In this document: in pieces, positions 1 to 64,000 of the stretch
Position numbering within the stretch: the first letter of the stretch is position 1
How the letters are laid out: the number at the start of each line of letters is the position of its first letter
DNA from: a virus
Lineage: Duplodnaviria; Caudoviricetes
Length of the DNA stretch: 64,000 bases
IMG/VR virus record: IMGVR_UViG_3300020049_008107
Coordinates: 9,735 to 73,734 of that record
Reading direction: 5' to 3' (one strand)
Notes under the pieces: model-generated
What the model saw: the letters and a program-made list of their open reading frames with translations, nothing else
The model's database searches: none
Told to the model about the DNA's origin: nothing
Translations under genes and position numbers: made by a program

Positions 1-546
1 ATTCATAAGACGAGCTTGAGCACCCATATTTGCATCAGTCATATCACCCTCGATTTCTTGCTTTGGAACAAGAGCAGAAACTGAATCAACAACAAACATA
101 CAAGGTCTATCATGGGCATTTAATTTTGGTAGAATGGAATTTGTCATTTCAATCGCTTCTTCACCAAAATCAGGTTTTAAAATTATCATATTGTCAATGT
201 CAACACCTAAAGCCCTAGCATAATTAACATCAAGTGCCTGCTCTATATCATTAAATACAAAAATCCCACCGTTCTTTTGACAATTTGCGCCAGTTTGAAG
301 CATAGTAGTGGTTTTACCACCACTCTCTGTACCGTATGCTTCTGTAATTCTGCCAACAGGTATTCCTCCACAACCAAGTTTATTATTCAAACCAATACTT
401 GGAGTGGGGATTACTGGAACTTTTACAACCTGATCAACATCAGTTCTACCGAGTACTAGACAGCTATTTTTACCGAATGACTTTAAAATGTCGTTTTGGA
501 TAGTTTTTATTAGGTCTGTAGTCTGTGGTAAAACTGATGTTGTCAA
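1..546 (-). CDS. recA: RecA/UvsX-like recombinase, 3' end truncated by the window edge (not in the ORF track)
   Basis: Manual translation from TTG at 546 (AGGAG upstream): GGIPVGRITEAYGTESGGKTT (Walker A), NDIEQALDVNYARALGVDIDN, VVDSVSALVPKQEIEGDMTDANMGAQARLMN; open to base 1. Confidence 0.9.
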   Translation of the reverse strand, partial: MTTSVLPQTTDLIKTIQNDILKSFGKNSCLVLGRTDVDQVVKVPVIPTPSIGLNNKLGCGGIPVGRITEAYGTESGGKTTTMLQTGANCQKNGGIFVFNDIEQALDVNYARALGVDIDNMIILKPDFGEEAIEMTNSILPKLNAHDRPCMFVVDSVSALVPKQEIEGDMTDANMGAQARLMN

Positions 547-556
547 TGTCGAACTC

Positions 557-1597
557 CTAAAAAGCTTGTTTCATACTATCGAGGCAAACCTGCATATTTT
601 CCATAAACCACTTGCATGCAATATTATCTGCAGCATTACCAGCAGAAGCATTCCATTTAACAAAGGGTTCACCAGATACCAAATATGCTTCTTTAACAGT
701 TTTGCCCTTATGGATACCAGAAGCAATAACCGTACTCAAACAGGATTCAACAGTCATACCACTTTGTTGAGTAGTGTTAACTGGTGTTTCCCAAGGTTGG
801 ACTGGTATTTGTCCCTGTGGAGCTTTACCAAGTTGATTGCCAATATTAACTGGCGGTTGACTTGGTGGAGTCGGCATACCAGTAGTTCCAGTGTGCTTGA
901 CACCCCAACCAGAAATATCAATTGGTGGTATTTTACCAGATGCCATTTCCTGTTCTTTTACAGCCCAATAGACTACTGGATCAATACCAGTCTTCATATT
1001 GTATTCCTCGCGAGACAACTTCCAATCAAGTTCTTGAAGTGGCTTGTGAGTTGCCTGCTGAGTTAATTGCTGCCAATCAGCCGGAAGAGGCAAAACATCA
1101 ATCCGATAATCAGACTTGTCGCCTTTACCAATTCTACTAACGCGAATACAATTAGTGAAACCAGTTGGATTTTGATTGTAAAGGAAATCAAGTTGTTGCA
1201 ACTGTTTAAAACCAACAATCCAATACATGGTTTGATTGGTGTCAAGTCTTAAAACCGGAACAATCTGATATTTACCAATTCCATAGGGTAGCTTCTTACC
1301 TTCAGCTTTGTAATTTGGAAACCTAGCCTTGAATAGCTCATTTTCGAATGCAATTGGACAAGCCATTTCGAAGTTGGTACTAACAAGAGTCACAAAATTC
1401 TTTGCACCCTTATATTTGTGTACCCAACGAACTGATGGTTTAGTCCAAGTATGTGTTTTGTCTTGTGCACCAGTAAGTAAAATCAGGTTTACCGATGAAT
1501 CCGGAAGGAAATTGATTAAATCAATGCCTTGCTTGTATGGGTAGAAGGGCTTTTGTTGCCCTCCACCTTCACTTTCTTCTTCATTACCCCAACCCAT
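557..1597 (-). CDS. Putative single-stranded DNA-binding/recombination protein with small C-terminal domain
   Basis: 346 aa next to recA; IRVSRIGKGDKSDYRIDVLP resembles phage gp32-like OB-fold ends; P/Q-rich linker; C-terminal SGIHKGKTVKEAY...FVKW resembles FGKYKGK-type modules. Confidence 0.4.
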   Translation of the reverse strand: MGWGNEEESEGGGQQKPFYPYKQGIDLINFLPDSSVNLILLTGAQDKTHTWTKPSVRWVHKYKGAKNFVTLVSTNFEMACPIAFENELFKARFPNYKAEGKKLPYGIGKYQIVPVLRLDTNQTMYWIVGFKQLQQLDFLYNQNPTGFTNCIRVSRIGKGDKSDYRIDVLPLPADWQQLTQQATHKPLQELDWKLSREEYNMKTGIDPVVYWAVKEQEMASGKIPPIDISGWGVKHTGTTGMPTPPSQPPVNIGNQLGKAPQGQIPVQPWETPVNTTQQSGMTVESCLSTVIASGIHKGKTVKEAYLVSGEPFVKWNASAGNAADNIACKWFMENMQVCLDSMKQAF

Positions 1598-1600
1598 TTC

Positions 1601-1834
1601 TTAACCTTCCTTTGGGGTTTCTGCTACCACTGATTTCATAAGAGCTTCGATTTCGGTCTTGTCTTGGCTGTAAATGTTGATACCAGCAACAAAATCAGTG
1701 CCATCAATCTTGACATTTCCCTGAGTACTTGCGATGGTGACTGATTTTTTACTACCAGAAAGTCCATGTCTTTGAGAAAGATCAACTTTAATGGTAAGCT
1801 CGTTACCAACTACTGTCATTACACAATTTTTCAT
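1601..1834 (-). CDS. Conserved small hypothetical protein
   Basis: 77 aa, tightly packed in the operon; LTIKVDLS...SKKSVTIASTQGN resembles a widespread small family of unknown function. Confidence 0.6.
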   Translation of the reverse strand: MKNCVMTVVGNELTIKVDLSQRHGLSGSKKSVTIASTQGNVKIDGTDFVAGINIYSQDKTEIEALMKSVVAETPKEG

Positions 1835-1869
1835 TCTTTTTAATCTCCTTAGGATTACTTGAATTTGTT

Positions 1870-2904
1870 TTAATATCGTACTAGGTCATCTACTGCATTT
1901 ACAGACCAGTAGCATTTTAAGTTACCAGAAGCCATCAAATTGGCAACAATGAATTCCCTAGCTTTTTGGTTAAGCTCATGCAGATGAATGGCTTTTTCAT
2001 TTTCCTTACCAAGATAGTTAAGGAACGTAAAGCAGGGGATTGTCACCCCATTTTGCTCGCATGAACGACGATACAGCTCCATATCCCAAGAACCTATTCT
2101 TCTTTGTCTCTTTGTTACCGTTGTGATTTCTCGAAGATCAGAATAGCCGGACATTTCGGAAACGCGTTCCCAAGAAAGCTCTTGGTACATTCCACCACTC
2201 TCACCAGCAACGCGAATAGGGAAGGTGCGAAATACACCATACACATCGCGAACTTGTGACCAAGGAAGTTGAGCATAAGAAAGGAATGCTTGAGTGGTGG
2301 TGTCCCTAGAAGTCGTTTTGGGATAATGAGCACCAAGTACTGACAAACCAAATCCCTGACTTCCTTCAAGTAGAACTGTCCTACCATAGTGCATATGGAT
2401 ATCTAATACACAATACCTAGAAAGTTCTGGTACATCTTTAACAATGGTAGCTTTTCTTAATGCTCTCATACTAAGGGCAGCACCGATACCCTCCTGTGTT
2501 GAACCAGTAGACTGCCAAGGAAGGTGTTCCTTTTCCCATTCTTCGTTTTCATGGGTAATTACAGTTGCAAATGCCGAAATATACAATCTGTTCTTGATAG
2601 GAATACCAAGAGATTCTAGCATGCCAATTTCATCAATTAGAATCTTTGGATTGATAATTGCACCAGCACCAATACAGATGATAGCATCAAAATCAGTAAT
2701 TGCTCCAGATGGGATATGTCTAGTAACCACTTGTTGCATGAAATTATCGTCTCCATCAAATAGTGGAGCGGTATGCCCCGCTTGAGCGGAATTTACACTA
2801 ATAATAGTATCATACTTATTAATCTTAGCTAGTTTTGCCGCTACTAGCCCTTTACCCTCTGAACCATATTGCCCACCAATTACTACATCTATAGTACGTT
2901 TCAT
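1870..2904 (-). CDS. purZ: Adenylosuccinate-synthetase paralogue, PurZ-like (2-amino-deoxyadenylosuccinate synthase)
   Basis: 344 aa short PurA fold: GGQYGSEGKG (Ser where PurA has catalytic Asp), AGHT, EGSQGFGLS, YPKTTSRD, RTFPIRV, TTVTKRQRR, TFLNYL (PurA TKLD). Confidence 0.75.
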   Translation of the reverse strand: MKRTIDVVIGGQYGSEGKGLVAAKLAKINKYDTIISVNSAQAGHTAPLFDGDDNFMQQVVTRHIPSGAITDFDAIICIGAGAIINPKILIDEIGMLESLGIPIKNRLYISAFATVITHENEEWEKEHLPWQSTGSTQEGIGAALSMRALRKATIVKDVPELSRYCVLDIHMHYGRTVLLEGSQGFGLSVLGAHYPKTTSRDTTTQAFLSYAQLPWSQVRDVYGVFRTFPIRVAGESGGMYQELSWERVSEMSGYSDLREITTVTKRQRRIGSWDMELYRRSCEQNGVTIPCFTFLNYLGKENEKAIHLHELNQKAREFIVANLMASGNLKCYWSVNAVDDLVRY

Positions 2905-3020
2905 CTTTGTCTTACCTCTTACCTTTATTTCAGGTAAAATGGTATCGACTATTTCGGTGTTCCGTTCATTGCATATATCCCAAAAAAGGAAAAAATTTGT
3001 AGTTTCATTGGATTATTGGA

Positions 3021-3079
3021 GTTTCGAGCCACCCACCCTGCCTGTCTTGAACCCTTAAGAAAGGTTTCGAGCCACCCAC
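3021..3079. repeat. Two perfect 16-bp direct repeats GTTTCGAGCCACCCAC separated by 27 bp
   Basis: Copies at 3021-3036 and 3064-3079 in the intergenic region upstream of purZ. Confidence 0.85.
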
Positions 3080-3114
3080 TCACTCATATCGTAGAATCGA
3101 AAGAGCAAGTGAGC

Positions 3115-3870
3115 TTACGAGTGTGACTGGTTGTGTCTGATTACTAAATTCTGTAAGAATGGCTTAAGAGTTGACTCGATGTCATTCGCTATCTTACCAA
3201 AAAGTGAAAGCTCTTTGCAAACCTCTTTAATTGGCTTTTTATCAGTAATGGCAATGGTAGCTATCTTTTTTTCAATAGCTTTTAGTGGTGATGACTTAAT
3301 AGAAGCGCATAGTCTATTAATTAAATCGTTCATTTCAGTTTCTTGTTCAAATTTAGCTTGAACCGAAAATTTAGCCATGGTTTGATCTATGGCGAATGCA
3401 ACCGTTTTTTCCTTACTAACGAATGAGCCAATCTTAACTGTATTCAAATCAATGTCCTTCTTTTGGGATAGTTTTTTGGGTGTGATATAGTTGGTGTATT
3501 TTACCTTACATTCTGGACAGCCATTCTCAGTGTTCTTGTGGGTATAAGAGAATACAGTGTTGCATTCATCACATTGGTAAAATAACTTTTGACTTGATAC
3601 CGCTCTATAATAGTCTAGAGTAGCACCATAACCACGTCTTGCACAAAAAGCAAGCGGATTACCAACATCAAGTTTAGCTCTTCCAAGTGCATTGTACGCA
3701 GCGATAAGAAATGCAGACTTAATCTCATCTTGGTCATAGAGGTAATTGTGGTTTTGATGTGGTTTGAAGAACTTTAGTAGTTCTTTGGTAATGTGTGATT
3801 GTTCAGATAAAGTAGGGTTTTGCCCTTTTTGTATCTTAATGATTATTTTGTTTGTTAGTGTTTGTTCCAT
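3115..3870 (-). CDS. Phage sigma-70-like factor with CxxC...CxxC insertion
   Basis: Region-2-like DEIKSAFLIAAYNAL...AFCARRGYGATLDYYR; CDEC and CPEC; region-4 HTH-like EKKIATIAITDKKPIKEVCKELSL. Confidence 0.55.
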   Translation of the reverse strand: MEQTLTNKIIIKIQKGQNPTLSEQSHITKELLKFFKPHQNHNYLYDQDEIKSAFLIAAYNALGRAKLDVGNPLAFCARRGYGATLDYYRAVSSQKLFYQCDECNTVFSYTHKNTENGCPECKVKYTNYITPKKLSQKKDIDLNTVKIGSFVSKEKTVAFAIDQTMAKFSVQAKFEQETEMNDLINRLCASIKSSPLKAIEKKIATIAITDKKPIKEVCKELSLFGKIANDIESTLKPFLQNLVIRHNQSHS

Positions 3871-3889
3871 GTTAAATTCCTTTTTATTG

Positions 3890-3963
3890 TTTTATCGAGG
3901 TATTGTTAGTATCCTCTTTTGTCATTTTCTCATGGGGTACTTTCCTTGTCAAGCACTTTTTAG
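3890..3963 (-). promoter_or_regulatory. Early sigma70-type promoter cassette, copy A
   Basis: TTGACA-17 bp-GAAAAT with TG extension, then hairpin and CGATAAAA; 54 bp identical to 49676-49729. Confidence 0.75.
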
Positions 3964-4149
3964 GTTGAATATAGACTGGTTGTTTATATTGCTTAGAGCA
4001 ACTATCACTGCTTGCTTTAAATTGTCATTACTAGTAATAGCATTGAGCAATAAATCATACTTACCAGTAACATTGTATGCAAGTTCTTTGTTTTTAGCTA
4101 TGCGCTCGATAAAAGCGTCAAAACCAAGAATTTCTATCATGTCAGACAT
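3949..4149 (-). CDS. Small hypothetical protein
   Basis: 66 aa ATG ORF after the tail fibre gene; 3' end overlaps promoter cassette A. Confidence 0.35.
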   Translation of the reverse strand: MSDMIEILGFDAFIERIAKNKELAYNVTGKYDLLLNAITSNDNLKQAVIVALSNINNQSIFNLKSA

Positions 4150-4168
4150 AAACTATTATCGTGTTTTA

Positions 4169-5617
4169 TTAAGGTATATATGTTCCAACAAATTCATACA
4201 TTTCATATATGACAGCTTCAGGTCTTGTTACATTGTCAATGCGACCACCAGAGTCACCAAATGATTTATTTGTGGCTGTTGTTGTTGCGGTACTAATTGA
4301 ACCTGATATTGTATGTGTATGTGTTTCTTCTAACACTAAAGTGTCGGCATTTTTTGATACTGATGTATAACCTTCTGTAGCTTCAACTCCTTCAGAGGCA
4401 GCCATTTTATAGCTATTGCTACCACCACCATAACTTCCATCTCTAGCAACTGGAACCTCTCCTGGTGTGGGGGATGTATCTAATTCTGTTGGGGATATTA
4501 AATCGCCAAACATATGGTGTCTATGTCTACCTGCAGCACCAGTACTACCACCACTAATACTACCACTATGGTCATGAGTATTTTGTAATATGGTTATATC
4601 TTGTAATGAATCTGGTATCCTAAAACCATAAGCATATTTAAAATCTTTAGCTGAAACTATTGAACGCCCTTCAATTTTATAGTGTCTTGCTTTAGTTGGC
4701 TGACCAGCTATTCTATGGTGGTAAATGCGCATAGTACCAACACCAGCAGAGGCAGTGACAGTAGAAGGGAAAGTTAATGTCCTATTTAATAAATCTATAC
4801 CAGTTATTGAATAATCTCCAGCAACTATATTTCCAATTAAATTGTCAATAGTTAAACATTTCCAAGTTGTGAAACCACCATTTATATCTTTGTCATAATT
4901 CAACATTAACAATAGTAGATCAGTAACAGCGTTTGTTTGTAGTTGTATTGTTACTTCAGAACCATTAGCTGTATACCCAGTAACTGGAAATACAGTTGTA
5001 CCATCTATATTAACTAGAATTGATTGTAAATATGGTACATAGTCAGGATAAATGCTTGAATCTAAATCAACATTTGCTGATTTTAAGTTGAAATATGGAA
5101 AACTTGTTGAAATTGGTATGAGTTTCCTTAAAAATAGTGGTTCTCCTACTTGTTTAATTGATGCCTCTATTAGATCAAGTCTTTCAGCCATAGTACGCAT
5201 ACGTACATACGGTTGATTAACTAGGTCTACAGGAAATTCCTTAAACAAAACCGCTTGAGTAGGACTAATTATTGATTGTACACATCTGTATACACCACCA
5301 GCAAGACCTATCCAATCGCCATCATTTAGTTTAGAAAAATCAGTACCAACACCGGTTACTTGAGTTCCAATAGTTGATATTAATCCAAGTAATGGAATGT
5401 CTTTACCATTAATTTTGGTTGCGCCATGTCTTCTATTCTTTTCACCCATCAATTTCTTGATACCGAATAGTTCCCTTGACATTATTCCAAGAGTTTGATT
5501 AGAACCAGGCAGTGTGGCATACAATTCGTCACCATCACCATCGAAAGGATAATCAACATTATCCAAATCTTGTAATGCATCTGATTCGTTAGTTTGGTCT
5601 AGTACTGAAAATGACAT
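4169..5617 (-). CDS. Tail fibre protein
   Basis: Last gene of the baseplate module; HDHSGSISG, HRHH and THTHTISG metal-binding fibre motifs; C-terminal RPEAVIY collar-like end. Confidence 0.55.
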   Translation of the reverse strand: MSFSVLDQTNESDALQDLDNVDYPFDGDGDELYATLPGSNQTLGIMSRELFGIKKLMGEKNRRHGATKINGKDIPLLGLISTIGTQVTGVGTDFSKLNDGDWIGLAGGVYRCVQSIISPTQAVLFKEFPVDLVNQPYVRMRTMAERLDLIEASIKQVGEPLFLRKLIPISTSFPYFNLKSANVDLDSSIYPDYVPYLQSILVNIDGTTVFPVTGYTANGSEVTIQLQTNAVTDLLLLMLNYDKDINGGFTTWKCLTIDNLIGNIVAGDYSITGIDLLNRTLTFPSTVTASAGVGTMRIYHHRIAGQPTKARHYKIEGRSIVSAKDFKYAYGFRIPDSLQDITILQNTHDHSGSISGGSTGAAGRHRHHMFGDLISPTELDTSPTPGEVPVARDGSYGGGSNSYKMAASEGVEATEGYTSVSKNADTLVLEETHTHTISGSISTATTTATNKSFGDSGGRIDNVTRPEAVIYEMYEFVGTYIP

Positions 5618-6213
5618 TATAATTTACCTGCCTTTTTAAAAGTATAAATATCTGGTGCTGTTGAATATAAAACTTTGTTGCCTATATACACATTGAAATA
5701 TGCTGGCTTAAATGGTCTCAATTTTTCTATTAACCACAAAACTTGTGTTAAATTTGGTGTAATATCTAAATTAATGTATACAGTTCCAGGTATTTTACCA
5801 GTTATCACTCCACCACCAAAGCCACTAAGTAAATCACTACCAGCAATGACAGATTGTGCAACTATAAATGGAGTTTGAACTATAGAACCGTCATATATAC
5901 TAGAATCACCACCTAGATAATCATCTATAATTGGTTTCCACACCTCTTTAAAAGAACCATATATTTTGTGGATGTGCATAGCAGAAGCTGTACTTTTGCG
6001 TATGTCATCTTTAGTATCATATTTTGATATATAAGTGGCTACTAAAGCCGAAGATTCTAATGGAAATTCTGTTTCTTCTGGTATAAATAGTGTAGTTAGT
6101 TTTAAAATTCGAGATAGATAGTAACTATATTGGTCTTTTACAAAAGCTATCAAAGATATATACCTTTGGTCTGTTAAAAATTGCTCTGGTATTAGTGAAT
6201 CTAATTTGATCAT
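5617..6213 (-). CDS. Baseplate wedge/tail protein (P2 gpI-like position)
   Basis: Between baseplate J and fibre; LIEKLRPFKPAY ending typical of this position. Confidence 0.45.
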   Translation of the reverse strand: MIKLDSLIPEQFLTDQRYISLIAFVKDQYSYYLSRILKLTTLFIPEETEFPLESSALVATYISKYDTKDDIRKSTASAMHIHKIYGSFKEVWKPIIDDYLGGDSSIYDGSIVQTPFIVAQSVIAGSDLLSGFGGGVITGKIPGTVYINLDITPNLTQVLWLIEKLRPFKPAYFNVYIGNKVLYSTAPDIYTFKKAGKL

Positions 6214-7730
6214 AAATAGTTAACTGATATAGCACTTGGTTTAGTTATATAACCAGCTAGTATGTTTATTGGTGCACTTGGATTAGATACTTCTATATAG
6301 TCTATTCCACTTACATATCCCTGCACAGCTGAAATTATGTCCTGTGGTTGAAATCTTTGACCAAATGTTTGAAATGGAATATTGGACAACAGTTTAATTA
6401 ATTGAGCTTTATCTTCAATAGTATTGAAAGTATATGGTATTAATGTTGAAAATACGTTGTTCAATAATGAAACAACATTTTCGAAACTACTTGATAGGTA
6501 AGTGTCATTTATATACTGCCCTATCTCAGATACCCTAAGGGCAATAGCTAGCAATATAAACTTGTCGACCATTTCTAGTGTATACCCGTTTAGCAATTTG
6601 ACATTTATTGACGTAGAAACCAAATAGTAATTTGGGTTACGCATATTAATGGTTACATTTTCAAGTAGTGTTGCATTTATTAATACATCATACACAGCAT
6701 CTTTTAAAGCTGGAGATGGAAAACCACCACCAATTGGTATTATGAATACATCAACAGTTAATGTTCCAGTCTTAACTATTTGTACAACAGCTATACCACT
6801 AATTCTCAAAGCCAAGGCTACTCCAGAATCATTGTTGATAAAATGTTCGTTAGCTCGTACTGTTAGCTCAGAATTGGCTTTGGCTGATGCTATTGATTCA
6901 GCATCTTGACCACCTTGTGTTTGTGATGGGTTATTGCATGTAAGTAGGTTAGTATCACTACCAATGTATTCTGTAATGGCATTTGGCTTTACTATGCTAA
7001 TTATCCCACCACCAACAGCACAGTTTAGATAGATAGACAATCCACTAGCCGGAATAAACCCCTTCTGAACTAGGTCATTAGTGATACCACCAAATTTAAT
7101 ATAACTAGTACCATCCGATCTAAAATATAGTTTGTAGTGGTAATCAGTGGATTTTGAGTTAACCAAAGTAAATACCCTAGTATATTGGTTGCCATCAATT
7201 TCTAGTTTAATTGTTTCAGGTAATATGTCTGTAAATGGTAAATCAACAACTTGCCAACTTGAGTTATCAGTTGTTCCAATTATTGTTTCAAGTTGTGTTT
7301 CCTGTTGAAATACTTCAACAGTTGCGGTGCTAAATCCCATTGGGATTGTTAAATCAGTCCTTGCTTCGAAAGTGAGTGGATTGCTGGAGTTTTTCGCTCT
7401 AAAAATGAGTTGGTCTTTGGTAATTGTATAACTTGAGCTTGCTGTAGCTGTTGGATTTATTGATATATCAAGTATAGTTGAACTGGTTTTTTTCCAATTC
7501 ATCTGATAATCAACCAAGTTAAGTAATTCCTGTAGTTCTGGTCTACTAAATGCCTGACCTTTTAATAAACTATTAGCTACTATGTTAATTGTATTATTAA
7601 GTACATCAAATGGAGCACATACCATATTAATTACATGTTCAGGCAATTCTGCCAATTCTGGATCGGCTAATAATTGTTGTCTTAATGATAAGTAATCTCT
7701 TGTAGAGTATGATATTAATGATTGGTTCAT
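6210..7730 (-). CDS. Baseplate J-like wedge protein
   Basis: 506 aa; N-terminal YSTRDYLSLRQQL, GGQDAESIASAK motif; synteny after gp25-like gene. Confidence 0.7.
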   Translation of the reverse strand: MNQSLISYSTRDYLSLRQQLLADPELAELPEHVINMVCAPFDVLNNTINIVANSLLKGQAFSRPELQELLNLVDYQMNWKKTSSTILDISINPTATASSSYTITKDQLIFRAKNSSNPLTFEARTDLTIPMGFSTATVEVFQQETQLETIIGTTDNSSWQVVDLPFTDILPETIKLEIDGNQYTRVFTLVNSKSTDYHYKLYFRSDGTSYIKFGGITNDLVQKGFIPASGLSIYLNCAVGGGIISIVKPNAITEYIGSDTNLLTCNNPSQTQGGQDAESIASAKANSELTVRANEHFINNDSGVALALRISGIAVVQIVKTGTLTVDVFIIPIGGGFPSPALKDAVYDVLINATLLENVTINMRNPNYYLVSTSINVKLLNGYTLEMVDKFILLAIALRVSEIGQYINDTYLSSSFENVVSLLNNVFSTLIPYTFNTIEDKAQLIKLLSNIPFQTFGQRFQPQDIISAVQGYVSGIDYIEVSNPSAPINILAGYITKPSAISVNYL

Positions 7731-8110
7731 TGTGTCTCTATGGTATTAGAATTTAAATCTTTTAATTGTGTGTATAATACTTTAGCTAATAAATCACCAG
7801 TGCCAGTCTCAGACATGTCGTATTCTATATTATTATAGTCAATGGCAACTCTTCTTTCAGCTACTAAATTTGAAACGCTATCATTATAGAGCTGTATTGA
7901 CTCTATTATACTAACCGATATCTCAACGTCTCTTTGTAGTGTCAAAGGTCTGTTTTCTTTTATTACACTACCCAATGCCCTTGAATATGGAATTGATTCT
8001 TTTGGAGTAGTTACATAAAATAGTACATCTCCGGCAATCTCTCTATCAACATTTTGACCACGATTAACTATATTGTCAAAAGATGTAAGCTCATCGATAG
8101 TAAAGGACAT
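7727..8110 (-). CDS. Baseplate wedge subunit, gp25/GpW-like
   Basis: 127 aa; TPKESIPYSRALGS resembles the T.kGER..rP.fG motif; precedes baseplate J. Confidence 0.6.
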   Translation of the reverse strand: MSFTIDELTSFDNIVNRGQNVDREIAGDVLFYVTTPKESIPYSRALGSVIKENRPLTLQRDVEISVSIIESIQLYNDSVSNLVAERRVAIDYNNIEYDMSETGTGDLLAKVLYTQLKDLNSNTIETQ

Positions 8111-8115
8111 ACAAA

Positions 8116-8123
8116 TAAATAAC
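8116..8123 (-). promoter_or_regulatory. Putative late promoter GTTATTTA, 5 nt before ATG
   Basis: Fixed-spacing motif recurring before nine start codons. Confidence 0.6.
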
Positions 8124-8135
8124 TAGGACAAATAT

Positions 8136-8300
8136 ATGAACCCATTTTTGAAATATCTACCAATAGTACTACTTGCTGCATCATATATAGATGAATTCGC
8201 ACCAGCAAAACCAAAGAAAACACAATATAAATCAGTCAAAAGAAGTAGGTCTGTCAAGAAAATGAATAGAGGTAAAAAGAGGAAACATGGCAGGAAGTAA
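8136..8300 (+). CDS. Small basic hypothetical protein (54 aa)
   Basis: Manual: MNPFLKYLPIV...KKRKHGRK; first gene of a plus-strand island. Confidence 0.45.
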   Translation: MNPFLKYLPIVLLAASYIDEFAPAKPKKTQYKSVKRSRSVKKMNRGKKRKHGRK

Positions 8301-8622
8301 CTTTACTGATGATGAACCAGTTTCGCACACTTGTGGTGATATAGACAAAATACTTAAGGAGTTGTCTTCACACAATAGGGAATTGTGCGACAATTGTGAG
8401 TCTATTGATGTAAATGGTGAACTTGAAGACCTTAGAACAGCTAATTCAACACTTAGAGATTGGGGTAATTATTGGGTAAAGAAATGTCAAGACCTCGGAA
8501 AAGAGAAAGATGATGAAATTAAAGACCTAACCACTAAAGTAGACGAACAGAAAGACCAAATTTATGACCTAAAGAAGGAGATTGAATCTTTACAAAAAGA
8601 GGTTGATAATTTTGAAGAATAA
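8287..8622 (+). CDS. Hypothetical coiled-coil protein
   Basis: 111 aa, AGGA upstream, coupled to neighbours. Confidence 0.65.
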   Translation: MAGSNFTDDEPVSHTCGDIDKILKELSSHNRELCDNCESIDVNGELEDLRTANSTLRDWGNYWVKKCQDLGKEKDDEIKDLTTKVDEQKDQIYDLKKEIESLQKEVDNFEE

Positions 8623-8908
8623 GAAAATTTATGTTTGGAAAACAAAAGGTGGTGTAGAGATTCCTATTACTGAAATGACCACCACTCATCTACAAAATGC
8701 TATCAAGTTTATGAAATCAAGAGAGGAAAGCTTTAAAGCGGCAACCATAGCAGTATCTGAAACTACGGCTAATTTTCTTCAAGGTGATCATGCTATAATG
8801 GATAGTGAATCATTTATACAAATGGAATATGAAAAACCAGCAAGGTATTTCTTGCCAAAAATCTACAGGGCTATGGTTAGAGAACTAAATAGAAGGAATA
8901 AAAAATGA
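8612..8908 (+). CDS. Conserved phage hypothetical protein
   Basis: WKTKGGVEIPITEMTTTHLQNAI motif; likely TTG start at 8612 with GAGG upstream. Confidence 0.6.
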   Translation: MKNKKIYVWKTKGGVEIPITEMTTTHLQNAIKFMKSREESFKAATIAVSETTANFLQGDHAIMDSESFIQMEYEKPARYFLPKIYRAMVRELNRRNKK

Positions 8909-9071
8909 TGTACATATCATTCTATATTAAAAATGATTTTATTGATTCTAGGTTACTAAAATACGTACCAAGATTAAATGAGGCTGTTTGGTTAAGAGGA
9001 ATCAAATATAGTGTTGTAGAGGTTGCCCATCTTATAGATCATGATGGTATCAGAATACAACTACAAAGAAA

Positions 9072-9278
9072 TTAAACTAGATTACCCTGTGCCGTAGTTG
9101 CACCAGATTGTGCTACAGCAGTTCCAGTTGTTGAAACTGGTATTCCAATTTGAACTTTATAACTACTAATAAATGCCTCTATTGCGTCTGCTATTTCTGT
9201 CGCTTTTACCGCATGGGATTTACCAGAAAGGTCACTGAATATTGTTGTTAGTGTTGTTACAAAAGTTGGTTTATCCAT
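9072..9278 (-). CDS. Small baseplate-associated protein
   Basis: 68 aa coupled downstream of the spike gene. Confidence 0.5.
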   Translation of the reverse strand: MDKPTFVTTLTTIFSDLSGKSHAVKATEIADAIEAFISSYKVQIGIPVSTTGTAVAQSGATTAQGNLV

Positions 9279-9895
9279 TAGTTGTTGGTGTTATTCTCCG
9301 AAAGAATGTTATTAAGCCTACTTGCTATTGCTGTAAACTGTGTATTATTATTTGGTACACCAGTTGTTCCAGCTGGACTATTAACCGTTATTGCTTTTAT
9401 TGCATCTATTAGATCACTAAGTATTTGTTTTAGAGTCTCTCCAAGTACCGTTTTTTCTACTGTAGCAGTACCGTTTTTTATTTCAAATTTGGAAGTGGTT
9501 GAATTGTAGATTATTGAGAACGTTCCAGATTCAAATATAACATACTTGTTCAAATCGCCATTTTTAGAAGTGTAGGTTAGTGGATCAAGCCCAATCCACC
9601 TTGCATTAGAATAGTTACCCTCTTTAAAGTAGAATTCTACGTACTGACCAACTTTTACTGGAATAAACGATTGTACTATTGTTGCTGGTCTTGCTGGAAT
9701 CCATGTTAATTTATCATCCTCTTTAGCATTTAACTCTTCAACATAAAGCTTAGCAATCATGTCTTTGTCAATAGCCATTACCTTGCCAGTATAGTGCCTG
9801 TAATAAACAAGCATATCAAAGACTATGGATTCTACAGCAGTAACAAAGTCATCAGGATTGAGCTTGCGTCTTTGACCAACATTTAATTCTGGCAT
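9278..9895 (-). CDS. Baseplate spike, gpV/gp5 OB-fold-like
   Basis: YTGKVMAID...W...FIPVKVGQYVEFYFKEGN..WIG N-terminus; VLGETLKQILSDLIDAIKAITV C-terminus. Confidence 0.65.
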   Translation of the reverse strand: MPELNVGQRRKLNPDDFVTAVESIVFDMLVYYRHYTGKVMAIDKDMIAKLYVEELNAKEDDKLTWIPARPATIVQSFIPVKVGQYVEFYFKEGNYSNARWIGLDPLTYTSKNGDLNKYVIFESGTFSIIYNSTTSKFEIKNGTATVEKTVLGETLKQILSDLIDAIKAITVNSPAGTTGVPNNNTQFTAIASRLNNILSENNTNN

Positions 9896-11292
9896 TATCT
9901 AGCAATCTCCACATTCATCCTATATCCATCAGTGGTTATTGATTGTTCTATTGAAGTAAAATGCCAGAGTGTTTTCTTTATAGTTCCATCATCAGTAGGA
10001 TTTGTGCGGAATTTTTCTGATATTCCACTTGTTTCATCAGGATTTTTGAAATTTCTATTAACAAAAGTATTGGTGCTCTTTATTTGTTTCTTTCTTAAAC
10101 CAAGCCAAACCCTGTCATTAAGATTGAATAGAGGATTTGCTACAACATCAAAAGAACATGTAAAACCTTCCCCTTCGGGATAAGTCGTACACTTTTCTGA
10201 CTTAAAATAAGTTTCATATAGTCCACCAGAACCATACAAATCTTCTGGTGTTGAATCTATTATTTGTTGTACCAATTCGGCTTGAGTACTAACACCCCCC
10301 CTAGCTCCTTCTGCTGTTAATATAGCTTTTACTTTTGGTGCATCAAGTGTATACACATTTACTTCTTCGCCTTTCGAAGCTTTAAAAACAAGCTTACCAT
10401 CAACCATTTCAGCAGTAGAACCAACACCACCGTTATTATTTGTTTGTAATTTGCCACCTATAATATTTGAATTAGTGTTACCATAGTCTAGGTAGTGATA
10501 CTTGCCATCATTATTAGTTTTACCAGTAAAAGTTTTACCATCATTAACATATGACATATCAGTAATTTGTATTTGTGTTATTAGTGGATTAACAGTGCCA
10601 CCATCAGTAATAACAAGTTTTAAATTGTAGCTAATACACATTTGCCTAATAAATGCAACATTACTTATATTGTTTTGTACGAAGTATCTATCATCATTAA
10701 GCACTTTATCTTGTAATGAAAATTTTATAAAAGATTTTGCTCCAATTTCATTACATAGCTTTTTAAACATAGAGCCAAGAGTACCAAAGTTAAAACACCT
10801 CATTTTTGGCTCTGCAAAGTTTTTAGTGCCAATTCTAAGAGTTGTGGTAAATGTAGATATACCGTCTTTTAATTCTATGTCACCAATGTTAGCTATTACA
10901 CAAGTAAAAACACCTCTTGAATAAGTGCCGGTTATTTCATCATCAATGGCTGTTGTAAATCGTGGATTAATCCGCTTTATACCCCACTCAACAAGCAATT
11001 CTTTATATTTTTTATTAAAGAAAACAAAATTGATACCTAGTGGATCAATGATTGATAGGTTAAATGTTGTAGCTTCACCAATTTTTTCAGACACAGAAAA
11101 AGAATTGATAGTCGTACCTAAATCTTTTTCTGTATAAACATTATCAGCAATTATTCGAGATAGATTTTCTGAAGGTGAAGCGTTGCGATTAATTGGTGTT
11201 ACACCCTTAAAACCAATATTGAAATATGGTACAAGATCTGAACCAACAAGTGGTGATATTACATGTTTTTCATTAGAATAACCAAGAATCAT
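9895..11292 (-). CDS. Baseplate hub protein (gpD/gp27-like)
   Basis: 465 aa upstream of the spike; YFVQNNISNVAFIRQMC and LDYG segments as in late-control-D family; synteny. Confidence 0.55.
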   Translation of the reverse strand: MILGYSNEKHVISPLVGSDLVPYFNIGFKGVTPINRNASPSENLSRIIADNVYTEKDLGTTINSFSVSEKIGEATTFNLSIIDPLGINFVFFNKKYKELLVEWGIKRINPRFTTAIDDEITGTYSRGVFTCVIANIGDIELKDGISTFTTTLRIGTKNFAEPKMRCFNFGTLGSMFKKLCNEIGAKSFIKFSLQDKVLNDDRYFVQNNISNVAFIRQMCISYNLKLVITDGGTVNPLITQIQITDMSYVNDGKTFTGKTNNDGKYHYLDYGNTNSNIIGGKLQTNNNGGVGSTAEMVDGKLVFKASKGEEVNVYTLDAPKVKAILTAEGARGGVSTQAELVQQIIDSTPEDLYGSGGLYETYFKSEKCTTYPEGEGFTCSFDVVANPLFNLNDRVWLGLRKKQIKSTNTFVNRNFKNPDETSGISEKFRTNPTDDGTIKKTLWHFTSIEQSITTDGYRMNVEIAR

Positions 11293-11298
11293 ACATAT

Positions 11299-11721
11299 TT
11301 ATTTTAGATATTTCTTTATTGCTGCTAAAAACTTTGGCAAGTCACCATCATCTTTTAGTTTTACAATGGTATCACTATTATATTCATTCCATTTTTTGTT
11401 TATAATTAAAACACCATAACCATCATCTCTTAAACCAAGTTTGTCGGCAGCAAGTTTAATCAAAGTATTATTAGTTTTGTCCATTGTTGGAGTGCCGCCG
11501 ACATTTGGAAAAAGTTTGATTATAACACCACTACTGTCTTTCTTTGGTCTAATGGTAACCGACAAATCTGAGCTATTTAGCTCATCTGTTAGTTCTTTTA
11601 TTTGGGCTTTTATGTCTTTTAGAACATTGTTAATGGCTGTTTGTACGATTTTGCCACCTTCAGCTTTTCTAACTATTCTATTAAGTTGTGATTTTGTGAC
11701 TATATATTTCTTTTCTGTCAT
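11299..11721 (-). CDS. Leader-bearing protein 1 (putative internal head protein)
   Basis: N-terminus MTEKKYIVTKSQLNRIVRKA. Confidence 0.75.
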   Translation of the reverse strand: MTEKKYIVTKSQLNRIVRKAEGGKIVQTAINNVLKDIKAQIKELTDELNSSDLSVTIRPKKDSSGVIIKLFPNVGGTPTMDKTNNTLIKLAADKLGLRDDGYGVLIINKKWNEYNSDTIVKLKDDGDLPKFLAAIKKYLK

Positions 11722-11756
11722 TACCTTTATCTTTACCTAAATAAATATCGAATTTA

Positions 11757-12017
11757 TTACAGAGGTATCATTATATTTTGTAGTTTAAACATTTCAAAGT
11801 TGTATTCTCTAAGTTTAACGGCATTTATCTCCATTAAATTCAAAGATTCAAGCTCTGTACCAAGTAGTTTATATGCTAGATGGTCTATGTCTTTATTTTC
11901 TATTGGAGCAATTAGTTTTTCTCCAGAATATGGAATAAACTTGTGTAGTATCTTTACATCTACTAATTGACCATTTAGATTATACTTTGATGTAGAAACC
12001 CCAGTCCATTCAAGCAT
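11757..12017 (-). CDS. Baseplate LysM/P2 gpX-like protein
   Basis: 86 aa; DIDHLAYKLLG...LMEIN pattern; position between tube initiator and hub. Confidence 0.45.
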   Translation of the reverse strand: MLEWTGVSTSKYNLNGQLVDVKILHKFIPYSGEKLIAPIENKDIDHLAYKLLGTELESLNLMEINAVKLREYNFEMFKLQNIMIPL

Positions 12018-12022
12018 GTCTT

Positions 12023-12030
12023 TAAATAAC
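12023..12030 (-). promoter_or_regulatory. Putative late promoter GTTATTTA, 5 nt before ATG
   Basis: Fixed-spacing motif. Confidence 0.6.
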
Positions 12031-12075
12031 TATTTGGCGTATTTCTTGTTTATACCATAAACTAGCCCAATCCCA

Positions 12076-12465
12076 TTATTTTACCAAAATACCCATTTCT
12101 TTACCGTTTGGAATTCTTTTTTTTGTAAAAATGTCTAGGGCAGTTTCAATTTGTTTTTTATCCCAGTTTTTCCAGCGACTTTCTTTGACAAAAAAATCCT
12201 TTATTAGTTCATAAGCCCAGCCATCATCCTCTTTTATATCTTCTGGCGAATATCCTTCCATATCTTCATCGTTTGGATCATAACCATTAACAATCGATAA
12301 CCAATTAGCCCATTGAGAATGTGAACCTATTGTCTTATCAAATATTTTAAAGAAATCTGGAGATTTTGTTATTTTTTCTAATTTTGCTTTATTTTTTGTG
12401 TCTTCATTAGCTTTCCTAACAATTCTTTGTAATTGACTTTTTGTAACTATAAATTTTTTTTCCAT
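12076..12465 (-). CDS. Leader-bearing protein 2 (putative internal head protein)
   Basis: N-terminus MEKKFIVTKSQLQRIVRKA. Confidence 0.75.
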   Translation of the reverse strand: MEKKFIVTKSQLQRIVRKANEDTKNKAKLEKITKSPDFFKIFDKTIGSHSQWANWLSIVNGYDPNDEDMEGYSPEDIKEDDGWAYELIKDFFVKESRWKNWDKKQIETALDIFTKKRIPNGKEMGILVK

Positions 12466-12498
12466 TAGTATATTACCATCATTTAAATAATATCAAGA

Positions 12499-13098
12499 TT
12501 AATACGGTCTGTTACCTTTTGGTTTAAATGTTTGTTGTGTGCCTTGAACAAATCCAGCAATAGAACCAACTTTCCTTGCAATTATCCAAGCCCTATACAA
12601 AGCAGAATTCTCATCAAGAGTTAATTCCATATCAACCATTGTATAGGCAGCTAAACCAATCTTTGACGTTAATCTAGTGTCATTATCAAATGAACATTTG
12701 GTTACCCAATATCTAAGTGGGGTTCTGTGTGTTCCCCAATTGTATATTACTGAAGGATTAGTACGAAATTGACTACTTGGTTGCAATAGTTTAAGCAAAC
12801 TTGGTGAATCTTGATTGCGCAAGTTTTCAAATTGTGAAAGTTGTAGTGAGTTACCAGCAGCAGTTAAACGGTTAATAATTGGTAGTTGGAAGGACAACTT
12901 TGCAGAACCATTTCTATTAGGTTGAAGAGGAGTATAATTAAGTCCTGGTACTGTAATGTCTGCGAATAATACATCTTTTGTATCAGACACTTTTAATGGG
13001 ATGGTGCGTGAAGTTATAAAAAGATTGTTGGTGTCATCCCATATCCACCAATTTGTATATTTAAGACCTTGAACTGCTTTTAGATTAAATCCAGGCAT
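12499..13098 (-). CDS. Tail tube initiator/baseplate protein
   Basis: Directly after tape measure; PSVIYNWG...WVTKCSF pattern. Confidence 0.45.
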   Translation of the reverse strand: MPGFNLKAVQGLKYTNWWIWDDTNNLFITSRTIPLKVSDTKDVLFADITVPGLNYTPLQPNRNGSAKLSFQLPIINRLTAAGNSLQLSQFENLRNQDSPSLLKLLQPSSQFRTNPSVIYNWGTHRTPLRYWVTKCSFDNDTRLTSKIGLAAYTMVDMELTLDENSALYRAWIIARKVGSIAGFVQGTQQTFKPKGNRPY

Positions 13099-14657
13099 TA
13101 GTTACCGCGTTTTGTAGATGTTATATTTTGTACGTCTTTAAAACCCTGTTTTTGTTTATTTGCTACTTCATTAGATACACCCTTTGGATCAGAGCTATTA
13201 ATATTAAAGTTTTGTTGTACGTTTACTGGTGCATTGCCACTAGAACCACCACCACCATAATTACCACCACCACCAACTGGAGAAGTAATGGGTTGTGGAG
13301 AACCACCAAATACTTCTATACCTTTAGCTACAGCCTTGCCTAATGGAGTTTGTTTAAATTCATTCCACCATTGATTTAGTTTTTCTTCAATGGCATGCTT
13401 TATTGAAGAACCTATGCCAACAACAAAATTAACAAATTGAGTCCATATACTTTTTATTTTTGCTATCATTGAATTCCATTCAGTAACCACACCACTAAAC
13501 AGATTAGAACCGAAATTAAATATTCCATCGAAAATCCCTTTTCCCTTACCTCTAACCATAGTAAATAGAGCGTTTGCTTTATTCCATATCTTATCAAATG
13601 CACCAATTAAAAATCCGGTTACTGTGTCCCAATTTTGCCATAATAATATTGGGATTGCTAAAAATGGAGCAAAAATAGCTATACCAAATAACGCCCATTT
13701 CTTCCATTTATTCCAGAAAGTTTGTAAAAATGTTGTTATTCTAGTCCAATTCTTAATAAGCAATACTATGCCAGCAACAAGAGCCATCACACCAAGTACA
13801 ACCCAAGTTATGGGATTTGCTAGTAGTGCTACAGTAAAGCCAATCACCGCTGTTATGGCAGCACCAATAGCAGGAACTAAAGCCGACAATAAAGCAGAGG
13901 CTAAGAATGTTATGCCACCAGCAGCTAAAGCCTGTGTTAATACATCAAATTCTTCTATTGCTTTCATTGGATCATTAAAAAAAGCAGCTATGAAACTAAC
14001 TACTCGACCGAATTCTTCAAATATAGGGAATATAACATTTTTGAATGCCCATATTACTGCATCAGCAAGTACATCCATTACATCCTCAAGTAGCATTGAT
14101 ATAAAAGTAAAAACAAAAAATACCTTGAGTAATACCAAATTCAAGTAGTCAATAAACCCACCAATACTAGCTTTACCACCAGTAATTGCAGTCCATACCT
14201 TATTGAAACCACCAATTAGAGCATTTACAAGAGTAGTACCTATTGAATATATAGCCCTAAAAACATTCGCTATTACAGAGCCAATCTTAACAAATGCTGC
14301 CCTATTATCACGTACAAAATTCATCATCTGAACCAATATTGGAAGTATGAATTTGCGAATAGGTTGCGCAATATTTTGAATAATTGTTTCTTTCATCTGA
14401 CCAAAAACTTGGTCAATCTCTGGAATAGCTTGGTGTATAGAACCTAATAAACTACCAGCCATGTTAACCATAGCCATTTGTTTCATTATACCAAGTAAAT
14501 TGGTTAATGGTTTATGGCTACCACTAACTATATCATTCATCTTAGTAGCACCAGATACAATCGCACCAGTAGTATTAGTGAATGCCATATTAAGAAATTT
14601 AAGCGAATTTACAGCTAGGTTAGTTGGTAATAATAGTTCTATACCAACACGTTCCAT
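13098..14657 (-). CDS. Tail tape measure protein
   Basis: 519 aa helical, hydrophobic LLANPITWVVLGVMALVAGIVLLIKNW-type repeats, Gly-rich C-terminus with NFNIN; synteny. Confidence 0.75.
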   Translation of the reverse strand: MERVGIELLLPTNLAVNSLKFLNMAFTNTTGAIVSGATKMNDIVSGSHKPLTNLLGIMKQMAMVNMAGSLLGSIHQAIPEIDQVFGQMKETIIQNIAQPIRKFILPILVQMMNFVRDNRAAFVKIGSVIANVFRAIYSIGTTLVNALIGGFNKVWTAITGGKASIGGFIDYLNLVLLKVFFVFTFISMLLEDVMDVLADAVIWAFKNVIFPIFEEFGRVVSFIAAFFNDPMKAIEEFDVLTQALAAGGITFLASALLSALVPAIGAAITAVIGFTVALLANPITWVVLGVMALVAGIVLLIKNWTRITTFLQTFWNKWKKWALFGIAIFAPFLAIPILLWQNWDTVTGFLIGAFDKIWNKANALFTMVRGKGKGIFDGIFNFGSNLFSGVVTEWNSMIAKIKSIWTQFVNFVVGIGSSIKHAIEEKLNQWWNEFKQTPLGKAVAKGIEVFGGSPQPITSPVGGGGNYGGGGSSGNAPVNVQQNFNINSSDPKGVSNEVANKQKQGFKDVQNITSTKRGN

Positions 14658-15128
14658 CTATTTTTGCTCCAAAATACCTAAGAAGTCAGGAGAAATTAAA
14701 GTGTCATGAGTAGCCTTACTAATTCCTTGTGGTAAACAATCTAAATGAAACCAGCCATAGTTTCTCATTTCATCAGTGTGTTTCATTCCTTCTGGTAAAT
14801 CACTTAGATTAATAATATAGATATGAATATTGTCGCCATTTGGTTTGCGGAATGAATAGCTACCTAATATATCAGTTGCAGCATTTATAGCATCAAGATC
14901 AATACCAGATTCTTCTTCCACTTCACGTTTAAGAGTGTCTTCTATATCTTCACCAACAATAGCATGCCCACCAGCTACAGCCCACGAATCGTCATCTGAT
15001 CTTTGAGCAAGCAATAATAAACCTTTATAGAAGATATAAGCAAATGCACAATTCTTTGAATCTGGTCTATAAGCAGAAAACTGCTTAACTGTTTCTTGTA
15101 GGTCTTTCCTAGCTTGATCTCTACCCAT
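14658..15128 (-). CDS. Nudix hydrolase
   Basis: Complete Nudix box GHAIVGEDIEDTLKREVEEESGI (Gx5Ex7REUxEExGU). Confidence 0.85.
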   Translation of the reverse strand: MGRDQARKDLQETVKQFSAYRPDSKNCAFAYIFYKGLLLLAQRSDDDSWAVAGGHAIVGEDIEDTLKREVEEESGIDLDAINAATDILGSYSFRKPNGDNIHIYIINLSDLPEGMKHTDEMRNYGWFHLDCLPQGISKATHDTLISPDFLGILEQK

Positions 15129-15133
15129 AGTAA

Positions 15134-15146
15134 TAAATAACCGATA
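15134..15146 (-). promoter_or_regulatory. Putative late promoter TATCGGTTATTTA, 5 nt before ATG
   Basis: The same 13-mer occurs at 18391, 21358 and 23476. Confidence 0.65.
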
Positions 15147-15249
15147 GTAAAAATGAACTATGGCAGAGATAATGCAATAGACCTATCGAATCAGTAATGA
15201 TAGCGAGGACTATGTACCTAAATGGTCACTTTAATTAGTTAGTTCAATT

Positions 15250-15336
15250 TGGATTGTGGTGAAAATGGGTATACACGGAAGGCTAATGCTGTTCTCTGAG
15301 AAATCGGTTGTGAAGTTCGAATCTTTACCAATCCAA
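15250..15336 (+). tRNA. Class II (Leu-like) tRNA-like gene with imperfect anticodon arm
   Basis: TGGATTG/CAATCCA acceptor stem, Leu-type D-arm GTG...GGGTATACAC, variable arm CTGA-GAAA-TCGG, T-loop TTCGAAT; anticodon stem mismatched, no encoded CCA. Confidence 0.5.
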
Positions 15337-15354
15337 ATTTTATAAAGGTATAAT

Positions 15355-15660
15355 ATGATTGAACAAATAATCTTCTCAATGCAGAAAATTAAAAGTGCTC
15401 TTATAAAGAGTGAATTTGATAAATATACTGCTAATGGTATTATAAAAAATCAGCGCCAGTCATACTTAATAGAAGACAACGACATTACATATATCATTTG
15501 CAATTTATTACCAATTGCAGAGATACAACTTGTTAATTATGGTGCTGGTAAAATGTCATTTTTTACAGAGACATATATACCAGAACGACAAGTAGAGATG
15601 AAAGAAAAATTAAAGCTATTAATAAAAGATTATACGCCAATACAGGACTATTCAATATGA
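15355..15660 (+). CDS. Hypothetical protein
   Basis: 101 aa, AAGG upstream, coupled plus-strand island. Confidence 0.65.
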   Translation: MIEQIIFSMQKIKSALIKSEFDKYTANGIIKNQRQSYLIEDNDITYIICNLLPIAEIQLVNYGAGKMSFFTETYIPERQVEMKEKLKLLIKDYTPIQDYSI

Positions 15661-15989
15661 TATCAAAAGAAGAATTTAAGGATAGAATTAAGAAAGGCAA
15701 GATTAAGAGCATAAAAGCTCTTAAATACCCATATCAAGAAGGCATTATACTTCGTTGGACGTTATATGGTCTTGGTGGGGTTTTTGAAATGAACAACCTC
15801 GCTGGTGAATTCTGTAATGCTAAATGCAAGTTGTGTGTTAGCGTAGACAAGGCATATGACCTTATTGTAACCGGATTCTTTGAGTGTACTCAGAAATTGC
15901 CAGAAAAAGAGAGGCAGATAGTTAGAGATGATTACCAAAAAGCAAGAATGTCAGTTCAAGTTAATCATACTCAAAGGAAATACTTATGA
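15657..15989 (+). CDS. Hypothetical protein
   Basis: 110 aa, ATGA overlap. Confidence 0.65.
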   Translation: MISKEEFKDRIKKGKIKSIKALKYPYQEGIILRWTLYGLGGVFEMNNLAGEFCNAKCKLCVSVDKAYDLIVTGFFECTQKLPEKERQIVRDDYQKARMSVQVNHTQRKYL

Positions 15990-16315
15990 GTGCTGAATCT
16001 TGGAAAGGCGAGTTTTACTTTATTGAAGCAGAAGAATTGGCTAAAGACCAATATACCGACTTGGATAGACTACAGCATGCAGAATTGAAATGGAGTGGCT
16101 TTTTACCTGAAAACCTAGCCAAGCATAACCTAATTAAACCACCAATTACTTTAGAAGCTGAAACCTGTTCTCTATGCTGCAGGTATTTATGTTTGGCTTG
16201 TGTTGTAAAAAAGGTTACTGGTGAATCATGCATTCAAGAGTATGAAAAATCGCAAACTGGTAACCCAGTATTCATTCTAGATTTAATAAAGAAGGTAAGA
16301 GATGGGATCACATAA
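15986..16315 (+). CDS. Hypothetical Cys-rich protein
   Basis: 109 aa, CSLCC..CLAC; ATGA overlap. Confidence 0.65.
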   Translation: MSAESWKGEFYFIEAEELAKDQYTDLDRLQHAELKWSGFLPENLAKHNLIKPPITLEAETCSLCCRYLCLACVVKKVTGESCIQEYEKSQTGNPVFILDLIKKVRDGIT

Positions 16316-16589
16316 AACAACTAAGAACCAAATGCTTAAATTGCATTCTGCCTTAATTAAATCATTAGCAAGTGTATTACTAGAACCATTCAACCATTTG
16401 AAAGTTGATATAACATTTAGTAATAATGACAAATGTACCATTGAAATACAATGGCATACCAAAAACAACTGTACTTTTAAAAGTGTTTATCAGTTTTATT
16501 CTTATGATGAAAACAAAGACTTTCTAGACAGAATTGTAAAAACGATATACATTTGTAATTTCGAAGAGTTTAAAAATCTTAAGTATTGA
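16302..16589 (+). CDS. Hypothetical protein
   Basis: 95 aa, coupled. Confidence 0.6.
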   Translation: MGSHKTTKNQMLKLHSALIKSLASVLLEPFNHLKVDITFSNNDKCTIEIQWHTKNNCTFKSVYQFYSYDENKDFLDRIVKTIYICNFEEFKNLKY

Positions 16590-16599
16590 GGTAAAAATT

Positions 16600-16893
16600 A
16601 TGACTGGATTTGATGATTTATTAGCAGAAGAAAAAAGGAAATGGGTGAAACAGCATAGAAGTGAAAATAAGGGGATGTCTACAATATCCGCACTCATCAT
16701 CACATTCATACTAATGATTGTTTTGGTAAAAGCCGTGTTTATCTTCATAGAACCAAAAATCGAAGGTGTTACTGAGTATTGGGATGAAACTAAACATCCA
16801 AATGGAGTTATTACTAGAGAAAGGAAATATATGATCACCCCAAAATCTGGTGGTATCATTCTTAAAAAAGGTATTGATAATGGAAAACCTTAA
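16600..16893 (+). CDS. Hypothetical membrane protein
   Basis: 97 aa with one hydrophobic helix; GAGG upstream. Confidence 0.6.
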   Translation: MTGFDDLLAEEKRKWVKQHRSENKGMSTISALIITFILMIVLVKAVFIFIEPKIEGVTEYWDETKHPNGVITRERKYMITPKSGGIILKKGIDNGKP

Positions 16894-17305
16894 AGAATAC
16901 TACGAATTGTGCAAAACAATTAATCCCAAGACATTCAACTATGGTCGGTGGGAAGTTAATGACAATTGTGGTACTATTGGTTGTTTGTGGGGACATGCTC
17001 CAATTCTATTACCAGACAAAATATTCAGATTTAAAGTAAATACAACAACAAGGTTGATTTCTACAAAGAGTTACTACGAAAGTAAGGTAATATGGTCACA
17101 TAACAATCTTGGTGCTATTTATGAATATTTTAACCCAATTACTAAAAATGAGGAGTTTGCTTTGAATGCAATATTCCTTGGAGATGGAAATTACATCAAT
17201 GGTAGATTAATTGAAGCTATACCATCTGATGTAATGCAATCATATAACTTAGAATATGCACTTGATAGATTTGCTGAAGTGCTTAATATTCTGGGTTTGG
17301 ATTAG
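16880..17305 (+). CDS. Hypothetical protein
   Basis: Likely start MENLKEY at 16880; GTIGCLWGH motif. Confidence 0.6.
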   Translation: MENLKEYYELCKTINPKTFNYGRWEVNDNCGTIGCLWGHAPILLPDKIFRFKVNTTTRLISTKSYYESKVIWSHNNLGAIYEYFNPITKNEEFALNAIFLGDGNYINGRLIEAIPSDVMQSYNLEYALDRFAEVLNILGLD

Positions 17306-17597
17306 TATATTTGTTGGATTGACTTGATTGTTTCCTTTGCCATTCGGCAACTTGCAATGTTAGTTCATGATATTCATCAAATGGAAGTTTCAAAAGGTCT
17401 TGGTAGGTTAATGCGCCTTTTGTCATTTCCATTATTGCAAGGGCTTCTTGATAAAATACTTCCTTGTTAAAATCAACAAATCTTAAACAGTCTATTATGT
17501 GAAACCAGGATAAAATCTTACCCTTAGTTTCAAGGTTCTTATACCAAGTTAGCTCTTCCCCACTCCTAATTGAGAGCGAAGAGCGTAAACGAAAAAA
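17283..17597 (-). CDS. Minus-1 frameshift extension of the tail chaperone (gpGT-like)
   Basis: Slippery T TTT TTC at 17597-17591; the -1 frame is open about 100 codons to TAA at 17285-17283. Confidence 0.7.
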   Translation of the reverse strand, partial: FFRLRSSLSIRSGEELTWYKNLETKGKILSWFHIIDCLRFVDFNKEVFYQEALAIMEMTKGALTYQDLLKLPFDEYHELTLQVAEWQRKQSSQSNKYTNPNPEY

Positions 17598-18385
17598 GAT
17601 GTAAAATCAAGAGCAGCTTCCCAATGTTTACCGCAAGATGGACATACTATTTCAATGAATGGATAAACACCAAATCTACGCAAACCAACGGTTATCTGTT
17701 GCATATATCTGTAGTCATTGTATTTCACTAAATCATAAGGATAACGATTCTTAATTGTTTGAATGTCTTGTAGTCTGTCATCGATGGAAACTACTGAAGC
17801 ACCAACTATTAATTCATGGTAAAGCTTGCGAAGTCTAGAACCGGTACTTGTAAGAGATGAGTCATTTTCTATCATTATCAAATCACCAATAGTTGGATCA
17901 CGAAATGTAATAGAACTTACTTCTGCAGCAATCTCATCTCTATGTTTAAGCTCAATTTCATCGCCTTTATCAAAAGTAAGAGTAAACCAATCTGTTTGAT
18001 AGTCAGCACTTTCAGCATAATGAACTGGAAGTTTATCAACATCATCTCTTGAATCAAAATCTCTTGATTCTTCATGAATTACTTTATTACCACAGCCATT
18101 TCTAGGGCATGGGTACAACCCCTCAACGAGTGTTGGAAGTTTGTATAGTTTGAATAATTCCTTGGCTATGTATTCGGCAGAAACTAATGGTAGATTTTTT
18201 AGATCAGACAGCGATGGTTTCGTGTCCTCAATGGAATTAATACCACCATGCATTAGCGATAGTAAAGCTTGAGCATATTTGCCCTGTTCTGCTTTCTCAT
18301 AAATGTTGAGGATTGTGTCCGAATCTGGTTTTTTAATTTCAACTTGTCGTTTGTTCTGTAAAGAAATGGGCATTTTTAATATCAT
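17549..18385 (-). CDS. Tail assembly chaperone (lambda gpG-like role) with CxxC motifs
   Basis: Between tube and tape measure; CPRNGC and CPSCG; start reassigned to ATG 18385 by the late motif. Confidence 0.6.
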   Translation of the reverse strand: MILKMPISLQNKRQVEIKKPDSDTILNIYEKAEQGKYAQALLSLMHGGINSIEDTKPSLSDLKNLPLVSAEYIAKELFKLYKLPTLVEGLYPCPRNGCGNKVIHEESRDFDSRDDVDKLPVHYAESADYQTDWFTLTFDKGDEIELKHRDEIAAEVSSITFRDPTIGDLIMIENDSSLTSTGSRLRKLYHELIVGASVVSIDDRLQDIQTIKNRYPYDLVKYNDYRYMQQITVGLRRFGVYPFIEIVCPSCGKHWEAALDFTSFFVYALRSQLGVGKS

Positions 18386-18390
18386 AACAA

Positions 18391-18403
18391 TAAATAACCG
18401 ATA
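18391..18403 (-). promoter_or_regulatory. Putative late promoter TATCGGTTATTTA, 5 nt before ATG
   Basis: Fixed-spacing motif. Confidence 0.65.
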
Positions 18404-18417
18404 TGAAAGCCTAAAAC

Positions 18418-18486
18418 GTGCTTGACAAGGAAAGGGGTATCTGTTATAATGACAATAGAAGGTATTACTGATACCTCGATAAAAAA
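18418..18486 (+). promoter_or_regulatory. Early sigma70-type promoter cassette, copy B
   Basis: TTGACA (18422-18427)-17 bp-TATAAT (18445-18450) with TGn extension; downstream hairpin and CGATAAAA. Confidence 0.85.
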
Positions 18487-18500
18487 TAAAGGAACAAACA

Positions 18501-18656
18501 ATGAAAGATAACAAAATATGGATGGTAGTGGTTGATTTTGGTGATTGTACTTCAGTTTATGGTAAATACAATAAAAAAGAAGCTTTATTGAAATATGATG
18601 AAGCAAAGAAATATAAATCAGCAGTTGAAGTTAATTTGGTTAAGGTGGTAAAATAA
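18501..18656 (+). CDS. Small hypothetical protein (51 aa)
   Basis: Manual: MKDNKIWMVVVDFG...; AAGGAACAAACA leader after promoter B. Confidence 0.6.
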   Translation: MKDNKIWMVVVDFGDCTSVYGKYNKKEALLKYDEAKKYKSAVEVNLVKVVK

Positions 18657-19363
18657 TGGAAGACATCAAATCTAAAATCAAGAAACTCCTCTCATTGGCA
18701 ACTAGTTCAAACGAAGCTGAAGCAATGTCCGCAATGACCAAAGCACAGGCACTAATGAATGAATACCGCATCAGTAACCTAGACCTTGAGTTATCTGGAA
18801 CTGATAATGAAATGGATATGTCATTAATTCAAGGACTTGGTAATTTTGACCATAAATGGAAGGGATTATTAGCTCAAACCATAGCAGAAGCAAACTATTG
18901 TATGACTATCAAATTCGCAAATGTTGGAACTAAGATAGTTGGTCGTAAAGAGAATATACTTGTAGCGAATGCAATGTTTGAATATGTGTTGTCATTCATC
19001 AAATCTAAGAAGCTTGGAAGTGCTGATCTCAAGAATTATGGTCTTGGTTTCTGGTTAGGTCTAAAGTCTAAACTAGAGGAAGGTAAATCGGCTTGGGTAA
19101 ATCAAACTCCTCATGCTGGAGAATTGGTAGTTGTTTACAATACCGAGATTACTAATCATCTTCAAACTATTGGTATCAAGACCAAATCAGCACCAGTTAA
19201 ATCCGGTATCTCTAGAAAAGGTGATATGGATTACTACGAAAACGGTATTAAAGATGGCAAGAATTTCAATTTATCAAAGCAAATGACCAGTAATGCTAAA
19301 GAATTAGAACAAAAATATGAATATGGCATGTCGCATATAAATGATCACCATTACTCATATTAA
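18656..19363 (+). CDS. DUF2786-domain protein
   Basis: KIKKLLSLATSSNEAEAMSAMTKAQALMNEY N-terminus is the DUF2786 signature. Confidence 0.75.
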   Translation: MEDIKSKIKKLLSLATSSNEAEAMSAMTKAQALMNEYRISNLDLELSGTDNEMDMSLIQGLGNFDHKWKGLLAQTIAEANYCMTIKFANVGTKIVGRKENILVANAMFEYVLSFIKSKKLGSADLKNYGLGFWLGLKSKLEEGKSAWVNQTPHAGELVVVYNTEITNHLQTIGIKTKSAPVKSGISRKGDMDYYENGIKDGKNFNLSKQMTSNAKELEQKYEYGMSHINDHHYSY

Positions 19364-19386
19364 AAGATTACCTTAGCTATTGAAGC

Positions 19387-19752
19387 TTACATAAAATAAT
19401 CCATAAAATTTAGGTCGTTAACCAAAAGGTATTTTTGAAATCCAACTAATTCAGTAATACCTTTTGCACCTTTTAAAGGTGTAACTTCTTTGTACCCAAA
19501 ATTTGGTATTTCACCAACAATCTTTTTCTTTAGTGTTTTAAGGTATACATCAAGTTGCTTTACTTGTTCTGGTTGTAACTTGTCACCAGCACCCATACTA
19601 ACATCTTTGTATATTTCATTGGTGTCATAATTACATGAAGCCCAATTAGAAAGCCGAATATTCTTTTTAGTAAAGGCTTTTGGATCAAAATCAGCTTTTT
19701 GAACCAGTCTTTGTAATTGTGATTTAGTAACTATAAATTTCTTTTCTGTCAT
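19387..19752 (-). CDS. Leader-bearing protein 3 (putative internal head protein)
   Basis: N-terminus MTEKKFIVTKSQLQRLVQKA. Confidence 0.75.
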   Translation of the reverse strand: MTEKKFIVTKSQLQRLVQKADFDPKAFTKKNIRLSNWASCNYDTNEIYKDVSMGAGDKLQPEQVKQLDVYLKTLKKKIVGEIPNFGYKEVTPLKGAKGITELVGFQKYLLVNDLNFMDYFM

Positions 19753-19788
19753 TGGTTTTCTCTATCTGGTGGATTGGGCTCTTTTATA

Positions 19789-20568
19789 TTAAATAATACA
19801 TCCACACCCACCAAAATCAAACTTGTCATCTCGGTTCAGTGTAAGTCCATTTTGGAGCATTGTTCTGTAATCTTCTAGCCACAAATAGTGTATTTTGCCA
19901 TTAATGGTTTTACGTAAAAATGGTCTAACTTTGGGATGTTTTATTCTAATTTGCTTTTCTCTTTCAACGTGTTTATTGTATACTTCAGGACGTTTTTCAT
20001 ATAATAGTTTAAATTGAGCAAGCCCAGACCTAACACAAAAACCAGAACAGTTGTCATGCACTAAGTCTTCCTTGTATGAATTAGAAGGTTGTATTCCTCT
20101 ATCTAATGCGAATTGTATCTTCTCTTGTTTAGTTAGTTGAATCTTTTCTAATACCTGAATTGATGTATATTTAACATGTTTATTTTTGGCAATTGCTGTA
20201 TCAAGCCTGTGTGCTTCACTGTAGTCAATACCTAAATGCATCACAACCTTAGACCTATCAGGGAAAGTGGTAATTATCCATTTTTTAATAATCTTCTTTT
20301 TTAGTTCTAAAGAACATTGCTGCACTCGATTGTTTGATATGTACTTCTTATCTTCAAAAACATCCCATAATCCACGACCATCGGTTAGCCTTATTAACTC
20401 AACACCAGTATAAGTAATGGTATCATCTAGAAATCGGTATAGATCATACCATTCTTCAGTAGTATCAGCAAACACTGCTTTTGTGTTTTCTATACCATAA
20501 CGATCTTTAGTAAGACACAATTCTATAAAAGAACCCAATCCACCAGATAGAGAAACTATATGTAACAT
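19789..20568 (-). CDS. PAPS-reductase-family (PP-loop) protein
   Basis: HIVSLSGGLGS PP-loop variant, VFADT, HDNCSGFCVRSG, terminal GGCGC. Confidence 0.7.
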   Translation of the reverse strand: MLHIVSLSGGLGSFIELCLTKDRYGIENTKAVFADTTEEWYDLYRFLDDTITYTGVELIRLTDGRGLWDVFEDKKYISNNRVQQCSLELKKKIIKKWIITTFPDRSKVVMHLGIDYSEAHRLDTAIAKNKHVKYTSIQVLEKIQLTKQEKIQFALDRGIQPSNSYKEDLVHDNCSGFCVRSGLAQFKLLYEKRPEVYNKHVEREKQIRIKHPKVRPFLRKTINGKIHYLWLEDYRTMLQNGLTLNRDDKFDFGGCGCII

Positions 20569-20581
20569 TCTCTAATATCGA

Positions 20582-21352
20582 TTATAACAATACTTTTTGT
20601 GTTGTTGTTTTGCCTTCATTAAGTAGTTTATCAAATCTAATTATTCCATTGCCATTAAAATGCACAGTGTCTTTAGAATAATCAATCTTTGGAAATATAC
20701 CAAACATACCAGCAAATTTCTTTTGTAATATAAGATAAGTTGCATTTCCATCTTTTACAATGAGGTCTGCCATATAAGCTTCAAATTGTGGAGCACAAAG
20801 ATTGACATATACATCATAAACTGGTGGTAATCCATATACTATGAACTTAGCTTCAGGATAAAGTGATCTAATTTTAATAAATGCGTTTCGAGCTTCAGTT
20901 TTAGCAAATTCAAGGTCTTGATGTGATAATAACGGATTACCAGCAAGACATCCAAGTATTACGTATTTCACTTGGTTCTTAATCATGTTGTCACCAAGAA
21001 CAATATCCAAATCAATAGCCATTTGTAGCATATTGGGCGAACCAAATCCAGCAACAGCAAAATTGAACTTCTCTTTTACAGCAGTTAATTGGTCACGAGT
21101 AAAATCTAGTAGTGAATCGCCAAAGGCAATTGTGTCTGTGCCAGAATTAGTAGTTTCAATGTTGTGTTTATATTTATCAAGGAATGATGGGTAATCCGGT
21201 CTCATTTGATAGCTACCTACATAAGGCGATACATTAGCGATAGCAGCCCATTTGGCTATACTTTGTGCTCGACTAAGAGCAAACGAATCTTTAGTCTCTT
21301 TCTCATGTATCTTTGCTTGGATTAGTATTTTAGCTCTATCAATGAAGTTCAT
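20582..21352 (-). CDS. SGNH/GDSL hydrolase-family protein
   Basis: FGDSL, AVAG, LAGN and DTVH blocks; start reassigned to ATG 21352. Confidence 0.7.
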   Translation of the reverse strand: MNFIDRAKILIQAKIHEKETKDSFALSRAQSIAKWAAIANVSPYVGSYQMRPDYPSFLDKYKHNIETTNSGTDTIAFGDSLLDFTRDQLTAVKEKFNFAVAGFGSPNMLQMAIDLDIVLGDNMIKNQVKYVILGCLAGNPLLSHQDLEFAKTEARNAFIKIRSLYPEAKFIVYGLPPVYDVYVNLCAPQFEAYMADLIVKDGNATYLILQKKFAGMFGIFPKIDYSKDTVHFNGNGIIRFDKLLNEGKTTTQKVLL

Positions 21353-21357
21353 ATAAG

Positions 21358-21370
21358 TAAATAACCGATA
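21358..21370 (-). promoter_or_regulatory. Putative late promoter TATCGGTTATTTA, 5 nt before ATG
   Basis: Fixed-spacing motif. Confidence 0.65.
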
Positions 21371-21377
21371 ATAAAAC

Positions 21378-21758
21378 ATGGAAGACACAACCGAAAAACC
21401 ACTAATTTTTGATTTTGCTAAGTATACCGAGGTTACAGACCTTGCACTCAAGGTAAATCCAGAATATGAAAAAGCTGGATATATTAGAGTATTTATTTGC
21501 CAAGACGTTAATGACTATTGGTTAGTTCGCATACTCAAAGGTTATGATGAGGACTATAAAGAAGATGAAGACTCATACCTTATGGAGAGAGATAAAATTG
21601 CCAAAGACCACAAATCCGATAAACTAACCTTATCGAAAGTTAAGGCTATTCTCAAGAAAGACGAGTTTGAGAATTGGGACATTAAAGCTCGTAAAAATAT
21701 TAAAGACCTAATCGAGATAATTGATGGTGGATTTGGTATTAACAACTTGAAGGAGTAG
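21378..21758 (+). CDS. Hypothetical protein
   Basis: 126 aa, first gene of a plus-strand island. Confidence 0.65.
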   Translation: MEDTTEKPLIFDFAKYTEVTDLALKVNPEYEKAGYIRVFICQDVNDYWLVRILKGYDEDYKEDEDSYLMERDKIAKDHKSDKLTLSKVKAILKKDEFENWDIKARKNIKDLIEIIDGGFGINNLKE

Positions 21759-21922
21759 AATTTGATATATATTTTAATGAATATAACTACAGGTACACCA
21801 TTATTGTCATACACAAAAGATAAAGAATGGATGGCTCTCAAAGATTTAGAAGACCGTAAAAAACAAAGCGGTCACATGTATCAATTTGAATTAATTCAAT
21901 TATCTTGTATTGGTATGAAATA

Positions 21923-22255
21923 ATGGAAATTAGAACATTTGTTATTATGTGCAATGATGTACCAGAAATGGTTTATGTTGAAAAAGGTGTTCAAGGTAAT
22001 GGTACTTACCCAAAGGAAGAATTAATAAACCTCATTAATCAATTGAGGAATGAACGTATGCAACAAGAAACTACTATGTCTAGAGAAACATATTACCAAG
22101 TTTATCACTGGAGATGGTATCCGATGAAGACAACAATTGGTAAATTAGGGTGTATACATTGTGGTAGTGAGTTATTACTTAGACCATCAACTAATCATGG
22201 TTTAACTGAATCGTTAATTGCGGTGTGTTCTGTTTGTGGCAAGGCAAACAACTAA
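21923..22255 (+). CDS. Hypothetical protein with C-terminal zinc ribbon
   Basis: CIHCG...CSVCG; likely start MEIRTF. Confidence 0.55.
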   Translation: MEIRTFVIMCNDVPEMVYVEKGVQGNGTYPKEELINLINQLRNERMQQETTMSRETYYQVYHWRWYPMKTTIGKLGCIHCGSELLLRPSTNHGLTESLIAVCSVCGKANN

Positions 22256-22899
22256 TGATATACAGATTAATTATTAGACTAAAGAATAAAATGACTATTA
22301 AATGCGAATGTGGTATTCGTTACTTACCTTTTAATAAGAAATTAGTATGTCCATCTTGTGGAGCAATTAAATTGAAATATATTGACTTAATTATTCAAGT
22401 ATTGTGGTTATTTCTTCCAATTATTTGGAAGGTTGTGCAACTTGTTAGCCCACTCGCTATTGTTGTAATATTGGTCTATTTGGTGATTTCAAGATGGACA
22501 TAAAATCCGAATGGAAGATTGAAAATGGATTAATTGTCCTATATTGCAATGGAATAGTTGTTGCAAAACAAGTTATAAGTAAATACCAATTAACTATTCA
22601 ATGTACCAGTATATTCAAGAAGTGGGACTTCATTGTATTCGATGGAAGTCTTTCCGATTTCACCAAGAAAGAAATAGAGAACTATATATCAAGTCAAATG
22701 TGGGTAGGTTAATGTAATGCCATTTATTGAGATTAATTCTGGTAGAGAGAAAACGCTTATACTGGTGCATCATATAACCAGTATAGAAACAACCGATAAC
22801 GGAAACTGCAATATCAATGTGTCTAATGGTGATAAATATTACGACATCAAGACTTATGATGTAGTGAAGTCCTTAATAAAGGAATCAAAGATGTACTAA
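22252..22899 (+). other. Three coupled small hypothetical CDSs (about 22252-22503, 22494-22712, 22717-22899)
   Basis: Overlapping ATG starts; the first has CEC/CPSC plus a hydrophobic C-terminus. Confidence 0.5.
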
Positions 22900-23180
22900 G
22901 TGTTTTTTGGTTCGCCTTTCTGCATAAGACCACCACAGATTGATTTAAATTCAGTTATAATGTGCGAAACTGGTATAACCCCTACAACATGTTTGTGTAG
23001 TCTAAGGCATTGTACTACTCTGAGTATGCTGGTTTCATTAAGTTCTTTGTCTAGTATTAGAGCTATACACCTTTTTAGGTCTAATGATTGGTCGGGTGTT
23101 AATTCTTTTTTGCTGTGTTCTAATCTGTCTATTTCTTGGAATAGTGGTGATATGTGATAAGATTCTACTATCAAGTCCAA
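22896..23180 (-). CDS. Hypothetical protein
   Basis: 94 aa coupled to leader-bearing protein 4. Confidence 0.5.
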   Translation of the reverse strand: MDLIVESYHISPLFQEIDRLEHSKKELTPDQSLDLKRCIALILDKELNETSILRVVQCLRLHKHVVGVIPVSHIITEFKSICGGLMQKGEPKNT

Positions 23181-23470
23181 CTAGTAACCAGATTGTACAC
23201 AAGTTGTAGTGATTCCATTATTTTTTTTTGAATTTTTCTGTCTGTTATTTTCTGGGCATTACCCATAGCTTCAGCGGTTGCTTGCTGTAAGTGGAGTTTG
23301 GTCATTTCAAATGCTTCATCAAATTCGTCTTCTAAATACTTATCCTTCCAGTTATCTTTTCCACCAACAGCCGATTCAAAGGCAACGGGTGATTTTGGAT
23401 CAACTTCGTCTTTAGCTTTAATTACTAAACGTTTTAATTGTGATTTGGTTACTAGGTATTTGGAATCCAC
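23171..23470 (-). CDS. Leader-bearing protein 4 (putative internal head protein)
   Basis: GTG start, MDSKYLVTKSQLKRLVIKA. Confidence 0.75.
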   Translation of the reverse strand: MDSKYLVTKSQLKRLVIKAKDEVDPKSPVAFESAVGGKDNWKDKYLEDEFDEAFEMTKLHLQQATAEAMGNAQKITDRKIQKKIMESLQLVYNLVTSWT

Positions 23471-23475
23471 AACAT

Positions 23476-23488
23476 TAAATAACCGATA
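23476..23488 (-). promoter_or_regulatory. Putative late promoter TATCGGTTATTTA, 5 nt before GTG
   Basis: Fixed-spacing motif. Confidence 0.65.
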
Positions 23489-23495
23489 CTATTTT

Positions 23496-23991
23496 ATGGA
23501 ATCTAAAGTAAGTTTATCGCTTGGCAGTGCTGGATGTTATGGCACTCACAATTTCTGTCCTTTTTTAAAAGTTAATGATGAGTTTGTCTGTTCTAGGCAT
23601 GGCAAACTATTAAAACATCCAAGAGATAATCAACCTTGGAGAAGTAAAATGTGTGTTGATATTTCAATCCTTTTTATTTTTGGACTTGTGGCATTTTTTG
23701 GTGCACCGTCTAATAACCCACCACTTGATCCAATTCCATTTGGTATTACCTTTGGTTCTTCGTTTGTGATATCAATTAGACTTTTTATTAATTAGGAGAC
23801 TATATATGGATAAAATTATAATTAATGGTGATGTTCAGAGATTATCAAGACTACCAAAGCCACTAGAAGGTGGAACATTGGAGATAGCAATAGAAAAATG
23901 CAATGTACCACTTCAAAATATAACGGATATTATTCTTAAACATCCCAAGAAAAGAATAAAAGTATTGGTTGTTTTAGTCGAGGAGGACTAA
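23496..23991 (+). other. Two small hypothetical CDSs (23496-23795, 23806-23991)
   Basis: ATG at 23496 (MESKV..., Cys-rich, hydrophobic C-terminus); AGGAG before 23806. Confidence 0.55.
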
Positions 23992-23993
23992 TT

Positions 23994-24317
23994 ATGTGGA
24001 TACAATCAACATTAGGCGATTTTAGTATAGTAAAACACCATTCCAAACAAGAATGGTTAATTAAAACTAGACACAAGGAAGACATTAAGAATGCCTGTAA
24101 TGCATTAGGATATAAACAATTAAAAATAATCATTGTTGACAAGACTGCTGATTATAAATATAGAATTATTATACCATACAAAGACTTTCTTGATTTTATG
24201 ACTATTCTAGCGCACCAAGTTGAATACCCAAATTTTAAAGCACACGAACAAACCAAACGTACGCCTAAACGATTAAAAGCTCTTTATGAAGTTTACAATG
24301 CTTTAAAGAAGCCCTGA
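23994..24317 (+). CDS. Conserved phage hypothetical protein
   Basis: MWIQSTLGDFSIV...ADYKYRI...YPNFK pattern; GAGG upstream. Confidence 0.65.
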   Translation: MWIQSTLGDFSIVKHHSKQEWLIKTRHKEDIKNACNALGYKQLKIIIVDKTADYKYRIIIPYKDFLDFMTILAHQVEYPNFKAHEQTKRTPKRLKALYEVYNALKKP

Positions 24318-24340
24318 AAATGGGCTTCCTTTTGTTTTCT
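24308..24340 (+). terminator. Rho-independent terminator
   Basis: GAAGCCC-TGAAAAT-GGGCTTC hairpin followed by a T-rich tract at a convergent junction. Confidence 0.7.
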
Positions 24341-24346
24341 TTGGTA

Positions 24347-24508
24347 CTAGGCTGGGTTTTCGGCTACAACAGTAGCGGATTCGTTTTTAGCGGCTATTTC
24401 TCTTTCAACTGCCTCTTTTAGTTTTTCAATTGAGGTATTGGTGATACCAAGCAATTCTGCCACTGGCTTGCCCGAATTATCCCTAACTATTATAGGTTTA
24501 TCTGGCAT
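24347..24508 (-). CDS. Small hypothetical protein (53 aa)
   Basis: Manual: MPDKPIIVRDNSG...; starts 2 nt after the tube stop. Confidence 0.5.
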   Translation of the reverse strand: MPDKPIIVRDNSGKPVAELLGITNTSIEKLKEAVEREIAAKNESATVVAENPA

Positions 24509-24509
24509 A

Positions 24510-24941
24510 TTAACCTGTTTGAGTAGGATTCCAATCCCAAGGAGCTAGGGTAGTTTTGAGTTTGGCAAACTGTCTGTCTTTTTGGTCAAATGCTGGATTA
24601 ATAAACCCTAGCATCTCGCAATCAGGAAATGAATCCCTACGATAGGCAGTAGTAATATCACCTGATTTATCAGTATAGAGCATCACTACATCTCTCGCAA
24701 ATTTACCAGAGGTTCTCCAATCAAGGAAATATTTAAGTACTGCAGAGGTACGCTTAACAAGATATTCTACTTCAAGAGCTTTGATCTTTTCCATACCAGA
24801 ACCAATAAGGCGAACTTTACCATTTTCCGGTACTTCAATTGGATCTTCATCAACACCAGATTCTGAGATTGTAAGTAATCCAGGCAATTGATATCCATTT
24901 ATTAGTAAAATTCGTACATCTGAAATCCCTTGTCTTTGCAT
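24510..24941 (-). CDS. Tail tube protein
   Basis: 143 aa; T4 gp19-like pattern (IEVPENG...LKYFLDWR...RDVVM...); downstream of sheath. Confidence 0.7.
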   Translation of the reverse strand: MQRQGISDVRILLINGYQLPGLLTISESGVDEDPIEVPENGKVRLIGSGMEKIKALEVEYLVKRTSAVLKYFLDWRTSGKFARDVVMLYTDKSGDITTAYRRDSFPDCEMLGFINPAFDQKDRQFAKLKTTLAPWDWNPTQTG

Positions 24942-24960
24942 ATAATACCTGTTTGCTGTC

Positions 24961-27120
24961 CTATATTTCTTCTAAATAAAATATGTATTTATAAGTCAAA
25001 TGTGTTTCATTTATCTTAGTAACATTATATACTAAATTTCTTGGCAGGAGTACTTCAAATTCCTTATCCTCAAATGAACCAGCAAGCTTGTTGATATACA
25101 CACCAGATTTAGTTTGTATTATCATCCTATAAGGTCTATTAAAAGCCTTATCTTCTTTAATAGAGGTAGAGGTAAATCCGCGTAAAATAAGTGGTTGTTT
25201 AGCATTAAATCTGTCTAATATTACCTTAGCTAACTGGTCTGTATCAAATCCCCTATATACAACACCAGCAAATTTAGGTGCATACAGTAGGAATCTATCA
25301 ACATTTCTAATGTCAACTAGCTCATTAGCGGTTAATTTAGTATTAAACCTAAGTCCTTGATTATAATCATGACCTGAACCAGTGTATGCACTAACCGATT
25401 GTACTATGTCAGGAGACTTAGCCTTTACATCACTAATATACTTATTAATATTCTTTTCATGATTTTTAGGTACAATATCCATCACCCTAGACATACCAAG
25501 ACTAGACAGGTCTTTACTTGTCGGATCATAAGGCAAACAAGTAGTAGATTCAATATGTTGTATCATTTGTGACACTTCAGACTTCGAATTTACCCTAATA
25601 CCAGTAGTTAGTTCATACCAAGTAGTTAGCTTTTTAAATTTAGGGTGTGACTGTAATTCACCCATATCAGTATCAAGTATATCATTCTTCTCATTTTTAT
25701 CAAGTACTACAGCAGAACCATAATTGTTATTGATAAATCTTTTTTGCATATAATTAAATCTTGCTTTAAGAATGGCATATATACTACTAGTTTTAATAAC
25801 GTTTAGTACTTTAAGCATTTGGGGTTGATATTTATTGAACTGTTTAATTAAGTCGTCTTCATCTAAAGCACCAAACACCTTAGAAGCTTCTGGATTTATA
25901 CTACCATTACGCATAGTCTCAAATTCTGTCACTTCTTTGGTAAGGTCTTTATTTCCACCAGTAGCCTTGTAGGTTAGTGCGCCACCATTATCAATCCTAT
26001 AGACCTTACCATCTTTTACTATGATATTGCTACCACCAGTACCAATTACATCCCAATTTCCAAGCCATGCATCAATGATAAATGAGGAACGAAGTTTAAG
26101 TATAGCCGAATTTCTATCATTTTCAGAAAGCTTACCAAATTCAGTGCCATCAATATACTTAGATAGTTGGTATGCCTTACCTTGGTCATCGGATTTGATT
26201 GTAGTTTCTGGTACATCAATACCAATAGTGTTGTATATGCTATTAGCTAAACTTTCACTCTGTATGTGTCCAGCACTAGCACCATATTTTTGAACATAGA
26301 CTATTCCATCGACTAACACTGGTTTTGCTCCAGTAGAAGATGAACCAATAATTGGTAAAGTGGGTGTTACATTAGCAGACTTTGGAAGTGCCGTTTGATT
26401 AGAAGTCTTATCCTCAAGCTTTATACCAGTTCCATAAGTCTTAATAAGATATAAGATTTCGAGTTTGGTCATTGATGATATCTTATCACCTTGAACTTTA
26501 CCAATGTCACCCAGATAGTATAATTGCTCTTGTATAAATGGATCAGCATGGAACTTCTGAATTGTTAAGAACTTATATTTGTCTAATGGGTGTGGTTCTG
26601 GTTTCTTATTTGCTACAGTTCCAGTTGATGATAATGGTGTAGATGTAGTGGGTTTGTCTAGTTTGGACTTATTTCCACTATCAATCTTATCAGTATATTT
26701 TTGATATAAAGTAACAATTAGAGTATTTGATATAGAAGAGTTTGTTGGAACTAACCACTTGAAAAATCTCCAATCTGGAAATACATTTGGATAAAATGTC
26801 CACTTATTAAGCATTCTATTAAATGCATCAAAAGCTTCAGGACTAGACCTTTTTAATAAGACGGTTTTAACTAGTGCTGATACTAATTTTGTAGTGTCGG
26901 CATTCATATAATTAATGAATTCGCGTTTTTTGGTTCGGTCTAGATAAAAACCAGAGTAACCCTTTAATATGTGGATTTTTGATGCTTTATTGGCAAATAT
27001 CTGTTTAAATGTTGAAGTAATAGAAGAACTATTAAAATTAGATGTTACATCAGTTGATTTTCTTACTAATATTGATGTAGCTTGAAGATGTAAAGATTTT
27101 AATACCTCAAGTCTATGCAT
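24961..27120 (-). CDS. Multidomain kinase-like + ADP-ribosyltransferase (R-S-E clade) protein
   Basis: Kinase-like: VQK, SESLANSIY..IGIDVP, DAWLGNWDVIG..SNI, RIDNGG. ART: YTGSGHDYNQGLR, VYRG, FTSTS, KEFEVLLPR. Confidence 0.8.
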   Translation of the reverse strand: MHRLEVLKSLHLQATSILVRKSTDVTSNFNSSSITSTFKQIFANKASKIHILKGYSGFYLDRTKKREFINYMNADTTKLVSALVKTVLLKRSSPEAFDAFNRMLNKWTFYPNVFPDWRFFKWLVPTNSSISNTLIVTLYQKYTDKIDSGNKSKLDKPTTSTPLSSTGTVANKKPEPHPLDKYKFLTIQKFHADPFIQEQLYYLGDIGKVQGDKISSMTKLEILYLIKTYGTGIKLEDKTSNQTALPKSANVTPTLPIIGSSSTGAKPVLVDGIVYVQKYGASAGHIQSESLANSIYNTIGIDVPETTIKSDDQGKAYQLSKYIDGTEFGKLSENDRNSAILKLRSSFIIDAWLGNWDVIGTGGSNIIVKDGKVYRIDNGGALTYKATGGNKDLTKEVTEFETMRNGSINPEASKVFGALDEDDLIKQFNKYQPQMLKVLNVIKTSSIYAILKARFNYMQKRFINNNYGSAVVLDKNEKNDILDTDMGELQSHPKFKKLTTWYELTTGIRVNSKSEVSQMIQHIESTTCLPYDPTSKDLSSLGMSRVMDIVPKNHEKNINKYISDVKAKSPDIVQSVSAYTGSGHDYNQGLRFNTKLTANELVDIRNVDRFLLYAPKFAGVVYRGFDTDQLAKVILDRFNAKQPLILRGFTSTSIKEDKAFNRPYRMIIQTKSGVYINKLAGSFEDKEFEVLLPRNLVYNVTKINETHLTYKYIFYLEEI

Positions 27121-27121
27121 G

Positions 27122-27280
27122 TTAGTTTGTAGATAACATTTCTTCCATGTCTTGTGGTAAATTGAGTGAATTGTAGAGCTTGTCTACTGCAAAATCCAAA
27201 TCTGACTTCTTTATATCAGTGGGTTTGTCTTTTGCAGGAGCCTCAGGCTCTGGTATTAAGTCGGAATCTTCATCTTTCAT
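27122..27280 (-). CDS. Small acidic hypothetical protein (52 aa)
   Basis: Manual: MKDEDSDLIPEPEAP...; coupled on both sides. Confidence 0.5.
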   Translation of the reverse strand: MKDEDSDLIPEPEAPAKDKPTDIKKSDLDFAVDKLYNSLNLPQDMEEMLSTN

Positions 27281-27552
27281 AATTTGGCAAGCTCAGCATC
27301 AACAACAGACTTTGATTTTGAAAAGTCCTTATTTTTGCCTTGTTTTAGTATCTTATCTGTAGCTTTATCAATTATTGACCAATTAGAAGTCTTTCTATTA
27401 ACAAAACACTCAAGAATTTTTTGGTCATCATTAATAACAGTTTTAGTAAACCCATTACCAGCAGCATTAAGTTTCCAATCATCAGTTACACTAACTGCCT
27501 TCTGTACCAGTCTTTTTAGTTGACTCTTTGTAACTATAAATCTTTTTTCCAT
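27277..27552 (-). CDS. Leader-bearing protein 5 (putative internal head protein)
   Basis: N-terminus MEKRFIVTKSQLKRLVQKA. Confidence 0.75.
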   Translation of the reverse strand: MEKRFIVTKSQLKRLVQKAVSVTDDWKLNAAGNGFTKTVINDDQKILECFVNRKTSNWSIIDKATDKILKQGKNKDFSKSKSVVDAELAKL

Positions 27553-27564
27553 ATTTTATTATCG

Positions 27565-29346
27565 TTATCCTAGTGGGATAACTACTCCTACTCCAACAGC
27601 TAAACTTTCAAGAAGTGGTGGCGGATAGAACCTAGTAGCTATATCACCCTCACCAACATTAATTGCTGCTTGGTCATTGTTAAACTCATCAGCTTGAACA
27701 ATAAACACATCAGCAAATGTAGAATCTGTACCATCTTCTTTCTTGAATGAACCAAATGCACCTTCCGGATCAATACCAAATGGGAATGAACCTTGCCAGC
27801 ACTTATATCCAAAGTCATTGATTTTTTGCCCGTATTCCTTCAATTTAGATAGTTTGTTAGGTCTATTTTCTGCTTGAGATAATGACTCAACAGTTGATAT
27901 CTTGAAGAAGTTTTGCATAATAAGGTAATGACCAAATAATGCACCAACATTTGTAGACAAAGTACGGAATGAACGAAGTAATACACCCTTACCAGGTCTT
28001 GCTTGAATTAGATTAATACCGGCAGCTAATAGATCAGTTCTATCATCTTCAGACCATGAATCTTCAGGTAAATTAGGAGTATCCACATAGCCAGACATTG
28101 GAGAATCTTCACCAGCAGGAACGCGATGGAATCCAAGTCTATAGAAGGTTTTAATCCAATTACCCATTACCCCACCAATGTTAGGAATACGAATAACAGG
28201 ATTTGCCCCATCACCAATTGGATCAGAAACATTGCGCCACCCATATGATAAAACGGCTTGAACTTGGTCACTTCTCTGGAATCCATTGCCAACAGTAATA
28301 AGTTCATCTTTAGTTAAGTCCTTTGTTATGTTACTAATCCAAACTGGTGTATCTAATCTTTCAGTACAGTAAGCTTCACCAGCAACATTAACACCAGATA
28401 CAGTAGAATCAGCATTACCAAGTAGTCTAATTGGGAAAGAATCAAATGAAGCAAGTAGGTCATTCCAGTCAGCACTAGAACTTGGTGCAGTACCATCACT
28501 ACCACCAGTAAGCATTCTTTTTGTGATATCAGCAGGATACTTATCAAATAGAACAGCAGAAGATGAATTGCTATCTGTTATGTTGATAAGTGGGTGGTCT
28601 TTGAATTGATTACCAATATAGAATTCAATGTTTTGTGGTTCAAGTGATAACCATCTAGTAGACTGTGGTAATTTTACTTCATTGAGCAAACCGCGTCTAT
28701 TTTTCTTGAAAACAGAAATCTTAAATCCAATAGCAGCTACATCATCTGCTGCAGTAAAAGCATTAGTAGTTGCAGCACAACCAACAGCCTTTAGGGTTTC
28801 ATCAATAGTCAATACTTTTACATATTCTGGAACAGAACCAATTCTAAGTACATCACCAATACGAATATCCGAAATGGAAGTAAGCAATAAACTAGTAGCA
28901 CCAGCAAGAGAGTTAGCAGCCATAGTAGTCTTGAATCTATCACCATTAATCCAGCTAAAAGCTAGCTTGTTACCATAGATGGATTTGTCATTCTTTAATT
29001 GGAAAGCGGATAACACTTGAGCGGATTCAATAGCAGATGCAGTATTTTTACCAAGGACTAATGACTTTGCTTGAACAGCATCAGAGGCAACATAACCCTT
29101 AATACCAATTTTACATTGCACACCCTTAAGATTTGCATAGGTATGGTCAAGAACATAACGACCATAAAACCCTAATCTATTGTCTCCAGCTTTATAATCA
29201 GCTTCAGATTTGTTATTGAGTACAATTACTTCATCAAATCCTCTATCAAAACGACCAATAAGACCAACAAATCCAAAATCTGCAGGTAAGATTTCAACAC
29301 CAGTTCTAGGAGGTAGGTTATACCCAAATACACCACGTCTACGCAT
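27565..29346 (-). CDS. Tail sheath protein
   Basis: 593 aa; GFVGLIGRFDRG N-terminus, LTGGSDG, RLGFHRVPAG, GINLIQ..PGKG..LRSFRTLS sheath motifs. Confidence 0.85.
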   Translation of the reverse strand: MRRRGVFGYNLPPRTGVEILPADFGFVGLIGRFDRGFDEVIVLNNKSEADYKAGDNRLGFYGRYVLDHTYANLKGVQCKIGIKGYVASDAVQAKSLVLGKNTASAIESAQVLSAFQLKNDKSIYGNKLAFSWINGDRFKTTMAANSLAGATSLLLTSISDIRIGDVLRIGSVPEYVKVLTIDETLKAVGCAATTNAFTAADDVAAIGFKISVFKKNRRGLLNEVKLPQSTRWLSLEPQNIEFYIGNQFKDHPLINITDSNSSSAVLFDKYPADITKRMLTGGSDGTAPSSSADWNDLLASFDSFPIRLLGNADSTVSGVNVAGEAYCTERLDTPVWISNITKDLTKDELITVGNGFQRSDQVQAVLSYGWRNVSDPIGDGANPVIRIPNIGGVMGNWIKTFYRLGFHRVPAGEDSPMSGYVDTPNLPEDSWSEDDRTDLLAAGINLIQARPGKGVLLRSFRTLSTNVGALFGHYLIMQNFFKISTVESLSQAENRPNKLSKLKEYGQKINDFGYKCWQGSFPFGIDPEGAFGSFKKEDGTDSTFADVFIVQADEFNNDQAAINVGEGDIATRFYPPPLLESLAVGVGVVIPLG

Positions 29347-29552
29347 TAGATTAATACCTCAGTTTTGATTTCTTTTGTGAATAGTGATTTGATAGCAAGT
29401 AGGTTTTTGACTCGTTTATGCTCAAGTAAAGATTTATTAACCTCTACATTTTTGAATGGCTCAATTAGTAACAACTCTTGGTCTTTTAGGTTAAGCTCGA
29501 TTTCAATAGTACCATTGGTATTGTTAATTAATAAAACTTTTTCTTCTGTCAT
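29346..29552 (-). CDS. Small pre-sheath structural protein
   Basis: Likely start MTEEKVLL at 29552, overlapping the upstream stop. Confidence 0.5.
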   Translation of the reverse strand: MTEEKVLLINNTNGTIEIELNLKDQELLLIEPFKNVEVNKSLLEHKRVKNLLAIKSLFTKEIKTEVLI

Positions 29553-30712
29553 ATCACTATCCCCGTCACTGTTTGATTGATTGTTTGGAAGTCCATTGTT
29601 TGTAGATTTCTTTCCCATGATTCCTCGGTAATATCTATTGTACAGCTAACAACTATTTTATTGATAATATCAGTAGCATCACCATAATCCGGATTCTCAA
29701 TAATAGTACAATTTAATTCATGTCGTCTACCGTTTAAATAAATTATAGTCTTCTTATTAAATGCCTTAGTAAGTATAAGCCTTAGCATCTCCAATACTTC
29801 ATCATGTCGAGCCATACCCTCTATCAGAAATGTATGTTTCCAGGCACTACCTACCGTACCCATTCTAACTTGACCAGATAATTCAATGGAATCTATGATA
29901 GGTGAATATTCCTCTTGCTCTTCAAGTATTTCCTGATCAAACCCACTAATCGATATACCCGCTATGTATGAATCAACTTCATTTGCCGTAAATTCAACAG
30001 GGAAGTATAAATAGAATGGTATATCTTTAAATTCATCACTAAGTACACTTAATCCATACTCATTACCAAAACTAATTGACCTAGTACTTACATCGCTAAT
30101 AATCTGGTGTATATCCCCATTCTCAAGCATTATGCATTGGTATTTGTCCAGGTATGTAGTATCCGATACTTGTGCTGTATTACTTCCTCTATCTCCACTA
30201 AGAGTACCTATCTGTACTGATTTCCTATCTATATACTTAAGGATATGGGATTTTATACCCTCGTACGCGTCTATAGGTAATTCGTCGATAAATAGGATTA
30301 TATCTGATATAAAGAACTGTATGGGTACTAATGCTTCTATTTCTATCCTACTAATATATCGATGAGGATTACGAAATGTATACTGTTCGAATGACTGATT
30401 GACTTCCATTAGGAATTCAGTGAATGTGAACTGGTCTTGATAGAATCTTATTTTTAATCCATAATCAGTTAGAGCTTTTGGGATAATTGTTTGATTACAT
30501 TTAATTGATAGTGCTATGTTATCAAGATTTTTGGTTTCTATCCTTGGAGAATAATCAATGTAGGCTATTGATGGACTTGTGAATTTGAATAGTAATTGAC
30601 TTTTATACCCTGAACTTGCCAGATGTTCCCAAGTGGTTATTTGGGTAGTATTAGTGGTATCTTGATGAATCCAGCCCAGATTTTGAGTACAATCATCAAT
30701 GGCTATTTTCAT
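29549..30712 (-). CDS. Putative tail terminator/neck protein
   Basis: 387 aa upstream of the sheath; synteny only. Confidence 0.4.
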   Translation of the reverse strand: MKIAIDDCTQNLGWIHQDTTNTTQITTWEHLASSGYKSQLLFKFTSPSIAYIDYSPRIETKNLDNIALSIKCNQTIIPKALTDYGLKIRFYQDQFTFTEFLMEVNQSFEQYTFRNPHRYISRIEIEALVPIQFFISDIILFIDELPIDAYEGIKSHILKYIDRKSVQIGTLSGDRGSNTAQVSDTTYLDKYQCIMLENGDIHQIISDVSTRSISFGNEYGLSVLSDEFKDIPFYLYFPVEFTANEVDSYIAGISISGFDQEILEEQEEYSPIIDSIELSGQVRMGTVGSAWKHTFLIEGMARHDEVLEMLRLILTKAFNKKTIIYLNGRRHELNCTIIENPDYGDATDIINKIVVSCTIDITEESWERNLQTMDFQTINQTVTGIVI

Positions 30713-30953
30713 TGTATTTTTAAATAAGTATTTTTAATTCTACTTTCTTTACACTAACTTTTGTAACAGATTTGTTTGCATCTATAAGAGCCAATTCTGT
30801 ATTGTGGTAGACCTTAATTTCTCCAGTTAATTCGTTAGTGACTGGAAATTCGGTTTCTTCATTAAATAGTATATATCCAATGATGATCATTTTAAAAATC
30901 CTCTATCCTCAATTATTAAACAAATCACTAGTACATCAATACTTAGACTTCTA

Positions 30954-32197
30954 TTAACATAATCCAAGGTTTCTCCAAGCGAAATTGGCATCTTTTATAT
31001 TGGATAAAATACCACCATCTTCTGGTAAATTAGTCTTAGTTGCTTGAACAATAGTTATTGCACAATTCAAACCAAGAAACATGCCAATTAGTTCTTCATT
31101 TGTGAAAAGCTCATATTTATTACCAACAAGCTTATAGATATTAGAAATTTGCTCACCAATTTTACTTTTGGATTTTATTCGGTCATGTGCTCCAGCAGTA
31201 TAATCAATAATTAATGCCTTTGTTACTTCATTCATTATAGAATTCTAGTCCCCTTAGGTATACACATAAAAAGAACCCTACTTTTATCCATTGGGACACA
31301 TTTTGTTGCATCTAATTGGTTGTAGTAGGTTGTCCAGAATGACTTAATGGCATTTGTAACCCACTTAGCACTATAGTGTTCTGAATACTTGTCATTTTCC
31401 TTTGCAGAATCCAGCATCTCTTTTGGAATTCCAAACAAATATTCACACTCACGCTGTTTATCTTCGTGTGTTCTAATTTTGAATAGTTGCCAAGTTGGAA
31501 GTCTAGACTTAACAGTCTTTACCCAATCAGGGCTAACACTAGTACTAAGGACATATCCAACATGCAATATTTGTTCTGTAGTTTTATTCATCGATTTCCA
31601 CCTTAATATTTAGCTCTACAATTACAAACATAGCCATTGTAGTGCCATCTATTTTATGAGTGATAGTTAAAATAAGGTCATCTTTCCAATACCATTTTCT
31701 AACATAGGGAAAGTTAGTTACTTCAACTCTAGCACCTTCCTGAATTGCTTCGAGTCCTAATCCCTTATCAATACAGTACTTATGCAAAACTTTTTGTATG
31801 ATTGCCTCTTCCTTTTCTACAAGTTCCTGTATATTAAACACTCTCTTTGAGTCCAAATTGTTGTACCATCCTTCTAATGTATATCGACCACTTTACTTTT
31901 GGATTTAGAATTATCCAAGCAGCTTTAAACGAATATTCTGCTTCTAGCAATTCTGCAGTTCTATCGGCTAGCTCTTGTAGTTGCTTTCTTTTTACTAGGG
32001 TTGCCTTGGAAGCCATTTCTTGTACTATCGATTAAAGGAATTAAAGCCTTAGCCCTTTGAAGTGCCTCATTTTCCTCCATGAAACCAATAGTCTGCATTA
32101 CTGGTGGATTGTAGATAGAAACATAATGCGTCTCTTTAGCTTTTTCAATTACTTCCTTTAGATTTTTCTTATGTGGATCAATGGTTACTATTCGCAT
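30954..32197 (-). other. Cluster of five small hypothetical CDSs
   Basis: Coupled ORFs 30954-31235, 31235-31591, 31584-31856, 31834-32016 and 31961-32197; no recognisable motif. Confidence 0.55.
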
Positions 32198-32308
32198 AGT
32201 TTACCTCACATTTAACAGTGGCAACTTTCTTATCATAATAAGTTACAATAAGAACGATATAGCATTCCAATAGGATTGCAACAAGGATTATTAGTTTTAT
32301 TGGTAATT

Positions 32309-33022
32309 TCATATTTTAATATCGAATAAATGTACTTGTGATTTATGACAATATAGCACATCAGTTTGATACTTATTATTTTTGTGTATTGATATTGCTG
32401 AAGTGTGTCTACCAACTTCAATAAAATCATCGGGCATTTGATATTCACTTATTAATATTACATGATTTTTTGATTGTTTTCTACACCAATTATAGAACTT
32501 CTCATAGTCAAAACTAACATTATATTTAACAGTTTTAGCCGATTTATATGGTGGATCACAATATATAAGCGAATTTTGTGGAATATCTAATTCATCATAA
32601 CTACAATTATAGAATTCAACATCTTTTATGAGTGGCAATTGTTTCAACAGTGATCGACTTACATTTGAAAATTTCGATGGTCTATTTTTAGACCTTGGGT
32701 ATCCGCACCAATATTTAGCACCAAATGAACAAAAACCAACAAACGCAACTAGTTCTGGTTGATAATGATCTTTGTTATTTTTTATGCGATTATATTGGTC
32801 TTCAGTGATATCAGTGGGGGGAATCCAGCCACCTTGTAATGCTTCCCACATAATTATCAATTCTGAATGGATGTCAGATGCAATACGCTTACCACCAATT
32901 TTGTCAATTACATTACACCCACCACAAAAAGGATCAACATAATATTCATAATTATTGCGTATTTTGTTAATTATTGGAACAAAAGTTTTTGATTGTCTAA
33001 ACTTACCACCAGAATATTGCAT
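32309..33022 (-). CDS. Dam-like (D12-class) DNA N6-adenine methyltransferase
   Basis: QYSGGK N-terminus, DPFCGG SAM-binding motif, IYCDPPY catalytic motif. Confidence 0.8.
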   Translation of the reverse strand: MQYSGGKFRQSKTFVPIINKIRNNYEYYVDPFCGGCNVIDKIGGKRIASDIHSELIIMWEALQGGWIPPTDITEDQYNRIKNNKDHYQPELVAFVGFCSFGAKYWCGYPRSKNRPSKFSNVSRSLLKQLPLIKDVEFYNCSYDELDIPQNSLIYCDPPYKSAKTVKYNVSFDYEKFYNWCRKQSKNHVILISEYQMPDDFIEVGRHTSAISIHKNNKYQTDVLYCHKSQVHLFDIKI

Positions 33023-33216
33023 TAATCATTAATCCCCTTTTCAATTATTCGGACAATTCTAAATAATAATATTGAAATGGCTATTGCGAAACAGAACCAC
33101 ATTGACAGAAATATTTGAAAGTTGTTTTTATACAAATTCTGTAATTCTTTGATAAACACTATTACCAAGATAATTTCAAGATTGCGCAATAGTTCAATAA
33201 AAAACTTGTAGGTCAT
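33022..33216 (-). CDS. Small membrane protein
   Basis: 64 aa, two hydrophobic segments, coupled. Confidence 0.45.
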   Translation of the reverse strand: MTYKFFIELLRNLEIILVIVFIKELQNLYKNNFQIFLSMWFCFAIAISILLFRIVRIIEKGIND

Positions 33217-33842
33217 TTCTTCTTTGCCTTTAAAGTGGCTTTCCCTTTCTTTCCGTCAACATCAAAAAGTATTTCGGCTACTTTATGTCCAATCATCATG
33301 TCTTTGAGTTTTCCAGAATTAAGGAAACGCTGTAGCCCTTTTCTTATCGGATATCGAGCAGGGATTTTGATAACTGTGGTACTCGCTTTTAAATGGATAC
33401 CTAAGATATGTAGAAACCCCCTCATTCTATCAGTAACTGGAATAGTTGCACCAAATTCATGTATTACCCATAAATCGCGATTTTTGATTGGTTTTTGGTT
33501 TCCTTCTTGATAATGAGTGCCAATTCCAGAAATTATGTACCCTTTACTAGTTTTGCGCCAGCCAAGCGAATTAATCATACTCTTTGGCTCTTTGTCACCT
33601 CTACCCATAAGTGGAGTACGGACTCTAGAATAACCTTTAGTTTCTTTGATTTTAATAGTAGCTTGTGATAATGGTGGTCGAACTAAGTTGGCTTTACGAA
33701 TACCATCTTTAATAGTTGCGACTACTTCAGCTGCAATATCTTGAGCTATAGAATCTGATAAAGCTGGAATTTTAGAACCAGCTTTTTTTAGAGAGTTTTC
33801 AAGCTTGATAAAGCTCTTAGATTTTCTTACTAATAAGGGCAA
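33213..33842 (-). CDS. Virion morphogenesis/tail completion protein (Mu gpG/HK97 gp10-like)
   Basis: PPLSQATIKIK, IHEFGATI...IKIPARYPI motifs. Confidence 0.6.
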   Translation of the reverse strand: MPLLVRKSKSFIKLENSLKKAGSKIPALSDSIAQDIAAEVVATIKDGIRKANLVRPPLSQATIKIKETKGYSRVRTPLMGRGDKEPKSMINSLGWRKTSKGYIISGIGTHYQEGNQKPIKNRDLWVIHEFGATIPVTDRMRGFLHILGIHLKASTTVIKIPARYPIRKGLQRFLNSGKLKDMMIGHKVAEILFDVDGKKGKATLKAKKK

Positions 33843-33893
33843 GCGAGCCTACACTAGCAATAAGGAATACTGCTGCAAGGAAATAAAGAAATT

Positions 33894-34178
33894 CTACCAT
33901 GCATAACCTGCCTTACGAGTAAAATTAGCCGATGTATCACCAGTCAAACCAAGAAATTTGGTGAGTTGGTTGAGAGTGGTGTTTGGATCAGGATTGTTGC
34001 GAGCATTGATGAGTTGTTGCCTACAATATGCTTGTCCTCTACGAACCTGTTTAGCAGAAAAGTTCTTTTTCCAGTTGTTCATAATTGAATTTTCTACAAT
34101 CTGGATTCTACGGTTGTGTTCATTAGCCTTTTGAGCTTTGGTTAATTCTGCCTTTGGTTTATCTTTAATCATAATCAC
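33894..34178 (-). CDS. Hypothetical protein
   Basis: 94 aa, GAAGG upstream. Confidence 0.55.
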   Translation of the reverse strand: MIMIKDKPKAELTKAQKANEHNRRIQIVENSIMNNWKKNFSAKQVRRGQAYCRQQLINARNNPDPNTTLNQLTKFLGLTGDTSANFTRKAGYAW

Positions 34179-34187
34179 CTTCCGCTT

Positions 34188-34811
34188 TTATATCGAGTTC
34201 ATGTTAATTGGTACAGTAGAATAATCAAATAACTTTAAGTTACCATTATGATCAATGCCTATTTGTCTAGACATTTCATCAGCAAAAGTAGACTGTACCC
34301 CTGTGCTACTAAGAAAATCCTTAAGTTTATTGTTAATATCATCCCATTTTGTTTGGTCTACAGTTTCAAGATGATTCGGATCAACGTCAAGACCATCACC
34401 CTTCGCATTTACCATATAACGCTCTGGTAATTGAGTAACAATTTCGGCAAACAGATATTTATAGCCAGCAGCACTCGTTATTAACTTACATTTAGTAAAC
34501 ATACCAAACTTTGCTTGAAATTGCTTATAGATTCTGTATTCATCTACGTTGTCTTCTACACCTTTGTTCATATGAAACGGTATCTTTAAAACCATGTTTG
34601 GTGATACTTGTGCTACAACCCTTGAGTATCCACTACCAAGATATTTAATACCAAGAGTCTTTATTCGTTTTTTAATGGCTTCTCTTGTCTCTTTCCATGT
34701 TAATTTTTTAGCCAATATTCTATCAAATCCAGACAAATACTTGTCAGCTATACCCTTTCGGACAATCCTTTGAAGTTGTGATTTAGTAACTATAAATCTA
34801 GGTTCTACCAT
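34188..34811 (-). CDS. Leader-bearing protein 6, protein-kinase-like
   Basis: MVEPRFIVTKSQLQRIVRKG leader; LGSGYSRVV Gly loop, VLKIP, NVDEY, DEMSRQIG, LKLFDY. Confidence 0.7.
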   Translation of the reverse strand: MVEPRFIVTKSQLQRIVRKGIADKYLSGFDRILAKKLTWKETREAIKKRIKTLGIKYLGSGYSRVVAQVSPNMVLKIPFHMNKGVEDNVDEYRIYKQFQAKFGMFTKCKLITSAAGYKYLFAEIVTQLPERYMVNAKGDGLDVDPNHLETVDQTKWDDINNKLKDFLSSTGVQSTFADEMSRQIGIDHNGNLKLFDYSTVPINMNSI

Positions 34812-35200
34812 ATATTTTGTACCTTCCATTTTTGAATTACAAGTTTAAGATTATCAATTACTGCATATGGGTTATCTCTTATTTCTACTGCCATATATCT
34901 TACTGTAATAAATCCTTGAGTGAGTGCTGTTCTGTCTTTGCGTCTGTCATCAAGGAGTTTGTCTCTAGAAGAATGCCATTGAAATGAGTCTATTTCTATT
35001 ATTATATTAGTACCAGTAACATAAAAATCCGGTCGTCTCATACCAAGTTCTGTGATTGATGCTTGTGGAGAAAGTTCTATACCTGCTTGAAAGGCTAGTT
35101 TATGGAATTTTTCTTCTGGTGGCGAACCATACCCATGTTTAAAAGGTTGTGGTACTTTACCGTATAAGTCTAATATAAATGTTATTAGACGAATAAGCAT
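34805..35200 (-). CDS. DUF559-like PD-(D/E)xK endonuclease
   Basis: SPPEEKF, RPDFY, IIIEIDS..WH, DRRKD...GFITVRY. Confidence 0.75.
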   Translation of the reverse strand: MLIRLITFILDLYGKVPQPFKHGYGSPPEEKFHKLAFQAGIELSPQASITELGMRRPDFYVTGTNIIIEIDSFQWHSSRDKLLDDRRKDRTALTQGFITVRYMAVEIRDNPYAVIDNLKLVIQKWKVQNIW

Positions 35201-35203
35201 AGT

Positions 35204-35431
35204 TTACATTAAGTATTCTAAAGCACCACTAACAACATGCAGTACATTGTGTACTATATTATTCTTTTCTTTGCCTTCTAAAGTATTTGCATATCTAGCA
35301 ATGGCACTCTCAGCATTTTTCAATGCTGAAATAGTTGCCTGTTTTGTATCATCAGACTTAGTAATGCTATTTTTTGATTTCTCAACTAATCTCTTTAGTT
35401 GAGATTTTGTAACGATTATTTTCTTTTCCAT
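35204..35431 (-). CDS. Leader-bearing protein 7 (putative internal head protein)
   Basis: N-terminus MEKKIIVTKSQLKRLVEKS. Confidence 0.75.
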   Translation of the reverse strand: MEKKIIVTKSQLKRLVEKSKNSITKSDDTKQATISALKNAESAIARYANTLEGKEKNNIVHNVLHVVSGALEYLM

Positions 35432-35437
35432 ATCATC

Positions 35438-35951
35438 CTATTTTGAAGCTAATGCTTGTTGTTCTTCGGCTTGTACATCTACCTTACTTTGTTTAGAGGA
35501 TTCTATCTTGAATAAGCGGATTTTTTGCACAAGTACCACTTCGCCAGCACCCTTATAAGTCATTCCACCAGTAAAGGCATTCAGAAACCAAAAAACTAAT
35601 AGATATCCAGCAATAAGAGTCATAAACCATTTCTTAATCTTATAGGCGAGTGATAAAGCTAGGGGATTAATCCCTGCATCAGCATAATTGTGATTAGCCA
35701 TCGGTTAGCTCCTTTACCTTGCTAGATAACAAAGGAGACTCCATTAATGATTCTAATTCTCTATGCGATAAAGATATATTCACATTATACGTGTTAAATG
35801 AATTTGTGTTGTGCGAGTGGGTGTACTTATTATAACTGTCATCAATATCAGTTTGAAGATTACCAAATGATTTTTTAGCAGAAGTCCAAAGAGCATAAAC
35901 GAACCATAATAAAAATATAGCAACAAAAGAATAACCAACATACTCAGTCAT
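35438..35951 (-). other. Two small membrane proteins (35438-35701, 35694-35951) at the end of the lysis cassette
   Basis: One transmembrane helix each; coupled starts. Confidence 0.5.
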
Positions 35952-35963
35952 TCTTTATTATCG

Positions 35964-36467
35964 TTATGCTAGTTTTAATCCTGTTTTTATTAATGTCCAA
36001 ATTCCACTTCTAAATTTCCAAAAAATATATAACACAAGTATTCCAAGGCAAATCCAAACCGTTTGCCAGAAGTAGTGTTTAATTTGTCTCCAAGGAATAA
36101 GCTCTTTTAATAACCTTGCAATTAATTCATCTTTATCCGCTATAATTGAATCTTTCTTAGCTAATTCTTTGGCATGTTTATTTTTTAGGTCTTCTTTTTC
36201 ATCTTGAAGGTCTTTTATTTGGGAATCTTTCATTTTAACTGTATCCATTGAATCACGAATATAATCTTTAGACCTTCGCATTGCATCTTGGCATTCAAGT
36301 GATTTACATCCATCTTGACCTTTATCAATTGCTTTTTCTACCTGATCTGCTTTAGTCTGCAAATCAACAGTAGTTTGAGGAGTTGAACAACTGAAAAATA
36401 AAACCAATATCAACCCACCAACAAACAGTAACCAAGGATTATCATTTAACCAATCTAGAAATTTCAT
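35964..36467 (-). CDS. Lipoprotein with C-terminal TM helix, putative unimolecular spanin
   Basis: Signal/lipobox LVLFFS-C27, coiled coil, C-terminal VWICLGILVLYIFW; next to the endolysin. Confidence 0.5.
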   Translation of the reverse strand: MKFLDWLNDNPWLLFVGGLILVLFFSCSTPQTTVDLQTKADQVEKAIDKGQDGCKSLECQDAMRRSKDYIRDSMDTVKMKDSQIKDLQDEKEDLKNKHAKELAKKDSIIADKDELIARLLKELIPWRQIKHYFWQTVWICLGILVLYIFWKFRSGIWTLIKTGLKLA

Positions 36468-37150
36468 ATTTTCTCCACATAAACCATTAAGGAATAGTCT
36501 GCCAATAAGTATCTTAAATGTTGATTAACATATAAAACATTATTGCCATCTTGATCTTTGTATCGCGTATAAGCCTTTCCATATGGATCTTTAGAAATAC
36601 ACCCATTAGCCGTTACATCAACAAACATTTGTATATGACCTTTTGGAGTACCTTTGCCTCTAAAGTATGGTGATTCACCTTGTTTAAGATTGATAAAATT
36701 AGAAATGTCAGTGCCTACAATTACTGGCTGTGCTGGTGCATTAGGCATAGCTCCAGTAATCACTTTTGCTATATCTTCGATAGTAGCCTTACAACTTATG
36801 TATTTATATGGAATTCCATTAGCCTTAAAATTAAGATTGAGCATCTCAGTATGGTATCCAGAGAAATAACGTGTAGCTCTTTTACCTTTCTTAAGGTAGT
36901 TGTCTTCTACATAATCGCATATCATTTGAAAATACACTTCTTCGATTTTCTCTAATGAGAAATCATTGAGTTTTGATGTCTCCAGAAATGTACGCAACCA
37001 CCAAAGGTGCATAGCCCTGCTTGAAATCATACAAGTATCCCAAGGATTACCTTTTTCATCAATTAAAGGATGGTACGTTTTTTTATCTTCTCTTAAATAC
37101 GGATCAACAAAGTCTCTTTGGGTAAGGTAGGGCAGTTGTTTAAAATCCAT
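36464..37150 (-). CDS. Peptidase C39-like endolysin candidate
   Basis: PYLTQRD, TCMISS (Cys), GHIQ (His), KDPYG (Asp); likely start MDFKQ at 37150. Confidence 0.65.
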   Translation of the reverse strand: MDFKQLPYLTQRDFVDPYLREDKKTYHPLIDEKGNPWDTCMISSRAMHLWWLRTFLETSKLNDFSLEKIEEVYFQMICDYVEDNYLKKGKRATRYFSGYHTEMLNLNFKANGIPYKYISCKATIEDIAKVITGAMPNAPAQPVIVGTDISNFINLKQGESPYFRGKGTPKGHIQMFVDVTANGCISKDPYGKAYTRYKDQDGNNVLYVNQHLRYLLADYSLMVYVEKI

Positions 37151-37484
37151 TAGTAGACTCCTTTTTATTAAAATGTTTTTCAATGAGTTTTGCGCCGAAT
37201 ATAATAACAAAATTAACTATGTTGGCTATTACTAATATGTATGTTGCGGAAGGCAACTCCATTTCGACACCAAGCATGGTTAAATCACGCCATTCTACTG
37301 CGTCTTTACTAGCTTCAATAAAGATAAGTCTTGTTGATACCACCAAATTACACACAATCATCATACCAGAAAACATAGAAGTTTTGATGTAATCAAATCT
37401 CTTATCAGAGAGCATAATAGTCATTATTACTTCATTCCAAGAAGTAACCGAGTTTATCTTTGGATTGGTGTCATTTGGATTCAC
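37140..37484 (-). CDS. Putative holin
   Basis: 114 aa, two TM segments, charged C-terminus, immediately upstream of the endolysin. Confidence 0.5.
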   Translation of the reverse strand: MNPNDTNPKINSVTSWNEVIMTIMLSDKRFDYIKTSMFSGMMIVCNLVVSTRLIFIEASKDAVEWRDLTMLGVEMELPSATYILVIANIVNFVIIFGAKLIEKHFNKKESTNGF

Positions 37485-38372
37485 CTAACTAAATAACTTA
37501 TACAATATGCGAATTACAATAAAGAAACTTGCCATATTAGCTCCAACAAGCATTTCTACTAATCTTTCATATGACATAGACCATGCAATATTAAACTTGT
37601 TTTGTAGGAAAGATATAACCATAGACAATGTTGATATTAAATTCAAAACACAAAGATAAATCACTAATTCATTCATATTGTATTATCAGTTGAATTTCTT
37701 AAACTTATATAATCTTTTGGCTCTTTCTATTGATGAGTATTGTACTATTTCCATAAACTTTTCTTTAATATATACTGACAATGATTCTATATATTCTCTG
37801 TCTTTAAGCCTGTCAGAACCGGATTTATTTGGTATAGTGTGTATATCACTCCAGGTATAGACACAAAAACCGTACAACTTACGTTTAGTCTCATCAAGTA
37901 TTTTAACTACACAAAATGCACGTATATCATATTCAAAAAGAAATGATTTAAGGAAATCATATTTAAGTTCATTTGTATAGTGTATTTTATCAGAAGTACT
38001 AGACTGTTCAAGTAATAACAACACTTGAAACGCCCTGTCTTGAGCTTCATATGAAGGTATTTGAGAAAACCCATCAGTAGCATAACTGAAAACAGTTTTT
38101 ATTTTGGTGGTGCTTGTTGGATTACCAATTATATAGGATTCTCCATTCGAAGTACGGAATAACAATACTCTAGATGCATCAAGTTTGCCCATTGATTGAA
38201 GTAGTCGCCCAGCCATTTTTTTAAATGCTTCTCTGGTACGTATTGGAGAATGGACACCAAAAAAAGAAAAAACCTCTGCATAAAACCTAGTCCAGACAAG
38301 CAATAATAAACTTAATACAATTGTGGATATTTCTCTAATCGCATAGTCTTGAGGATTTGGGAAAAAATTCAT
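37485..38372 (-). other. Two membrane-associated hypothetical CDSs (37485-37676, 37686-38372)
   Basis: 63 aa with two TMs; 228 aa with an N-terminal TM. Confidence 0.55.
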
Positions 38373-38393
38373 CCGTCTGAATCCAACTTGTCA

Positions 38394-38963
38394 TTATGGT
38401 GTATTAATTTCTTTGAGTCTATTATCAAAGTCACTAGCCCATTCAGTTATCAATAAGACATATAGTTCATTCTTTTGAGTATTATTTAAGACAATATTGT
38501 TGTTGTTCAATGATCTCCAATAATTGACCTCACTTATATCTTTATATTTCATAAGACGATTTTGACTTACTTCGTCATATTGAAACACCGGATTAATTAT
38601 ATCATCCCCACCTTGCGACTTGAAGCTACCATTAAATACAACACCATTTTCTAACTTGATCAAATATTTAGTATTAATATATTGTTCTTTTGTAATAAGA
38701 TTTTCTGTATATAATTCTTCATAAGTCTTGTTTACTATATTATCATCAACATCTATTTTTTGTAATGGTGCTAATTTTAGATTACCAATGCTAACAAGAT
38801 AAGAATTCCATGAAGCTAGTGGTTGAAATTTCCAAACTTTTGAAGTGACATCAAAAACAATAACCGAATTACTTTGTGGTATTAAATCGCAAATAACCCC
38901 CGAATACCATTTTTGACCTTGGAATTTTTCATCTACTAAAATTCTGTTTATATTATAATACAT
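38394..38963 (-). CDS. Putative fibre assembly chaperone
   Basis: Directly follows the fibre gene; likely start MYYNIN at 38963. Confidence 0.4.
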   Translation of the reverse strand: MYYNINRILVDEKFQGQKWYSGVICDLIPQSNSVIVFDVTSKVWKFQPLASWNSYLVSIGNLKLAPLQKIDVDDNIVNKTYEELYTENLITKEQYINTKYLIKLENGVVFNGSFKSQGGDDIINPVFQYDEVSQNRLMKYKDISEVNYWRSLNNNNIVLNNTQKNELYVLLITEWASDFDNRLKEINTP

Positions 38964-38970
38964 AATCGCC

Positions 38971-40638
38971 CTACTTGATTTTTTTAATCCAAACTCCATC
39001 TGCATAGTTTGGAGTTGTCTCACTTCCAGTTCTAGGAGTTCCGTTTACACCGTCTGATATTAATAAATAAGAAATACCAGTTCCTATTCCAGTTGGAATA
39101 ACACCTGCTGGATATAAAGAATTTGAAAAAGCTGTTCCATCATAAGTTACACCCCCTACAAAATGTCCTTGAAGAGTGTTAACTCCACCACCACCTATAT
39201 TTGCAGAATTACCTCTAGTGAAACGTTTTAACCCAACGCTATCAAAACTTGTTGCTCCTGTTAAAGTAGAAGTAGTTAATCCAAAACCGCCACTAGACCA
39301 TAAAGTGAAATCTCCTATCTCAATTACACCTGTAGTATAATCTATTGATTTAATAACAGCATTAGGCACACTAACGTCAGGGGTAAGACTATCGCCTACC
39401 ATTAATGCATACACATCATCAAGTGATACCGTGAATGTCTTTAATGTATCATCTAATGCTGTTATTACAATCCCCGTAATAGTAGCACCATTTAGATTAC
39501 GAATTCTTTTCCCATTATAAGGACTTAGTGCATCTGAGATAACTTGACCATTCGCTTTAACAAACTCACTAGGTAATGCAGGAGTATCAGGGTTTGAATT
39601 TTCAAAAAATATCTCTGTTCCAACAGGCACACTAGTTGAAACTGGAGCAGATATTAAAGTCTTAAGCTCATCAATGGCAGCTTGAATATTGGTTGCAGTT
39701 AATCCACTAACAGTATTACGGTAGCGCATACCCAGTGCTGAATCCATTGGAAATGCTTGCGCACCAGCACCACCAGTAAGCGTTGAAGCAAAATCAAGAT
39801 ATGAGCCATTAAAAAACATGATGTGACCAAACAAGAAAAGCCCTGTTCCTGTAACACATGGATTGGCATTTGTTATTACATTTGCATTAAGTATTATTGC
39901 TGGAGCAGTAGCCATTGTAGTAACTAATACAGGCACAGTATTTGTTGTAATACCACCATATGCTAATAAAACAATAGCGTCACCTTGTGCTACAACTTGA
40001 CCATTCAGGTTTTTACCTATAAAAATAAATCCACCATTACCATTCAATTCAATTGCTACAGCGTCAGCATCATCTTCTACACCAATTAGGCAATCAAACA
40101 AAGTCATACCAAATGCAGTACCAACACCAGTATATATTGCTTTACTACCACCAGTAGAATTTTGGGAAGAAATTTGTGTATTTTTGTATTGAGAATCACC
40201 AGTTGTGGCTAATACGTTGTATGCGTTATATACACCACTACCAGTTTGAGTAATATTACATTCGTAAAAAGAAAGATTATGAGAAATAGTTGAGATGTGA
40301 TTAACTGTATGATCCGTTGAATTTGTGAAGTTTATACCATCAAACGACATGCCGTTGTTTGTAGTTGTGTTATTAATGGTTAGTTTACCAACAACAACAA
40401 CAGTATGTTTAGCTACAGCAACTAGATTTACACCATCAACAATAGTAAGATTTTCTGTGTAAGTACCAGAATCTATTACAACAGTGCCATTAACACTAAC
40501 TAAATCAATAGCACGCTGTATAGTTTTATATGGATTAACTAAATCACCAGTACCAAATGTGTCATGTCCAGCTTGAGAGACAAAGACTACATTTGATATG
40601 TTTGATTTAGAAAGCTGATCTGCAAACACTTTATCCAT
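38971..40638 (-). CDS. Fibre/spike protein with beta-helix and tail-collar-like domain
   Basis: GDLVNPYKTIQRAI...IDSGTYTE pectin-lyase-like start; VPVGTEIFF..EFVKANGQ..NLNG, FTRG, LQGH, PRTGSETTP collar motifs. Confidence 0.65.
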   Translation of the reverse strand: MDKVFADQLSKSNISNVVFVSQAGHDTFGTGDLVNPYKTIQRAIDLVSVNGTVVIDSGTYTENLTIVDGVNLVAVAKHTVVVVGKLTINNTTTNNGMSFDGINFTNSTDHTVNHISTISHNLSFYECNITQTGSGVYNAYNVLATTGDSQYKNTQISSQNSTGGSKAIYTGVGTAFGMTLFDCLIGVEDDADAVAIELNGNGGFIFIGKNLNGQVVAQGDAIVLLAYGGITTNTVPVLVTTMATAPAIILNANVITNANPCVTGTGLFLFGHIMFFNGSYLDFASTLTGGAGAQAFPMDSALGMRYRNTVSGLTATNIQAAIDELKTLISAPVSTSVPVGTEIFFENSNPDTPALPSEFVKANGQVISDALSPYNGKRIRNLNGATITGIVITALDDTLKTFTVSLDDVYALMVGDSLTPDVSVPNAVIKSIDYTTGVIEIGDFTLWSSGGFGLTTSTLTGATSFDSVGLKRFTRGNSANIGGGGVNTLQGHFVGGVTYDGTAFSNSLYPAGVIPTGIGTGISYLLISDGVNGTPRTGSETTPNYADGVWIKKIK

Positions 40639-40645
40639 TTATAAA

Positions 40646-41575
40646 TTAGTAAAGGAATGGTGCTCTTACAACAATTCTTTCACCAACTTGAATCTGTGGG
40701 ATGAAATGGAATCCAGTAGTTGAGTTGTAAACAACAGTTACTTCTTTTTGTTGTTCAACCCCATTACGAGTAACAACTACTCTAGGATTATCTCTGAATT
40801 CTCCAGCAGAAGCAGGTAAAGCAATTGTAGCATAATCAGAATTTGAATCAGGAGTTGAAACACCAGTACCACCAGTGCCCGCAGCCAAATCCCAAACGTC
40901 GCCAGTAGGGAATGCAGTAGTAACGTCATAACGAGCTTCGAGCATCTTAACAGCAGCTTTTAAATCAACAACATCTCTCTCATTTGCACCATTTTCTTTT
41001 ACAAGAACTGGAATGTAACGCCTTGCAACAAGGGTATTTCTTTTAAATTCATAGACTCCAGCAGGGATTTGAACAGGAGTTAATACATCAGAAGAGGAGT
41101 AATAAACAAAAGAAATTTGGATATTTTCAGAACCAGAAGCGGCAATTACATCAGAATCCGTAACGGTACTTGAGCATTGGATAAGACCATATACTTTACG
41201 TTCAGTTCCAGAATCATCATAGGTAACTTCGTTGTTAGTTACTGATTCGCGAAGATCAACAAGGTTTAAGATATTACCAGATGAATCAGCAACAGAAGTT
41301 GCAGCAGCAGCACCAACAACACCAGCAAGAGCAGCAGCAACCACACCACCTTGATTTGATAACCCAATGGCAGCAATAGCACCTTTAGAAATAACAGAGC
41401 CAGCAGAAAAATGAGTTGGAGCATTTAGTAATGCCACATCAGCAGCAGAACCAAGTGTAACTTTATTTGTTGCGTTAAATGGTTGTTCTCTTACAACCCT
41501 CGCATTCAAGTAGTCTTCAAGACCAGCGAAATTACCTGTAAGTATTCGTATCTGCTCTTCTGTTAGTCTATCCAT
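40646..41575 (-). CDS. Putative virion structural protein
   Basis: 309 aa beta-rich; C-terminal VTRNGVEQ domain; within the head/neck block. Confidence 0.45.
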   Translation of the reverse strand: MDRLTEEQIRILTGNFAGLEDYLNARVVREQPFNATNKVTLGSAADVALLNAPTHFSAGSVISKGAIAAIGLSNQGGVVAAALAGVVGAAAATSVADSSGNILNLVDLRESVTNNEVTYDDSGTERKVYGLIQCSSTVTDSDVIAASGSENIQISFVYYSSSDVLTPVQIPAGVYEFKRNTLVARRYIPVLVKENGANERDVVDLKAAVKMLEARYDVTTAFPTGDVWDLAAGTGGTGVSTPDSNSDYATIALPASAGEFRDNPRVVVTRNGVEQQKEVTVVYNSTTGFHFIPQIQVGERIVVRAPFLY

Positions 41576-41625
41576 AGTATAAAACCTCTTTTAAAACTTC
41601 TATTTGTTATTAAATAAGTGTTATC

Positions 41626-42231
41626 TTAGGTAAGAATTACTAGTTTTTCTGTGGCTCTTAAAATATATGGTAGGCTAATAGAAGTTGAACTAACATAATT
41701 AACAGCAGAACCCTTTTCCAGGTATTGACCATTTCTATATATTACCATGTGTGGAGTGTTTAAGAAAATAGTAGAAGTTGAACCAACATTACCATTATCA
41801 CCAGATTTTGTATATCCAACACCAGAGGTAGTAAGCGATATAGGAGTATTAGCCGCAATATCAGCAATTATTAGGATTTTTGTGGTATTAGCCGCAACCT
41901 TATTATCAGCAGTAGCGAGTTTTATCCATTTAGTGCCATCTGACCAAATCCAATCACCTTCATTCCAGACAGATATTCCATCAATGGTAGTAGTACCAGC
42001 AACAACGACTTTATAGAACTGATCTTTGTTTAGTAGGGTAGCAGTTGGTATAGATGGTGTGTTTGTAGAAGCGTTCCAATCAGCTTGGTAATTGCCTTGC
42101 TGTAATTTTGCATATTGAGCGGCAGATAGGTGATAATATTCACCAGAAACACCACCTTGTAGATTAGCAAGTAGATTGTGATCTATTAAAGACGGGTTTA
42201 CGCCACTATTTTCTGATTCCCATATTCCCAT
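41626..42231 (-). CDS. Putative virion structural protein
   Basis: DHNLLANLQGG..GEYYHL and YQADWNASTNTP...WNEGDWI motifs seen in fibre/decoration proteins. Confidence 0.5.
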   Translation of the reverse strand: MGIWESENSGVNPSLIDHNLLANLQGGVSGEYYHLSAAQYAKLQQGNYQADWNASTNTPSIPTATLLNKDQFYKVVVAGTTTIDGISVWNEGDWIWSDGTKWIKLATADNKVAANTTKILIIADIAANTPISLTTSGVGYTKSGDNGNVGSTSTIFLNTPHMVIYRNGQYLEKGSAVNYVSSTSISLPYILRATEKLVILT

Positions 42232-42236
42232 AAGAT

Positions 42237-42244
42237 TAAATAAC
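42237..42244 (-). promoter_or_regulatory. Putative late promoter GTTATTTA, 5 nt before ATG
   Basis: Fixed-spacing motif. Confidence 0.55.
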
Positions 42245-42528
42245 TAGACCTTTGGTTTTGGGTTTATTAATTCGTGTGACTTAAGTTTTTGATAGTCGTT
42301 ATCATCAAACTTCGAGAGATACCACTCAAGAGTCTTATCAAATTCGTTTTCTGGTACTTTAAGTTGTTTTTTGAAAGCTTCTTGCCACTTCTGTTTAATC
42401 TGTGGGGAAGACAATATCTCGCGTTTTAATTCAAGTAATTTTGGGCTGATGTTATACTTAGCTTTCTTTACTTGCATTTTGTGAATAACACGCTCAACTT
42501 GAGATTTAGTAACAATTATCTTTCCCAT
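42244..42528 (-). CDS. Leader-bearing protein 8 (putative internal head protein)
   Basis: N-terminus MGKIIVTKSQVERVIHKMQVKKA. Confidence 0.7.
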   Translation of the reverse strand: MGKIIVTKSQVERVIHKMQVKKAKYNISPKLLELKREILSSPQIKQKWQEAFKKQLKVPENEFDKTLEWYLSKFDDNDYQKLKSHELINPKPKV

Positions 42529-42893
42529 TAGTTACCCCTTGCTGTAATAGTCATTGAACCTGATGTAACTACTAGTCTAAATGCTGTTACTGGTGTCATT
42601 GCATCAGTAGTAATAACCGAAACTGAACCTTTAGCCCATGGTTCTTTACGTGTAATCGCTGTATTAGTATCGACAGCATTCTTGATATCTTTTACGTTAT
42701 CATTGCATGTCTCAACATAGCCAGTACCAGTTGGAGAAGGTGAAATTGTGATAGCAACCTTAGCAGTTTTAGGTCTAACAAAAAACCAATCTGAAGCATT
42801 ACCAGAAGTAATACCGATTTCTTTACATTCATAAGCAAACTCTTCATTACTACCTTGAACTGGAGCAATAAGCATTTCAGCATATTTATTCAT
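42528..42893 (-). CDS. Hypothetical beta-rich protein
   Basis: 121 aa, coupled. Confidence 0.55.
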   Translation of the reverse strand: MNKYAEMLIAPVQGSNEEFAYECKEIGITSGNASDWFFVRPKTAKVAITISPSPTGTGYVETCNDNVKDIKNAVDTNTAITRKEPWAKGSVSVITTDAMTPVTAFRLVVTSGSMTITARGN

Positions 42894-43201
42894 TAATAAC
42901 CCTCAGATTCTGTATTAATTAGCCACGCTTTACTAAGGCGATTTAAATCTATATTTAGTTTATGTGTATCTTTTAAATTCTTCAAATCTTTTATTGTTTG
43001 ATTAACTTGTGTATTATACTTGTTTATGACATCAAAAACCCTTGCTGCTTCATTTTTAAATTTTTTGATCATAAAACCATCAGACACATAATCAGTGTCA
43101 ATTTTTTGTGGTTCTTTTGTTCCCAAATCTTGAATGGTTAAAGATTTATTAACCAACCTTCGTAGCTGTGATTTTGTAACTATAAACTTTTGTTCTTTCA
43201 T
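42893..43201 (-). CDS. Leader-bearing protein 9 (putative internal head protein)
   Basis: N-terminus MKEQKFIVTKSQLRRLVNKS. Confidence 0.75.
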   Translation of the reverse strand: MKEQKFIVTKSQLRRLVNKSLTIQDLGTKEPQKIDTDYVSDGFMIKKFKNEAARVFDVINKYNTQVNQTIKDLKNLKDTHKLNIDLNRLSKAWLINTESEGY

Positions 43202-43917
43202 TTAATTTGTACCTATAAACCTAATTAGTTCGTCAAAATTGTTAGAATCAGTAACATTCAATCTACTACCAATACCAGTAAACCTAGTCTCGCCATCATT
43301 CATCTTAAAAATAAATAAGACTATTCTACCATTTTTAGACCTTGCATCAAACCTAGATGCATTTTCAATACCATGTACTTGATAAACCCTTGGTAGAGTA
43401 AAATTCTTGTTAATCTCTATATTGGTATAGCCAGAAAGCTTCAACATATTCTTTACATTTTGTAAAGAAAAATCCTTTTTAACTATACTTGAGATCATTA
43501 AGGATTAAGTTTACTTCCAATAGAATAATAGTAATGAATACGCCTTAATTCTCCTGTAGGAGTCCGTACATGCAAAGCGGTAAGGTCTGAAAACCCACCA
43601 CTAAAACCATTAGTGACTGGTATCCAAAGGTTGTTGTTGTTAAACATTACCTCGAAGTTAGTAAGGTCGCCAGCTTTAATTTTAGGAATGACCGAATCAT
43701 CTTTATCTTCAAAAGTTGCATAAATACTAACAAATGTTAGTCCATCAAACTTAGCTATATCAATCGCTTGTGAGACAAGTGGAGCAATGAGGACAAAATC
43801 TTCAATATCAACACCCTCATTACGTTCAAATAGCATTTGAGGAATAGTTATATCCTTTGGGGTATTACTGTCAGTTTGTTTTTGAAGGGTAGTAGTCAAG
43901 ATGAATTTGGTAGCCAT
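43202..43917 (-). other. Two hypothetical CDSs (43202-43498, 43498-43917)
   Basis: Coupled; 43917 start preceded by CTTATTTA-N5. Confidence 0.6.
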
Positions 43918-43922
43918 ACAAT

Positions 43923-43930
43923 TAAATAAG
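43923..43930 (-). promoter_or_regulatory. Putative late promoter CTTATTTA, 5 nt before ATG
   Basis: Fixed-spacing motif. Confidence 0.55.
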
Positions 43931-43931
43931 T

Positions 43932-44395
43932 CTACTTTCTAATTCCCAATTTCTGGAATGTTCTACCAACTAACGATTTATTAACTGGCGTATATAACCT
44001 TTCAACATATTGGTCATCTTTCCACTTAATTTGTCCATTGTCGTAAGCTCTACCAGTCGCCATACACATTTGGCATTCTATATCCCTAAATGGTTTGCCA
44101 ATATAGGTATGTAAAGTAAGATACGAGTTGTGTTTGCATTTAATTCTTTGTTGTGTTTCGCTCATACAATAATATCGAACTAATATTGAAAATAATCGGC
44201 AAATCCAGATTCACCTTCGCCCAATACAAGACGAAGTTCATTTTTGAGTTGTTCTGGAGTCCAATTATTCTTTTGTGCTTTAATCATAATCTCTTTAGTT
44301 TCATCTTCAAGTACCTTCATAAGAGCAGTCATGTCAACCGATAATTCAGTTGATTGGTCTTCTACAAGTGAAGTATTTACTGATGGAACGGACAT
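43932..44395 (-). other. Two small hypothetical CDSs (43932-44165, 44180-44395)
   Basis: 77 aa with C..H/CQMC and 71 aa acidic; coupled to neck genes. Confidence 0.5.
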
Positions 44396-44823
44396 TATTT
44401 CCTAAGTAAACCCAAGACTATATAAAGGAAAACGTCCATAAACTGACTATAATTCTGCTTAGTCTGTATGCGATATTCAGTCTCGAATGGATCAATGACT
44501 GTAATGGTCTTAAGGTCAAAATCTTTATATTTCAATCCCTTTTCAACTACTTGTTTGGTTGAAAGATAAGCTGTTGCATCAACTCTTTCAAATATTCCAA
44601 CTTTCTCAAGTTCTTTGGTAGTTGGATTGTATTCAATAGGGAATGCATTGAGTTCAATATAGTCAGGATTTTTCGAAACTATTGAGCCGTATTTACCACG
44701 CTCAATACCTTTACCAGAAAGACCGTAGACCTTAAGTGGAAGTTTAGAACTTACAACTATATCATAAACATCTTGAAGTGCACCCCGTTTCTCAAATTCT
44801 GTATATGGTATGGTAAATGGCAT
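44395..44823 (-). CDS. Head closure/stopper protein
   Basis: 142 aa after the adaptor; LEKVGI...ATAYLS...YRI pattern; synteny. Confidence 0.5.
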   Translation of the reverse strand: MPFTIPYTEFEKRGALQDVYDIVVSSKLPLKVYGLSGKGIERGKYGSIVSKNPDYIELNAFPIEYNPTTKELEKVGIFERVDATAYLSTKQVVEKGLKYKDFDLKTITVIDPFETEYRIQTKQNYSQFMDVFLYIVLGLLRK

Positions 44824-45422
44824 TATGAGGACTGAACTCCTGTTGAATAACGTTTAATTATACTTTTATATGTTCTTGCTAGGTCATTTCTTGCATTAGT
44901 CCACTTACCTTTATCGCCAAAATCGCGTGACCATGCTTGAACTGAAAGTGAACCACCACCACCTTGATTTGCTATTGTACCTAGAACCTTGTCCGCAACA
45001 AAACAGTAAATTGCTTCTCTAATATCGATTGGATAATCGGTAAAGCCATAAGTGTACTTAACTGTTATGTTTTCCCTTCCACGAGGAAAAGCTACTTGAT
45101 TATTATACCCACGAACTATTCCAGATTTTGGCTCTATAAAATACTTACCAACAATAATTACATTAAGTAAGTTAGGGAAGGTAACCGATATTAGCTCAAC
45201 AACTGGTTTACGTGAAAGAATGAGGATGTTTGAATCATTGCCAGAATGAATCTCCTCAATAGTCTTGATTTCAGTGAAAGACTGCCTAGTTATCTTCTCA
45301 ATGTGATCAATAGAAAAGGCGATTCTACCTCTTAACCATTCATCGGACACACCCACATTAGCATTGGCTAAACCATAACCATCTAAAAAATTGCGTACAT
45401 CCTGTGGGCTAATTTCTGACAC
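44823..45422 (-). CDS. Head-tail adaptor protein
   Basis: ISPQDVRNFL...IEKITRQSF; FPRGRENITVKYTYGFTDYPIDIREAI motif. Confidence 0.7.
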   Translation of the reverse strand: MSEISPQDVRNFLDGYGLANANVGVSDEWLRGRIAFSIDHIEKITRQSFTEIKTIEEIHSGNDSNILILSRKPVVELISVTFPNLLNVIIVGKYFIEPKSGIVRGYNNQVAFPRGRENITVKYTYGFTDYPIDIREAIYCFVADKVLGTIANQGGGGSLSVQAWSRDFGDKGKWTNARNDLARTYKSIIKRYSTGVQSS

Positions 45423-45425
45423 AGA

Positions 45426-45812
45426 CTACTTCATTAAACCAGCAACTACACTAGAACCAACACCGAACCTACCTAATGGATACGATGTCCCATTGGCAAC
45501 AAAAACTAGATTGACTACATCAGCATTATCACCATCTACAATCTTGAGTTCACCTTTAATTTTCTTCCTTTCACCCAAAGCAGCCTTTTGCACTAGTCTT
45601 TTTAATTGTGATTTGGTAACTATTATTTTATCTTCTGACTTAGCAACCAATTTTAGTTTACCAGTGCGTATTTTATCCTTAATGTTTGCAATCATTTCTT
45701 GATATTTAGTACCATTAAGACTATACACTAAGGACTTATTATCATTATCAATTTCGATTATCTTTAATGTACCTTGACCTGATTGTATTCTATCACCAAT
45801 TTTTAATTCCAT
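45426..45812 (-). CDS. Leader-bearing protein 10 with internal leader
   Basis: LVAKSEDKIIVTKSQLKRLVQKA in mid-protein. Confidence 0.7.
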   Translation of the reverse strand: MELKIGDRIQSGQGTLKIIEIDNDNKSLVYSLNGTKYQEMIANIKDKIRTGKLKLVAKSEDKIIVTKSQLKRLVQKAALGERKKIKGELKIVDGDNADVVNLVFVANGTSYPLGRFGVGSSVVAGLMK

Positions 45813-45815
45813 ATC

Positions 45816-46358
45816 TTATACCTTATATTGAATGCTATGTTCTAAGAAACCTTTTGCAAGTAAAGCATCTCTAATTATGATATTACTTACTTTAGCAATT
45901 CCCTTTTCGAACTTGACCTTATTGTTTTCGTCAATCTCTACAATACCCTCCCACCCTTCACCTTCCATATTATCGGTATGAGCGATAACCCAATAATCAA
46001 TTTCTCGTTCTGATTTTTGAACTGGCGGTTTAACATCTGTATTGTATGGTTCATGAATAAACTTCATATCTTCCATAGACTTGATTAATTGACCAGATGA
46101 AATTCCAGGAGGCAAATCTAAAGCAACACGACCATCTTCTAAAGTAAGGAAGATTACATTGCCATTAAGCCTAATAGAACTTCCAGATTTACCTTTTGAA
46201 GCAGCATGTGGCAAAAAGAAGTGTATTTTACCATCTTCCCACTCAACAGGTTTGGATTCGATATCATCTTCTAATACAGATTGAGCTTGAGTTTCCTCAA
46301 GCCCATCAAGGATACTAGAAGAGGAAACCGATTTGTCAGTTTTCCTCTTAAGTGCCAT
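45816..46358 (-). CDS. Hypothetical post-capsid protein
   Basis: 180 aa coupled to the capsid gene. Confidence 0.6.
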   Translation of the reverse strand: MALKRKTDKSVSSSSILDGLEETQAQSVLEDDIESKPVEWEDGKIHFFLPHAASKGKSGSSIRLNGNVIFLTLEDGRVALDLPPGISSGQLIKSMEDMKFIHEPYNTDVKPPVQKSEREIDYWVIAHTDNMEGEGWEGIVEIDENNKVKFEKGIAKVSNIIIRDALLAKGFLEHSIQYKV

Positions 46359-47752
46359 TATTCTACCCTAAGTCCTCGTGTAACATAACTTGAATCTGCA
46401 AAACTAGGAACTAATGCACCATAGGTTTTGATAAGGAACGGAAGTTCGTCATCTGTTTTAGCTAATTCTTCAACAGTAACTAAACCATTGAATTTAGAAC
46501 CAGCAGTATTAGTATAGGCGAATTTACCAAGACCTTGGATTTTATCCAAATCCCATAACCAAACAGACTCTGGAGCTACACTACCAGTTGCAACGTAAGG
46601 TCTGTCATCAACTTGTGTACCTTTAATTTCAGCAGTTGGAATTGTAGGATTAACGGTAAATGTATAACCAGTTGTATCACCAGTAATTGTACCAGCACCA
46701 TCGTAAGTAAATGCCGAGATAATTCTTACAAGAGTAGCAGTTGCAGCACTAGTACCGCAGTAAATACGGTATTGTAAAGCATCAGCTTCTGCTGTCCATG
46801 TAAGGTTAATTACAGAAGTTGCACCAGTAGTAGTTACAGCAATAGGGGTACTTGCTAATTGTTCACCATTGTATGAGCAATGAGAAACATAAAAATAATA
46901 AGTATTAGCTGGAACTGTTCCACCAGTAGTTGGTTCAGTATGTCCAATAGCACCAGTTTGGAATTGTGGTTTGGTAAATGTAGTCTCAATGATTGGGATA
47001 TTACGGTAAGCATTTAAACGCCAACCACCATTAATCTCAATTTGAGTTAATCCAGAACCAGTAAGTCCTTGCATTAATCGTACATTCTCAAGAAGTCTAG
47101 AAACCTTAGATAGCATTTCAGGAGACATAACGATTGCCTTTTTATGGTGTGCACCTTGTTTACGGGTGTTGTTGTCAATCATATCGTCAAGAAATTTAAG
47201 ATTTGCTGGAACTTCCCCACCAAGAGCCTTATTCTTACGATTGATAGAACCATGAATGAATGAATCTATACCAGAGAATTCAAACCCGTTTGCATCATTG
47301 TTTCCATAGTAAAGATAGAAACTTAAATCAAGTGCATGAGCATAAAGATGGTTTTCCATCTCAACAGCAGCAGCATCGATGTACTTTTCAGAAGCATCTT
47401 TTAAGAAGTTGGTAACAGCACCCTTTCTTCTGATAATACGCATTCTAACCCCATCTCTGAGGTATTGAGCATTACGAGTGGGAGTTGTCGCACCTTCACC
47501 CATAGCACCACCTTGTTTAGGAAGAGCCACTAAGCGGTTGAACTCATGCAATTTTTGGTTATCAAACTCTGGCTCAATAATCGCCATTTCTGGCAATAGA
47601 TAGAGAACAGTATTTGTGATAACTTGTTCGAGTTTTTGTGGGATGAGTGCTTCACCTTGATTAGTGATAGAACTCAATGCCTTTTGTACAAGATTCTTGG
47701 CATTACCAGAGAACTTGTTTACTTGATTAAAGACCTGTGTGTTTGATAACAT
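46358..47752 (-). CDS. Major capsid protein (HK97 fold, Ig/FN3-like insertion)
   Basis: 464 aa after the scaffold; ALIPQKLEQVI, YGNNDAN..EFSGID, IKTYGALV; beta-rich insert TYYFYV...INLTW...YRIYCG. Confidence 0.85.
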   Translation of the reverse strand: MLSNTQVFNQVNKFSGNAKNLVQKALSSITNQGEALIPQKLEQVITNTVLYLLPEMAIIEPEFDNQKLHEFNRLVALPKQGGAMGEGATTPTRNAQYLRDGVRMRIIRRKGAVTNFLKDASEKYIDAAAVEMENHLYAHALDLSFYLYYGNNDANGFEFSGIDSFIHGSINRKNKALGGEVPANLKFLDDMIDNNTRKQGAHHKKAIVMSPEMLSKVSRLLENVRLMQGLTGSGLTQIEINGGWRLNAYRNIPIIETTFTKPQFQTGAIGHTEPTTGGTVPANTYYFYVSHCSYNGEQLASTPIAVTTTGATSVINLTWTAEADALQYRIYCGTSAATATLVRIISAFTYDGAGTITGDTTGYTFTVNPTIPTAEIKGTQVDDRPYVATGSVAPESVWLWDLDKIQGLGKFAYTNTAGSKFNGLVTVEELAKTDDELPFLIKTYGALVPSFADSSYVTRGLRVE

Positions 47753-47755
47753 GTG

Positions 47756-49654
47756 TTATACCCTTCCTGACTTAGCACTTGTGCCGAAAATGTGATTCAT
47801 TGCGTGACCTAAATCTTTTCTGACAACACCGACATTACCAGCAGATTTAGAGCCATCTTCTTTCAAAGTTTTTAGTGATTTTTTCACTAAAGAAAGATTC
47901 TCAATTGTTGAATCTCCACCAGATGTAAACGATGGAGTTGATCTACCACCAGCATACTCTTTAGCGATTACATCAGTAATGCCCATACCATCAAGGATAA
48001 ATCCAAGGGATTTTTTAACGGTATTTAATTCATGAGCTTGAGCGGTAACAACGTTCGCAAGTTTGGCAATAGAACCAATCAAGGCTTTATGTACTTGAGA
48101 ATTACCAGCATTTACTTGTGGACGAGCATTTGATTTCTGCACTCCAGTATTTGTTCTGCGTGACATAGAAGCAAGGCTTTTTGCAAGAGCCATAGTAACT
48201 TCATCAGCATCTTCACCATCTTCTTTCAAAGCTTTTTCAAGCTCTTCATCAGACATTTCAACTGGTTCTGGTGTAGAAGTCCCATCGGGGATTAGGTCAT
48301 CTTGATTTTCAAGAGATGGGTTATCCAATTCACCCTTACGCACTTTGGACTTTCTAATCTTCAAGGATTTTGCAATCATTAAAGCCTTAGTGATCTCATC
48401 TTCTGTTAAATCTTCATCAGCCATATTTACCTCGTCTCCATCGGGTTCTTCGCCTAATTCGTCTTTTAGGGCTTTCATAAGTTCTTCATCTGTCATTGAA
48501 ACAGGCTCGTCTCCATCAGGTTCTTCCATAGCTTGCATTAGCTCTTCGTCTGATAATTCTACGGCATCATTGCTGCCATTTGGATCATCAGTTGGAGGAT
48601 TACCTGTTAATTCATCCATAGTAACATCTTCTTCTGCCATATTAGCATCTCCATTATTAGTTTCGCCGTTATTACCGCCGTGTTGACCTACAGCATCTTT
48701 ACCAGCTTTAATCTGTCCAAGCTGGTCTAGAATCGACTTTATGTTGTTTACAAGTGCAGTTTCTTCAGGACTTAGCATGGAACCTTTTTCTACCAATTTA
48801 TTATTAGATAAAGACTTATTAATTTGTTGCAATTCTGGTACTATTAACTCCTTATATTCTTTAAACAATTTATCAATCTTTTCTGCTTTAGTTGCATCGT
48901 CACAATCTTCCATTTTTATTTCTTCAAGAGAATCATCAAAAGCATCTTGGATTTTTGACTTACGAAGATAGTCGGATGTTATCTTCTCATCACCAACAAG
49001 TTTTTGTTTTATTAATGAATCACCACCATTTTCTGATGAAAGGGCTTCTTTTTTTACCAAAGCTTTGCTAACTGCTGAAGCGATAGACGCTTTATAAGCT
49101 GGACATGGTACAAGTACTACACCATCAAGTACAATATCATCCATTACACGCCTGTCATCATCAAGCATCTCTTTAATACCACCATCAGGAACAGCACCCT
49201 CAACAGAAAATCCGCGTTGTTTAGCATGTTTATATGGTGGTAAACCAAGTAATTGTTTCCATGTCATATCAGCAGTATCTAAGTTGAACTTACCAACACT
49301 GTCATACTGGTCATACAAACGAAATGTAACAAACCAATCACCATTAGGCAGTACTTTACATGAATGAAGAATGCCAATGTCTTGGGTTGCTTTAATACCA
49401 TGTTCATCTGGATAAAGTAGAATGTCACCAGAATTGGCTTGTTTCATAAATGATTGGATACATTTTGGAGTTACAATCTCACCATGACCATCAACAGAAT
49501 TACCAGAAACTACACCCTCTACGTACCTTCGCTTTCTACCTTTTTCATCCTCTTTATACACCCCATATTCAGTTTTTTTTGACTTGTTTACATGAGATAC
49601 ACCAGAAAAAACAAACGAAACTCTACTTAAATCTTTGGTTGCAACAGCAGGCAT
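47756..49654 (-). CDS. Prohead protease-scaffold fusion
   Basis: N-terminal VEGVVSGNSVDGHGEIV, GFSVEG, LDGVVLVPCPAY (HK97/U35-like); long acidic coiled-coil C-terminus. Confidence 0.8.
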   Translation of the reverse strand: MPAVATKDLSRVSFVFSGVSHVNKSKKTEYGVYKEDEKGRKRRYVEGVVSGNSVDGHGEIVTPKCIQSFMKQANSGDILLYPDEHGIKATQDIGILHSCKVLPNGDWFVTFRLYDQYDSVGKFNLDTADMTWKQLLGLPPYKHAKQRGFSVEGAVPDGGIKEMLDDDRRVMDDIVLDGVVLVPCPAYKASIASAVSKALVKKEALSSENGGDSLIKQKLVGDEKITSDYLRKSKIQDAFDDSLEEIKMEDCDDATKAEKIDKLFKEYKELIVPELQQINKSLSNNKLVEKGSMLSPEETALVNNIKSILDQLGQIKAGKDAVGQHGGNNGETNNGDANMAEEDVTMDELTGNPPTDDPNGSNDAVELSDEELMQAMEEPDGDEPVSMTDEELMKALKDELGEEPDGDEVNMADEDLTEDEITKALMIAKSLKIRKSKVRKGELDNPSLENQDDLIPDGTSTPEPVEMSDEELEKALKEDGEDADEVTMALAKSLASMSRRTNTGVQKSNARPQVNAGNSQVHKALIGSIAKLANVVTAQAHELNTVKKSLGFILDGMGITDVIAKEYAGGRSTPSFTSGGDSTIENLSLVKKSLKTLKEDGSKSAGNVGVVRKDLGHAMNHIFGTSAKSGRV

Positions 49655-49659
49655 ATAAG

Positions 49660-49667
49660 TAAATAAG
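49660..49667 (-). promoter_or_regulatory. Putative late promoter CTTATTTA, 5 nt before ATG
   Basis: Fixed-spacing motif. Confidence 0.6.
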
Positions 49668-49675
49668 TATACAAA

Positions 49676-49750
49676 CTAAAAAGTGCTTGACAAGGAAAGT
49701 ACCCCATGAGAAAATGACAAAAGAGGATATTACTAATACCTCGATAAAAT
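49676..49750 (+). promoter_or_regulatory. Early sigma70-type promoter cassette, copy C
   Basis: TTGACA (49687-49692)-17 bp-GAAAAT; hairpin; CGATAAAA; inverted twin of copy A. Confidence 0.75.
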
Positions 49751-49766
49751 AAATAAGGAACAAATA

Positions 49767-50292
49767 ATGAAATCAAACACTTGGTATAAAGTAGGTCAAC
49801 TAGAAGACCTAGCAAAATTCACTGATTTAGATTTATTTTCACTTAATAAACAATGTGAAGACAAAGAGAAGTACGATGTTTCTGATAGAGAATTTAAATC
49901 TGGTGAATGCGGCAAAGAAGAATTTAATGAAGAGAGATCAGAAGGAATTTGGATTATTGAAAGACCATTTAGTGGACATTATATAGTATATGTTAAATTC
50001 AATGAATACTATGGATTTTTGGAATCACATCATGTAATGCCATACAAAACAGCAATTAATGAAGTGACATCACTTATTTCTTAGGAGGATAAAAATGTAC
50101 GGACTAATAGAACTACAAAGACGCAAACTAGAATTAATGACTAGCAAAAGCTATATATACCACCATCTAATGACTGGCACTGATGGCAATAAATATAACT
50201 ATTTTGAAAATACAAAGAATGAACCTTTCTTGTATACTATGCATCTTGTCTTGGTGAATGCATCAGAAAGGGTTAAGCTAATTGGTATATAG
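49767..50292 (+). other. Two small hypothetical CDSs (49767-50084, 50095-50292)
   Basis: AAGGA and AGGAGG upstream; downstream of promoter C. Confidence 0.6.
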
Positions 50293-50293
50293 T

Positions 50294-51076
50294 TTATTTC
50301 TTAAGCTGCATGTCATAGCGAATGGAACATCTACAACCAGCGATATCCTCTAAAGTAGCACCAAGAGAGGAATCATGTGGATGTTTCATTACCACTGTTT
50401 TATTGGTCTTAGGATTCTTATAGGTAAAGTTTTGATCATTCGGAATAGTCTTGCCATGCAATTTGAGATGTTCATGTCTAGGTACTTTTGATTTTTTATT
50501 ATGAATCCAGGTTTTTGTAAAAACCAACTTAGGGTTTTTCTTTTTTAATTGATCAATATACCCATGTCTCATCTCATTTGAAGTAGACATAATCTCAGTA
50601 ACTGCAATAGTCTTTATATTTGGTGGAATACCAGTTTTCTTATCTTTCTTGGTATATCCAGCATACGTCTCTCGGAGTTTCTGTTCAAAGACTTCGACCA
50701 ACTTATCATTAACCTTACCAGCATACCTACCACGCTGCGCAGAAGTCTGTACTTCTCTTATTGTGTCATTAAGGTCTTGAATTAGCTTATCTCGAAGAGT
50801 GTTAGTAATAATCTTGCCACCTTCTGCAGATTTTTTAGTGAGAAGGTCATCAGTCATTATCTCTTTGAAATTAGGAAATAGGACTTGCTTTGGTTTATTC
50901 CCTTTTAATTTAGCAATATGATCATCAACACGTTTATTTGAAATATTGAGCATATTTGATGCAACTTGTTTGGAATTATTCTTAAGTATTAATTGAACAA
51001 GGTCTTGGTAATTCTTACCATTCCAACCTAATTTGCCATACTTCTTCTTAAGATAATCTAAATCGCGTTTTGCCAT
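50294..51076 (-). CDS. MuF-like minor head protein
   Basis: TIAVTEI, KTWIHN...PRHEHLKLHGKTI, HPHD, AGCRCSI. Confidence 0.8.
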   Translation of the reverse strand: MAKRDLDYLKKKYGKLGWNGKNYQDLVQLILKNNSKQVASNMLNISNKRVDDHIAKLKGNKPKQVLFPNFKEIMTDDLLTKKSAEGGKIITNTLRDKLIQDLNDTIREVQTSAQRGRYAGKVNDKLVEVFEQKLRETYAGYTKKDKKTGIPPNIKTIAVTEIMSTSNEMRHGYIDQLKKKNPKLVFTKTWIHNKKSKVPRHEHLKLHGKTIPNDQNFTYKNPKTNKTVVMKHPHDSSLGATLEDIAGCRCSIRYDMQLKK

Positions 51077-51077
51077 T

Positions 51078-51905
51078 TTATGCTAGGTGTTCAAACCCCT
51101 TACGTACAAAACCATTACCATTTTTCTTTGGAACAAACTCAAATTGCTCTTCTTTTTGAAATAGCTTCTCCTCGTCAAAAATGGGCATATCTTGAGCTTT
51201 ACTAACAGTCACTAAATCCGGAATTTTACCAACTTTCTTACGAAGGTCTTGTATTTCCTTTTGTAATTGCCTATTTTCAATAAATAGTTCATGGTGTGCA
51301 TCTTCAGCAATAATTGGTATATCTTGACCATTAGCAACCTTCTTTTGGTATTGCATGTTTTCAAGACCAATACGGCTAGTGGTACGACTTATCCAACTAA
51401 CAACTGGAGACAATGTACCTCGAAGAACAAAAACCGACAATTGAACCACTTCGCCTATCGGATGAGTTAGAGGACTAAATACCTTCATAAAATCACCAGA
51501 AAACTGGAGCTTTCTAATATCAACTTCCTTAAGTACTCTATCAATAAATCTCATTACGATAAATGAGCCATAACCAACAACAATACCATACAACGCAAAA
51601 ACAATCATAATTGTTTTAAACATTTCAAGACTTACACTAGAGATTGCAAATAATGGGAAAAAGTTGAAAAAGACAACTATTCCAACAATTACAAACCCCA
51701 TATTGTACAAGTTGCGCCACGCTCTAGATTCTTGTATTGAATCGTAAAGAATTACGTAACTAAATATTGCAATATAATTACCAGTGACTACCCAAAATCC
51801 AGCCGATTCTCTTTCTGGATACAAAAAGAAAAACAACATATAAAGAGCGGACATACCAGTAATTAGCCAAAGTTTTTTATGGTCTTGTATCTGTAGCATG
51901 TCCAC
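51078..51905 (-). CDS. Multi-pass membrane protein
   Basis: Four hydrophobic helices then a coiled coil. Confidence 0.6.
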   Translation of the reverse strand: MDMLQIQDHKKLWLITGMSALYMLFFFLYPERESAGFWVVTGNYIAIFSYVILYDSIQESRAWRNLYNMGFVIVGIVVFFNFFPLFAISSVSLEMFKTIMIVFALYGIVVGYGSFIVMRFIDRVLKEVDIRKLQFSGDFMKVFSPLTHPIGEVVQLSVFVLRGTLSPVVSWISRTTSRIGLENMQYQKKVANGQDIPIIAEDAHHELFIENRQLQKEIQDLRKKVGKIPDLVTVSKAQDMPIFDEEKLFQKEEQFEFVPKKNGNGFVRKGFEHLA

Positions 51906-52030
51906 CTCTTAAAAAGATCAAAAATCCAACTACCAGCATAAAAATGAGCACTGGATAGATTACATATTTTAACAAAGATGGTATTACATATACAAAAAAT
52001 GCAATCATGATTGGTAATATAAGTATGAAT

Positions 52031-52228
52031 CTAAGGACTTGCAATATCGTAATCCTCTGTGACATTACCAATACAGTGACCTTTCTTATCCCAAACTTGA
52101 GCATGCCACCAACCATTAATACCAGCAGCAGTTTTACCAGCATAACCATTATGAGTTTCACTAGTTACTTTGGCTTCAGTTCCATTTTTAAGTTTTATGG
52201 TTTTGTTTGGATCAACAACAATTTTCAT
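52031..52228 (-). CDS. Small hypothetical protein
   Basis: Likely start MKIVVDP at 52228. Confidence 0.45.
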   Translation of the reverse strand: MKIVVDPNKTIKLKNGTEAKVTSETHNGYAGKTAAGINGWWHAQVWDKKGHCIGNVTEDYDIASP

Positions 52229-52244
52229 AATATTATTATCGTAC

Positions 52245-52409
52245 TTATGACCTTGTGTAGCGTTCAATTGATGTAGGCAAAGAATCTGGCATTTCGAGTT
52301 CGTCAATGAACTTTCTCATAGTATCTAAATTTAATTCTTTATCCTCTTCTCTTATACGTTTAATTACTCGTACAAGTTGAGATTTAGTAACTACAAATTG
52401 CTTTTCCAC
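52245..52409 (-). CDS. Leader-bearing protein 11 (54 aa, not in the ORF track)
   Basis: Manual: GTG start, MEKQFVVTKSQLVRVIKRI...YTRS. Confidence 0.65.
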   Translation of the reverse strand: MEKQFVVTKSQLVRVIKRIREEDKELNLDTMRKFIDELEMPDSLPTSIERYTRS

Positions 52410-52410
52410 A

Positions 52411-53949
52411 TTATCCTTTATTGTATGTATCTTTTACTTTAGCTATTATTTCAGGAAACATTGGTGTTGTATTTGGTGGGATATCAAACTGTGGATCATT
52501 TAACGGATCAAGATTTTCATCATTAACTCTAATCTCATTAACAGCATAAATACCAGTATCCATCTTAGTCTTAACCAATTCTGCTTTTTGTTGATCAGTG
52601 TTTTGGGTTTGATATTTAAGTCTATATCCATGACCAAAACGAAATGGAAGTATACGAAAATTAAACGTATTTTCTATACACTTAGTAACGGGCAATGTAC
52701 CTTTTGCGTTTTCAATGCGTTCTTGAGCATCAGCCGTATTCCTACCAGATGTACCATCACCACCGGATTCATTAATTTCCATATTGGACATATTGAAAAC
52801 AAGAGCGATGTCCTGTTTTATCATGTTTTGTCTTTCCATTTGAGTAGACATAATGTTTTCACGGGTTAGGTCTAATACAAAAGGTTGACCATAGCCAGAT
52901 ATCACGCGCACAGCATTTTTGCGGTACTCATTAACTATGTGTTCTATTCTTTTTTGCTCATCTGGATCAATTGGAGAATCACCCATGTCAGAACCAATAT
53001 CGCCTAATGGCATTTGTTCACCAAATACCAATATTTTTTCTGGTGGTCTAGTGCCATCTGCCTGTTCTGCCATAAGTCTGTCAAAGAATAAACTTTCTGC
53101 AACCTTATTAACTAATGCATCAATTGGAACATGCCCATAAGTAGAAACCGAACTTGGGATATAACTATCAAATGAAATCTCATCCGGATAAAATATCTGT
53201 GGACGCATACCAGAGGACATTTGGATAAAAGCTGAATAACTACCAATAAAACGAGATTGTACTGGATAGACACTACCGCCAGGAAGTATATGTAGGTTTT
53301 CTATTTTTCCATTTAAGGCTTCTTTGTAAATAGTTGCAGCACCATGCAAATGTAAATCCATAACATACTTCTTAATAAAAGTATCCCAGGTTTCTTTTTG
53401 ATTTGGTTGCATTAACCAATCATTAACCTCTTCACTTTGATCAAGTTTACGGCTTGTTATCCGTCTTTTCCATCTAATAAGTGCAGTATTAAAATTTGAT
53501 AGATCTGGAAGTACATCCCATAGAGTTTCACGTATTTTTTGTGAACAACCCATTTTTACACCAATGGCATAAAATGAATCAGTTGGGTATTCATCATAAA
53601 TTTGTTTGAGCGTCTTTAATTCTTCTGCGATCCTGTCTTCTTCCTTTCTATCAGTGGTTATGTCAAATGACATGCCTGATATGCGATTCATTCTAGTAGT
53701 TATCACACCGAGGATTGGTGAACATGTTTGGAAAATTTGAACTCTAGTAACTGGATCAAGGATGAAAAGTGGTTGTTCATATTGTACGTACTGATTTTCG
53801 CCTTGTTTGTTTACACCAGTAATCCCTAATAATTGAGAAAATGAGTAAACCGAATATCCCCTTCGATTGTATACTGCCGAATAATTATTAACTAAAGGAC
53901 TTGATGGGTTTCCCATCCAATCGAATTCACCAGCACTCATTACAAACAT
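52411..53949 (-). CDS. Portal protein (HK97-like)
   Basis: WLMQPN, YVMDLHLHGAATIY, LHILPGGSV, YGHVPIDAL, YAVNEIR. Confidence 0.85.
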   Translation of the reverse strand: MFVMSAGEFDWMGNPSSPLVNNYSAVYNRRGYSVYSFSQLLGITGVNKQGENQYVQYEQPLFILDPVTRVQIFQTCSPILGVITTRMNRISGMSFDITTDRKEEDRIAEELKTLKQIYDEYPTDSFYAIGVKMGCSQKIRETLWDVLPDLSNFNTALIRWKRRITSRKLDQSEEVNDWLMQPNQKETWDTFIKKYVMDLHLHGAATIYKEALNGKIENLHILPGGSVYPVQSRFIGSYSAFIQMSSGMRPQIFYPDEISFDSYIPSSVSTYGHVPIDALVNKVAESLFFDRLMAEQADGTRPPEKILVFGEQMPLGDIGSDMGDSPIDPDEQKRIEHIVNEYRKNAVRVISGYGQPFVLDLTRENIMSTQMERQNMIKQDIALVFNMSNMEINESGGDGTSGRNTADAQERIENAKGTLPVTKCIENTFNFRILPFRFGHGYRLKYQTQNTDQQKAELVKTKMDTGIYAVNEIRVNDENLDPLNDPQFDIPPNTTPMFPEIIAKVKDTYNKG

Positions 53950-53953
53950 GTTA

Positions 53954-54286
53954 CTAGATAACCTTCCTTTTATTATTCGTTGGAGTAGTACGATTGCGAT
54001 TATTTTCTGCAGTGGTCACAATTCTAAGATTTTCTCTTCTATTATCAAGAGTTATCCTGTTAATGCGATCTACTACATGCTCACCACTATAGCCGAGTAC
54101 AAATCTATGCATTTGTTTTGGGCTACAGTTCTTGTTTTGAACATACGCCTTAGTACGAGTACCAAATGAAGCATGCCACTTAATCTTAGACAATTCTGGA
54201 TAATCTTCTGGAGACACCAAGGTATGTAAGCCCTTGGTTATCTTAATTACTCCAACTTCATTTCCAAAATCATCTACTATTAACAC
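53954..54286 (-). CDS. HNH_3-like homing endonuclease, probably degenerate
   Basis: MHRFVLG...VDRINRITLDNRRENLR; Arg replaces the canonical His of VDHING. Confidence 0.6.
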   Translation of the reverse strand: MLIVDDFGNEVGVIKITKGLHTLVSPEDYPELSKIKWHASFGTRTKAYVQNKNCSPKQMHRFVLGYSGEHVVDRINRITLDNRRENLRIVTTAENNRNRTTPTNNKRKVI

Positions 54287-55324
54287 TTATTTGAACTCGC
54301 TTGTACATCCAACAAAATTTAACTTCCTGAAATCTTCATTCTTTAAAGCCTCATTAATCTGCTTCTTAGCAAGACCAATACTAAGTAATTCTCTGTAGAA
54401 TGTAGCATTGGCAAAGTCGTTTGATTTCATTGCTGTGTAGTATTTATCAATGATATAATCAATAGCCTTAATTTCATCTTTAATGAAGTAGGTCTTGACT
54501 TCTTGTTTTTCGTCTTTCTTGTTGATGATCTTTGGTGCTGAAGTGACAACTTGTGGTACTACTACCTTGACTGGCTCTTTTACCACCTCTTCTTTGGCTT
54601 TTTCAATAGCATCAATCTTTTCAGCGATTGGAATGGGTAAGGCTTGAATTCTTTCAAGCTCCTGTTTAGCGAACCTTTGATTCAAACCATTCTCAAAATC
54701 AAGTTTGCCTTGTGCAATAGTCTGCTCCATGAGTGGTATAGAATTGACGAGTTGTTCCATTAATTTCTTTTGTTTTGATTGACATTCAAAAACTCTTCTA
54801 TTGTAATCAGAAATCTCATTACTTTGAATCGTCTTTAGTGAAGCTCCAAAAGCTAAGTTATCTTTCTCAAAGGCAGTTACAACCTTATGAGCTTTGTCTA
54901 GTAGAGATTTAATTGGAGATATATAGTCCTTAAAATAAGACACCTTCTCATCAATTCCATCTACAATTAGCTTAGCTTTTTGTAGGTCTTCTTCTGAATT
55001 AACAATGATAGTCTTCTGTGTAAAAGATACTGGTTTTAAATTGGCTTTTACCAATTCTGGTAGAGTTGGCTTAAAAATATCTAATTCGGTGTTTGTTTGT
55101 TCCATGTCACTGTCCTTCTAGTTTCTATAAAAACAATAATATCGTATATAAACATCATTAGCTTGAGATTTTGACAAGTAATTATCAATGTCAGTTTCTA
55201 AATCTTCAAGCCTTTCATTCTTGAAACTAAATATTTTAGTATATAACATCTTTTTATTAGTACAAAACTGTACTGAGATATATTGGTCTTGATATTTATC
55301 ACTTACCAAAACTTTTTCGACCAA
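54287..55324 (-). other. Coiled-coil hypothetical protein (54287-55105) and small ORF (55118-55324)
   Basis: 272 aa helical with AAGGA upstream; 68 aa overlapping the terL end. Confidence 0.55.
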
Positions 55325-56915
55325 GGACAGTTGAACGTATTTGGTAGGCTAAGCACATGTATGCATTAGCTAAAAAATAGTGATCAGCTTTATTGTTATT
55401 AGACCAAACATACCTAATATCTTCTCTATCAGACCTATTAGAAGGTAAAGCCAATCTCCTACTTACTTCCATATGATTAACATACTCTTCATTGTTAATC
55501 ATATCTGCGGATACTGTTAATTTACCATCAATAAGATATTGCTTAACAGTATCAAGAAGCATAGTTCTATTAACTGTAATTGTTTTATCAGCGAAATTGG
55601 GGAATGCCTTTTTTACATCAGCAAAAAAACACATAAAAAATGAGGATAGGCTATTGCATATTTGTTTTGATATTCTGGTTTCAGGCAAACCATCAATAAC
55701 CCCAACTTTCACACCATATTTAATAGCTATTGGTCTAATCTCTTTCCAATCCTTTGTTTTTGTGACAGCTATTTGTTGTATATTTCCATTAGGTAACACA
55801 GCACCAATAACTATATGGAAATACGTACCAACGTCTATACCCATAACAGCAGACCTTTTATAACTATCTTTTGATGAATGAGTACCAACTGAATCAATCA
55901 ATAATTGCCTTGTAATGGATGATGCAGTTGAAGCATATGCCATGCCAAGATCACCATTAATAAACCTAGTCATTTTAGTCTCATTAGAAGTTCCAGCTTC
56001 AAACCTATCAACAAGTTCAGTTAAGGTATCTTTGGCAGAAAACATCTTTGAAATATCATACCCACTAACTGAAACATTTTGGTTGTGTTTAACCCACTGA
56101 CCAGGAGCAAACCTGTTGAATGGGTTATGACATTTATGGCATACAGATAATGGATTACCATTATCATCTTCCTGTATAATCTCATAGTCACTATCACTAT
56201 CATAAGTAATGTGGTCTGGATTAATTACACTACCAACTTTTCTAAGCACATGAACAAAAAATTGAGGATTAATCCATTCATTACAATGTGGACATTTTAT
56301 GAACCAAGTCTTACCATCAGACTTTGAGTATTCATAATCTATTCCATAACCAGTAATGGTAGGATTAGAAATATAAAGCTTTTCTCTGTAATCAGAAGCA
56401 GACAGTCTTTCTTCAGCCATATAGACATTAGACAAATCACACCTATCCAACTCATCTATAATTATCTCATCAGCAGGAAATTCAGTAAACGGGTTTGGTG
56501 TATTACTTCCAGCAAATGCGGCAGCACCAGAACCAATATGCTTAAGATGCACGGCGTTAGAATCACCAGTTGAAGTCTCAATAAGTGATTTATAGTATTC
56601 AGAAAATGAAACGGACTTATCAACACGGTTACGCACATAACGAACCATAACCATATCAGTAGGCAATACATAGAAGATCGATCTTCCCATAGCACACTTT
56701 TGAATAAGTCTACACAATGCATATTCAGACACCCCTGATTGAGTAGATTTCTTAAGCACCATCTTCTGTGCTCTATCAAGGTATATGTCTTTTAGATACG
56801 ATTTATTTTCAAAAGTTAGCGGTGTACCTTTATGGGTACGGTGATTTACAAGCCCATTCCACAGAATAGGATGTAATAGTTTTAAGTCATCAAGATATTT
56901 TTTATTGATTGACAT
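55299..56915 (-). CDS. terL: Terminase large subunit (lambda gpA-like)
   Basis: KSTQSGVSE Walker A, IIIDELD Walker B, ISNPT, IKCPHC, MGIDVG and DHYFLA nuclease motifs. Confidence 0.9.
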   Translation of the reverse strand: MSINKKYLDDLKLLHPILWNGLVNHRTHKGTPLTFENKSYLKDIYLDRAQKMVLKKSTQSGVSEYALCRLIQKCAMGRSIFYVLPTDMVMVRYVRNRVDKSVSFSEYYKSLIETSTGDSNAVHLKHIGSGAAAFAGSNTPNPFTEFPADEIIIDELDRCDLSNVYMAEERLSASDYREKLYISNPTITGYGIDYEYSKSDGKTWFIKCPHCNEWINPQFFVHVLRKVGSVINPDHITYDSDSDYEIIQEDDNGNPLSVCHKCHNPFNRFAPGQWVKHNQNVSVSGYDISKMFSAKDTLTELVDRFEAGTSNETKMTRFINGDLGMAYASTASSITRQLLIDSVGTHSSKDSYKRSAVMGIDVGTYFHIVIGAVLPNGNIQQIAVTKTKDWKEIRPIAIKYGVKVGVIDGLPETRISKQICNSLSSFFMCFFADVKKAFPNFADKTITVNRTMLLDTVKQYLIDGKLTVSADMINNEEYVNHMEVSRRLALPSNRSDREDIRYVWSNNNKADHYFLANAYMCLAYQIRSTVLGRKSFGK

Positions 56916-57501
56916 CAGTTACATCTTTAGACTGAAGAAACTTAAATTCTTCTTCGATTCTTTTTAATTCATCTGGTGGTAAATCGGGTTCTACAATTAA
57001 TCCCATGTTGATAGTGCTTTTACCACCAGCTAGGCGAATATTACCATATGCATTTTTAACTGTATCTACAGCCATTTTAATGTTTATAATTGCATCTCTT
57101 ATTGAAAGTTTATCAGATTCCTTATTCCTGTCTTTAATGGTATCATCGATTAGAGTGTCAAGGAAATCCACCGCTTTTTCAGACAAGTCAACTATTTGAT
57201 CATCGATTACTGATAGCCTATCAACAATAGCCTGTGCTTTATCAGACCTTCTTAAAGCAAGTTTATCTTCAATTTCAGCTTGGTAAGCCCTTAAGTCATC
57301 AGCCCACCGTTGATATTCATACATTTCACGGACTTGCCTAAATTTAAGACCATATTTCTTAGCCAAAATTGGTAAAGATACATTAGTTGTTATCCATTCA
57401 TCCCTTAGTAAAATCCAGTCAACTTTGGTAGTGCCTACTTCTGTTACAAGTGGAGAATTTGTTATGTCAGGTAACGGATCATTACCACCAGTGTGAGCCA
57501 T
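56902..57501 (-). CDS. terS: Terminase small subunit
   Basis: N-terminal HTH (LPILAKKYGL...W), helical; overlaps the terL start. Confidence 0.65.
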   Translation of the reverse strand: MAHTGGNDPLPDITNSPLVTEVGTTKVDWILLRDEWITTNVSLPILAKKYGLKFRQVREMYEYQRWADDLRAYQAEIEDKLALRRSDKAQAIVDRLSVIDDQIVDLSEKAVDFLDTLIDDTIKDRNKESDKLSIRDAIINIKMAVDTVKNAYGNIRLAGGKSTINMGLIVEPDLPPDELKRIEEEFKFLQSKDVTDVNQ

Positions 57502-57639
57502 TAATTAGTTTTTACCTCATAAGTTCTACCTTTACGTTCTTGGATAAAGGACAAACCTCTTTCTACTAATCTTGAATGGTCATCACTAGACATCACTAGT
57601 CTTAATGCCCCAGTATGAGATTTACCAAGCAACATGTAC

Positions 57640-58296
57640 TTAGGCATATGGCGATTTAACTTTAATTGTTTTGCCATTTCTAGGATTTTTTATCGCACCC
57701 TCAGTAAGTATTAAATCAAGAACCTTATTGGTCATAATGATGTCGTGATCACAATAGTCCCATAATTCAATAAACTTACCTTGTTGATAAAGAATTGGTG
57801 CATTAGCTCCATCACCGGATTTGGATATACCAAAATTAGCTTCACAGATATCACCAAGAGAATACCCACCATGAGTACGAAAATTGAAAACTGGAGATAA
57901 ACCAACAGCTGCCCAAATCGCTTGAATGATATCCCACTCAAATTCAATAGATTTCATTTTAATACCATGAGCCATAACAACAGTTCTATCAAACTTGAGG
58001 TTATTAAATCCTACTACCAAATCGGCTTTAGTCACAGCATCTTCAAAAAAATCCAATGGAACTACTTTGTATGGTTTATTGACAAATTCTACAGTATTTA
58101 GTAAAAAATTAGATGTCTTTTCTGTTTCCAATGCATACATAACACTTTCTTTACTAACAGTGTCATAAGTACCAATACAAGCAATCCCCATACCAAGATG
58201 GTCATCCCACCCCTTGCAATATTGAACATCTGGTAGAATGTCGGTTTTCTTTTTTGGTGGGATTGCTTTGGCTATTTCAATATCATAAACTAACAT
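57640..58296 (-). CDS. RNase H-like (RNase_H_2/DnaQ-like) exonuclease
   Basis: VYDIEI, VGFNNLKFD, YCDHD. Confidence 0.75.
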   Translation of the reverse strand: MLVYDIEIAKAIPPKKKTDILPDVQYCKGWDDHLGMGIACIGTYDTVSKESVMYALETEKTSNFLLNTVEFVNKPYKVVPLDFFEDAVTKADLVVGFNNLKFDRTVVMAHGIKMKSIEFEWDIIQAIWAAVGLSPVFNFRTHGGYSLGDICEANFGISKSGDGANAPILYQQGKFIELWDYCDHDIIMTNKVLDLILTEGAIKNPRNGKTIKVKSPYA

Positions 58297-58745
58297 TCTA
58301 ATTTCCTTAAAACTTTAGATTTTTCAATGAACTTTTCAAGGTCTTCCATGTGATAAAAAACTGGAATAAATGCACTATAAGCCTCTTTAATTTCAGCAAT
58401 AGTGCCAGATGATTCCCAATGTTTCCCAGTAACAAGTACTGCATCACATCTTTTCATAAGTTCAATGCATGCTGGTAGTATAATTTCATCAGGCACCTTA
58501 TCAAAAAAATCAAAAAATGCAGAGTTTGAGTGTGGACAAATAGCAACAATACCCTTTTTAAATAGTTCCCTTGCTACTTTCCTTGCTCTCCAGATATTAA
58601 TAGCGACACCAAGAATATTAAAATAGCCGAACCATTTTGAGCGATATTTCCCAGCAACATAAACTACTGGTGGTTTTTTGATGCCAAGTAGTCCATTAAC
58701 TGTTGGTATTAAACTAACTGGTTTTGAAATCTTCTTTTTAGCCAT
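58290..58745 (-). CDS. DUF4406/DUF1937-like (nucleoside deoxyribosyltransferase-like fold)
   Basis: VYVAGKY, ICPHSNS, CIELMKRCDAV, WESSGTIAE. Confidence 0.65.
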   Translation of the reverse strand: MAKKKISKPVSLIPTVNGLLGIKKPPVVYVAGKYRSKWFGYFNILGVAINIWRARKVARELFKKGIVAICPHSNSAFFDFFDKVPDEIILPACIELMKRCDAVLVTGKHWESSGTIAEIKEAYSAFIPVFYHMEDLEKFIEKSKVLRKLEC

Positions 58746-59112
58746 TATTATCACCAATAGTCCTATTGGTTAATGCTTGCCTTGACAATTGAATTCTTGA
58801 AATTGCTTCTTCAACGTGTTTATCTTCAACAGAACCCTTGTACCATTCATTATCCGCCATCATAACAGCAAATGTGGCATAATTGATAATGTCAATAAGT
58901 GTGTCGCGCATACTCTCAGTTTTTACTTGAGATTCTACTCCTTGAGATGATAGGTTATACACCCTTGAAACCTTATCAAGCAATCGAACAGCAATTCCAT
59001 TAATCCCAGTCAAAGCCAGATTATCAATCTTAGAACCTGAATAGTCGGCATTTTTGCGAAGGGCTAACTTTAAAGCCTCAATTTGTATTTCATTATAGGC
59101 AGTTACATTCAT
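58738..59112 (-). CDS. DUF1599/Nmad1 (nucleotide modification associated domain 1)
   Basis: RKNADY, GIAVRLLDKVSR, ESMRDTLIDIINYA. Confidence 0.8.
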   Translation of the reverse strand: MNVTAYNEIQIEALKLALRKNADYSGSKIDNLALTGINGIAVRLLDKVSRVYNLSSQGVESQVKTESMRDTLIDIINYATFAVMMADNEWYKGSVEDKHVEEAISRIQLSRQALTNRTIGDNNG

Positions 59113-59114
59113 GG

Positions 59115-59684
59115 TTACTCCTTAACAATAATATCGAGCTTTTGATCATCATTTAATTCTAAAATTGTTAGTGTCGAACAATCACCAACATAATCATACA
59201 ATGAATGTTTGCCAATCATCATAACACCAATAAAGTAACCACCAAATATTGACGAAATTCTAGTTGCATCTTCTTCTACTATAGTATAGTTATCATCTTT
59301 AATAATACCACAATCAACAATAGCATCTTGAAGTATTTTTTGTGTATAATTGCCATTATCCGGCAACCTAACTTCTTTAAAACCAAGTCTCCATTTAAAT
59401 TCACATTTTTCGAAGATTGGATTGATAAGCTTAATGCCTTTATCAGATATAGTAAAGTTGTTTTTTGCCAGAATTTTAAGCAACAAGTAATCAATCGCAG
59501 ATTTATACATTTGTCTGTATTGAGCCACTCTTGCAAAATGCAATTTCTTATAGTCATTAATACTTACTGGTGGGTGTTTGTCTAATAAAAAGAATATGCC
59601 GTCGGGATAAAGAACAACTTTGTGTTTTGGTTGATGGTCAGGATTCTTTAGAAGATGCTGCATGCTCTTTTCTAAGTAATTCAA
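59115..59684 (-). CDS. RusA-like Holliday junction resolvase
   Basis: PVSIND, PDNGNYTQKILQDAI..CGIIKDD. Confidence 0.6.
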   Translation of the reverse strand: MNYLEKSMQHLLKNPDHQPKHKVVLYPDGIFFLLDKHPPVSINDYKKLHFARVAQYRQMYKSAIDYLLLKILAKNNFTISDKGIKLINPIFEKCEFKWRLGFKEVRLPDNGNYTQKILQDAIVDCGIIKDDNYTIVEEDATRISSIFGGYFIGVMMIGKHSLYDYVGDCSTLTILELNDDQKLDIIVKE

Positions 59685-60051
59685 GGTGCTCTCCAGTTAT
59701 TATAGATTCAATTTTCCATTTACCAAGATGAATGCCATTATTACCAGTATGACAATTAAAACACAGAGGTAAAAGATTAATAGCAATATCTTTCCCACCA
59801 CTAGATTTATAGATGATATGGTGTAGATGTAACTTGTTTTTTGGGGTATCAATACGACATTTGTAACAAAAAGACTTACCTTTAGCAAGCCAAAAATTAA
59901 ATGCTGCAGTTCTAGTTTGCGGTGGAACACCTTTTTCTTGATTAATTGATATTTTATAGCCATCTCGTATCTTAGATACGGTTATCTTGGCATTCTCATC
60001 AATGTTTAAGGCTTGTTTGAGTAATTGTAAATCCAAAAATGTCCTCTGCAC
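59638..60051 (-). CDS. HNH endonuclease
   Basis: CYKC...LHHIIYKSSGG...NLLPLCFNCH. Confidence 0.8.
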   Translation of the reverse strand: MQRTFLDLQLLKQALNIDENAKITVSKIRDGYKISINQEKGVPPQTRTAAFNFWLAKGKSFCYKCRIDTPKNKLHLHHIIYKSSGGKDIAINLLPLCFNCHTGNNGIHLGKWKIESIITGEHLELLRKEHAASSKES

Positions 60052-60108
60052 TTTTTATCGTACAAAGGACTAATCGATATCTTTTGGAACAAACATAGAA
60101 TAAATAAC

Positions 60109-61017
60109 CTATTTAGTCATAAACTTACAGACATGACTAACAGAACAGTATGACTCACATTTTTTGCCACTCCATGTTTCAAAGTCTGAACATTTTTCAT
60201 TCCAATCAAATTGGGCTAAGGCTTGTAGTAAATTATCTTTCTTAACCCTAAAGTAATCAAGCACTATTTGATTGTCGATGATTGGGATTGGTATTAAATA
60301 CGATTTCTTATACACCCCCCTAGACATTGTAGCAGCAAGCCCACCATCTCTAACAATGGCTTGAATGGTAAGCTTATCAATCTTTTTACTAGTCTTTTGC
60401 TCGTATAGAATTCGATAATGGTTAAGTTGCATAGACCAATTAAAAATGTCAGCCTTTGATGGATCAGCAAAATACTTCCTTTCCATTTTTGGAGAGCCTT
60501 TTTCATATGACATTTTATTGCCAATAGCATCAGTGGTGTATGACTTTTGCGAATAAACCTCTGTTTCTGATGGCACTAATTCAAATGTCAAACCAAGAGC
60601 CTTAGTAATCTGGAATGAGCCACAGACTTTATAATCTATCATCTCAAGCTGATCATTTTCGTCAACAACCAAGTCAGGTCTACCAGTTACCCCATCTTCA
60701 CTGGTCATTTGACCAAGAACATCCTCGGTTTGAACACCATCGCCTTTAGCAGTATCCAAGTAACTATGAACACCAGTTCCTAAAAATGAATAAATGAGAG
60801 AATCTGGCTCGTCTGAAAATCCGGTAACAATCTTTAAGAAAGCTTCATAAGTACCATTGAGTAATTGAGTTGTTGAAGGTTGACCTTTCCATTCTCTAAC
60901 TTCAGCCATCTTGATTAGTAATGGCTTAGCTACACACCTTGAAGCCATTCTACATTTCTGCAGGCAGTCTTCAATTTTAATCTCTTCACCATCAGGGCAT
61001 TTAAATCTTTCTAACAT
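60109..61017 (-). CDS. Cas4/RecB-like PD-(D/E)xK exonuclease
   Basis: GTGVH, GRPDL, IDYKV, QLNHY, C-terminal C..YC...C cluster. Confidence 0.75.
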   Translation of the reverse strand: MLERFKCPDGEEIKIEDCLQKCRMASRCVAKPLLIKMAEVREWKGQPSTTQLLNGTYEAFLKIVTGFSDEPDSLIYSFLGTGVHSYLDTAKGDGVQTEDVLGQMTSEDGVTGRPDLVVDENDQLEMIDYKVCGSFQITKALGLTFELVPSETEVYSQKSYTTDAIGNKMSYEKGSPKMERKYFADPSKADIFNWSMQLNHYRILYEQKTSKKIDKLTIQAIVRDGGLAATMSRGVYKKSYLIPIPIIDNQIVLDYFRVKKDNLLQALAQFDWNEKCSDFETWSGKKCESYCSVSHVCKFMTK

Positions 61018-61018
61018 G

Positions 61019-61675
61019 CTATACCTCTATCTCAAATTTTTCCATGATATTTTCAAGAGCAGTATATTGTTTAACAGTCAAACTACCCTTGTCTTCCATT
61101 TGTTGTTGAATTGATTCAACGAAATCGGTATCGCTAAGTTTACCAGAGTCAATGATTGCTTCAATGTATCCTTCTGCATTAGAGAACCTAGTATCATCTC
61201 TACTAATCCTTTCACCTTTATCAAATAATTCTGACATTTAACACCTACCATATTCCTATATTTTGGTCTTTTGATAACTCAAAAGCTGCTGGGTCTGCAT
61301 CAATCACGAAGCCTTTATCATATATACCACTCAATCCAACGGCTTTAAATTTAGTTTCATCCCTTGGTAGCCCATTAATAGCCATAACAAAACCCAAGCC
61401 AGATTTATATATCTTGCCAACTTCTACCTCATTTATGTCCATGTATTTTTACGACTATATCCAGAATTTGGAATGATAATTCTAGTATCTTTCATTGCTT
61501 TACGATTAATCTCAAATTGAAGTTGTTCAATGCGTTCATTAAACTTCTTCTCGACTAGTGTATTGAACCATTTACGATGTCTTAGATATCTAATCCACCT
61601 TTTCTTGTGGAATGTCCTCTGGAAGATAACCCAGAGGACTAAACAAAACTTATTGCGCTTCTGTGAATGACTCAT
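61019..61675 (-). other. Three small hypothetical CDSs (61019-61237, 61245-61442, 61433-61675)
   Basis: Coupled minus-strand ORFs. Confidence 0.55.
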
Positions 61676-62456
61676 ATAAACCCCATAATTTCATGTTGAT
61701 ATCGAGTCTACGCCTAGCATTTTCAATTCCCTTCATTGGCATTTGATATGGCACTAGCGCATCACCCTTGCCTTTAGTCATAATAGTCTTGGTATAACCA
61801 CCACCAAGAATCTTTTCTTGAACTCGGTTGAATACCCTAAGGGCTTGATTACCTTCATCTTCTGGTCGAATTGCAACAAGGAGACTACCAAGGTCTACAC
61901 CCTCACTAGAACCTCTAAGGGCAGAAGCCATTTTAGCGAAATCATAAGTCTTGGTATTTGACCATTCAATTCTTGATTGGGTTTCAATCTGTGCTTGAGT
62001 AGCTTCTAGGGATTCCATATATTCACCTAGAACCTGTGGAATATGAGTAACATTGTGGATTAAATGAACAAACCCAAAGCCATTCTTCTTCTTTGAATTC
62101 TCGATTTGACCAATATTCTTAGGGTTCATTACCAATGAATTGCTGCAAACTGGTCTATATGCGCCCTTGAGAAATCTAGCCTTGGCAGTTCTGTCCAAAG
62201 AATTCACAAATGTCATCGTCATAGACATCCCATTACCTAATTTAAGAGCTTCATTTACAAGAGTAACGTAATGCATACCTTGAGCATCTAAACCACCACC
62301 CCAACAATTAATTGGATTCCAGCCTTGAGCTTGAACCTGCTCAATTACATCAATTGATCTAACTACGCCATATTTGTCTGATACCTTTTTATCCGGTGTT
62401 TCTTGGAAAATTGCAGGACATTTTGCTCTTAGGTCTTCATGTGTTAATACTTTCAT
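61650..62456 (-). CDS. DUF932 (DUF945) family protein
   Basis: DLRAKCPAIF...VSDKY, GAYRPVCSNSLV; start MKVL after AAGGAACAAACA. Confidence 0.8.
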   Translation of the reverse strand: MKVLTHEDLRAKCPAIFQETPDKKVSDKYGVVRSIDVIEQVQAQGWNPINCWGGGLDAQGMHYVTLVNEALKLGNGMSMTMTFVNSLDRTAKARFLKGAYRPVCSNSLVMNPKNIGQIENSKKKNGFGFVHLIHNVTHIPQVLGEYMESLEATQAQIETQSRIEWSNTKTYDFAKMASALRGSSEGVDLGSLLVAIRPEDEGNQALRVFNRVQEKILGGGYTKTIMTKGKGDALVPYQMPMKGIENARRRLDINMKLWGLYESFTEAQ

Positions 62457-62519
62457 TGTTTGTTCCTTGCCTACCATCTTTGTAGTAGGCTATTTATATT
62501 TTTATCGTAATATTGGTAA

Positions 62520-63293
62520 TTAGTTAAAATCTTTAGTGTATGATAATGGTACTAAGACCTCTTTATCAACATTAAGAGTGCCTTCATCTGTATTTAGCAC
62601 CAATCTTACTTGGATTGCCAGGGAATGATAACCATTCGCAAACTTGATGGAATTAACCTTGATAAGACCATCATGCATACCCTTCTCATCAACAATCTTC
62701 TTAATAGTTTCTTCCTTACCAGTAAGAAATGACTTATTGGCTTTCTTCTTTGCATCTTGATTACCAAAAAAGAATACCCCTTTAAAATCTTCCAGATAAT
62801 TGATTGGAACTTGAAGCTTACGAGCAACATGCAACTTATTATCCTCATCTGAGATATCAAGGTCAAAGAACATTGAATGATACCCATTCGCAAATTCAAT
62901 GCCAAGCAATCTAGATTCATGAACAATGAGTGCTTCAGCACTCAATGAATTGGCAATAGACTTGCTAGCTTCTTTATCAACCGATTGGATTTTAACTGGT
63001 TTAATAGCCAATTCTTTATCAACTATGTCAATTAGTTCCTTAGCAGCTTCGTTTATAGTTGTAGATAGCTTCTTTTTACTTGATGGTTTTACGTAGAAAT
63101 ATCCTTCGCAACGTTCAAAGGAGATAACCGATTCAGACTTGGTTTCTAGGAATGTGAGGAATAGTTTCTCTTCACCTTCAAATTGTTCAATTTTGTCAAC
63201 ACGGAATTTATTCTTGTATAAGACTTCAATTCCAGCTTCTAATTTAGTCTTTACTTGATCTTTAGCGATTCTAATAGTTTTGTTTGTTTCCAT
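62520..63293 (-). CDS. Hypothetical protein
   Basis: 257 aa, first gene after promoter D; internal repeat FANGYHS occurs twice. Confidence 0.65.
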   Translation of the reverse strand: METNKTIRIAKDQVKTKLEAGIEVLYKNKFRVDKIEQFEGEEKLFLTFLETKSESVISFERCEGYFYVKPSSKKKLSTTINEAAKELIDIVDKELAIKPVKIQSVDKEASKSIANSLSAEALIVHESRLLGIEFANGYHSMFFDLDISDEDNKLHVARKLQVPINYLEDFKGVFFFGNQDAKKKANKSFLTGKEETIKKIVDEKGMHDGLIKVNSIKFANGYHSLAIQVRLVLNTDEGTLNVDKEVLVPLSYTKDFN

Positions 63294-63332
63294 TTTGTTT
63301 GTCCTTGCCTGCTTAACAGGTCTATTTGTTAT

Positions 63333-63398
63333 TTTATCGTAGTATCAGTGATACCCTTCCTTGTCATCTTATCAGATAGTATCTTCCTTGTCAAGCAG
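63333..63398 (-). promoter_or_regulatory. Early sigma70-type promoter cassette, copy D
   Basis: TTGACA-17 bp-TAAGAT with TG extension; GTATC-ACT-GATAC hairpin; CGATAAAA. Confidence 0.7.
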
Positions 63399-63830
63399 AT
63401 TTTAGGTTTATATCTAATCTAATTGGTTTCTTTGTAAAATAGTAGTTAATACGCCTATTAGGAACTAAATGCCATAATGAGGTATTATTTGGATCATCAA
63501 GTCCATCAACACACATTAGCCTATTGTTATATGAACACCACAAAGCATAACTTGGTAATGGTAATCTCAATAAGGCTTCTTGTTTGTTTAACATTCGACA
63601 TGTCATAATAATACTAGTAATTCCTTATAATCAATGTCAATCGTGTAGATTTTACCTTCAATCTGGTCTTTTTCATCATCCGAATAGTAGACCGGAATAA
63701 TGCCATATTTGCAATAGTTCTGGAAATACCATTGCTTACCAATCTTGTTCTCATTCCTTACAAGTATTGGTGGTGCATTCTTCCAACACTTTGGAAGTGA
63801 AAGCTGTGCAATTAATAGCAATTCAAGCAC
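63391..63830 (-). other. Two small hypothetical CDSs (63391-63606, 63603-63830)
   Basis: Coupled by an ATGA overlap. Confidence 0.45.
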
Positions 63831-64000
63831 TAGCTAAACTCCAATTTCTTAGCAAATGCCACAATATCTATCTCATAATAGTCGCATACTGGCTTTAAAG
63901 ACCACACAAAATAATCATTGCGCACCTTAATTTCAAATACCCCTTCTTCTAACTGTTTCAAGTAGTCAGATAAGGCTTCGGTAACTGTATCAAAATGGAA

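Follow-up and report, generated by a model that had tools for sequence, protein, structure and literature searches.

The DNA under study comes from an IMG/VR record of an uncultured phage. The complete genome (G000) is 73.7 kb long, and a stretch of 64,000 nt within it is referred to here as the window; coordinates are those of the window, except where they are given as genome coordinates. The GC-content is 34.4%, and no tRNA genes were found in the window. A contractile tail is supported by the predicted tail sheath protein g62 (27565–29346, reverse strand), with a structural TM of 0.81–0.82 to Phage_sheath clusters of the Atlas and a match to PDB sheath chains (5.1e-5), and by the baseplate J/wedge-like protein g19 (6210–7730, reverse strand; phrog_6 'baseplate wedge subunit', 1.3e-6). 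The preliminary description of the genome as AT-rich and contractile-tailed is thus borne out. Homologues of g62 are present in the relatives G024 and G025. A Baseplate_J match (3.2e-4) was obtained from one unlocalised ORF in a batch spanning positions 3115–23795. Gene g87 (38971–40638) was also considered as a sheath candidate and was rejected, having no PDB match.

Positions 1870–2904 on the reverse strand contain a single intact ORF with an ATG start. It encodes a short adenylosuccinate synthetase homologue of 344 aa, which is predicted to be a PurZ-type succino-aminodeoxyadenylate synthase of a new subclade. The ORF matches Pfam PF00709 (1.1e-38) and phrog_1211 '2-aminooxy adenylosuccinate synthetase' (9.8e-69). 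Among NCBIfam models, PurZ NF038379 scores highest with 221.7 bits (1.2e-65), a score below the curated NCBI cut-off of 300, compared with 200.2 bits for archaeal PurA. Taken together, these matches mean that the resemblance to PurZ is not due to chance.

The PurZ-type gene is flanked by g11 (557–1597, reverse strand, 346 aa) and, on the upstream side, by g15 (3115–3870, reverse strand, 251 aa). No Pfam, PHROG or NCBIfam match was found for g11. The gene is syntenic in the related contigs L012, L125, L126 and L127, and its relatives carry an H...C...CPFC zinc-type pattern; it probably encodes a T4 gp32-like ssDNA-binding protein (SSB). With this gp32-like pattern in its relatives, g11 was rejected as a candidate hidden nucleotide hydrolase. 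The product of g15 contains an OapC-like zinc ribbon (PF09845, 1.9e-5) and is possibly a transcription factor; three of the relatives have a homologue next to PurZ, and L126, the fourth, has one about 2.6 kb upstream, on the opposite strand. The recA gene enters the window with its N-terminal 182 aa (1–546, reverse strand; full gene at genome coordinates 9282–10280; PF00154, 9e-87 on the full protein). The gene order g15 – PurZ – SSB-like – RecA – g9 – g8 – primase/helicase – Dut – g3 – DnaE, as far as each contig covers it, is kept in all four relatives at a PurZ identity of only about 50%. The relatives were found with an alignment-based scan of viral contigs, and a single-protein scan found none. 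Gene g3 (genome coordinates 3240–3689) was another candidate for a hidden nucleotide hydrolase and was set aside, since it shows a sigma region-2-like pattern instead.

All the motifs listed in the preliminary description are present in the translation: GSEGKG (14–19), AQAGHT (40–45), TSRD (198–201), RTFPI (226–230), TTVTK (261–265) and TFLNY (293–297). S15 in GSEGKG is the Ser found at the position of the catalytic Asp13 of PurA. The remaining catalytic residues (K18, H44, R150, Q183, TTVT and R268/R269) show little or no variation. The donor-base site is formed by T293-F294-L295-N296-Y297, with F294, N296 and Y297 making up an adenine-type pocket. In S-2L PurZ, F306 stacks on the adenine, and the position of the GTP-binding Asp is taken by Q308 (N297 in phiVC8), which clashes with a 2-amino group (PMC8342488). 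F295 and Y298 of phiVC8 PurZ are among the residues separating dZ-enriched from canonical contigs (bioRxiv 2025.10.22.683976). The AF2 model of the protein (pLDDT 93.4) has TM values of 0.78–0.87 to Pyrococcus horikoshii PurA, phiVC8 PurZ, PurZ0 (7VF6) and S-2L PurZ. A fold search with this model did not separate PurA, PurZ and PurZ0, all of which gave TM of about 0.8.

The residue survey was conducted on an alignment of 359 sequences, across which the residues named earlier did set PurZ apart from PurA, and PurZ0 kept the GTP-recognising Asp. About 59 metagenomic sequences make up the clade to which the phage protein belongs (IQ-TREE LG+G4, UFBoot 100). Ser occupies the Asp13 position in 57 of these 59 sequences and in all PurZ and PurZ0 sequences, while Asp13 is kept in 11/11 archaeal short PurA sequences. 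The P-loop Glu of GSEGKG is found in 57/59 members, as against the Thr of GSTGKG in 5/5 classical PurZ. At the GTP-Asp site, 58 of the 59 clade members have Asn, and classical PurZ has Asn in four of five sequences and Gln in one, in both groups with the stacking Phe and the Tyr on either side; Asp is kept in PurZ0 (38/38), archaeal PurA (11/11) and cellular Ser13 loci (74/75). Ser13 alone is not diagnostic; 79 of 80 GSEGKG loci in prokaryote genomes have no Z helper genes nearby. The Gln of AQAGHT, pointed out earlier as a caveat because Asn is usual there, is real; it is kept in 54/59 clade sequences, and this conservation means that it is not a defect.

In the phylogenetic analysis that the preliminary description had called for, the phage protein groups with PurZ-type sequences, with support of 100 against archaeal PurA, and its clade is distinct from both PurZ and PurZ0. 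The PurZ clade (support 99) adjoins the clade of the phage protein in the maximum likelihood tree, with a UFBoot of only 49 for the sister grouping (IQ-TREE LG+G4), and in FastTree the backbone has no support. The PurZ0 sequences of Wayne, Hiyaa and Ghobes form a separate clade (support 97–100), with the phage protein outside it. The protein cannot simply be assigned to one of the two named subgroups.

The classical PurZ enzymes of Vibrio phage phiVC8 (6FM1/6TNH) and cyanophage S-2L (7ODX) are ATP/dATP-dependent, dGMP-specific succino-aminodeoxyadenylate synthases. The phage protein shares with them the short PurA fold (TM 0.78–0.81), the Ser in place of Asp13, the Arg of TSRD, P229, W245 and TTVT. 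The adenine pocket is also common to them, comprising the stacking Phe, an Asn or Gln at the GTP-Asp site, and the Tyr. However, identity to classical PurZ is only 28–33%, and the P-loop GSEGKG differs from the GSTGKG of every characterised ATP-using PurZ. In addition, T293 precedes the Phe where S-2L and phiVC8 PurZ have an Asn that forms a hydrogen bond to adenine N6, and the Gln of AQAGHT stands in place of their Asn38 (E. coli numbering).

Two genes of the genome resemble the Dut- and NDT-type genes that serve as helpers in Wayne-type Z (2-aminoadenine) phages (PMC12884076). The Dut-like gene (genome coordinates 3855–4445) lies just upstream of the window. Its best phage matches are the DutZ proteins of PurZ0 phages (39–46% identity, E 1e-17 to 1e-23), compared with 27–36% identity to canonical phage dUTPases, and it nests within the PurZ-linked Dut group with moderate support (0.76–0.88) in a tree with only 9 canonical outgroup sequences. 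The dUTPase motifs are present, including the C-terminal GFGSSG. Homology and tree position make this gene a DutZ-type candidate. The NDT-superfamily protein g118 (58290–58757, reverse strand) matches DUF7768 (3.7e-8) and phrog_355 'nucleoside 2-deoxyribosyltransferase' (7.9e-15), with a weak Nuc_deoxyrib_tr match. BLAST gave no match between g118 and DmtZ; comparison with the DmtZ alignment using hhalign gave a probability of 89%, and of the Tyr, Asp-or-Asn and Glu triad it aligned the catalytic-Glu segment, with Cys at the Asn77 position and the Tyr region unaligned. Three relatives (G024, G025 and the L012 contig) have also kept the NDT-like gene, and g118 is a candidate DmtZ-like dAMP hydrolase/transferase. 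PurZ0 genomes carry dutZ in 98/98 cases and dmtZ in 85/98, and the enzymes hydrolyse dATP/dGTP and dAMP (PMC12884076). Adjoining g118 is g119 (58738–59112, reverse strand), a protein with the DUF1599 'nucleotide modification associated domain 1' (PF07659, 2.7e-6; phrog_1485, 1.3e-17), for which a PDB sequence search, Atlas fold neighbours and the literature yielded no function. The NUDIX hydrolase g33 (14658–15128, reverse strand; PF00293, 1.1e-12; phrog_1198, 5.9e-14) is a possible additional (d)NTP pyrophosphohydrolase. The Dut-like and NDT-like context was absent from the earlier reading of the PurZ gene.

Other components of known Z clusters were sought throughout the genome. No DatZ, MazZ, DUF550, DUF5664, DpoZ, PrimPol or family A polymerase was found in the complete 73.7 kb. 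BLAST with S-2L, QH, PMBT28 and JeffCo proteins revealed no datZ or mazZ/DUF550 in the genome, and when known DatZ, MazZ, MazZ-2, DUF550, DUF5664, DmtZ and DpoZ proteins were searched in the same way, PurZ and Dut were the only matches. No HD or MazG domain was detected in the six frames of the genome, and no ORF of at least 70 aa had a Pfam match of the datZ/mazZ/DUF550 type. Hence, the earlier remark that datZ, mazZ and dpoZ are not recognisable in the window extends to the whole genome, now searched for HD, MazZ/DUF550 and polymerase genes. The only detectable polymerase is a DnaE-type family C enzyme (genome coordinates 217–2937), whose nearest matches in the phage collection have only about 30% identity. 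To our knowledge, no family C polymerase has been demonstrated to use dZTP. The phage thus differs from classical PurZ phages in lacking datZ, mazZ/DUF550 and DpoZ/PrimPol, in its contractile tail and in its DnaE polymerase.

Restriction-site statistics, used as an indirect test for Z, gave a mixed picture: GGCC is absent from the genome, and GATC occurs at only 0.46 times the expected frequency. The main text of a paper on restriction (PMC12944874) makes no mention of GATC enzymes. The genome also encodes g72 (32309–33022, reverse strand), a Dam-like D12-class N6-adenine DNA methyltransferase (PF02086, 1.7e-13; phrog_56, 2.3e-34). The methylase is a caveat for complete replacement of adenine by Z; together with the GATC depletion, it is easier to reconcile with DNA that has at least some adenine, or in which A-containing sites are under pressure.

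The sequence signature, phylogenetic position, gene content and conserved synteny suggest that the phage is likely to possess an ATP-dependent synthase that converts dGMP to dSMP for a Z-DNA pathway. The PurZ-type enzyme would convert dGMP, aspartate and ATP/dATP (not GTP) to N6-succino-2-amino-2'-deoxyadenylate, which host PurB and kinases would turn into dZTP. The removal of adenine nucleotides and the provision of dGMP would fall to the two phage helpers, of which the NDT-superfamily protein may destroy dAMP. The DnaE-type enzyme would then write Z opposite T. From the new PurZ branch, the two helper genes and DnaE, we infer that adenine is probably replaced by Z in the phage DNA; the enzymatic activities, how selective or tolerant DnaE is, and whether and how far Z occurs in virion DNA are likewise predictions. 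Counting against this reading are the PurZ score below the cut-off, the GSEGKG P-loop, T293, the absence of the Z-cluster genes, a polymerase family not known to use dZTP, the methylase and the GATC depletion, the cellular Ser13 loci, and the small outgroup and moderate support of the Dut tree. A 'possible Z genome', as the preliminary description put it, is the furthest that sequence evidence reaches.

An ordinary PurA-type auxiliary metabolic gene, converting IMP to adenylosuccinate and boosting the AMP supply, is very improbable. The best overall fold and PDB sequence match is indeed the short PurA of P. horikoshii (PDB 5K7X/2D7U; 1.7e-35, TM 0.85–0.87), with which the protein shares its length class and an xEGKG P-loop, and PF00709 homologues that do not belong to the PurZ group are known from phages (PMC12884076). 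Short archaeal PurA uses IMP and GTP. However, the phage protein differs from PurA at Asp13, which is conserved in 99% of true PurA (PMC12884076) and is Ser here, at the Lys of TSKD, at the GxxDK donor site, where the GTP-binding Asp is lost (N296), and at the first T of TTVT, a segment that reads G-A-T-T in PurA; the grouping with PurZ-type sequences also argues against this assignment. Somewhat less remote, yet still unlikely, is a PurZ0-type enzyme with GTP as the phosphate donor, acting in a DutZ/DmtZ pathway like that of Arthrobacter phage Wayne and Gordonia phages Ghobes and Archimedes (PurZ0 structure 7VF6; Poubanne et al. 2026, PMC12884076). With this system the phage shares Ser13, the GSE(A/G)KG P-loop, a Dut closest to DutZ, an NDT-superfamily gene and the absence of DatZ and MazZ, and PurZ0 phages provide the top phage tblastn matches, with 33–37% identity to PurZ0 of Wayne-type phages, the highest among cultured phages. 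On the other hand, the guanine-reading Asp (E. coli D333 position), invariant in PurZ0, is replaced by Asn in the clade of the phage protein, which lies outside the PurZ0 clade and has TSRD rather than TSSD/TSND. The NDT-like protein is of the DUF7768 type and only distantly related to DmtZ of the PurZ0 system, the polymerase is DnaE rather than the family A DpoZ-1 of PurZ0 phages, and a 34% GC myovirus contrasts with high-GC actinophage siphoviruses.

The more serious competitor, although well behind the preferred reading, accepts an active PurZ and assumes that Z incorporation is partial, or that the enzyme mainly reshapes nucleotide pools, with dGMP and (d)ATP drained off and host replication starved, so that the virion keeps much adenine. 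The Dam-like methylase and the GATC depletion would agree with this, as would a genome with no dedicated dATP triphosphohydrolase DatZ and a DnaE with no known Z preference; in S-2L, adenine exclusion rests on dATP removal and not on polymerase choice (PMC8342488). However, PurZ0 phages reach Z genomes via DutZ without DatZ (PMC12884076), and the triad of PurZ, Dut and NDT is kept over deep divergence. Dam-type enzymes might also accept Z, in which the N6 amino group is present too.

The ATP-dependent synthase may be placed, tentatively and with somewhat less than even confidence, in a third, previously unnamed PurZ lineage, an evolutionary link combining an ancestral GSEGKG P-loop with an ATP pocket, carried by contractile-tailed phages beyond the known host range, with Z-DNA copied by the family C DnaE. 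Within this reading, the Asp-to-Asn switch would either be shared with classical PurZ by descent or have been acquired independently. With a P-loop resembling that of PurZ0 and a donor pocket resembling that of PurZ, the protein offers a naturally mixed enzyme in which one or two point mutations would directly probe what determines ATP versus GTP use. DnaE would be the first family C replicase with a demonstrated ability to incorporate a non-canonical base.

The Z-DNA phages characterised so far, from hosts among the Pseudomonadota, Cyanobacteriota and Actinomycetota, have siphovirus or podovirus morphology and rely on a family A DpoZ or a PrimPol. If the interpretation is true, synthetic biology would gain a compact helper set (PurZ, Dut-type and NDT-type), together with a candidate Z-DNA polymerase of family C. 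The Z pathway would also reach AT-rich, contractile-tailed phages replicated by DnaE. In a genome of 34% GC, a third hydrogen bond would be added to about two thirds of the base pairs, and physically this would greatly alter the conditions for packaging, for replication and for transcription from AT-rich promoters.

The PurZ-like gene is an intact single ORF on the minus strand (window 1870–2904), which starts with ATG and encodes 344 amino acids. All the motifs listed in the preliminary description are present in the translation: GSEGKG (residues 14–19), AQAGHT (40–45), TSRD (198–201), RTFPI (226–230), TTVTK (261–265) and TFLNY (293–297). The protein matches the Pfam family Adenylsucc_synt (1.1e-38) and phrog_1211, annotated as '2-aminooxy adenylosuccinate synthetase' (9.8e-69). 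Matching solved structures are the short PurA of Pyrococcus horikoshii (1.7e-35), PurZ0 (7VF6, 2.4e-34), phiVC8 PurZ (6FM1, 3.6e-34) and S-2L PurZ (7ODX, 2.1e-21). The AlphaFold2 model, built with 57 clade sequences as input (pLDDT 93.4, pTM 0.92), superimposes on these four structures with TM-scores of 0.78–0.87. Since the values are alike for PurA, PurZ and PurZ0, the fold confirms the family and does not discriminate PurA from PurZ. The PurZ model ranks first in NCBIfam (221.7 bits vs. 200.2 for archaeal PurA), with a score below its curated cut-off of 300.

The whole genome (G000), an IMG/VR virus record rated 100% complete, comprises 73,734 bp with a 121 bp direct terminal repeat and a GC-content of 34.4%; the window covers its positions 9735–73734. 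The tail sheath gene (window 27565–29346) encodes a protein whose Atlas model reaches TM 0.81–0.82 against Phage_sheath clusters and which matches PDB sheath chains at 5e-5. Other tail genes in the window encode a baseplate J/wedge protein, a tape-measure protein and a tail fibre. The sheath, the baseplate J/wedge protein and the low GC-content justify the earlier designation of an AT-rich myovirus. No tRNA genes were found within the window. The closest matches of the phage DnaE in the phage collection share only ~30% identity. As to the host, at most a faint clue comes from the contig of one relative, which falls in the bin of an uncultured Fibrobacter MAG. Within window 23994–43917, one ORF matches ADP-ribosyltransferase exoenzyme families (PF03496, 1.2e-7; PF01129, 1e-4) and another a DUF559/Vsr-like endonuclease.

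Active-site residues were compared in an alignment of 359 sequences, comprising the query, 253 database relatives, 80 prokaryote-genome loci and references for PurZ (S-2L, Vibrio phage QH, which is a phiVC8 relative, PMBT28, JeffCo and BCSR129), PurZ0 (Wayne, Ghobes and Hiyaa) and PurA (11 archaeal short PurA and long PurA, including that of E. coli). In the sequences outside the true PurA groups, Asp13 of PurA gives way to Ser, rarely to Gly, with only two exceptions. The subgroups are told apart by the site equivalent to E. coli Asp333, the residue that recognises guanine in GTP. Asp occupies it in archaeal PurA (11/11), in 74 of 75 prokaryote-genome loci and, as the preliminary description states for PurZ0, throughout the PurZ0 clade (38/38). 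The site is Asn or Gln in all five classical PurZ and Asn in 58 of the 59 query-clade sequences (N296 in the query), flanked in both groups by Phe and Tyr (F294 and Y297). In S-2L PurZ, the adenine of dATP lies stacked against F306, and a 2-amino group would collide with Q308, equivalent to N297 in phiVC8 (PMC8342488). A metaGPA preprint lists phiVC8 F295, Y298, S14, F12, T262, W252, Y244, P233 and I34 as separating dZ-enriched from canonical contigs (bioRxiv 2025.10.22.683976). The query agrees at all these positions, with Tyr, as in S-2L, at that of F12.

The query differs from classical PurZ in three respects: its P-loop reads GSEGKG, the form shared with PurZ0 and PurA, rather than GSTGKG; the residue before the Phe is Thr instead of Asn; and Gln occupies the Asn38 position (E. 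coli PurA numbering). This Gln, noted before as a caveat, is real and occurs in 54 of the 59 clade sequences; it is therefore a clade marker, not a lesion. The active site is nearest to classical PurZ, and the P-loop and helper gene set are nearest to the PurZ0/DutZ/DmtZ system. The protein possesses part of the defining features of PurZ and part of those of PurZ0, and lacks others.

The Ser13 substitution is also found in a large cellular PurA-like family (L013–L091, e.g., L015:2768-4855, L048:4018-6987 and L036:6001-8792), which carries GSEGKG and retains the GTP-binding Asp. Z helper genes are absent at 79 of 80 prokaryote-genome GSEGKG loci, so Ser13 alone is not diagnostic. Genes that recur in the neighbourhood of the cellular genes encode a dCTP-deaminase-like protein of 338 aa (29 loci), a CapP-like M78 peptidase/Macro protein (26 loci; PADLOC capP, 2.7e-25), a further protein of 267 aa (18 loci) and a deoxynucleoside kinase (13 loci). 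Neither the PurA-like proteins nor the dCTP-deaminase-like neighbour has a match in PADLOC 2.0, and these loci may represent a nucleotide-based defence or stress operon.

A FastTree phylogeny of the 359 sequences places the query in the clade of 59 (support 0.99), all members of which are metagenomic except one Fibrobacter-MAG contig. The maximum likelihood tree (IQ-TREE, LG+G4, 1000 ultrafast bootstraps, 86 sequences), the PurA/PurZ/PurZ0 comparison proposed in the preliminary description, recovers this clade with a support of 100. The clade with the Wayne, Hiyaa and Ghobes PurZ0 (97–100) is apart from the query, and classical PurZ group with Flavobacterium phage MaF61 and one metagenomic sequence (99). 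The sister position of the query clade and the classical PurZ group has a support of only 49. Hence, the query belongs to neither named subgroup; its clade appears to be a third lineage, sharing the Asp-to-Asn switch with PurZ by descent or by convergence.

The Pfam scan of all ORFs of at least 70 aa and BLAST of known Z-pathway proteins against the genome revealed no DatZ/HD, MazZ/MazG, DUF550, DUF5664, family A polymerase or PrimPol, and six-frame HD and MazG searches gave no match. The absence of datZ, mazZ and dpoZ, previously described for the window, thus extends to the whole genome. Just upstream of the window are genes for a DnaE-type PolIII alpha (G000 217–2937), a Dut-like protein of the dUTPase family (3855–4445) and a primase-helicase (5553–8012), followed by recA (9282–10280), which lies partly in the window. 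Nearly all best matches of the Dut-like protein among 50,697 phage records belong to PurZ0 phages (Microbacterium Goodman type, Arthrobacter Korravirus, Gordonia Archimedes and Ghobes, Streptomyces Hiyaa and Galactica, Micrococcus Olihed) with 39–46% identity (E 1e-17 to 1e-23), vs. 27–36% for canonical phage dUTPases (1e-6 to 1e-12). In the Dut tree, the protein and its four relatives fall inside the PurZ-linked group beside Ghobes DutZ, with a support of 0.76–0.88 and only nine canonical outgroup sequences. DutZ, present in 98/98 PurZ0 genomes, turns dATP and dGTP into monophosphates, as biochemical work has demonstrated (PMC12884076). An NDT-superfamily protein (window 58290–58757; DUF7768, 3.7e-8; phrog_355, 7.9e-15) matches a DmtZ alignment at 89% hhalign probability. 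Its gene adjoins that of a DUF1599 'nucleotide modification associated' protein, and on the circular map both lie in one DNA-metabolism block with PurZ and DnaE. A NUDIX hydrolase is encoded at window 14658–15128. Between the Dut-like and DnaE genes, a small protein conserved in L125–L127 (L002:3240-3689, i.e., G000 3240–3689, minus strand) has a sigma-70 region-2-like pattern (…GEFxRR…PPxAPFSKYVKLYxxxWLNxYTK) and may be a phage sigma-like factor within the replication module.

Four related loci, L012 and the IMG/VR contigs L125, L126 and L127, encode PurZ ~50% identical to the query. Over the contig stretches present, they keep the order g15 (zinc ribbon)–PurZ–g11 (SSB-like)–RecA–g9–g8–primase/helicase–Dut–g3–DnaE, except for L126, whose g15 homologue is found upstream on the opposite strand. 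Both near-complete relatives (51.8 and 48.9 kb) retain the NDT-like gene and the sheath. In a sample of 80 IMG/VR loci with PurZ-like genes, all three loci combining the Ser-Glu P-loop with Asn have Dut and PolIII alpha; among the 66 in which this P-loop is joined by Asp, 44 have Dut, 21 DmtZ and 36 a family A polymerase. Phage locus L159 (IMGVR_UViG_3300009873_000088), with the Ser-Glu P-loop and Asp kept, pairs DatZ, DUF550 and DUF5664 homologues with a PolIII-alpha homologue, so the DnaE pairing extends beyond the query's clade. No paper on the pairing of PurZ with DnaE was found among those consulted, and polymerase III is mentioned in neither of the two 2025–26 surveys. Many PurZ-like proteins (P0086, P0120, P0124, P0126, P0133 and other matches of 500–640 aa) carry an N-terminal extension of 150–200 aa; in P0086 and P0120, it is an AAA_18/AAA_33 kinase-type domain by Pfam, which suggests fused nucleotide kinase-synthetase enzymes.

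Restriction-site counts were obtained for the whole genome (window and 9.7 kb upstream). GGCC is absent against ~59 sites expected under a second-order Markov model, GATC (O/E 0.46) and CATG (0.64) are depleted, and other 4-base palindromes range from ~0.7 to 1.3. A Dam-like D12-class N6-adenine DNA methyltransferase gene (window 32309–33022, minus strand) and the GATC depletion sit uneasily with a wholly adenine-free genome. Total loss of GGCC would still be needed by a Z phage because Z cannot protect a G/C-only site. The site counts and the methylase leave the question of Z undecided.

PurZ function is argued from the joint presence of Ser13 and the adenine pocket, accompanied in the phage by the Dut and NDT helpers. 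The query enzyme would convert dGMP, aspartate and ATP or dATP to dSMP, and host PurB and kinases would carry the product on to dZTP. Removal of dATP and supply of dGMP would fall to the DutZ-like enzyme, dAMP may be broken down by the NDT-like enzyme, and DnaE would put Z into DNA. This dSMP-synthase route to Z-DNA, with all catalytic steps deduced from homology and residues, is the best-supported reading; what the analysis shows directly is the sequence signature, tree position, gene set and synteny.

The cultured phage MaF61 (PQ858689.1, 168 kb) encodes a PurA-like protein with GSSGKG and NFVNY (L122:4977-6320), which takes a basal position in the classical PurZ clade (UFBoot 99) and whose gene is flanked by those for scaffold and terminase. 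MaF61 is a culturable candidate for Z testing.

What the first reader, a model, noticed from the sequence alone, without database searches (positions are those of the whole stretch)
11299..52409. Eleven unrelated proteins share a portable ~20-aa leader (IVTKSQLxRxVxK[AS]): candidate capsid-targeting/cargo-delivery system
Seen: the ORFs at 11299, 12076, 19387, 23171, 27277, 34188, 35204, 42244, 42893, 45426 and 52245 carry M-x(2-4)-[FYI]-[IVL]-V-T-K-S-Q-[LV]-x-R-[ILV]-[VI]-x-K. The bodies after the leader share no visible similarity. All lie on the late strand, scattered between structural genes. Codons in the motif vary synonymously (TCA/TCT/AGT, AAA/AAG, ACA/ACT/ACC), so selection acts on the peptide. 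Known: T4 internal proteins use a short N-terminal capsid targeting sequence that the prohead protease removes, and IPI blocks GmrSD restriction. Inference: a modular address tag that loads a variable arsenal, possibly anti-defence proteins, into the head for injection. I do not recognise this tag from any described phage.
Basis: partly seen in the sequence, partly recalled or inferred. Interest (0 to 1): 0.92.

Follow-up and report, generated by a model that had tools for sequence, protein, structure and literature searches.

The report
Shared leader tag on phage proteins
Eleven otherwise unrelated small proteins of an uncultured 74-kb phage carry the same 18-residue leader, which contains the probable cutting motif of the phage's own capsid-maturation protease. 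It is therefore most likely a tag that loads swappable cargo proteins into the phage head, a new version of a system so far known from T4-type phages.

Summary
All 11 ORFs carry E-K-K-[FYI]-[IVL]-V-T-K-S-Q-[LV]-x-R-[LIV]-[VI]-x-K-[AS]. The degenerate DNA pattern matches 9 times against 0 expected, and the invariant Ser uses six codons from both codon families, so selection acts on the peptide. The bodies are unrelated by BLAST.

A leader profile searched against 1.84 billion proteins found 28 hits, and every one has the leader at the N-terminus. Nineteen come from related uncultured phages, giving 34 leader proteins in 29 body families.

Between collinear relatives, nucleotide homology breaks about 55-61 nt into the leader. 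Bodies are swapped, inserted or deleted there.

The gene upstream of the capsid gene is a protease-scaffold fusion. Its only significant fold match is T4 gp21. The motif [ILV]-x-K-[AS] is:
- invariant at capsid residue 24/25 in all 38 aligned capsid proteins;
- invariant at the protease/scaffold junction;
- about 15-fold enriched in the scaffold in its K-[AS]-L form;
- present twice in every typical leader.

The best reading is a T4-CTS-like propeptide that targets cargo to the procapsid and is removed by a Lys-specific prohead protease. Packaging, cleavage, injection and any anti-defence role are untested. The scan's index shows no look-alike on other DNA. This is a new variant of a known kind.

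The parts
11299..11721 (-). Leader-bearing ORF, 140 aa. Leader codons 11662-11715.
   Evidence: (46 bits).
12076..12465 (-). Leader-bearing ORF, 129 aa. Leader codons 12409-12462.
   Evidence: 50 bits. The body is weakly similar to the leader gene at L005 12650.
19387..19752 (-). Leader-bearing ORF, 121 aa. Leader codons 19693-19746.
   Evidence: 49 bits.
23171..23470 (-). Leader-bearing ORF, 99 aa, GTG start. Leader codons 23414-23467. It lies among plus-strand ORFs.
   Evidence: 41 bits. TTATTTA lies 5 nt before the start codon.
27277..27552 (-). Leader-bearing ORF, 91 aa. Leader codons 27496-27549. It lies between the putative sheath-like 593-aa gene and the ART gene, and is absent at this site in relative L010.
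34188..34829 (-). Leader-bearing ORF, 213 aa (207 aa from the second Met). Leader codons 34752-34805. The body is phage protein-kinase-like. The whole gene is absent from relative L010.
   Evidence: phrog_4301, residues 47-204. In one search the Atlas structure alignments start at residues 17-26, so most or all of the leader lies outside the fold. Absence from L010.
35204..35431 (-). Leader-bearing ORF, 75 aa. Leader codons 35375-35428. At the same site L010 has the same leader on a different 143-aa protein.
   Evidence: Homology ends at window 35376, 55 nt into the CDS.
42244..42528 (-). Leader-bearing ORF, 94 aa. Leader codons 42475-42528. Variant with Q-V-E-R-V-I.
   Evidence: 41 bits.
42893..43201 (-). 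Leader-bearing ORF, 102 aa. Leader codons 43142-43195.
   Evidence: 42 bits.
45426..45812 (-). ORF of 128 aa with an internal leader (codons 45582-45635). The leader is preceded by a 59-aa domain that resembles the protein's own C-terminal body and ends in a further L-V-A-K-S site.
   Evidence: The C-terminal half has a 98%-identical stand-alone orthologue (P0126) that starts at the leader.
52245..52409 (-). Leader-bearing ORF, 54 aa, GTG start directly after the portal gene. Leader codons 52353-52406.
   Evidence: 38.5 bits.
49085..49654 (-). Prohead (capsid assembly) protease domain, the N-terminal ~190 residues of the 632-aa protein.
   Evidence: The AF2 model has one significant PDB fold match, T4 gp21 5jbl (E 5e-5, TM 0.5-0.6). 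H57, H85 and S150 are invariant in 8 homologues.
47756..49084 (-). Acidic scaffold-like C-terminal part of the same 632-aa protein. The invariant junction site A-V-x-K-A-L (residues 194-199) lies at 49058-49075.
   Evidence: junction invariant. (also present in Leptospira phage LE3). (10 K-[AS]-L against 0.68 expected; 87 acidic and 53 basic residues).
46358..47752 (-). Major capsid protein (HK97 fold with an FN3-like insert). The probable maturation site L-V-Q-K24/A25-L lies at 47675-47695.
   Evidence: K24, A25 and L26 are invariant in 38 homologues. In the model, helix 4-25 is followed by a loop. The best fold match is the SPO1 capsid. This is the only [ILVM]-x-K-[AS] in the protein.
24961..27120 (-). 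719-aa protein with a C-terminal ADP-ribosyltransferase domain. Its N-terminus (27055-27108) looks like a stretched leader: V-L-K-S-L, a 7-residue spacer, then L-V-R-K-S.
   Evidence: (PF03496). The N-terminus is conserved in L010. In relatives the ART gene lies in the head module after the portal gene.
33213..33842 (-). 209-aa protein whose N-terminus is M-P-L-L-V-R-K-S, a site-like motif at residues 4-8. It is conserved in L010.
   Evidence: Weak evidence; included as a possible further protease substrate.

Best explanation
The leader is an N-terminal propeptide of the T4 capsid-targeting-sequence type.

Proposed mechanism:
1. A basic, amphipathic 18-residue tag takes the protein fused to it into the assembling procapsid. 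It probably does so by binding the very acidic scaffold part of the 632-aa protease-scaffold protein, or by mimicking the capsid protein's own N-terminal propeptide.
2. The prohead protease (N-terminal domain of the 632-aa protein) then cuts after Lys in [ILV]-x-K / [AS]. Each typical leader offers two such sites: V-T-K/S, and V-x-K/[AS] at its end.
3. The freed cargo stays in the head and would leave with the DNA at infection.
4. Because the tag is the same on every cargo, its coding sequence also serves as a recombination handle. Cargo genes are exchanged, gained and lost there.

Shown here:
- The tag, its modularity and peptide-level selection.
- The protease fold.
- The shared motif.
- The recombination breakpoints.

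Inferred:
- The cleavage specificity.
- Packaging.
- Removal of the leader.
- Ejection and what the cargo does in the host.
For: 1. Tag and selection. There are 11 copies against 0 expected, with six Ser codons at the invariant Ser. Orthologous bodies are 28-31% identical while their leaders are nearly identical.

2. Position. In all 28 hits among 1.84 billion proteins the leader starts within the first nine residues.

3. Add-on nature. PHROG and Atlas matches cover only the bodies.

4. Protease. The N-terminal domain of the 632-aa protein has T4 gp21 as its only significant fold match, with invariant His/His/Ser.

5. Motif. K24-A25-L26 is invariant in 38 capsid homologues of 51-100% identity. 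In the model it sits at the end of helix 4-25, before the N-arm.
- A-V-x-K-A-L is invariant at the protease/scaffold junction, and is present out to Leptospira phage LE3.
- K-[AS]-L occurs 10 times in the scaffold part against 0.68 expected (p<5e-5). That is 10 of the 30 occurrences in the whole proteome.
- The capsid protein has this motif only at residue 22-25.
- The leader's best profile alignments to the capsid and protease-scaffold families fall on these sites, although they are not significant on their own.

6. Extra sites. Further sites cluster within 18 residues after the leader (9 of 34 proteins, 4.6-fold, p=0.002). Giant-phage propeptides show the same pattern (PMC10052503).

7. Internal leader. 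The one internal leader is preceded by another L-V-A-K-S site.

8. Cargo turnover. Breakpoints fall at the 3' end of the leader, and leader genes are the indels between collinear relatives. A truncated leader remnant lies beside a foreign nuclease gene. T-even internal proteins are likewise described as diverse with only the CTS conserved (PMC3012670).

9. ART protein. Its N-terminus is leader-like. In my recollection T4 Alt is also a packaged, processed ART.
Against: - No proteomic, N-terminal or packaging data exist for this phage or any relative. The LE3/LE4 virion proteomics did not even identify the capsid protein (PMC6078989).
- The cleavage specificity is inferred only from conservation and enrichment. 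Four of the ten scaffold K-A-L sites lie in an internally repeated acidic unit, so they are not independent.
- The leader sites lack the Leu at P2' that the capsid and scaffold sites have.
- Eleven cargo species is many for a 74-kb genome.
- Some leader genes lie in the tail module or in a non-structural gene block.
- The invariant capsid K-A-L could serve scaffold binding rather than cleavage.
Confidence: 0.55

Rival explanations
1. The leader is a common docking helix for some other hub, unrelated to head packaging. The hub could be a phage or host protein that all these small proteins must bind, or a degradation or timing tag read by a host protease. Its resemblance to the protease motif would then be coincidental.
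For: The amphipathic, basic pattern fits a generic interaction helix. Leader genes are not confined to the head module. No binding partner was identified.
Against: The most conserved core of the leader (V-T-K-S) and its end (V-x-K-[AS]) both match a motif that is independently invariant at two expected maturation sites and enriched in the scaffold. Extra sites cluster right after the leader. The system occurs only in phages of one capsid/protease family.
Confidence: 0.2
2. The leader directs proteins to the tail rather than the head, for example into the tube lumen or onto the tape-measure protein. They would leave through the tail at infection without passing through the capsid.
For: Several leader genes lie next to tail genes. 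Those at 11299 and 12076 lie between the tape-measure and baseplate genes, and 27277 lies beside the putative sheath-like gene.
Against: Gene positions shift between close relatives, so position says little. The motif link is to the capsid protein and the protease-scaffold protein, not to tail proteins. Prohead proteases act inside procapsids (established for T4 and HK97).
Confidence: 0.08
3. The conserved 5' segment is kept mainly as a recombination handle and as an A-rich translation-start region. The peptide itself would have no function.
For: Homology between relatives breaks at the 3' end of the leader. In L005 two neighbouring leader genes share about 100 nt of identical upstream sequence plus leader. 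The first codons are A-rich.
Against: Residues are invariant while codons vary, including Ser coded by both TCN and AGY. Such variation would weaken a DNA-level handle, yet the peptide is preserved. No conserved RNA structure was found.
Confidence: 0.05
4. The leader is a nucleic-acid-binding arm, recalling the N-terminal helix of HU/IHF or the strand-helix of ribbon-helix-helix proteins. It would tether diverse proteins to DNA.
For: The leader is basic, and by my own recollection it loosely resembles the HU/IHF N-terminal helix.
Against: No Pfam, PHROG or NCBIfam DNA-binding family matched. The bodies lack the remainder of such folds and are unrelated to each other. An 18-residue segment alone is not a known DNA-binding unit.
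Confidence: 0.04

Closest known systems
T4 capsid targeting sequence (CTS) of the internal proteins IPI-III and Alt, with the gp21 prohead protease
   Same: A short conserved N-terminal tag sits on otherwise diverse proteins. The tag ends in a site of the type used by the prohead protease. The cargo loci are hypervariable between relatives, and an ART is among the tagged proteins. PMC3012670 describes T-even internal proteins as diverse with only the CTS conserved. The protease here has gp21 as its nearest fold.
   Different: There is no sequence similarity to the T4 CTS. The putative cut is after Lys ([ILV]-x-K/[AS]) rather than after Glu (L/I-x-E in T4, from my recollection). There are two sites per tag, and the protease is fused to the scaffold. 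The phage has 11 tagged genes scattered over 41 kb of a 74-kb genome rather than a few clustered loci. It belongs to a different lineage, whose closest cultured relatives are Leptospira phages LE3/LE4.
Propeptides of head and ejection proteins in giant phages (phiKZ, SPN3US)
   Same: N-terminal propeptides are removed by the prohead protease, and several cleavage motifs can occur within one propeptide (PMC10052503). Here, extra sites cluster behind the leader.
   Different: Giant-phage propeptides are long and dissimilar to each other and share only the cleavage motif. Here the whole 18-residue leader is conserved.
Lys-type maturation cleavage of capsid proteins
   Same: The predicted cut is after Lys and before Ala or Ser, about 24 residues from the capsid N-terminus. 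The capsid fold is nearest to the Herelleviridae capsids SPO1 and phi812.
   Different: Those phages are not known to carry a shared leader on accessory proteins.
Encapsulin cargo-loading peptides
   Same: A short portable peptide directs unrelated cargo into an HK97-fold shell. Encapsulin shells are among the fold matches of this capsid protein.
   Different: Encapsulin tags are usually C-terminal, are not cleaved and have other sequences. No protease is involved.
L27-like N-terminal leaders of Staphylococcus phage 80alpha capsid and scaffold proteins, cut by the host protease Prp (from my recollection)
   Same: Several phage head proteins share a short N-terminal leader that is removed at a fixed motif.
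   Different: That leader mimics a host ribosomal protein and is cut by a host cysteine protease. It sits on the capsid and scaffold proteins only, not on a variable cargo set.

Membership tests
CTS-type capsid-targeting propeptide system (functional class, T4 paradigm) | The same short N-terminal peptide occurs on proteins with unrelated bodies. | tested here: met
CTS-type capsid-targeting propeptide system (functional class, T4 paradigm) | The phage encodes a prohead protease. | tested here: met
   Fold match to T4 gp21. Invariant His/His/Ser. The gene lies directly upstream of the capsid gene.
CTS-type capsid-targeting propeptide system (functional class, T4 paradigm) | The tag contains or ends in the same cleavage motif that the capsid and scaffold proteins carry. 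| tested here: met
   The motif is shared in silico. Cleavage itself was not shown.
CTS-type capsid-targeting propeptide system (functional class, T4 paradigm) | Cargo genes are polymorphic between related phages while the tag is kept. | tested here: met
   (breakpoints, indels, replacements)..
CTS-type capsid-targeting propeptide system (functional class, T4 paradigm) | The tagged proteins are present in the virion in processed form. | not testable with these tools
   No proteome exists for this phage. The LE3/LE4 proteomics carries no such information.
CTS-type capsid-targeting propeptide system (functional class, T4 paradigm) | The tag is sufficient to package a foreign protein. | not testable with these tools
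   Needs an experiment.
T4 CTS as a homologous sequence family | Sequence similarity to the T4 CTS and a Glu-type (L/I-x-E) cleavage site. | tested here: not met
   The leader has no conserved Glu-type site. No Pfam or PHROG family covers it. Comparison with the T4 sequence itself rests on my recollection.
Sec/Tat/lipoprotein signal peptides | A hydrophobic core of about 10 or more residues after a basic N-region. | tested here: not met
   The leader sequence is charged throughout and has no hydrophobic stretch.
Encapsulin cargo-loading peptide | An uncleaved, usually C-terminal peptide on cargo encoded beside a shell gene that has no protease. | tested here: not met
   The leader is N-terminal in all 28 hits. 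A protease is present, and this is a tailed-phage genome.
Structured RNA element in the 5' coding region | A conserved secondary structure or covariation. | tested here: not met
   RNAalifold predicted 0 pairs.

The most novel reading that the evidence does not exclude
A self-contained, lineage-specific protein-packaging code. An 18-residue leader together with a Lys-specific protease-scaffold fusion loads a fast-changing set of at least 29 cargo families into the head for delivery into the host. The cargo includes a kinase-like enzyme and probably a kinase-ART fusion. The leader's coding sequence doubles as the recombination handle that lets cargo cassettes move between phages and between sites in one genome.
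Probability: 0.4. Interest if true: 0.82.

Novelty: new variant of a known kind. Interest (0 to 1): 0.7.

Why it matters
Tag-directed loading of proteins into a phage head is experimentally established essentially only for T4-type phages. There it explained how anti-restriction proteins reach the cell with the DNA, and it became a tool for packaging foreign proteins.

A second, unrelated tag in a small, distant phage lineage would show that this strategy evolved more than once. It comes with a clearer built-in protease code and many more cargo types per genome.

It would also:
- give a sequence rule for finding injected effectors in uncultured phages;
- offer a compact tag/protease pair for engineering;
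- mark dozens of small proteins of unknown function as candidates for first-minute host takeover or counter-defence.

Tried and rejected
- Pfam, PHROGs and NCBIfam: no family covers the leader. Only three bodies have weak or unnamed PHROG matches.
- Literature search for the core hexapeptide: 0 papers.
- INPHARED phage records by DNA: no match.
- IMG/VR scan with a degenerate DNA pattern: 0 hits. IMG/VR scan for capsid relatives: none.
- JGI metagenome scan with a relaxed pattern: 3 hits, all chance matches with stop codons or out of frame.
- Word-based homologue search with one leader protein: it found only itself.
- Co-folding of the protease domain with the leader: no verdict (score 0.00, controls not run). 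This is neither support nor evidence against binding.
- Profile-profile comparison of the leader with the capsid and protease-scaffold families: E about 0.1, not significant, although the best alignments fall on the K-[AS] sites.
- RNA-structure rival: 0 predicted pairs, so rejected.
- Searching the records behind L001/L002 with the leader profile: those records are not held.
- Literature check of the remembered A511 and phi812 capsid cleavage sites: not found in the held library. These remain recollection.
- N-terminal enrichment of [LIVM][LIVM]-x-K-[AS] in non-leader proteins: only mild, 5 observed against about 1.7 expected by my own count.

Full report
**Context**

The window is bases 9735-73734 of a 73,734-bp contig whose two ends overlap, so it is a circular or complete assembly. 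It has 34% G+C.

It is a tailed phage with these genes, all on the minus strand:
- a gpA-type large terminase (55299-56915) and a portal (52411-53949);
- an SPP1-gp7-like head morphogenesis protein (50294-51076);
- a 632-aa protein (47756-49654);
- the major capsid protein (46358-47752);
- a head-tail adaptor;
- tape-measure, baseplate and fibre genes;
- a 719-aa protein ending in an ADP-ribosyltransferase domain.

No phage record matches at the DNA level. The closest cultured relatives by capsid protein (48% identity) are Leptospira phages LE3 and LE4. Their paper reports virion proteomics but did not recognise the capsid protein and gives no processing data (PMC6078989).

**The observation**

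All eleven ORFs carry the motif. Aligned, the conserved block is 18 residues: E-K-K-[FYI]-[IVL]-V-T-K-S-Q-[LV]-x-R-[LIV]-[VI]-x-K-[AS].

- A degenerate DNA pattern for it matches 9 times against none in 100 shuffles.
- An HMM of the block finds these 11 and nothing else in six frames of the whole genome.
- At invariant residues the codons vary freely. Ser uses six codons from both families, Val four, Thr three and Arg four.
- No RNA structure is predicted.

Selection therefore acts on the peptide. The eleven bodies show no pairwise BLASTP similarity.

Details to correct:
- The leader in 45426-45812 is internal.
- 34188-34829 probably starts at its second Met.
- 'Late strand' is not established.

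**Distribution**

The leader profile was searched against 1.84 billion representative proteins. It gave 28 hits at E<=0.001, and every hit has the leader starting within the first nine residues. Nine are the window's own proteins and 19 are foreign.

Fetching their contigs showed that they belong to phages of the same capsid family:
- A relative with 89% capsid identity (L007, L010) has at least six leader genes in 19 kb.
- A 69-70% lineage (L001, L003-L006; contigs up to 55-58 kb) has at least seven intact copies and one truncated remnant.
- A 21-kb head-tail region of a 61% relative (L002), 12 kb of another 70% lineage (L009) and the structural region of LE3 have none.

In total, 34 leader proteins fall into 29 body families. 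Where bodies are orthologous they are 28-31% identical, while their leaders are almost the same.

PHROG and ESM-Atlas matches of three bodies cover only the body. That of 34188-34829 is a phage kinase-like fold, with structure alignments starting at residue 17-26. The leader is thus an add-on. IMG/VR and JGI metagenome pattern scans gave no true hit. The scan's own index has no look-alike on other DNA, and the literature has none.

**Modularity at the DNA level**

The window is collinear with L010 and L007 at 69-91% nucleotide identity, and the leader genes are the places where collinearity fails.
- Homology upstream of 35204-35431 runs 55-61 nt into the leader and stops. The body is replaced by an unrelated 143-aa one, and homology resumes at the next gene.
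- 34188-34829 and 27277-27552 are simply absent from L010.
- L007 has three different leader genes where the window has 45426-45812.
- The orthologue of that gene's C-terminal half sits on the other side of the adaptor gene.
- In L005 two neighbouring leader genes share about 100 nt of identical upstream sequence plus leader. A 19-codon leader remnant lies in front of a foreign nuclease gene.

T-even internal-protein genes are likewise described as a diverse set with only the CTS conserved (PMC3012670).

**The protease link**

I tested that claim.

- *Protease fold.* The first 200 residues of the 632-aa protein, modelled from 8 homologues (pLDDT 68), have one significant fold match in the PDB: the T4 capsid assembly protease gp21 (E 5e-5, probability 1.0). 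Two His and one Ser are invariant. The rest of the protein is strongly acidic and scaffold-like.
- *Capsid site.* In 38 capsid homologues of 51-100% identity, K24-A25-L26 is invariant within [ST]-L-[IV]-x-K-A-L, although the preceding residues vary in length and sequence. In the model the site closes an N-terminal helix before the N-arm.
- *Junction site.* The same A-V-x-K-A-L is invariant at the end of the protease domain in all 8 homologues, and is also present in LE3.
- *Scaffold enrichment.* K-[AS]-L occurs 10 times in the scaffold part against 0.68 expected from shuffles, and only 30 times in the whole proteome. P3 is always Ile, Leu or Val.
- *Capsid protein overall.* It contains [ILVM]-x-K-[AS] only once, at residues 22-25.
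- *Capsid fold.* It is nearest to SPO1 and phi812. I recall that capsids of that group lose about 23 N-terminal residues after a Lys, but I could not verify this in the held library.

**Reading the leader in this light**

- Its invariant core V-T-K-S and its end V-x-K-[AS] are two copies of the motif.
- Further copies cluster in the 18 residues behind the leader in 9 of 34 proteins (4.6-fold, p=0.002). Giant-phage propeptides show the same pattern (PMC10052503).
- The one internal leader is preceded by yet another L-V-A-K-S.
- The ART protein and a 209-aa protein have site-like N-termini that are conserved in the 89% relative.
- In more distant relatives the ART gene lies in the head module behind the portal.

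**Mechanism proposed (about 0.55)**

The basic amphipathic leader takes its passenger into the procapsid. The prohead protease, which acts only inside the shell, removes it at the Lys sites. The cargo stays with the DNA and is delivered at infection.

Binding to the acidic scaffold, or mimicry of the capsid propeptide, is an inference. The single co-folding job gave no verdict.

The motif evidence is statistical. Four of the ten scaffold sites lie in a repeated unit, and the leader sites lack the P2' Leu. No experiment bears on packaging, cleavage, ejection or function.

**Rivals**
- A docking helix for another hub, or a degradation tag (0.2).
- Tail-route loading (0.08).
- A pure recombination or translation-start handle (0.05). 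This is weakened by the codon variation.
- A nucleic-acid-binding arm (0.04).

**Verdict**

It remains unproven.

In kind it matches the T4 CTS. It differs in sequence, cleavage chemistry, number and scatter of cargo genes, and phage lineage. I therefore rate it a new variant of a known kind.

Noticed in passing
window 1870-2904 (-); also L003 18405-19472: An adenylosuccinate-synthetase-family gene (PF00709, E 1e-38) occurs in this phage and in a relative. Another first-stage note proposes it is PurZ (a 2-aminoadenine genome). I confirmed only the family, not the PurZ signature.
   Followed up: partly
window 24961-27120 (-); L001 5970-8162, L002 5612-7318, L009 2978-5497, L010 10497-12650: The large ART-domain protein changes place between relatives. 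It lies behind the portal gene in three lineages, but between the putative sheath-like and tube-like genes in the window and its 89% relative. Its length ranges from 568 to 839 aa.
   Followed up: partly
window 46358-47752 (-): The capsid protein has an FN3-like insertion domain (about residues 299-368; weak PDB profile hits). Its nearest solved fold is the Bacillus phage SPO1 capsid (E 9e-20). The LE3/LE4 paper could not identify a capsid gene. LE3 gp27 is its homologue at 48% identity.
   Followed up: partly
L005 12120-12225 and 12605-12710; L005 12987-13046: A direct repeat of about 100 nt (upstream region plus leader) flanks one cargo body. A 19-codon truncated leader lies upstream of a signal-peptide-bearing SNase-family gene. 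These are traces of cassette turnover.
   Followed up: partly
L009 6089-6484 and 6507-7085: In a lineage where no leader was seen, two adjacent head-module paralogues share a conserved body that starts right after a V-A-K-S site and follows dissimilar N-terminal segments. These are possibly propeptides of another kind cut by the same protease type.
   Followed up: no
window upstream of 23470, 11721, 12465, 47756-49654 and others: TTATTTA lies a few bases before several start codons, including the protease-scaffold gene and three or four leader genes (9 of 118 ORFs by a crude count). This is the subject of another first-stage note.
   Followed up: partly
protein P0123 (62 aa, from another assembly): A database protein matches the first 47 residues of 34188-34829 and then diverges to an early stop. 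It is either a frameshifted copy of the kinase-like cargo gene in a near-identical phage or an assembly error.
   Followed up: no
window 51078-51905 (-): A 275-aa protein with several hydrophobic segments in its N-terminal half sits between the portal and head-morphogenesis genes. A membrane-like protein is unusual in a head module. A homologous N-terminus is seen in L005 1396-2073.
   Followed up: no
The stretch is therefore a mosaic of structural and non-structural genes.
   Followed up: no
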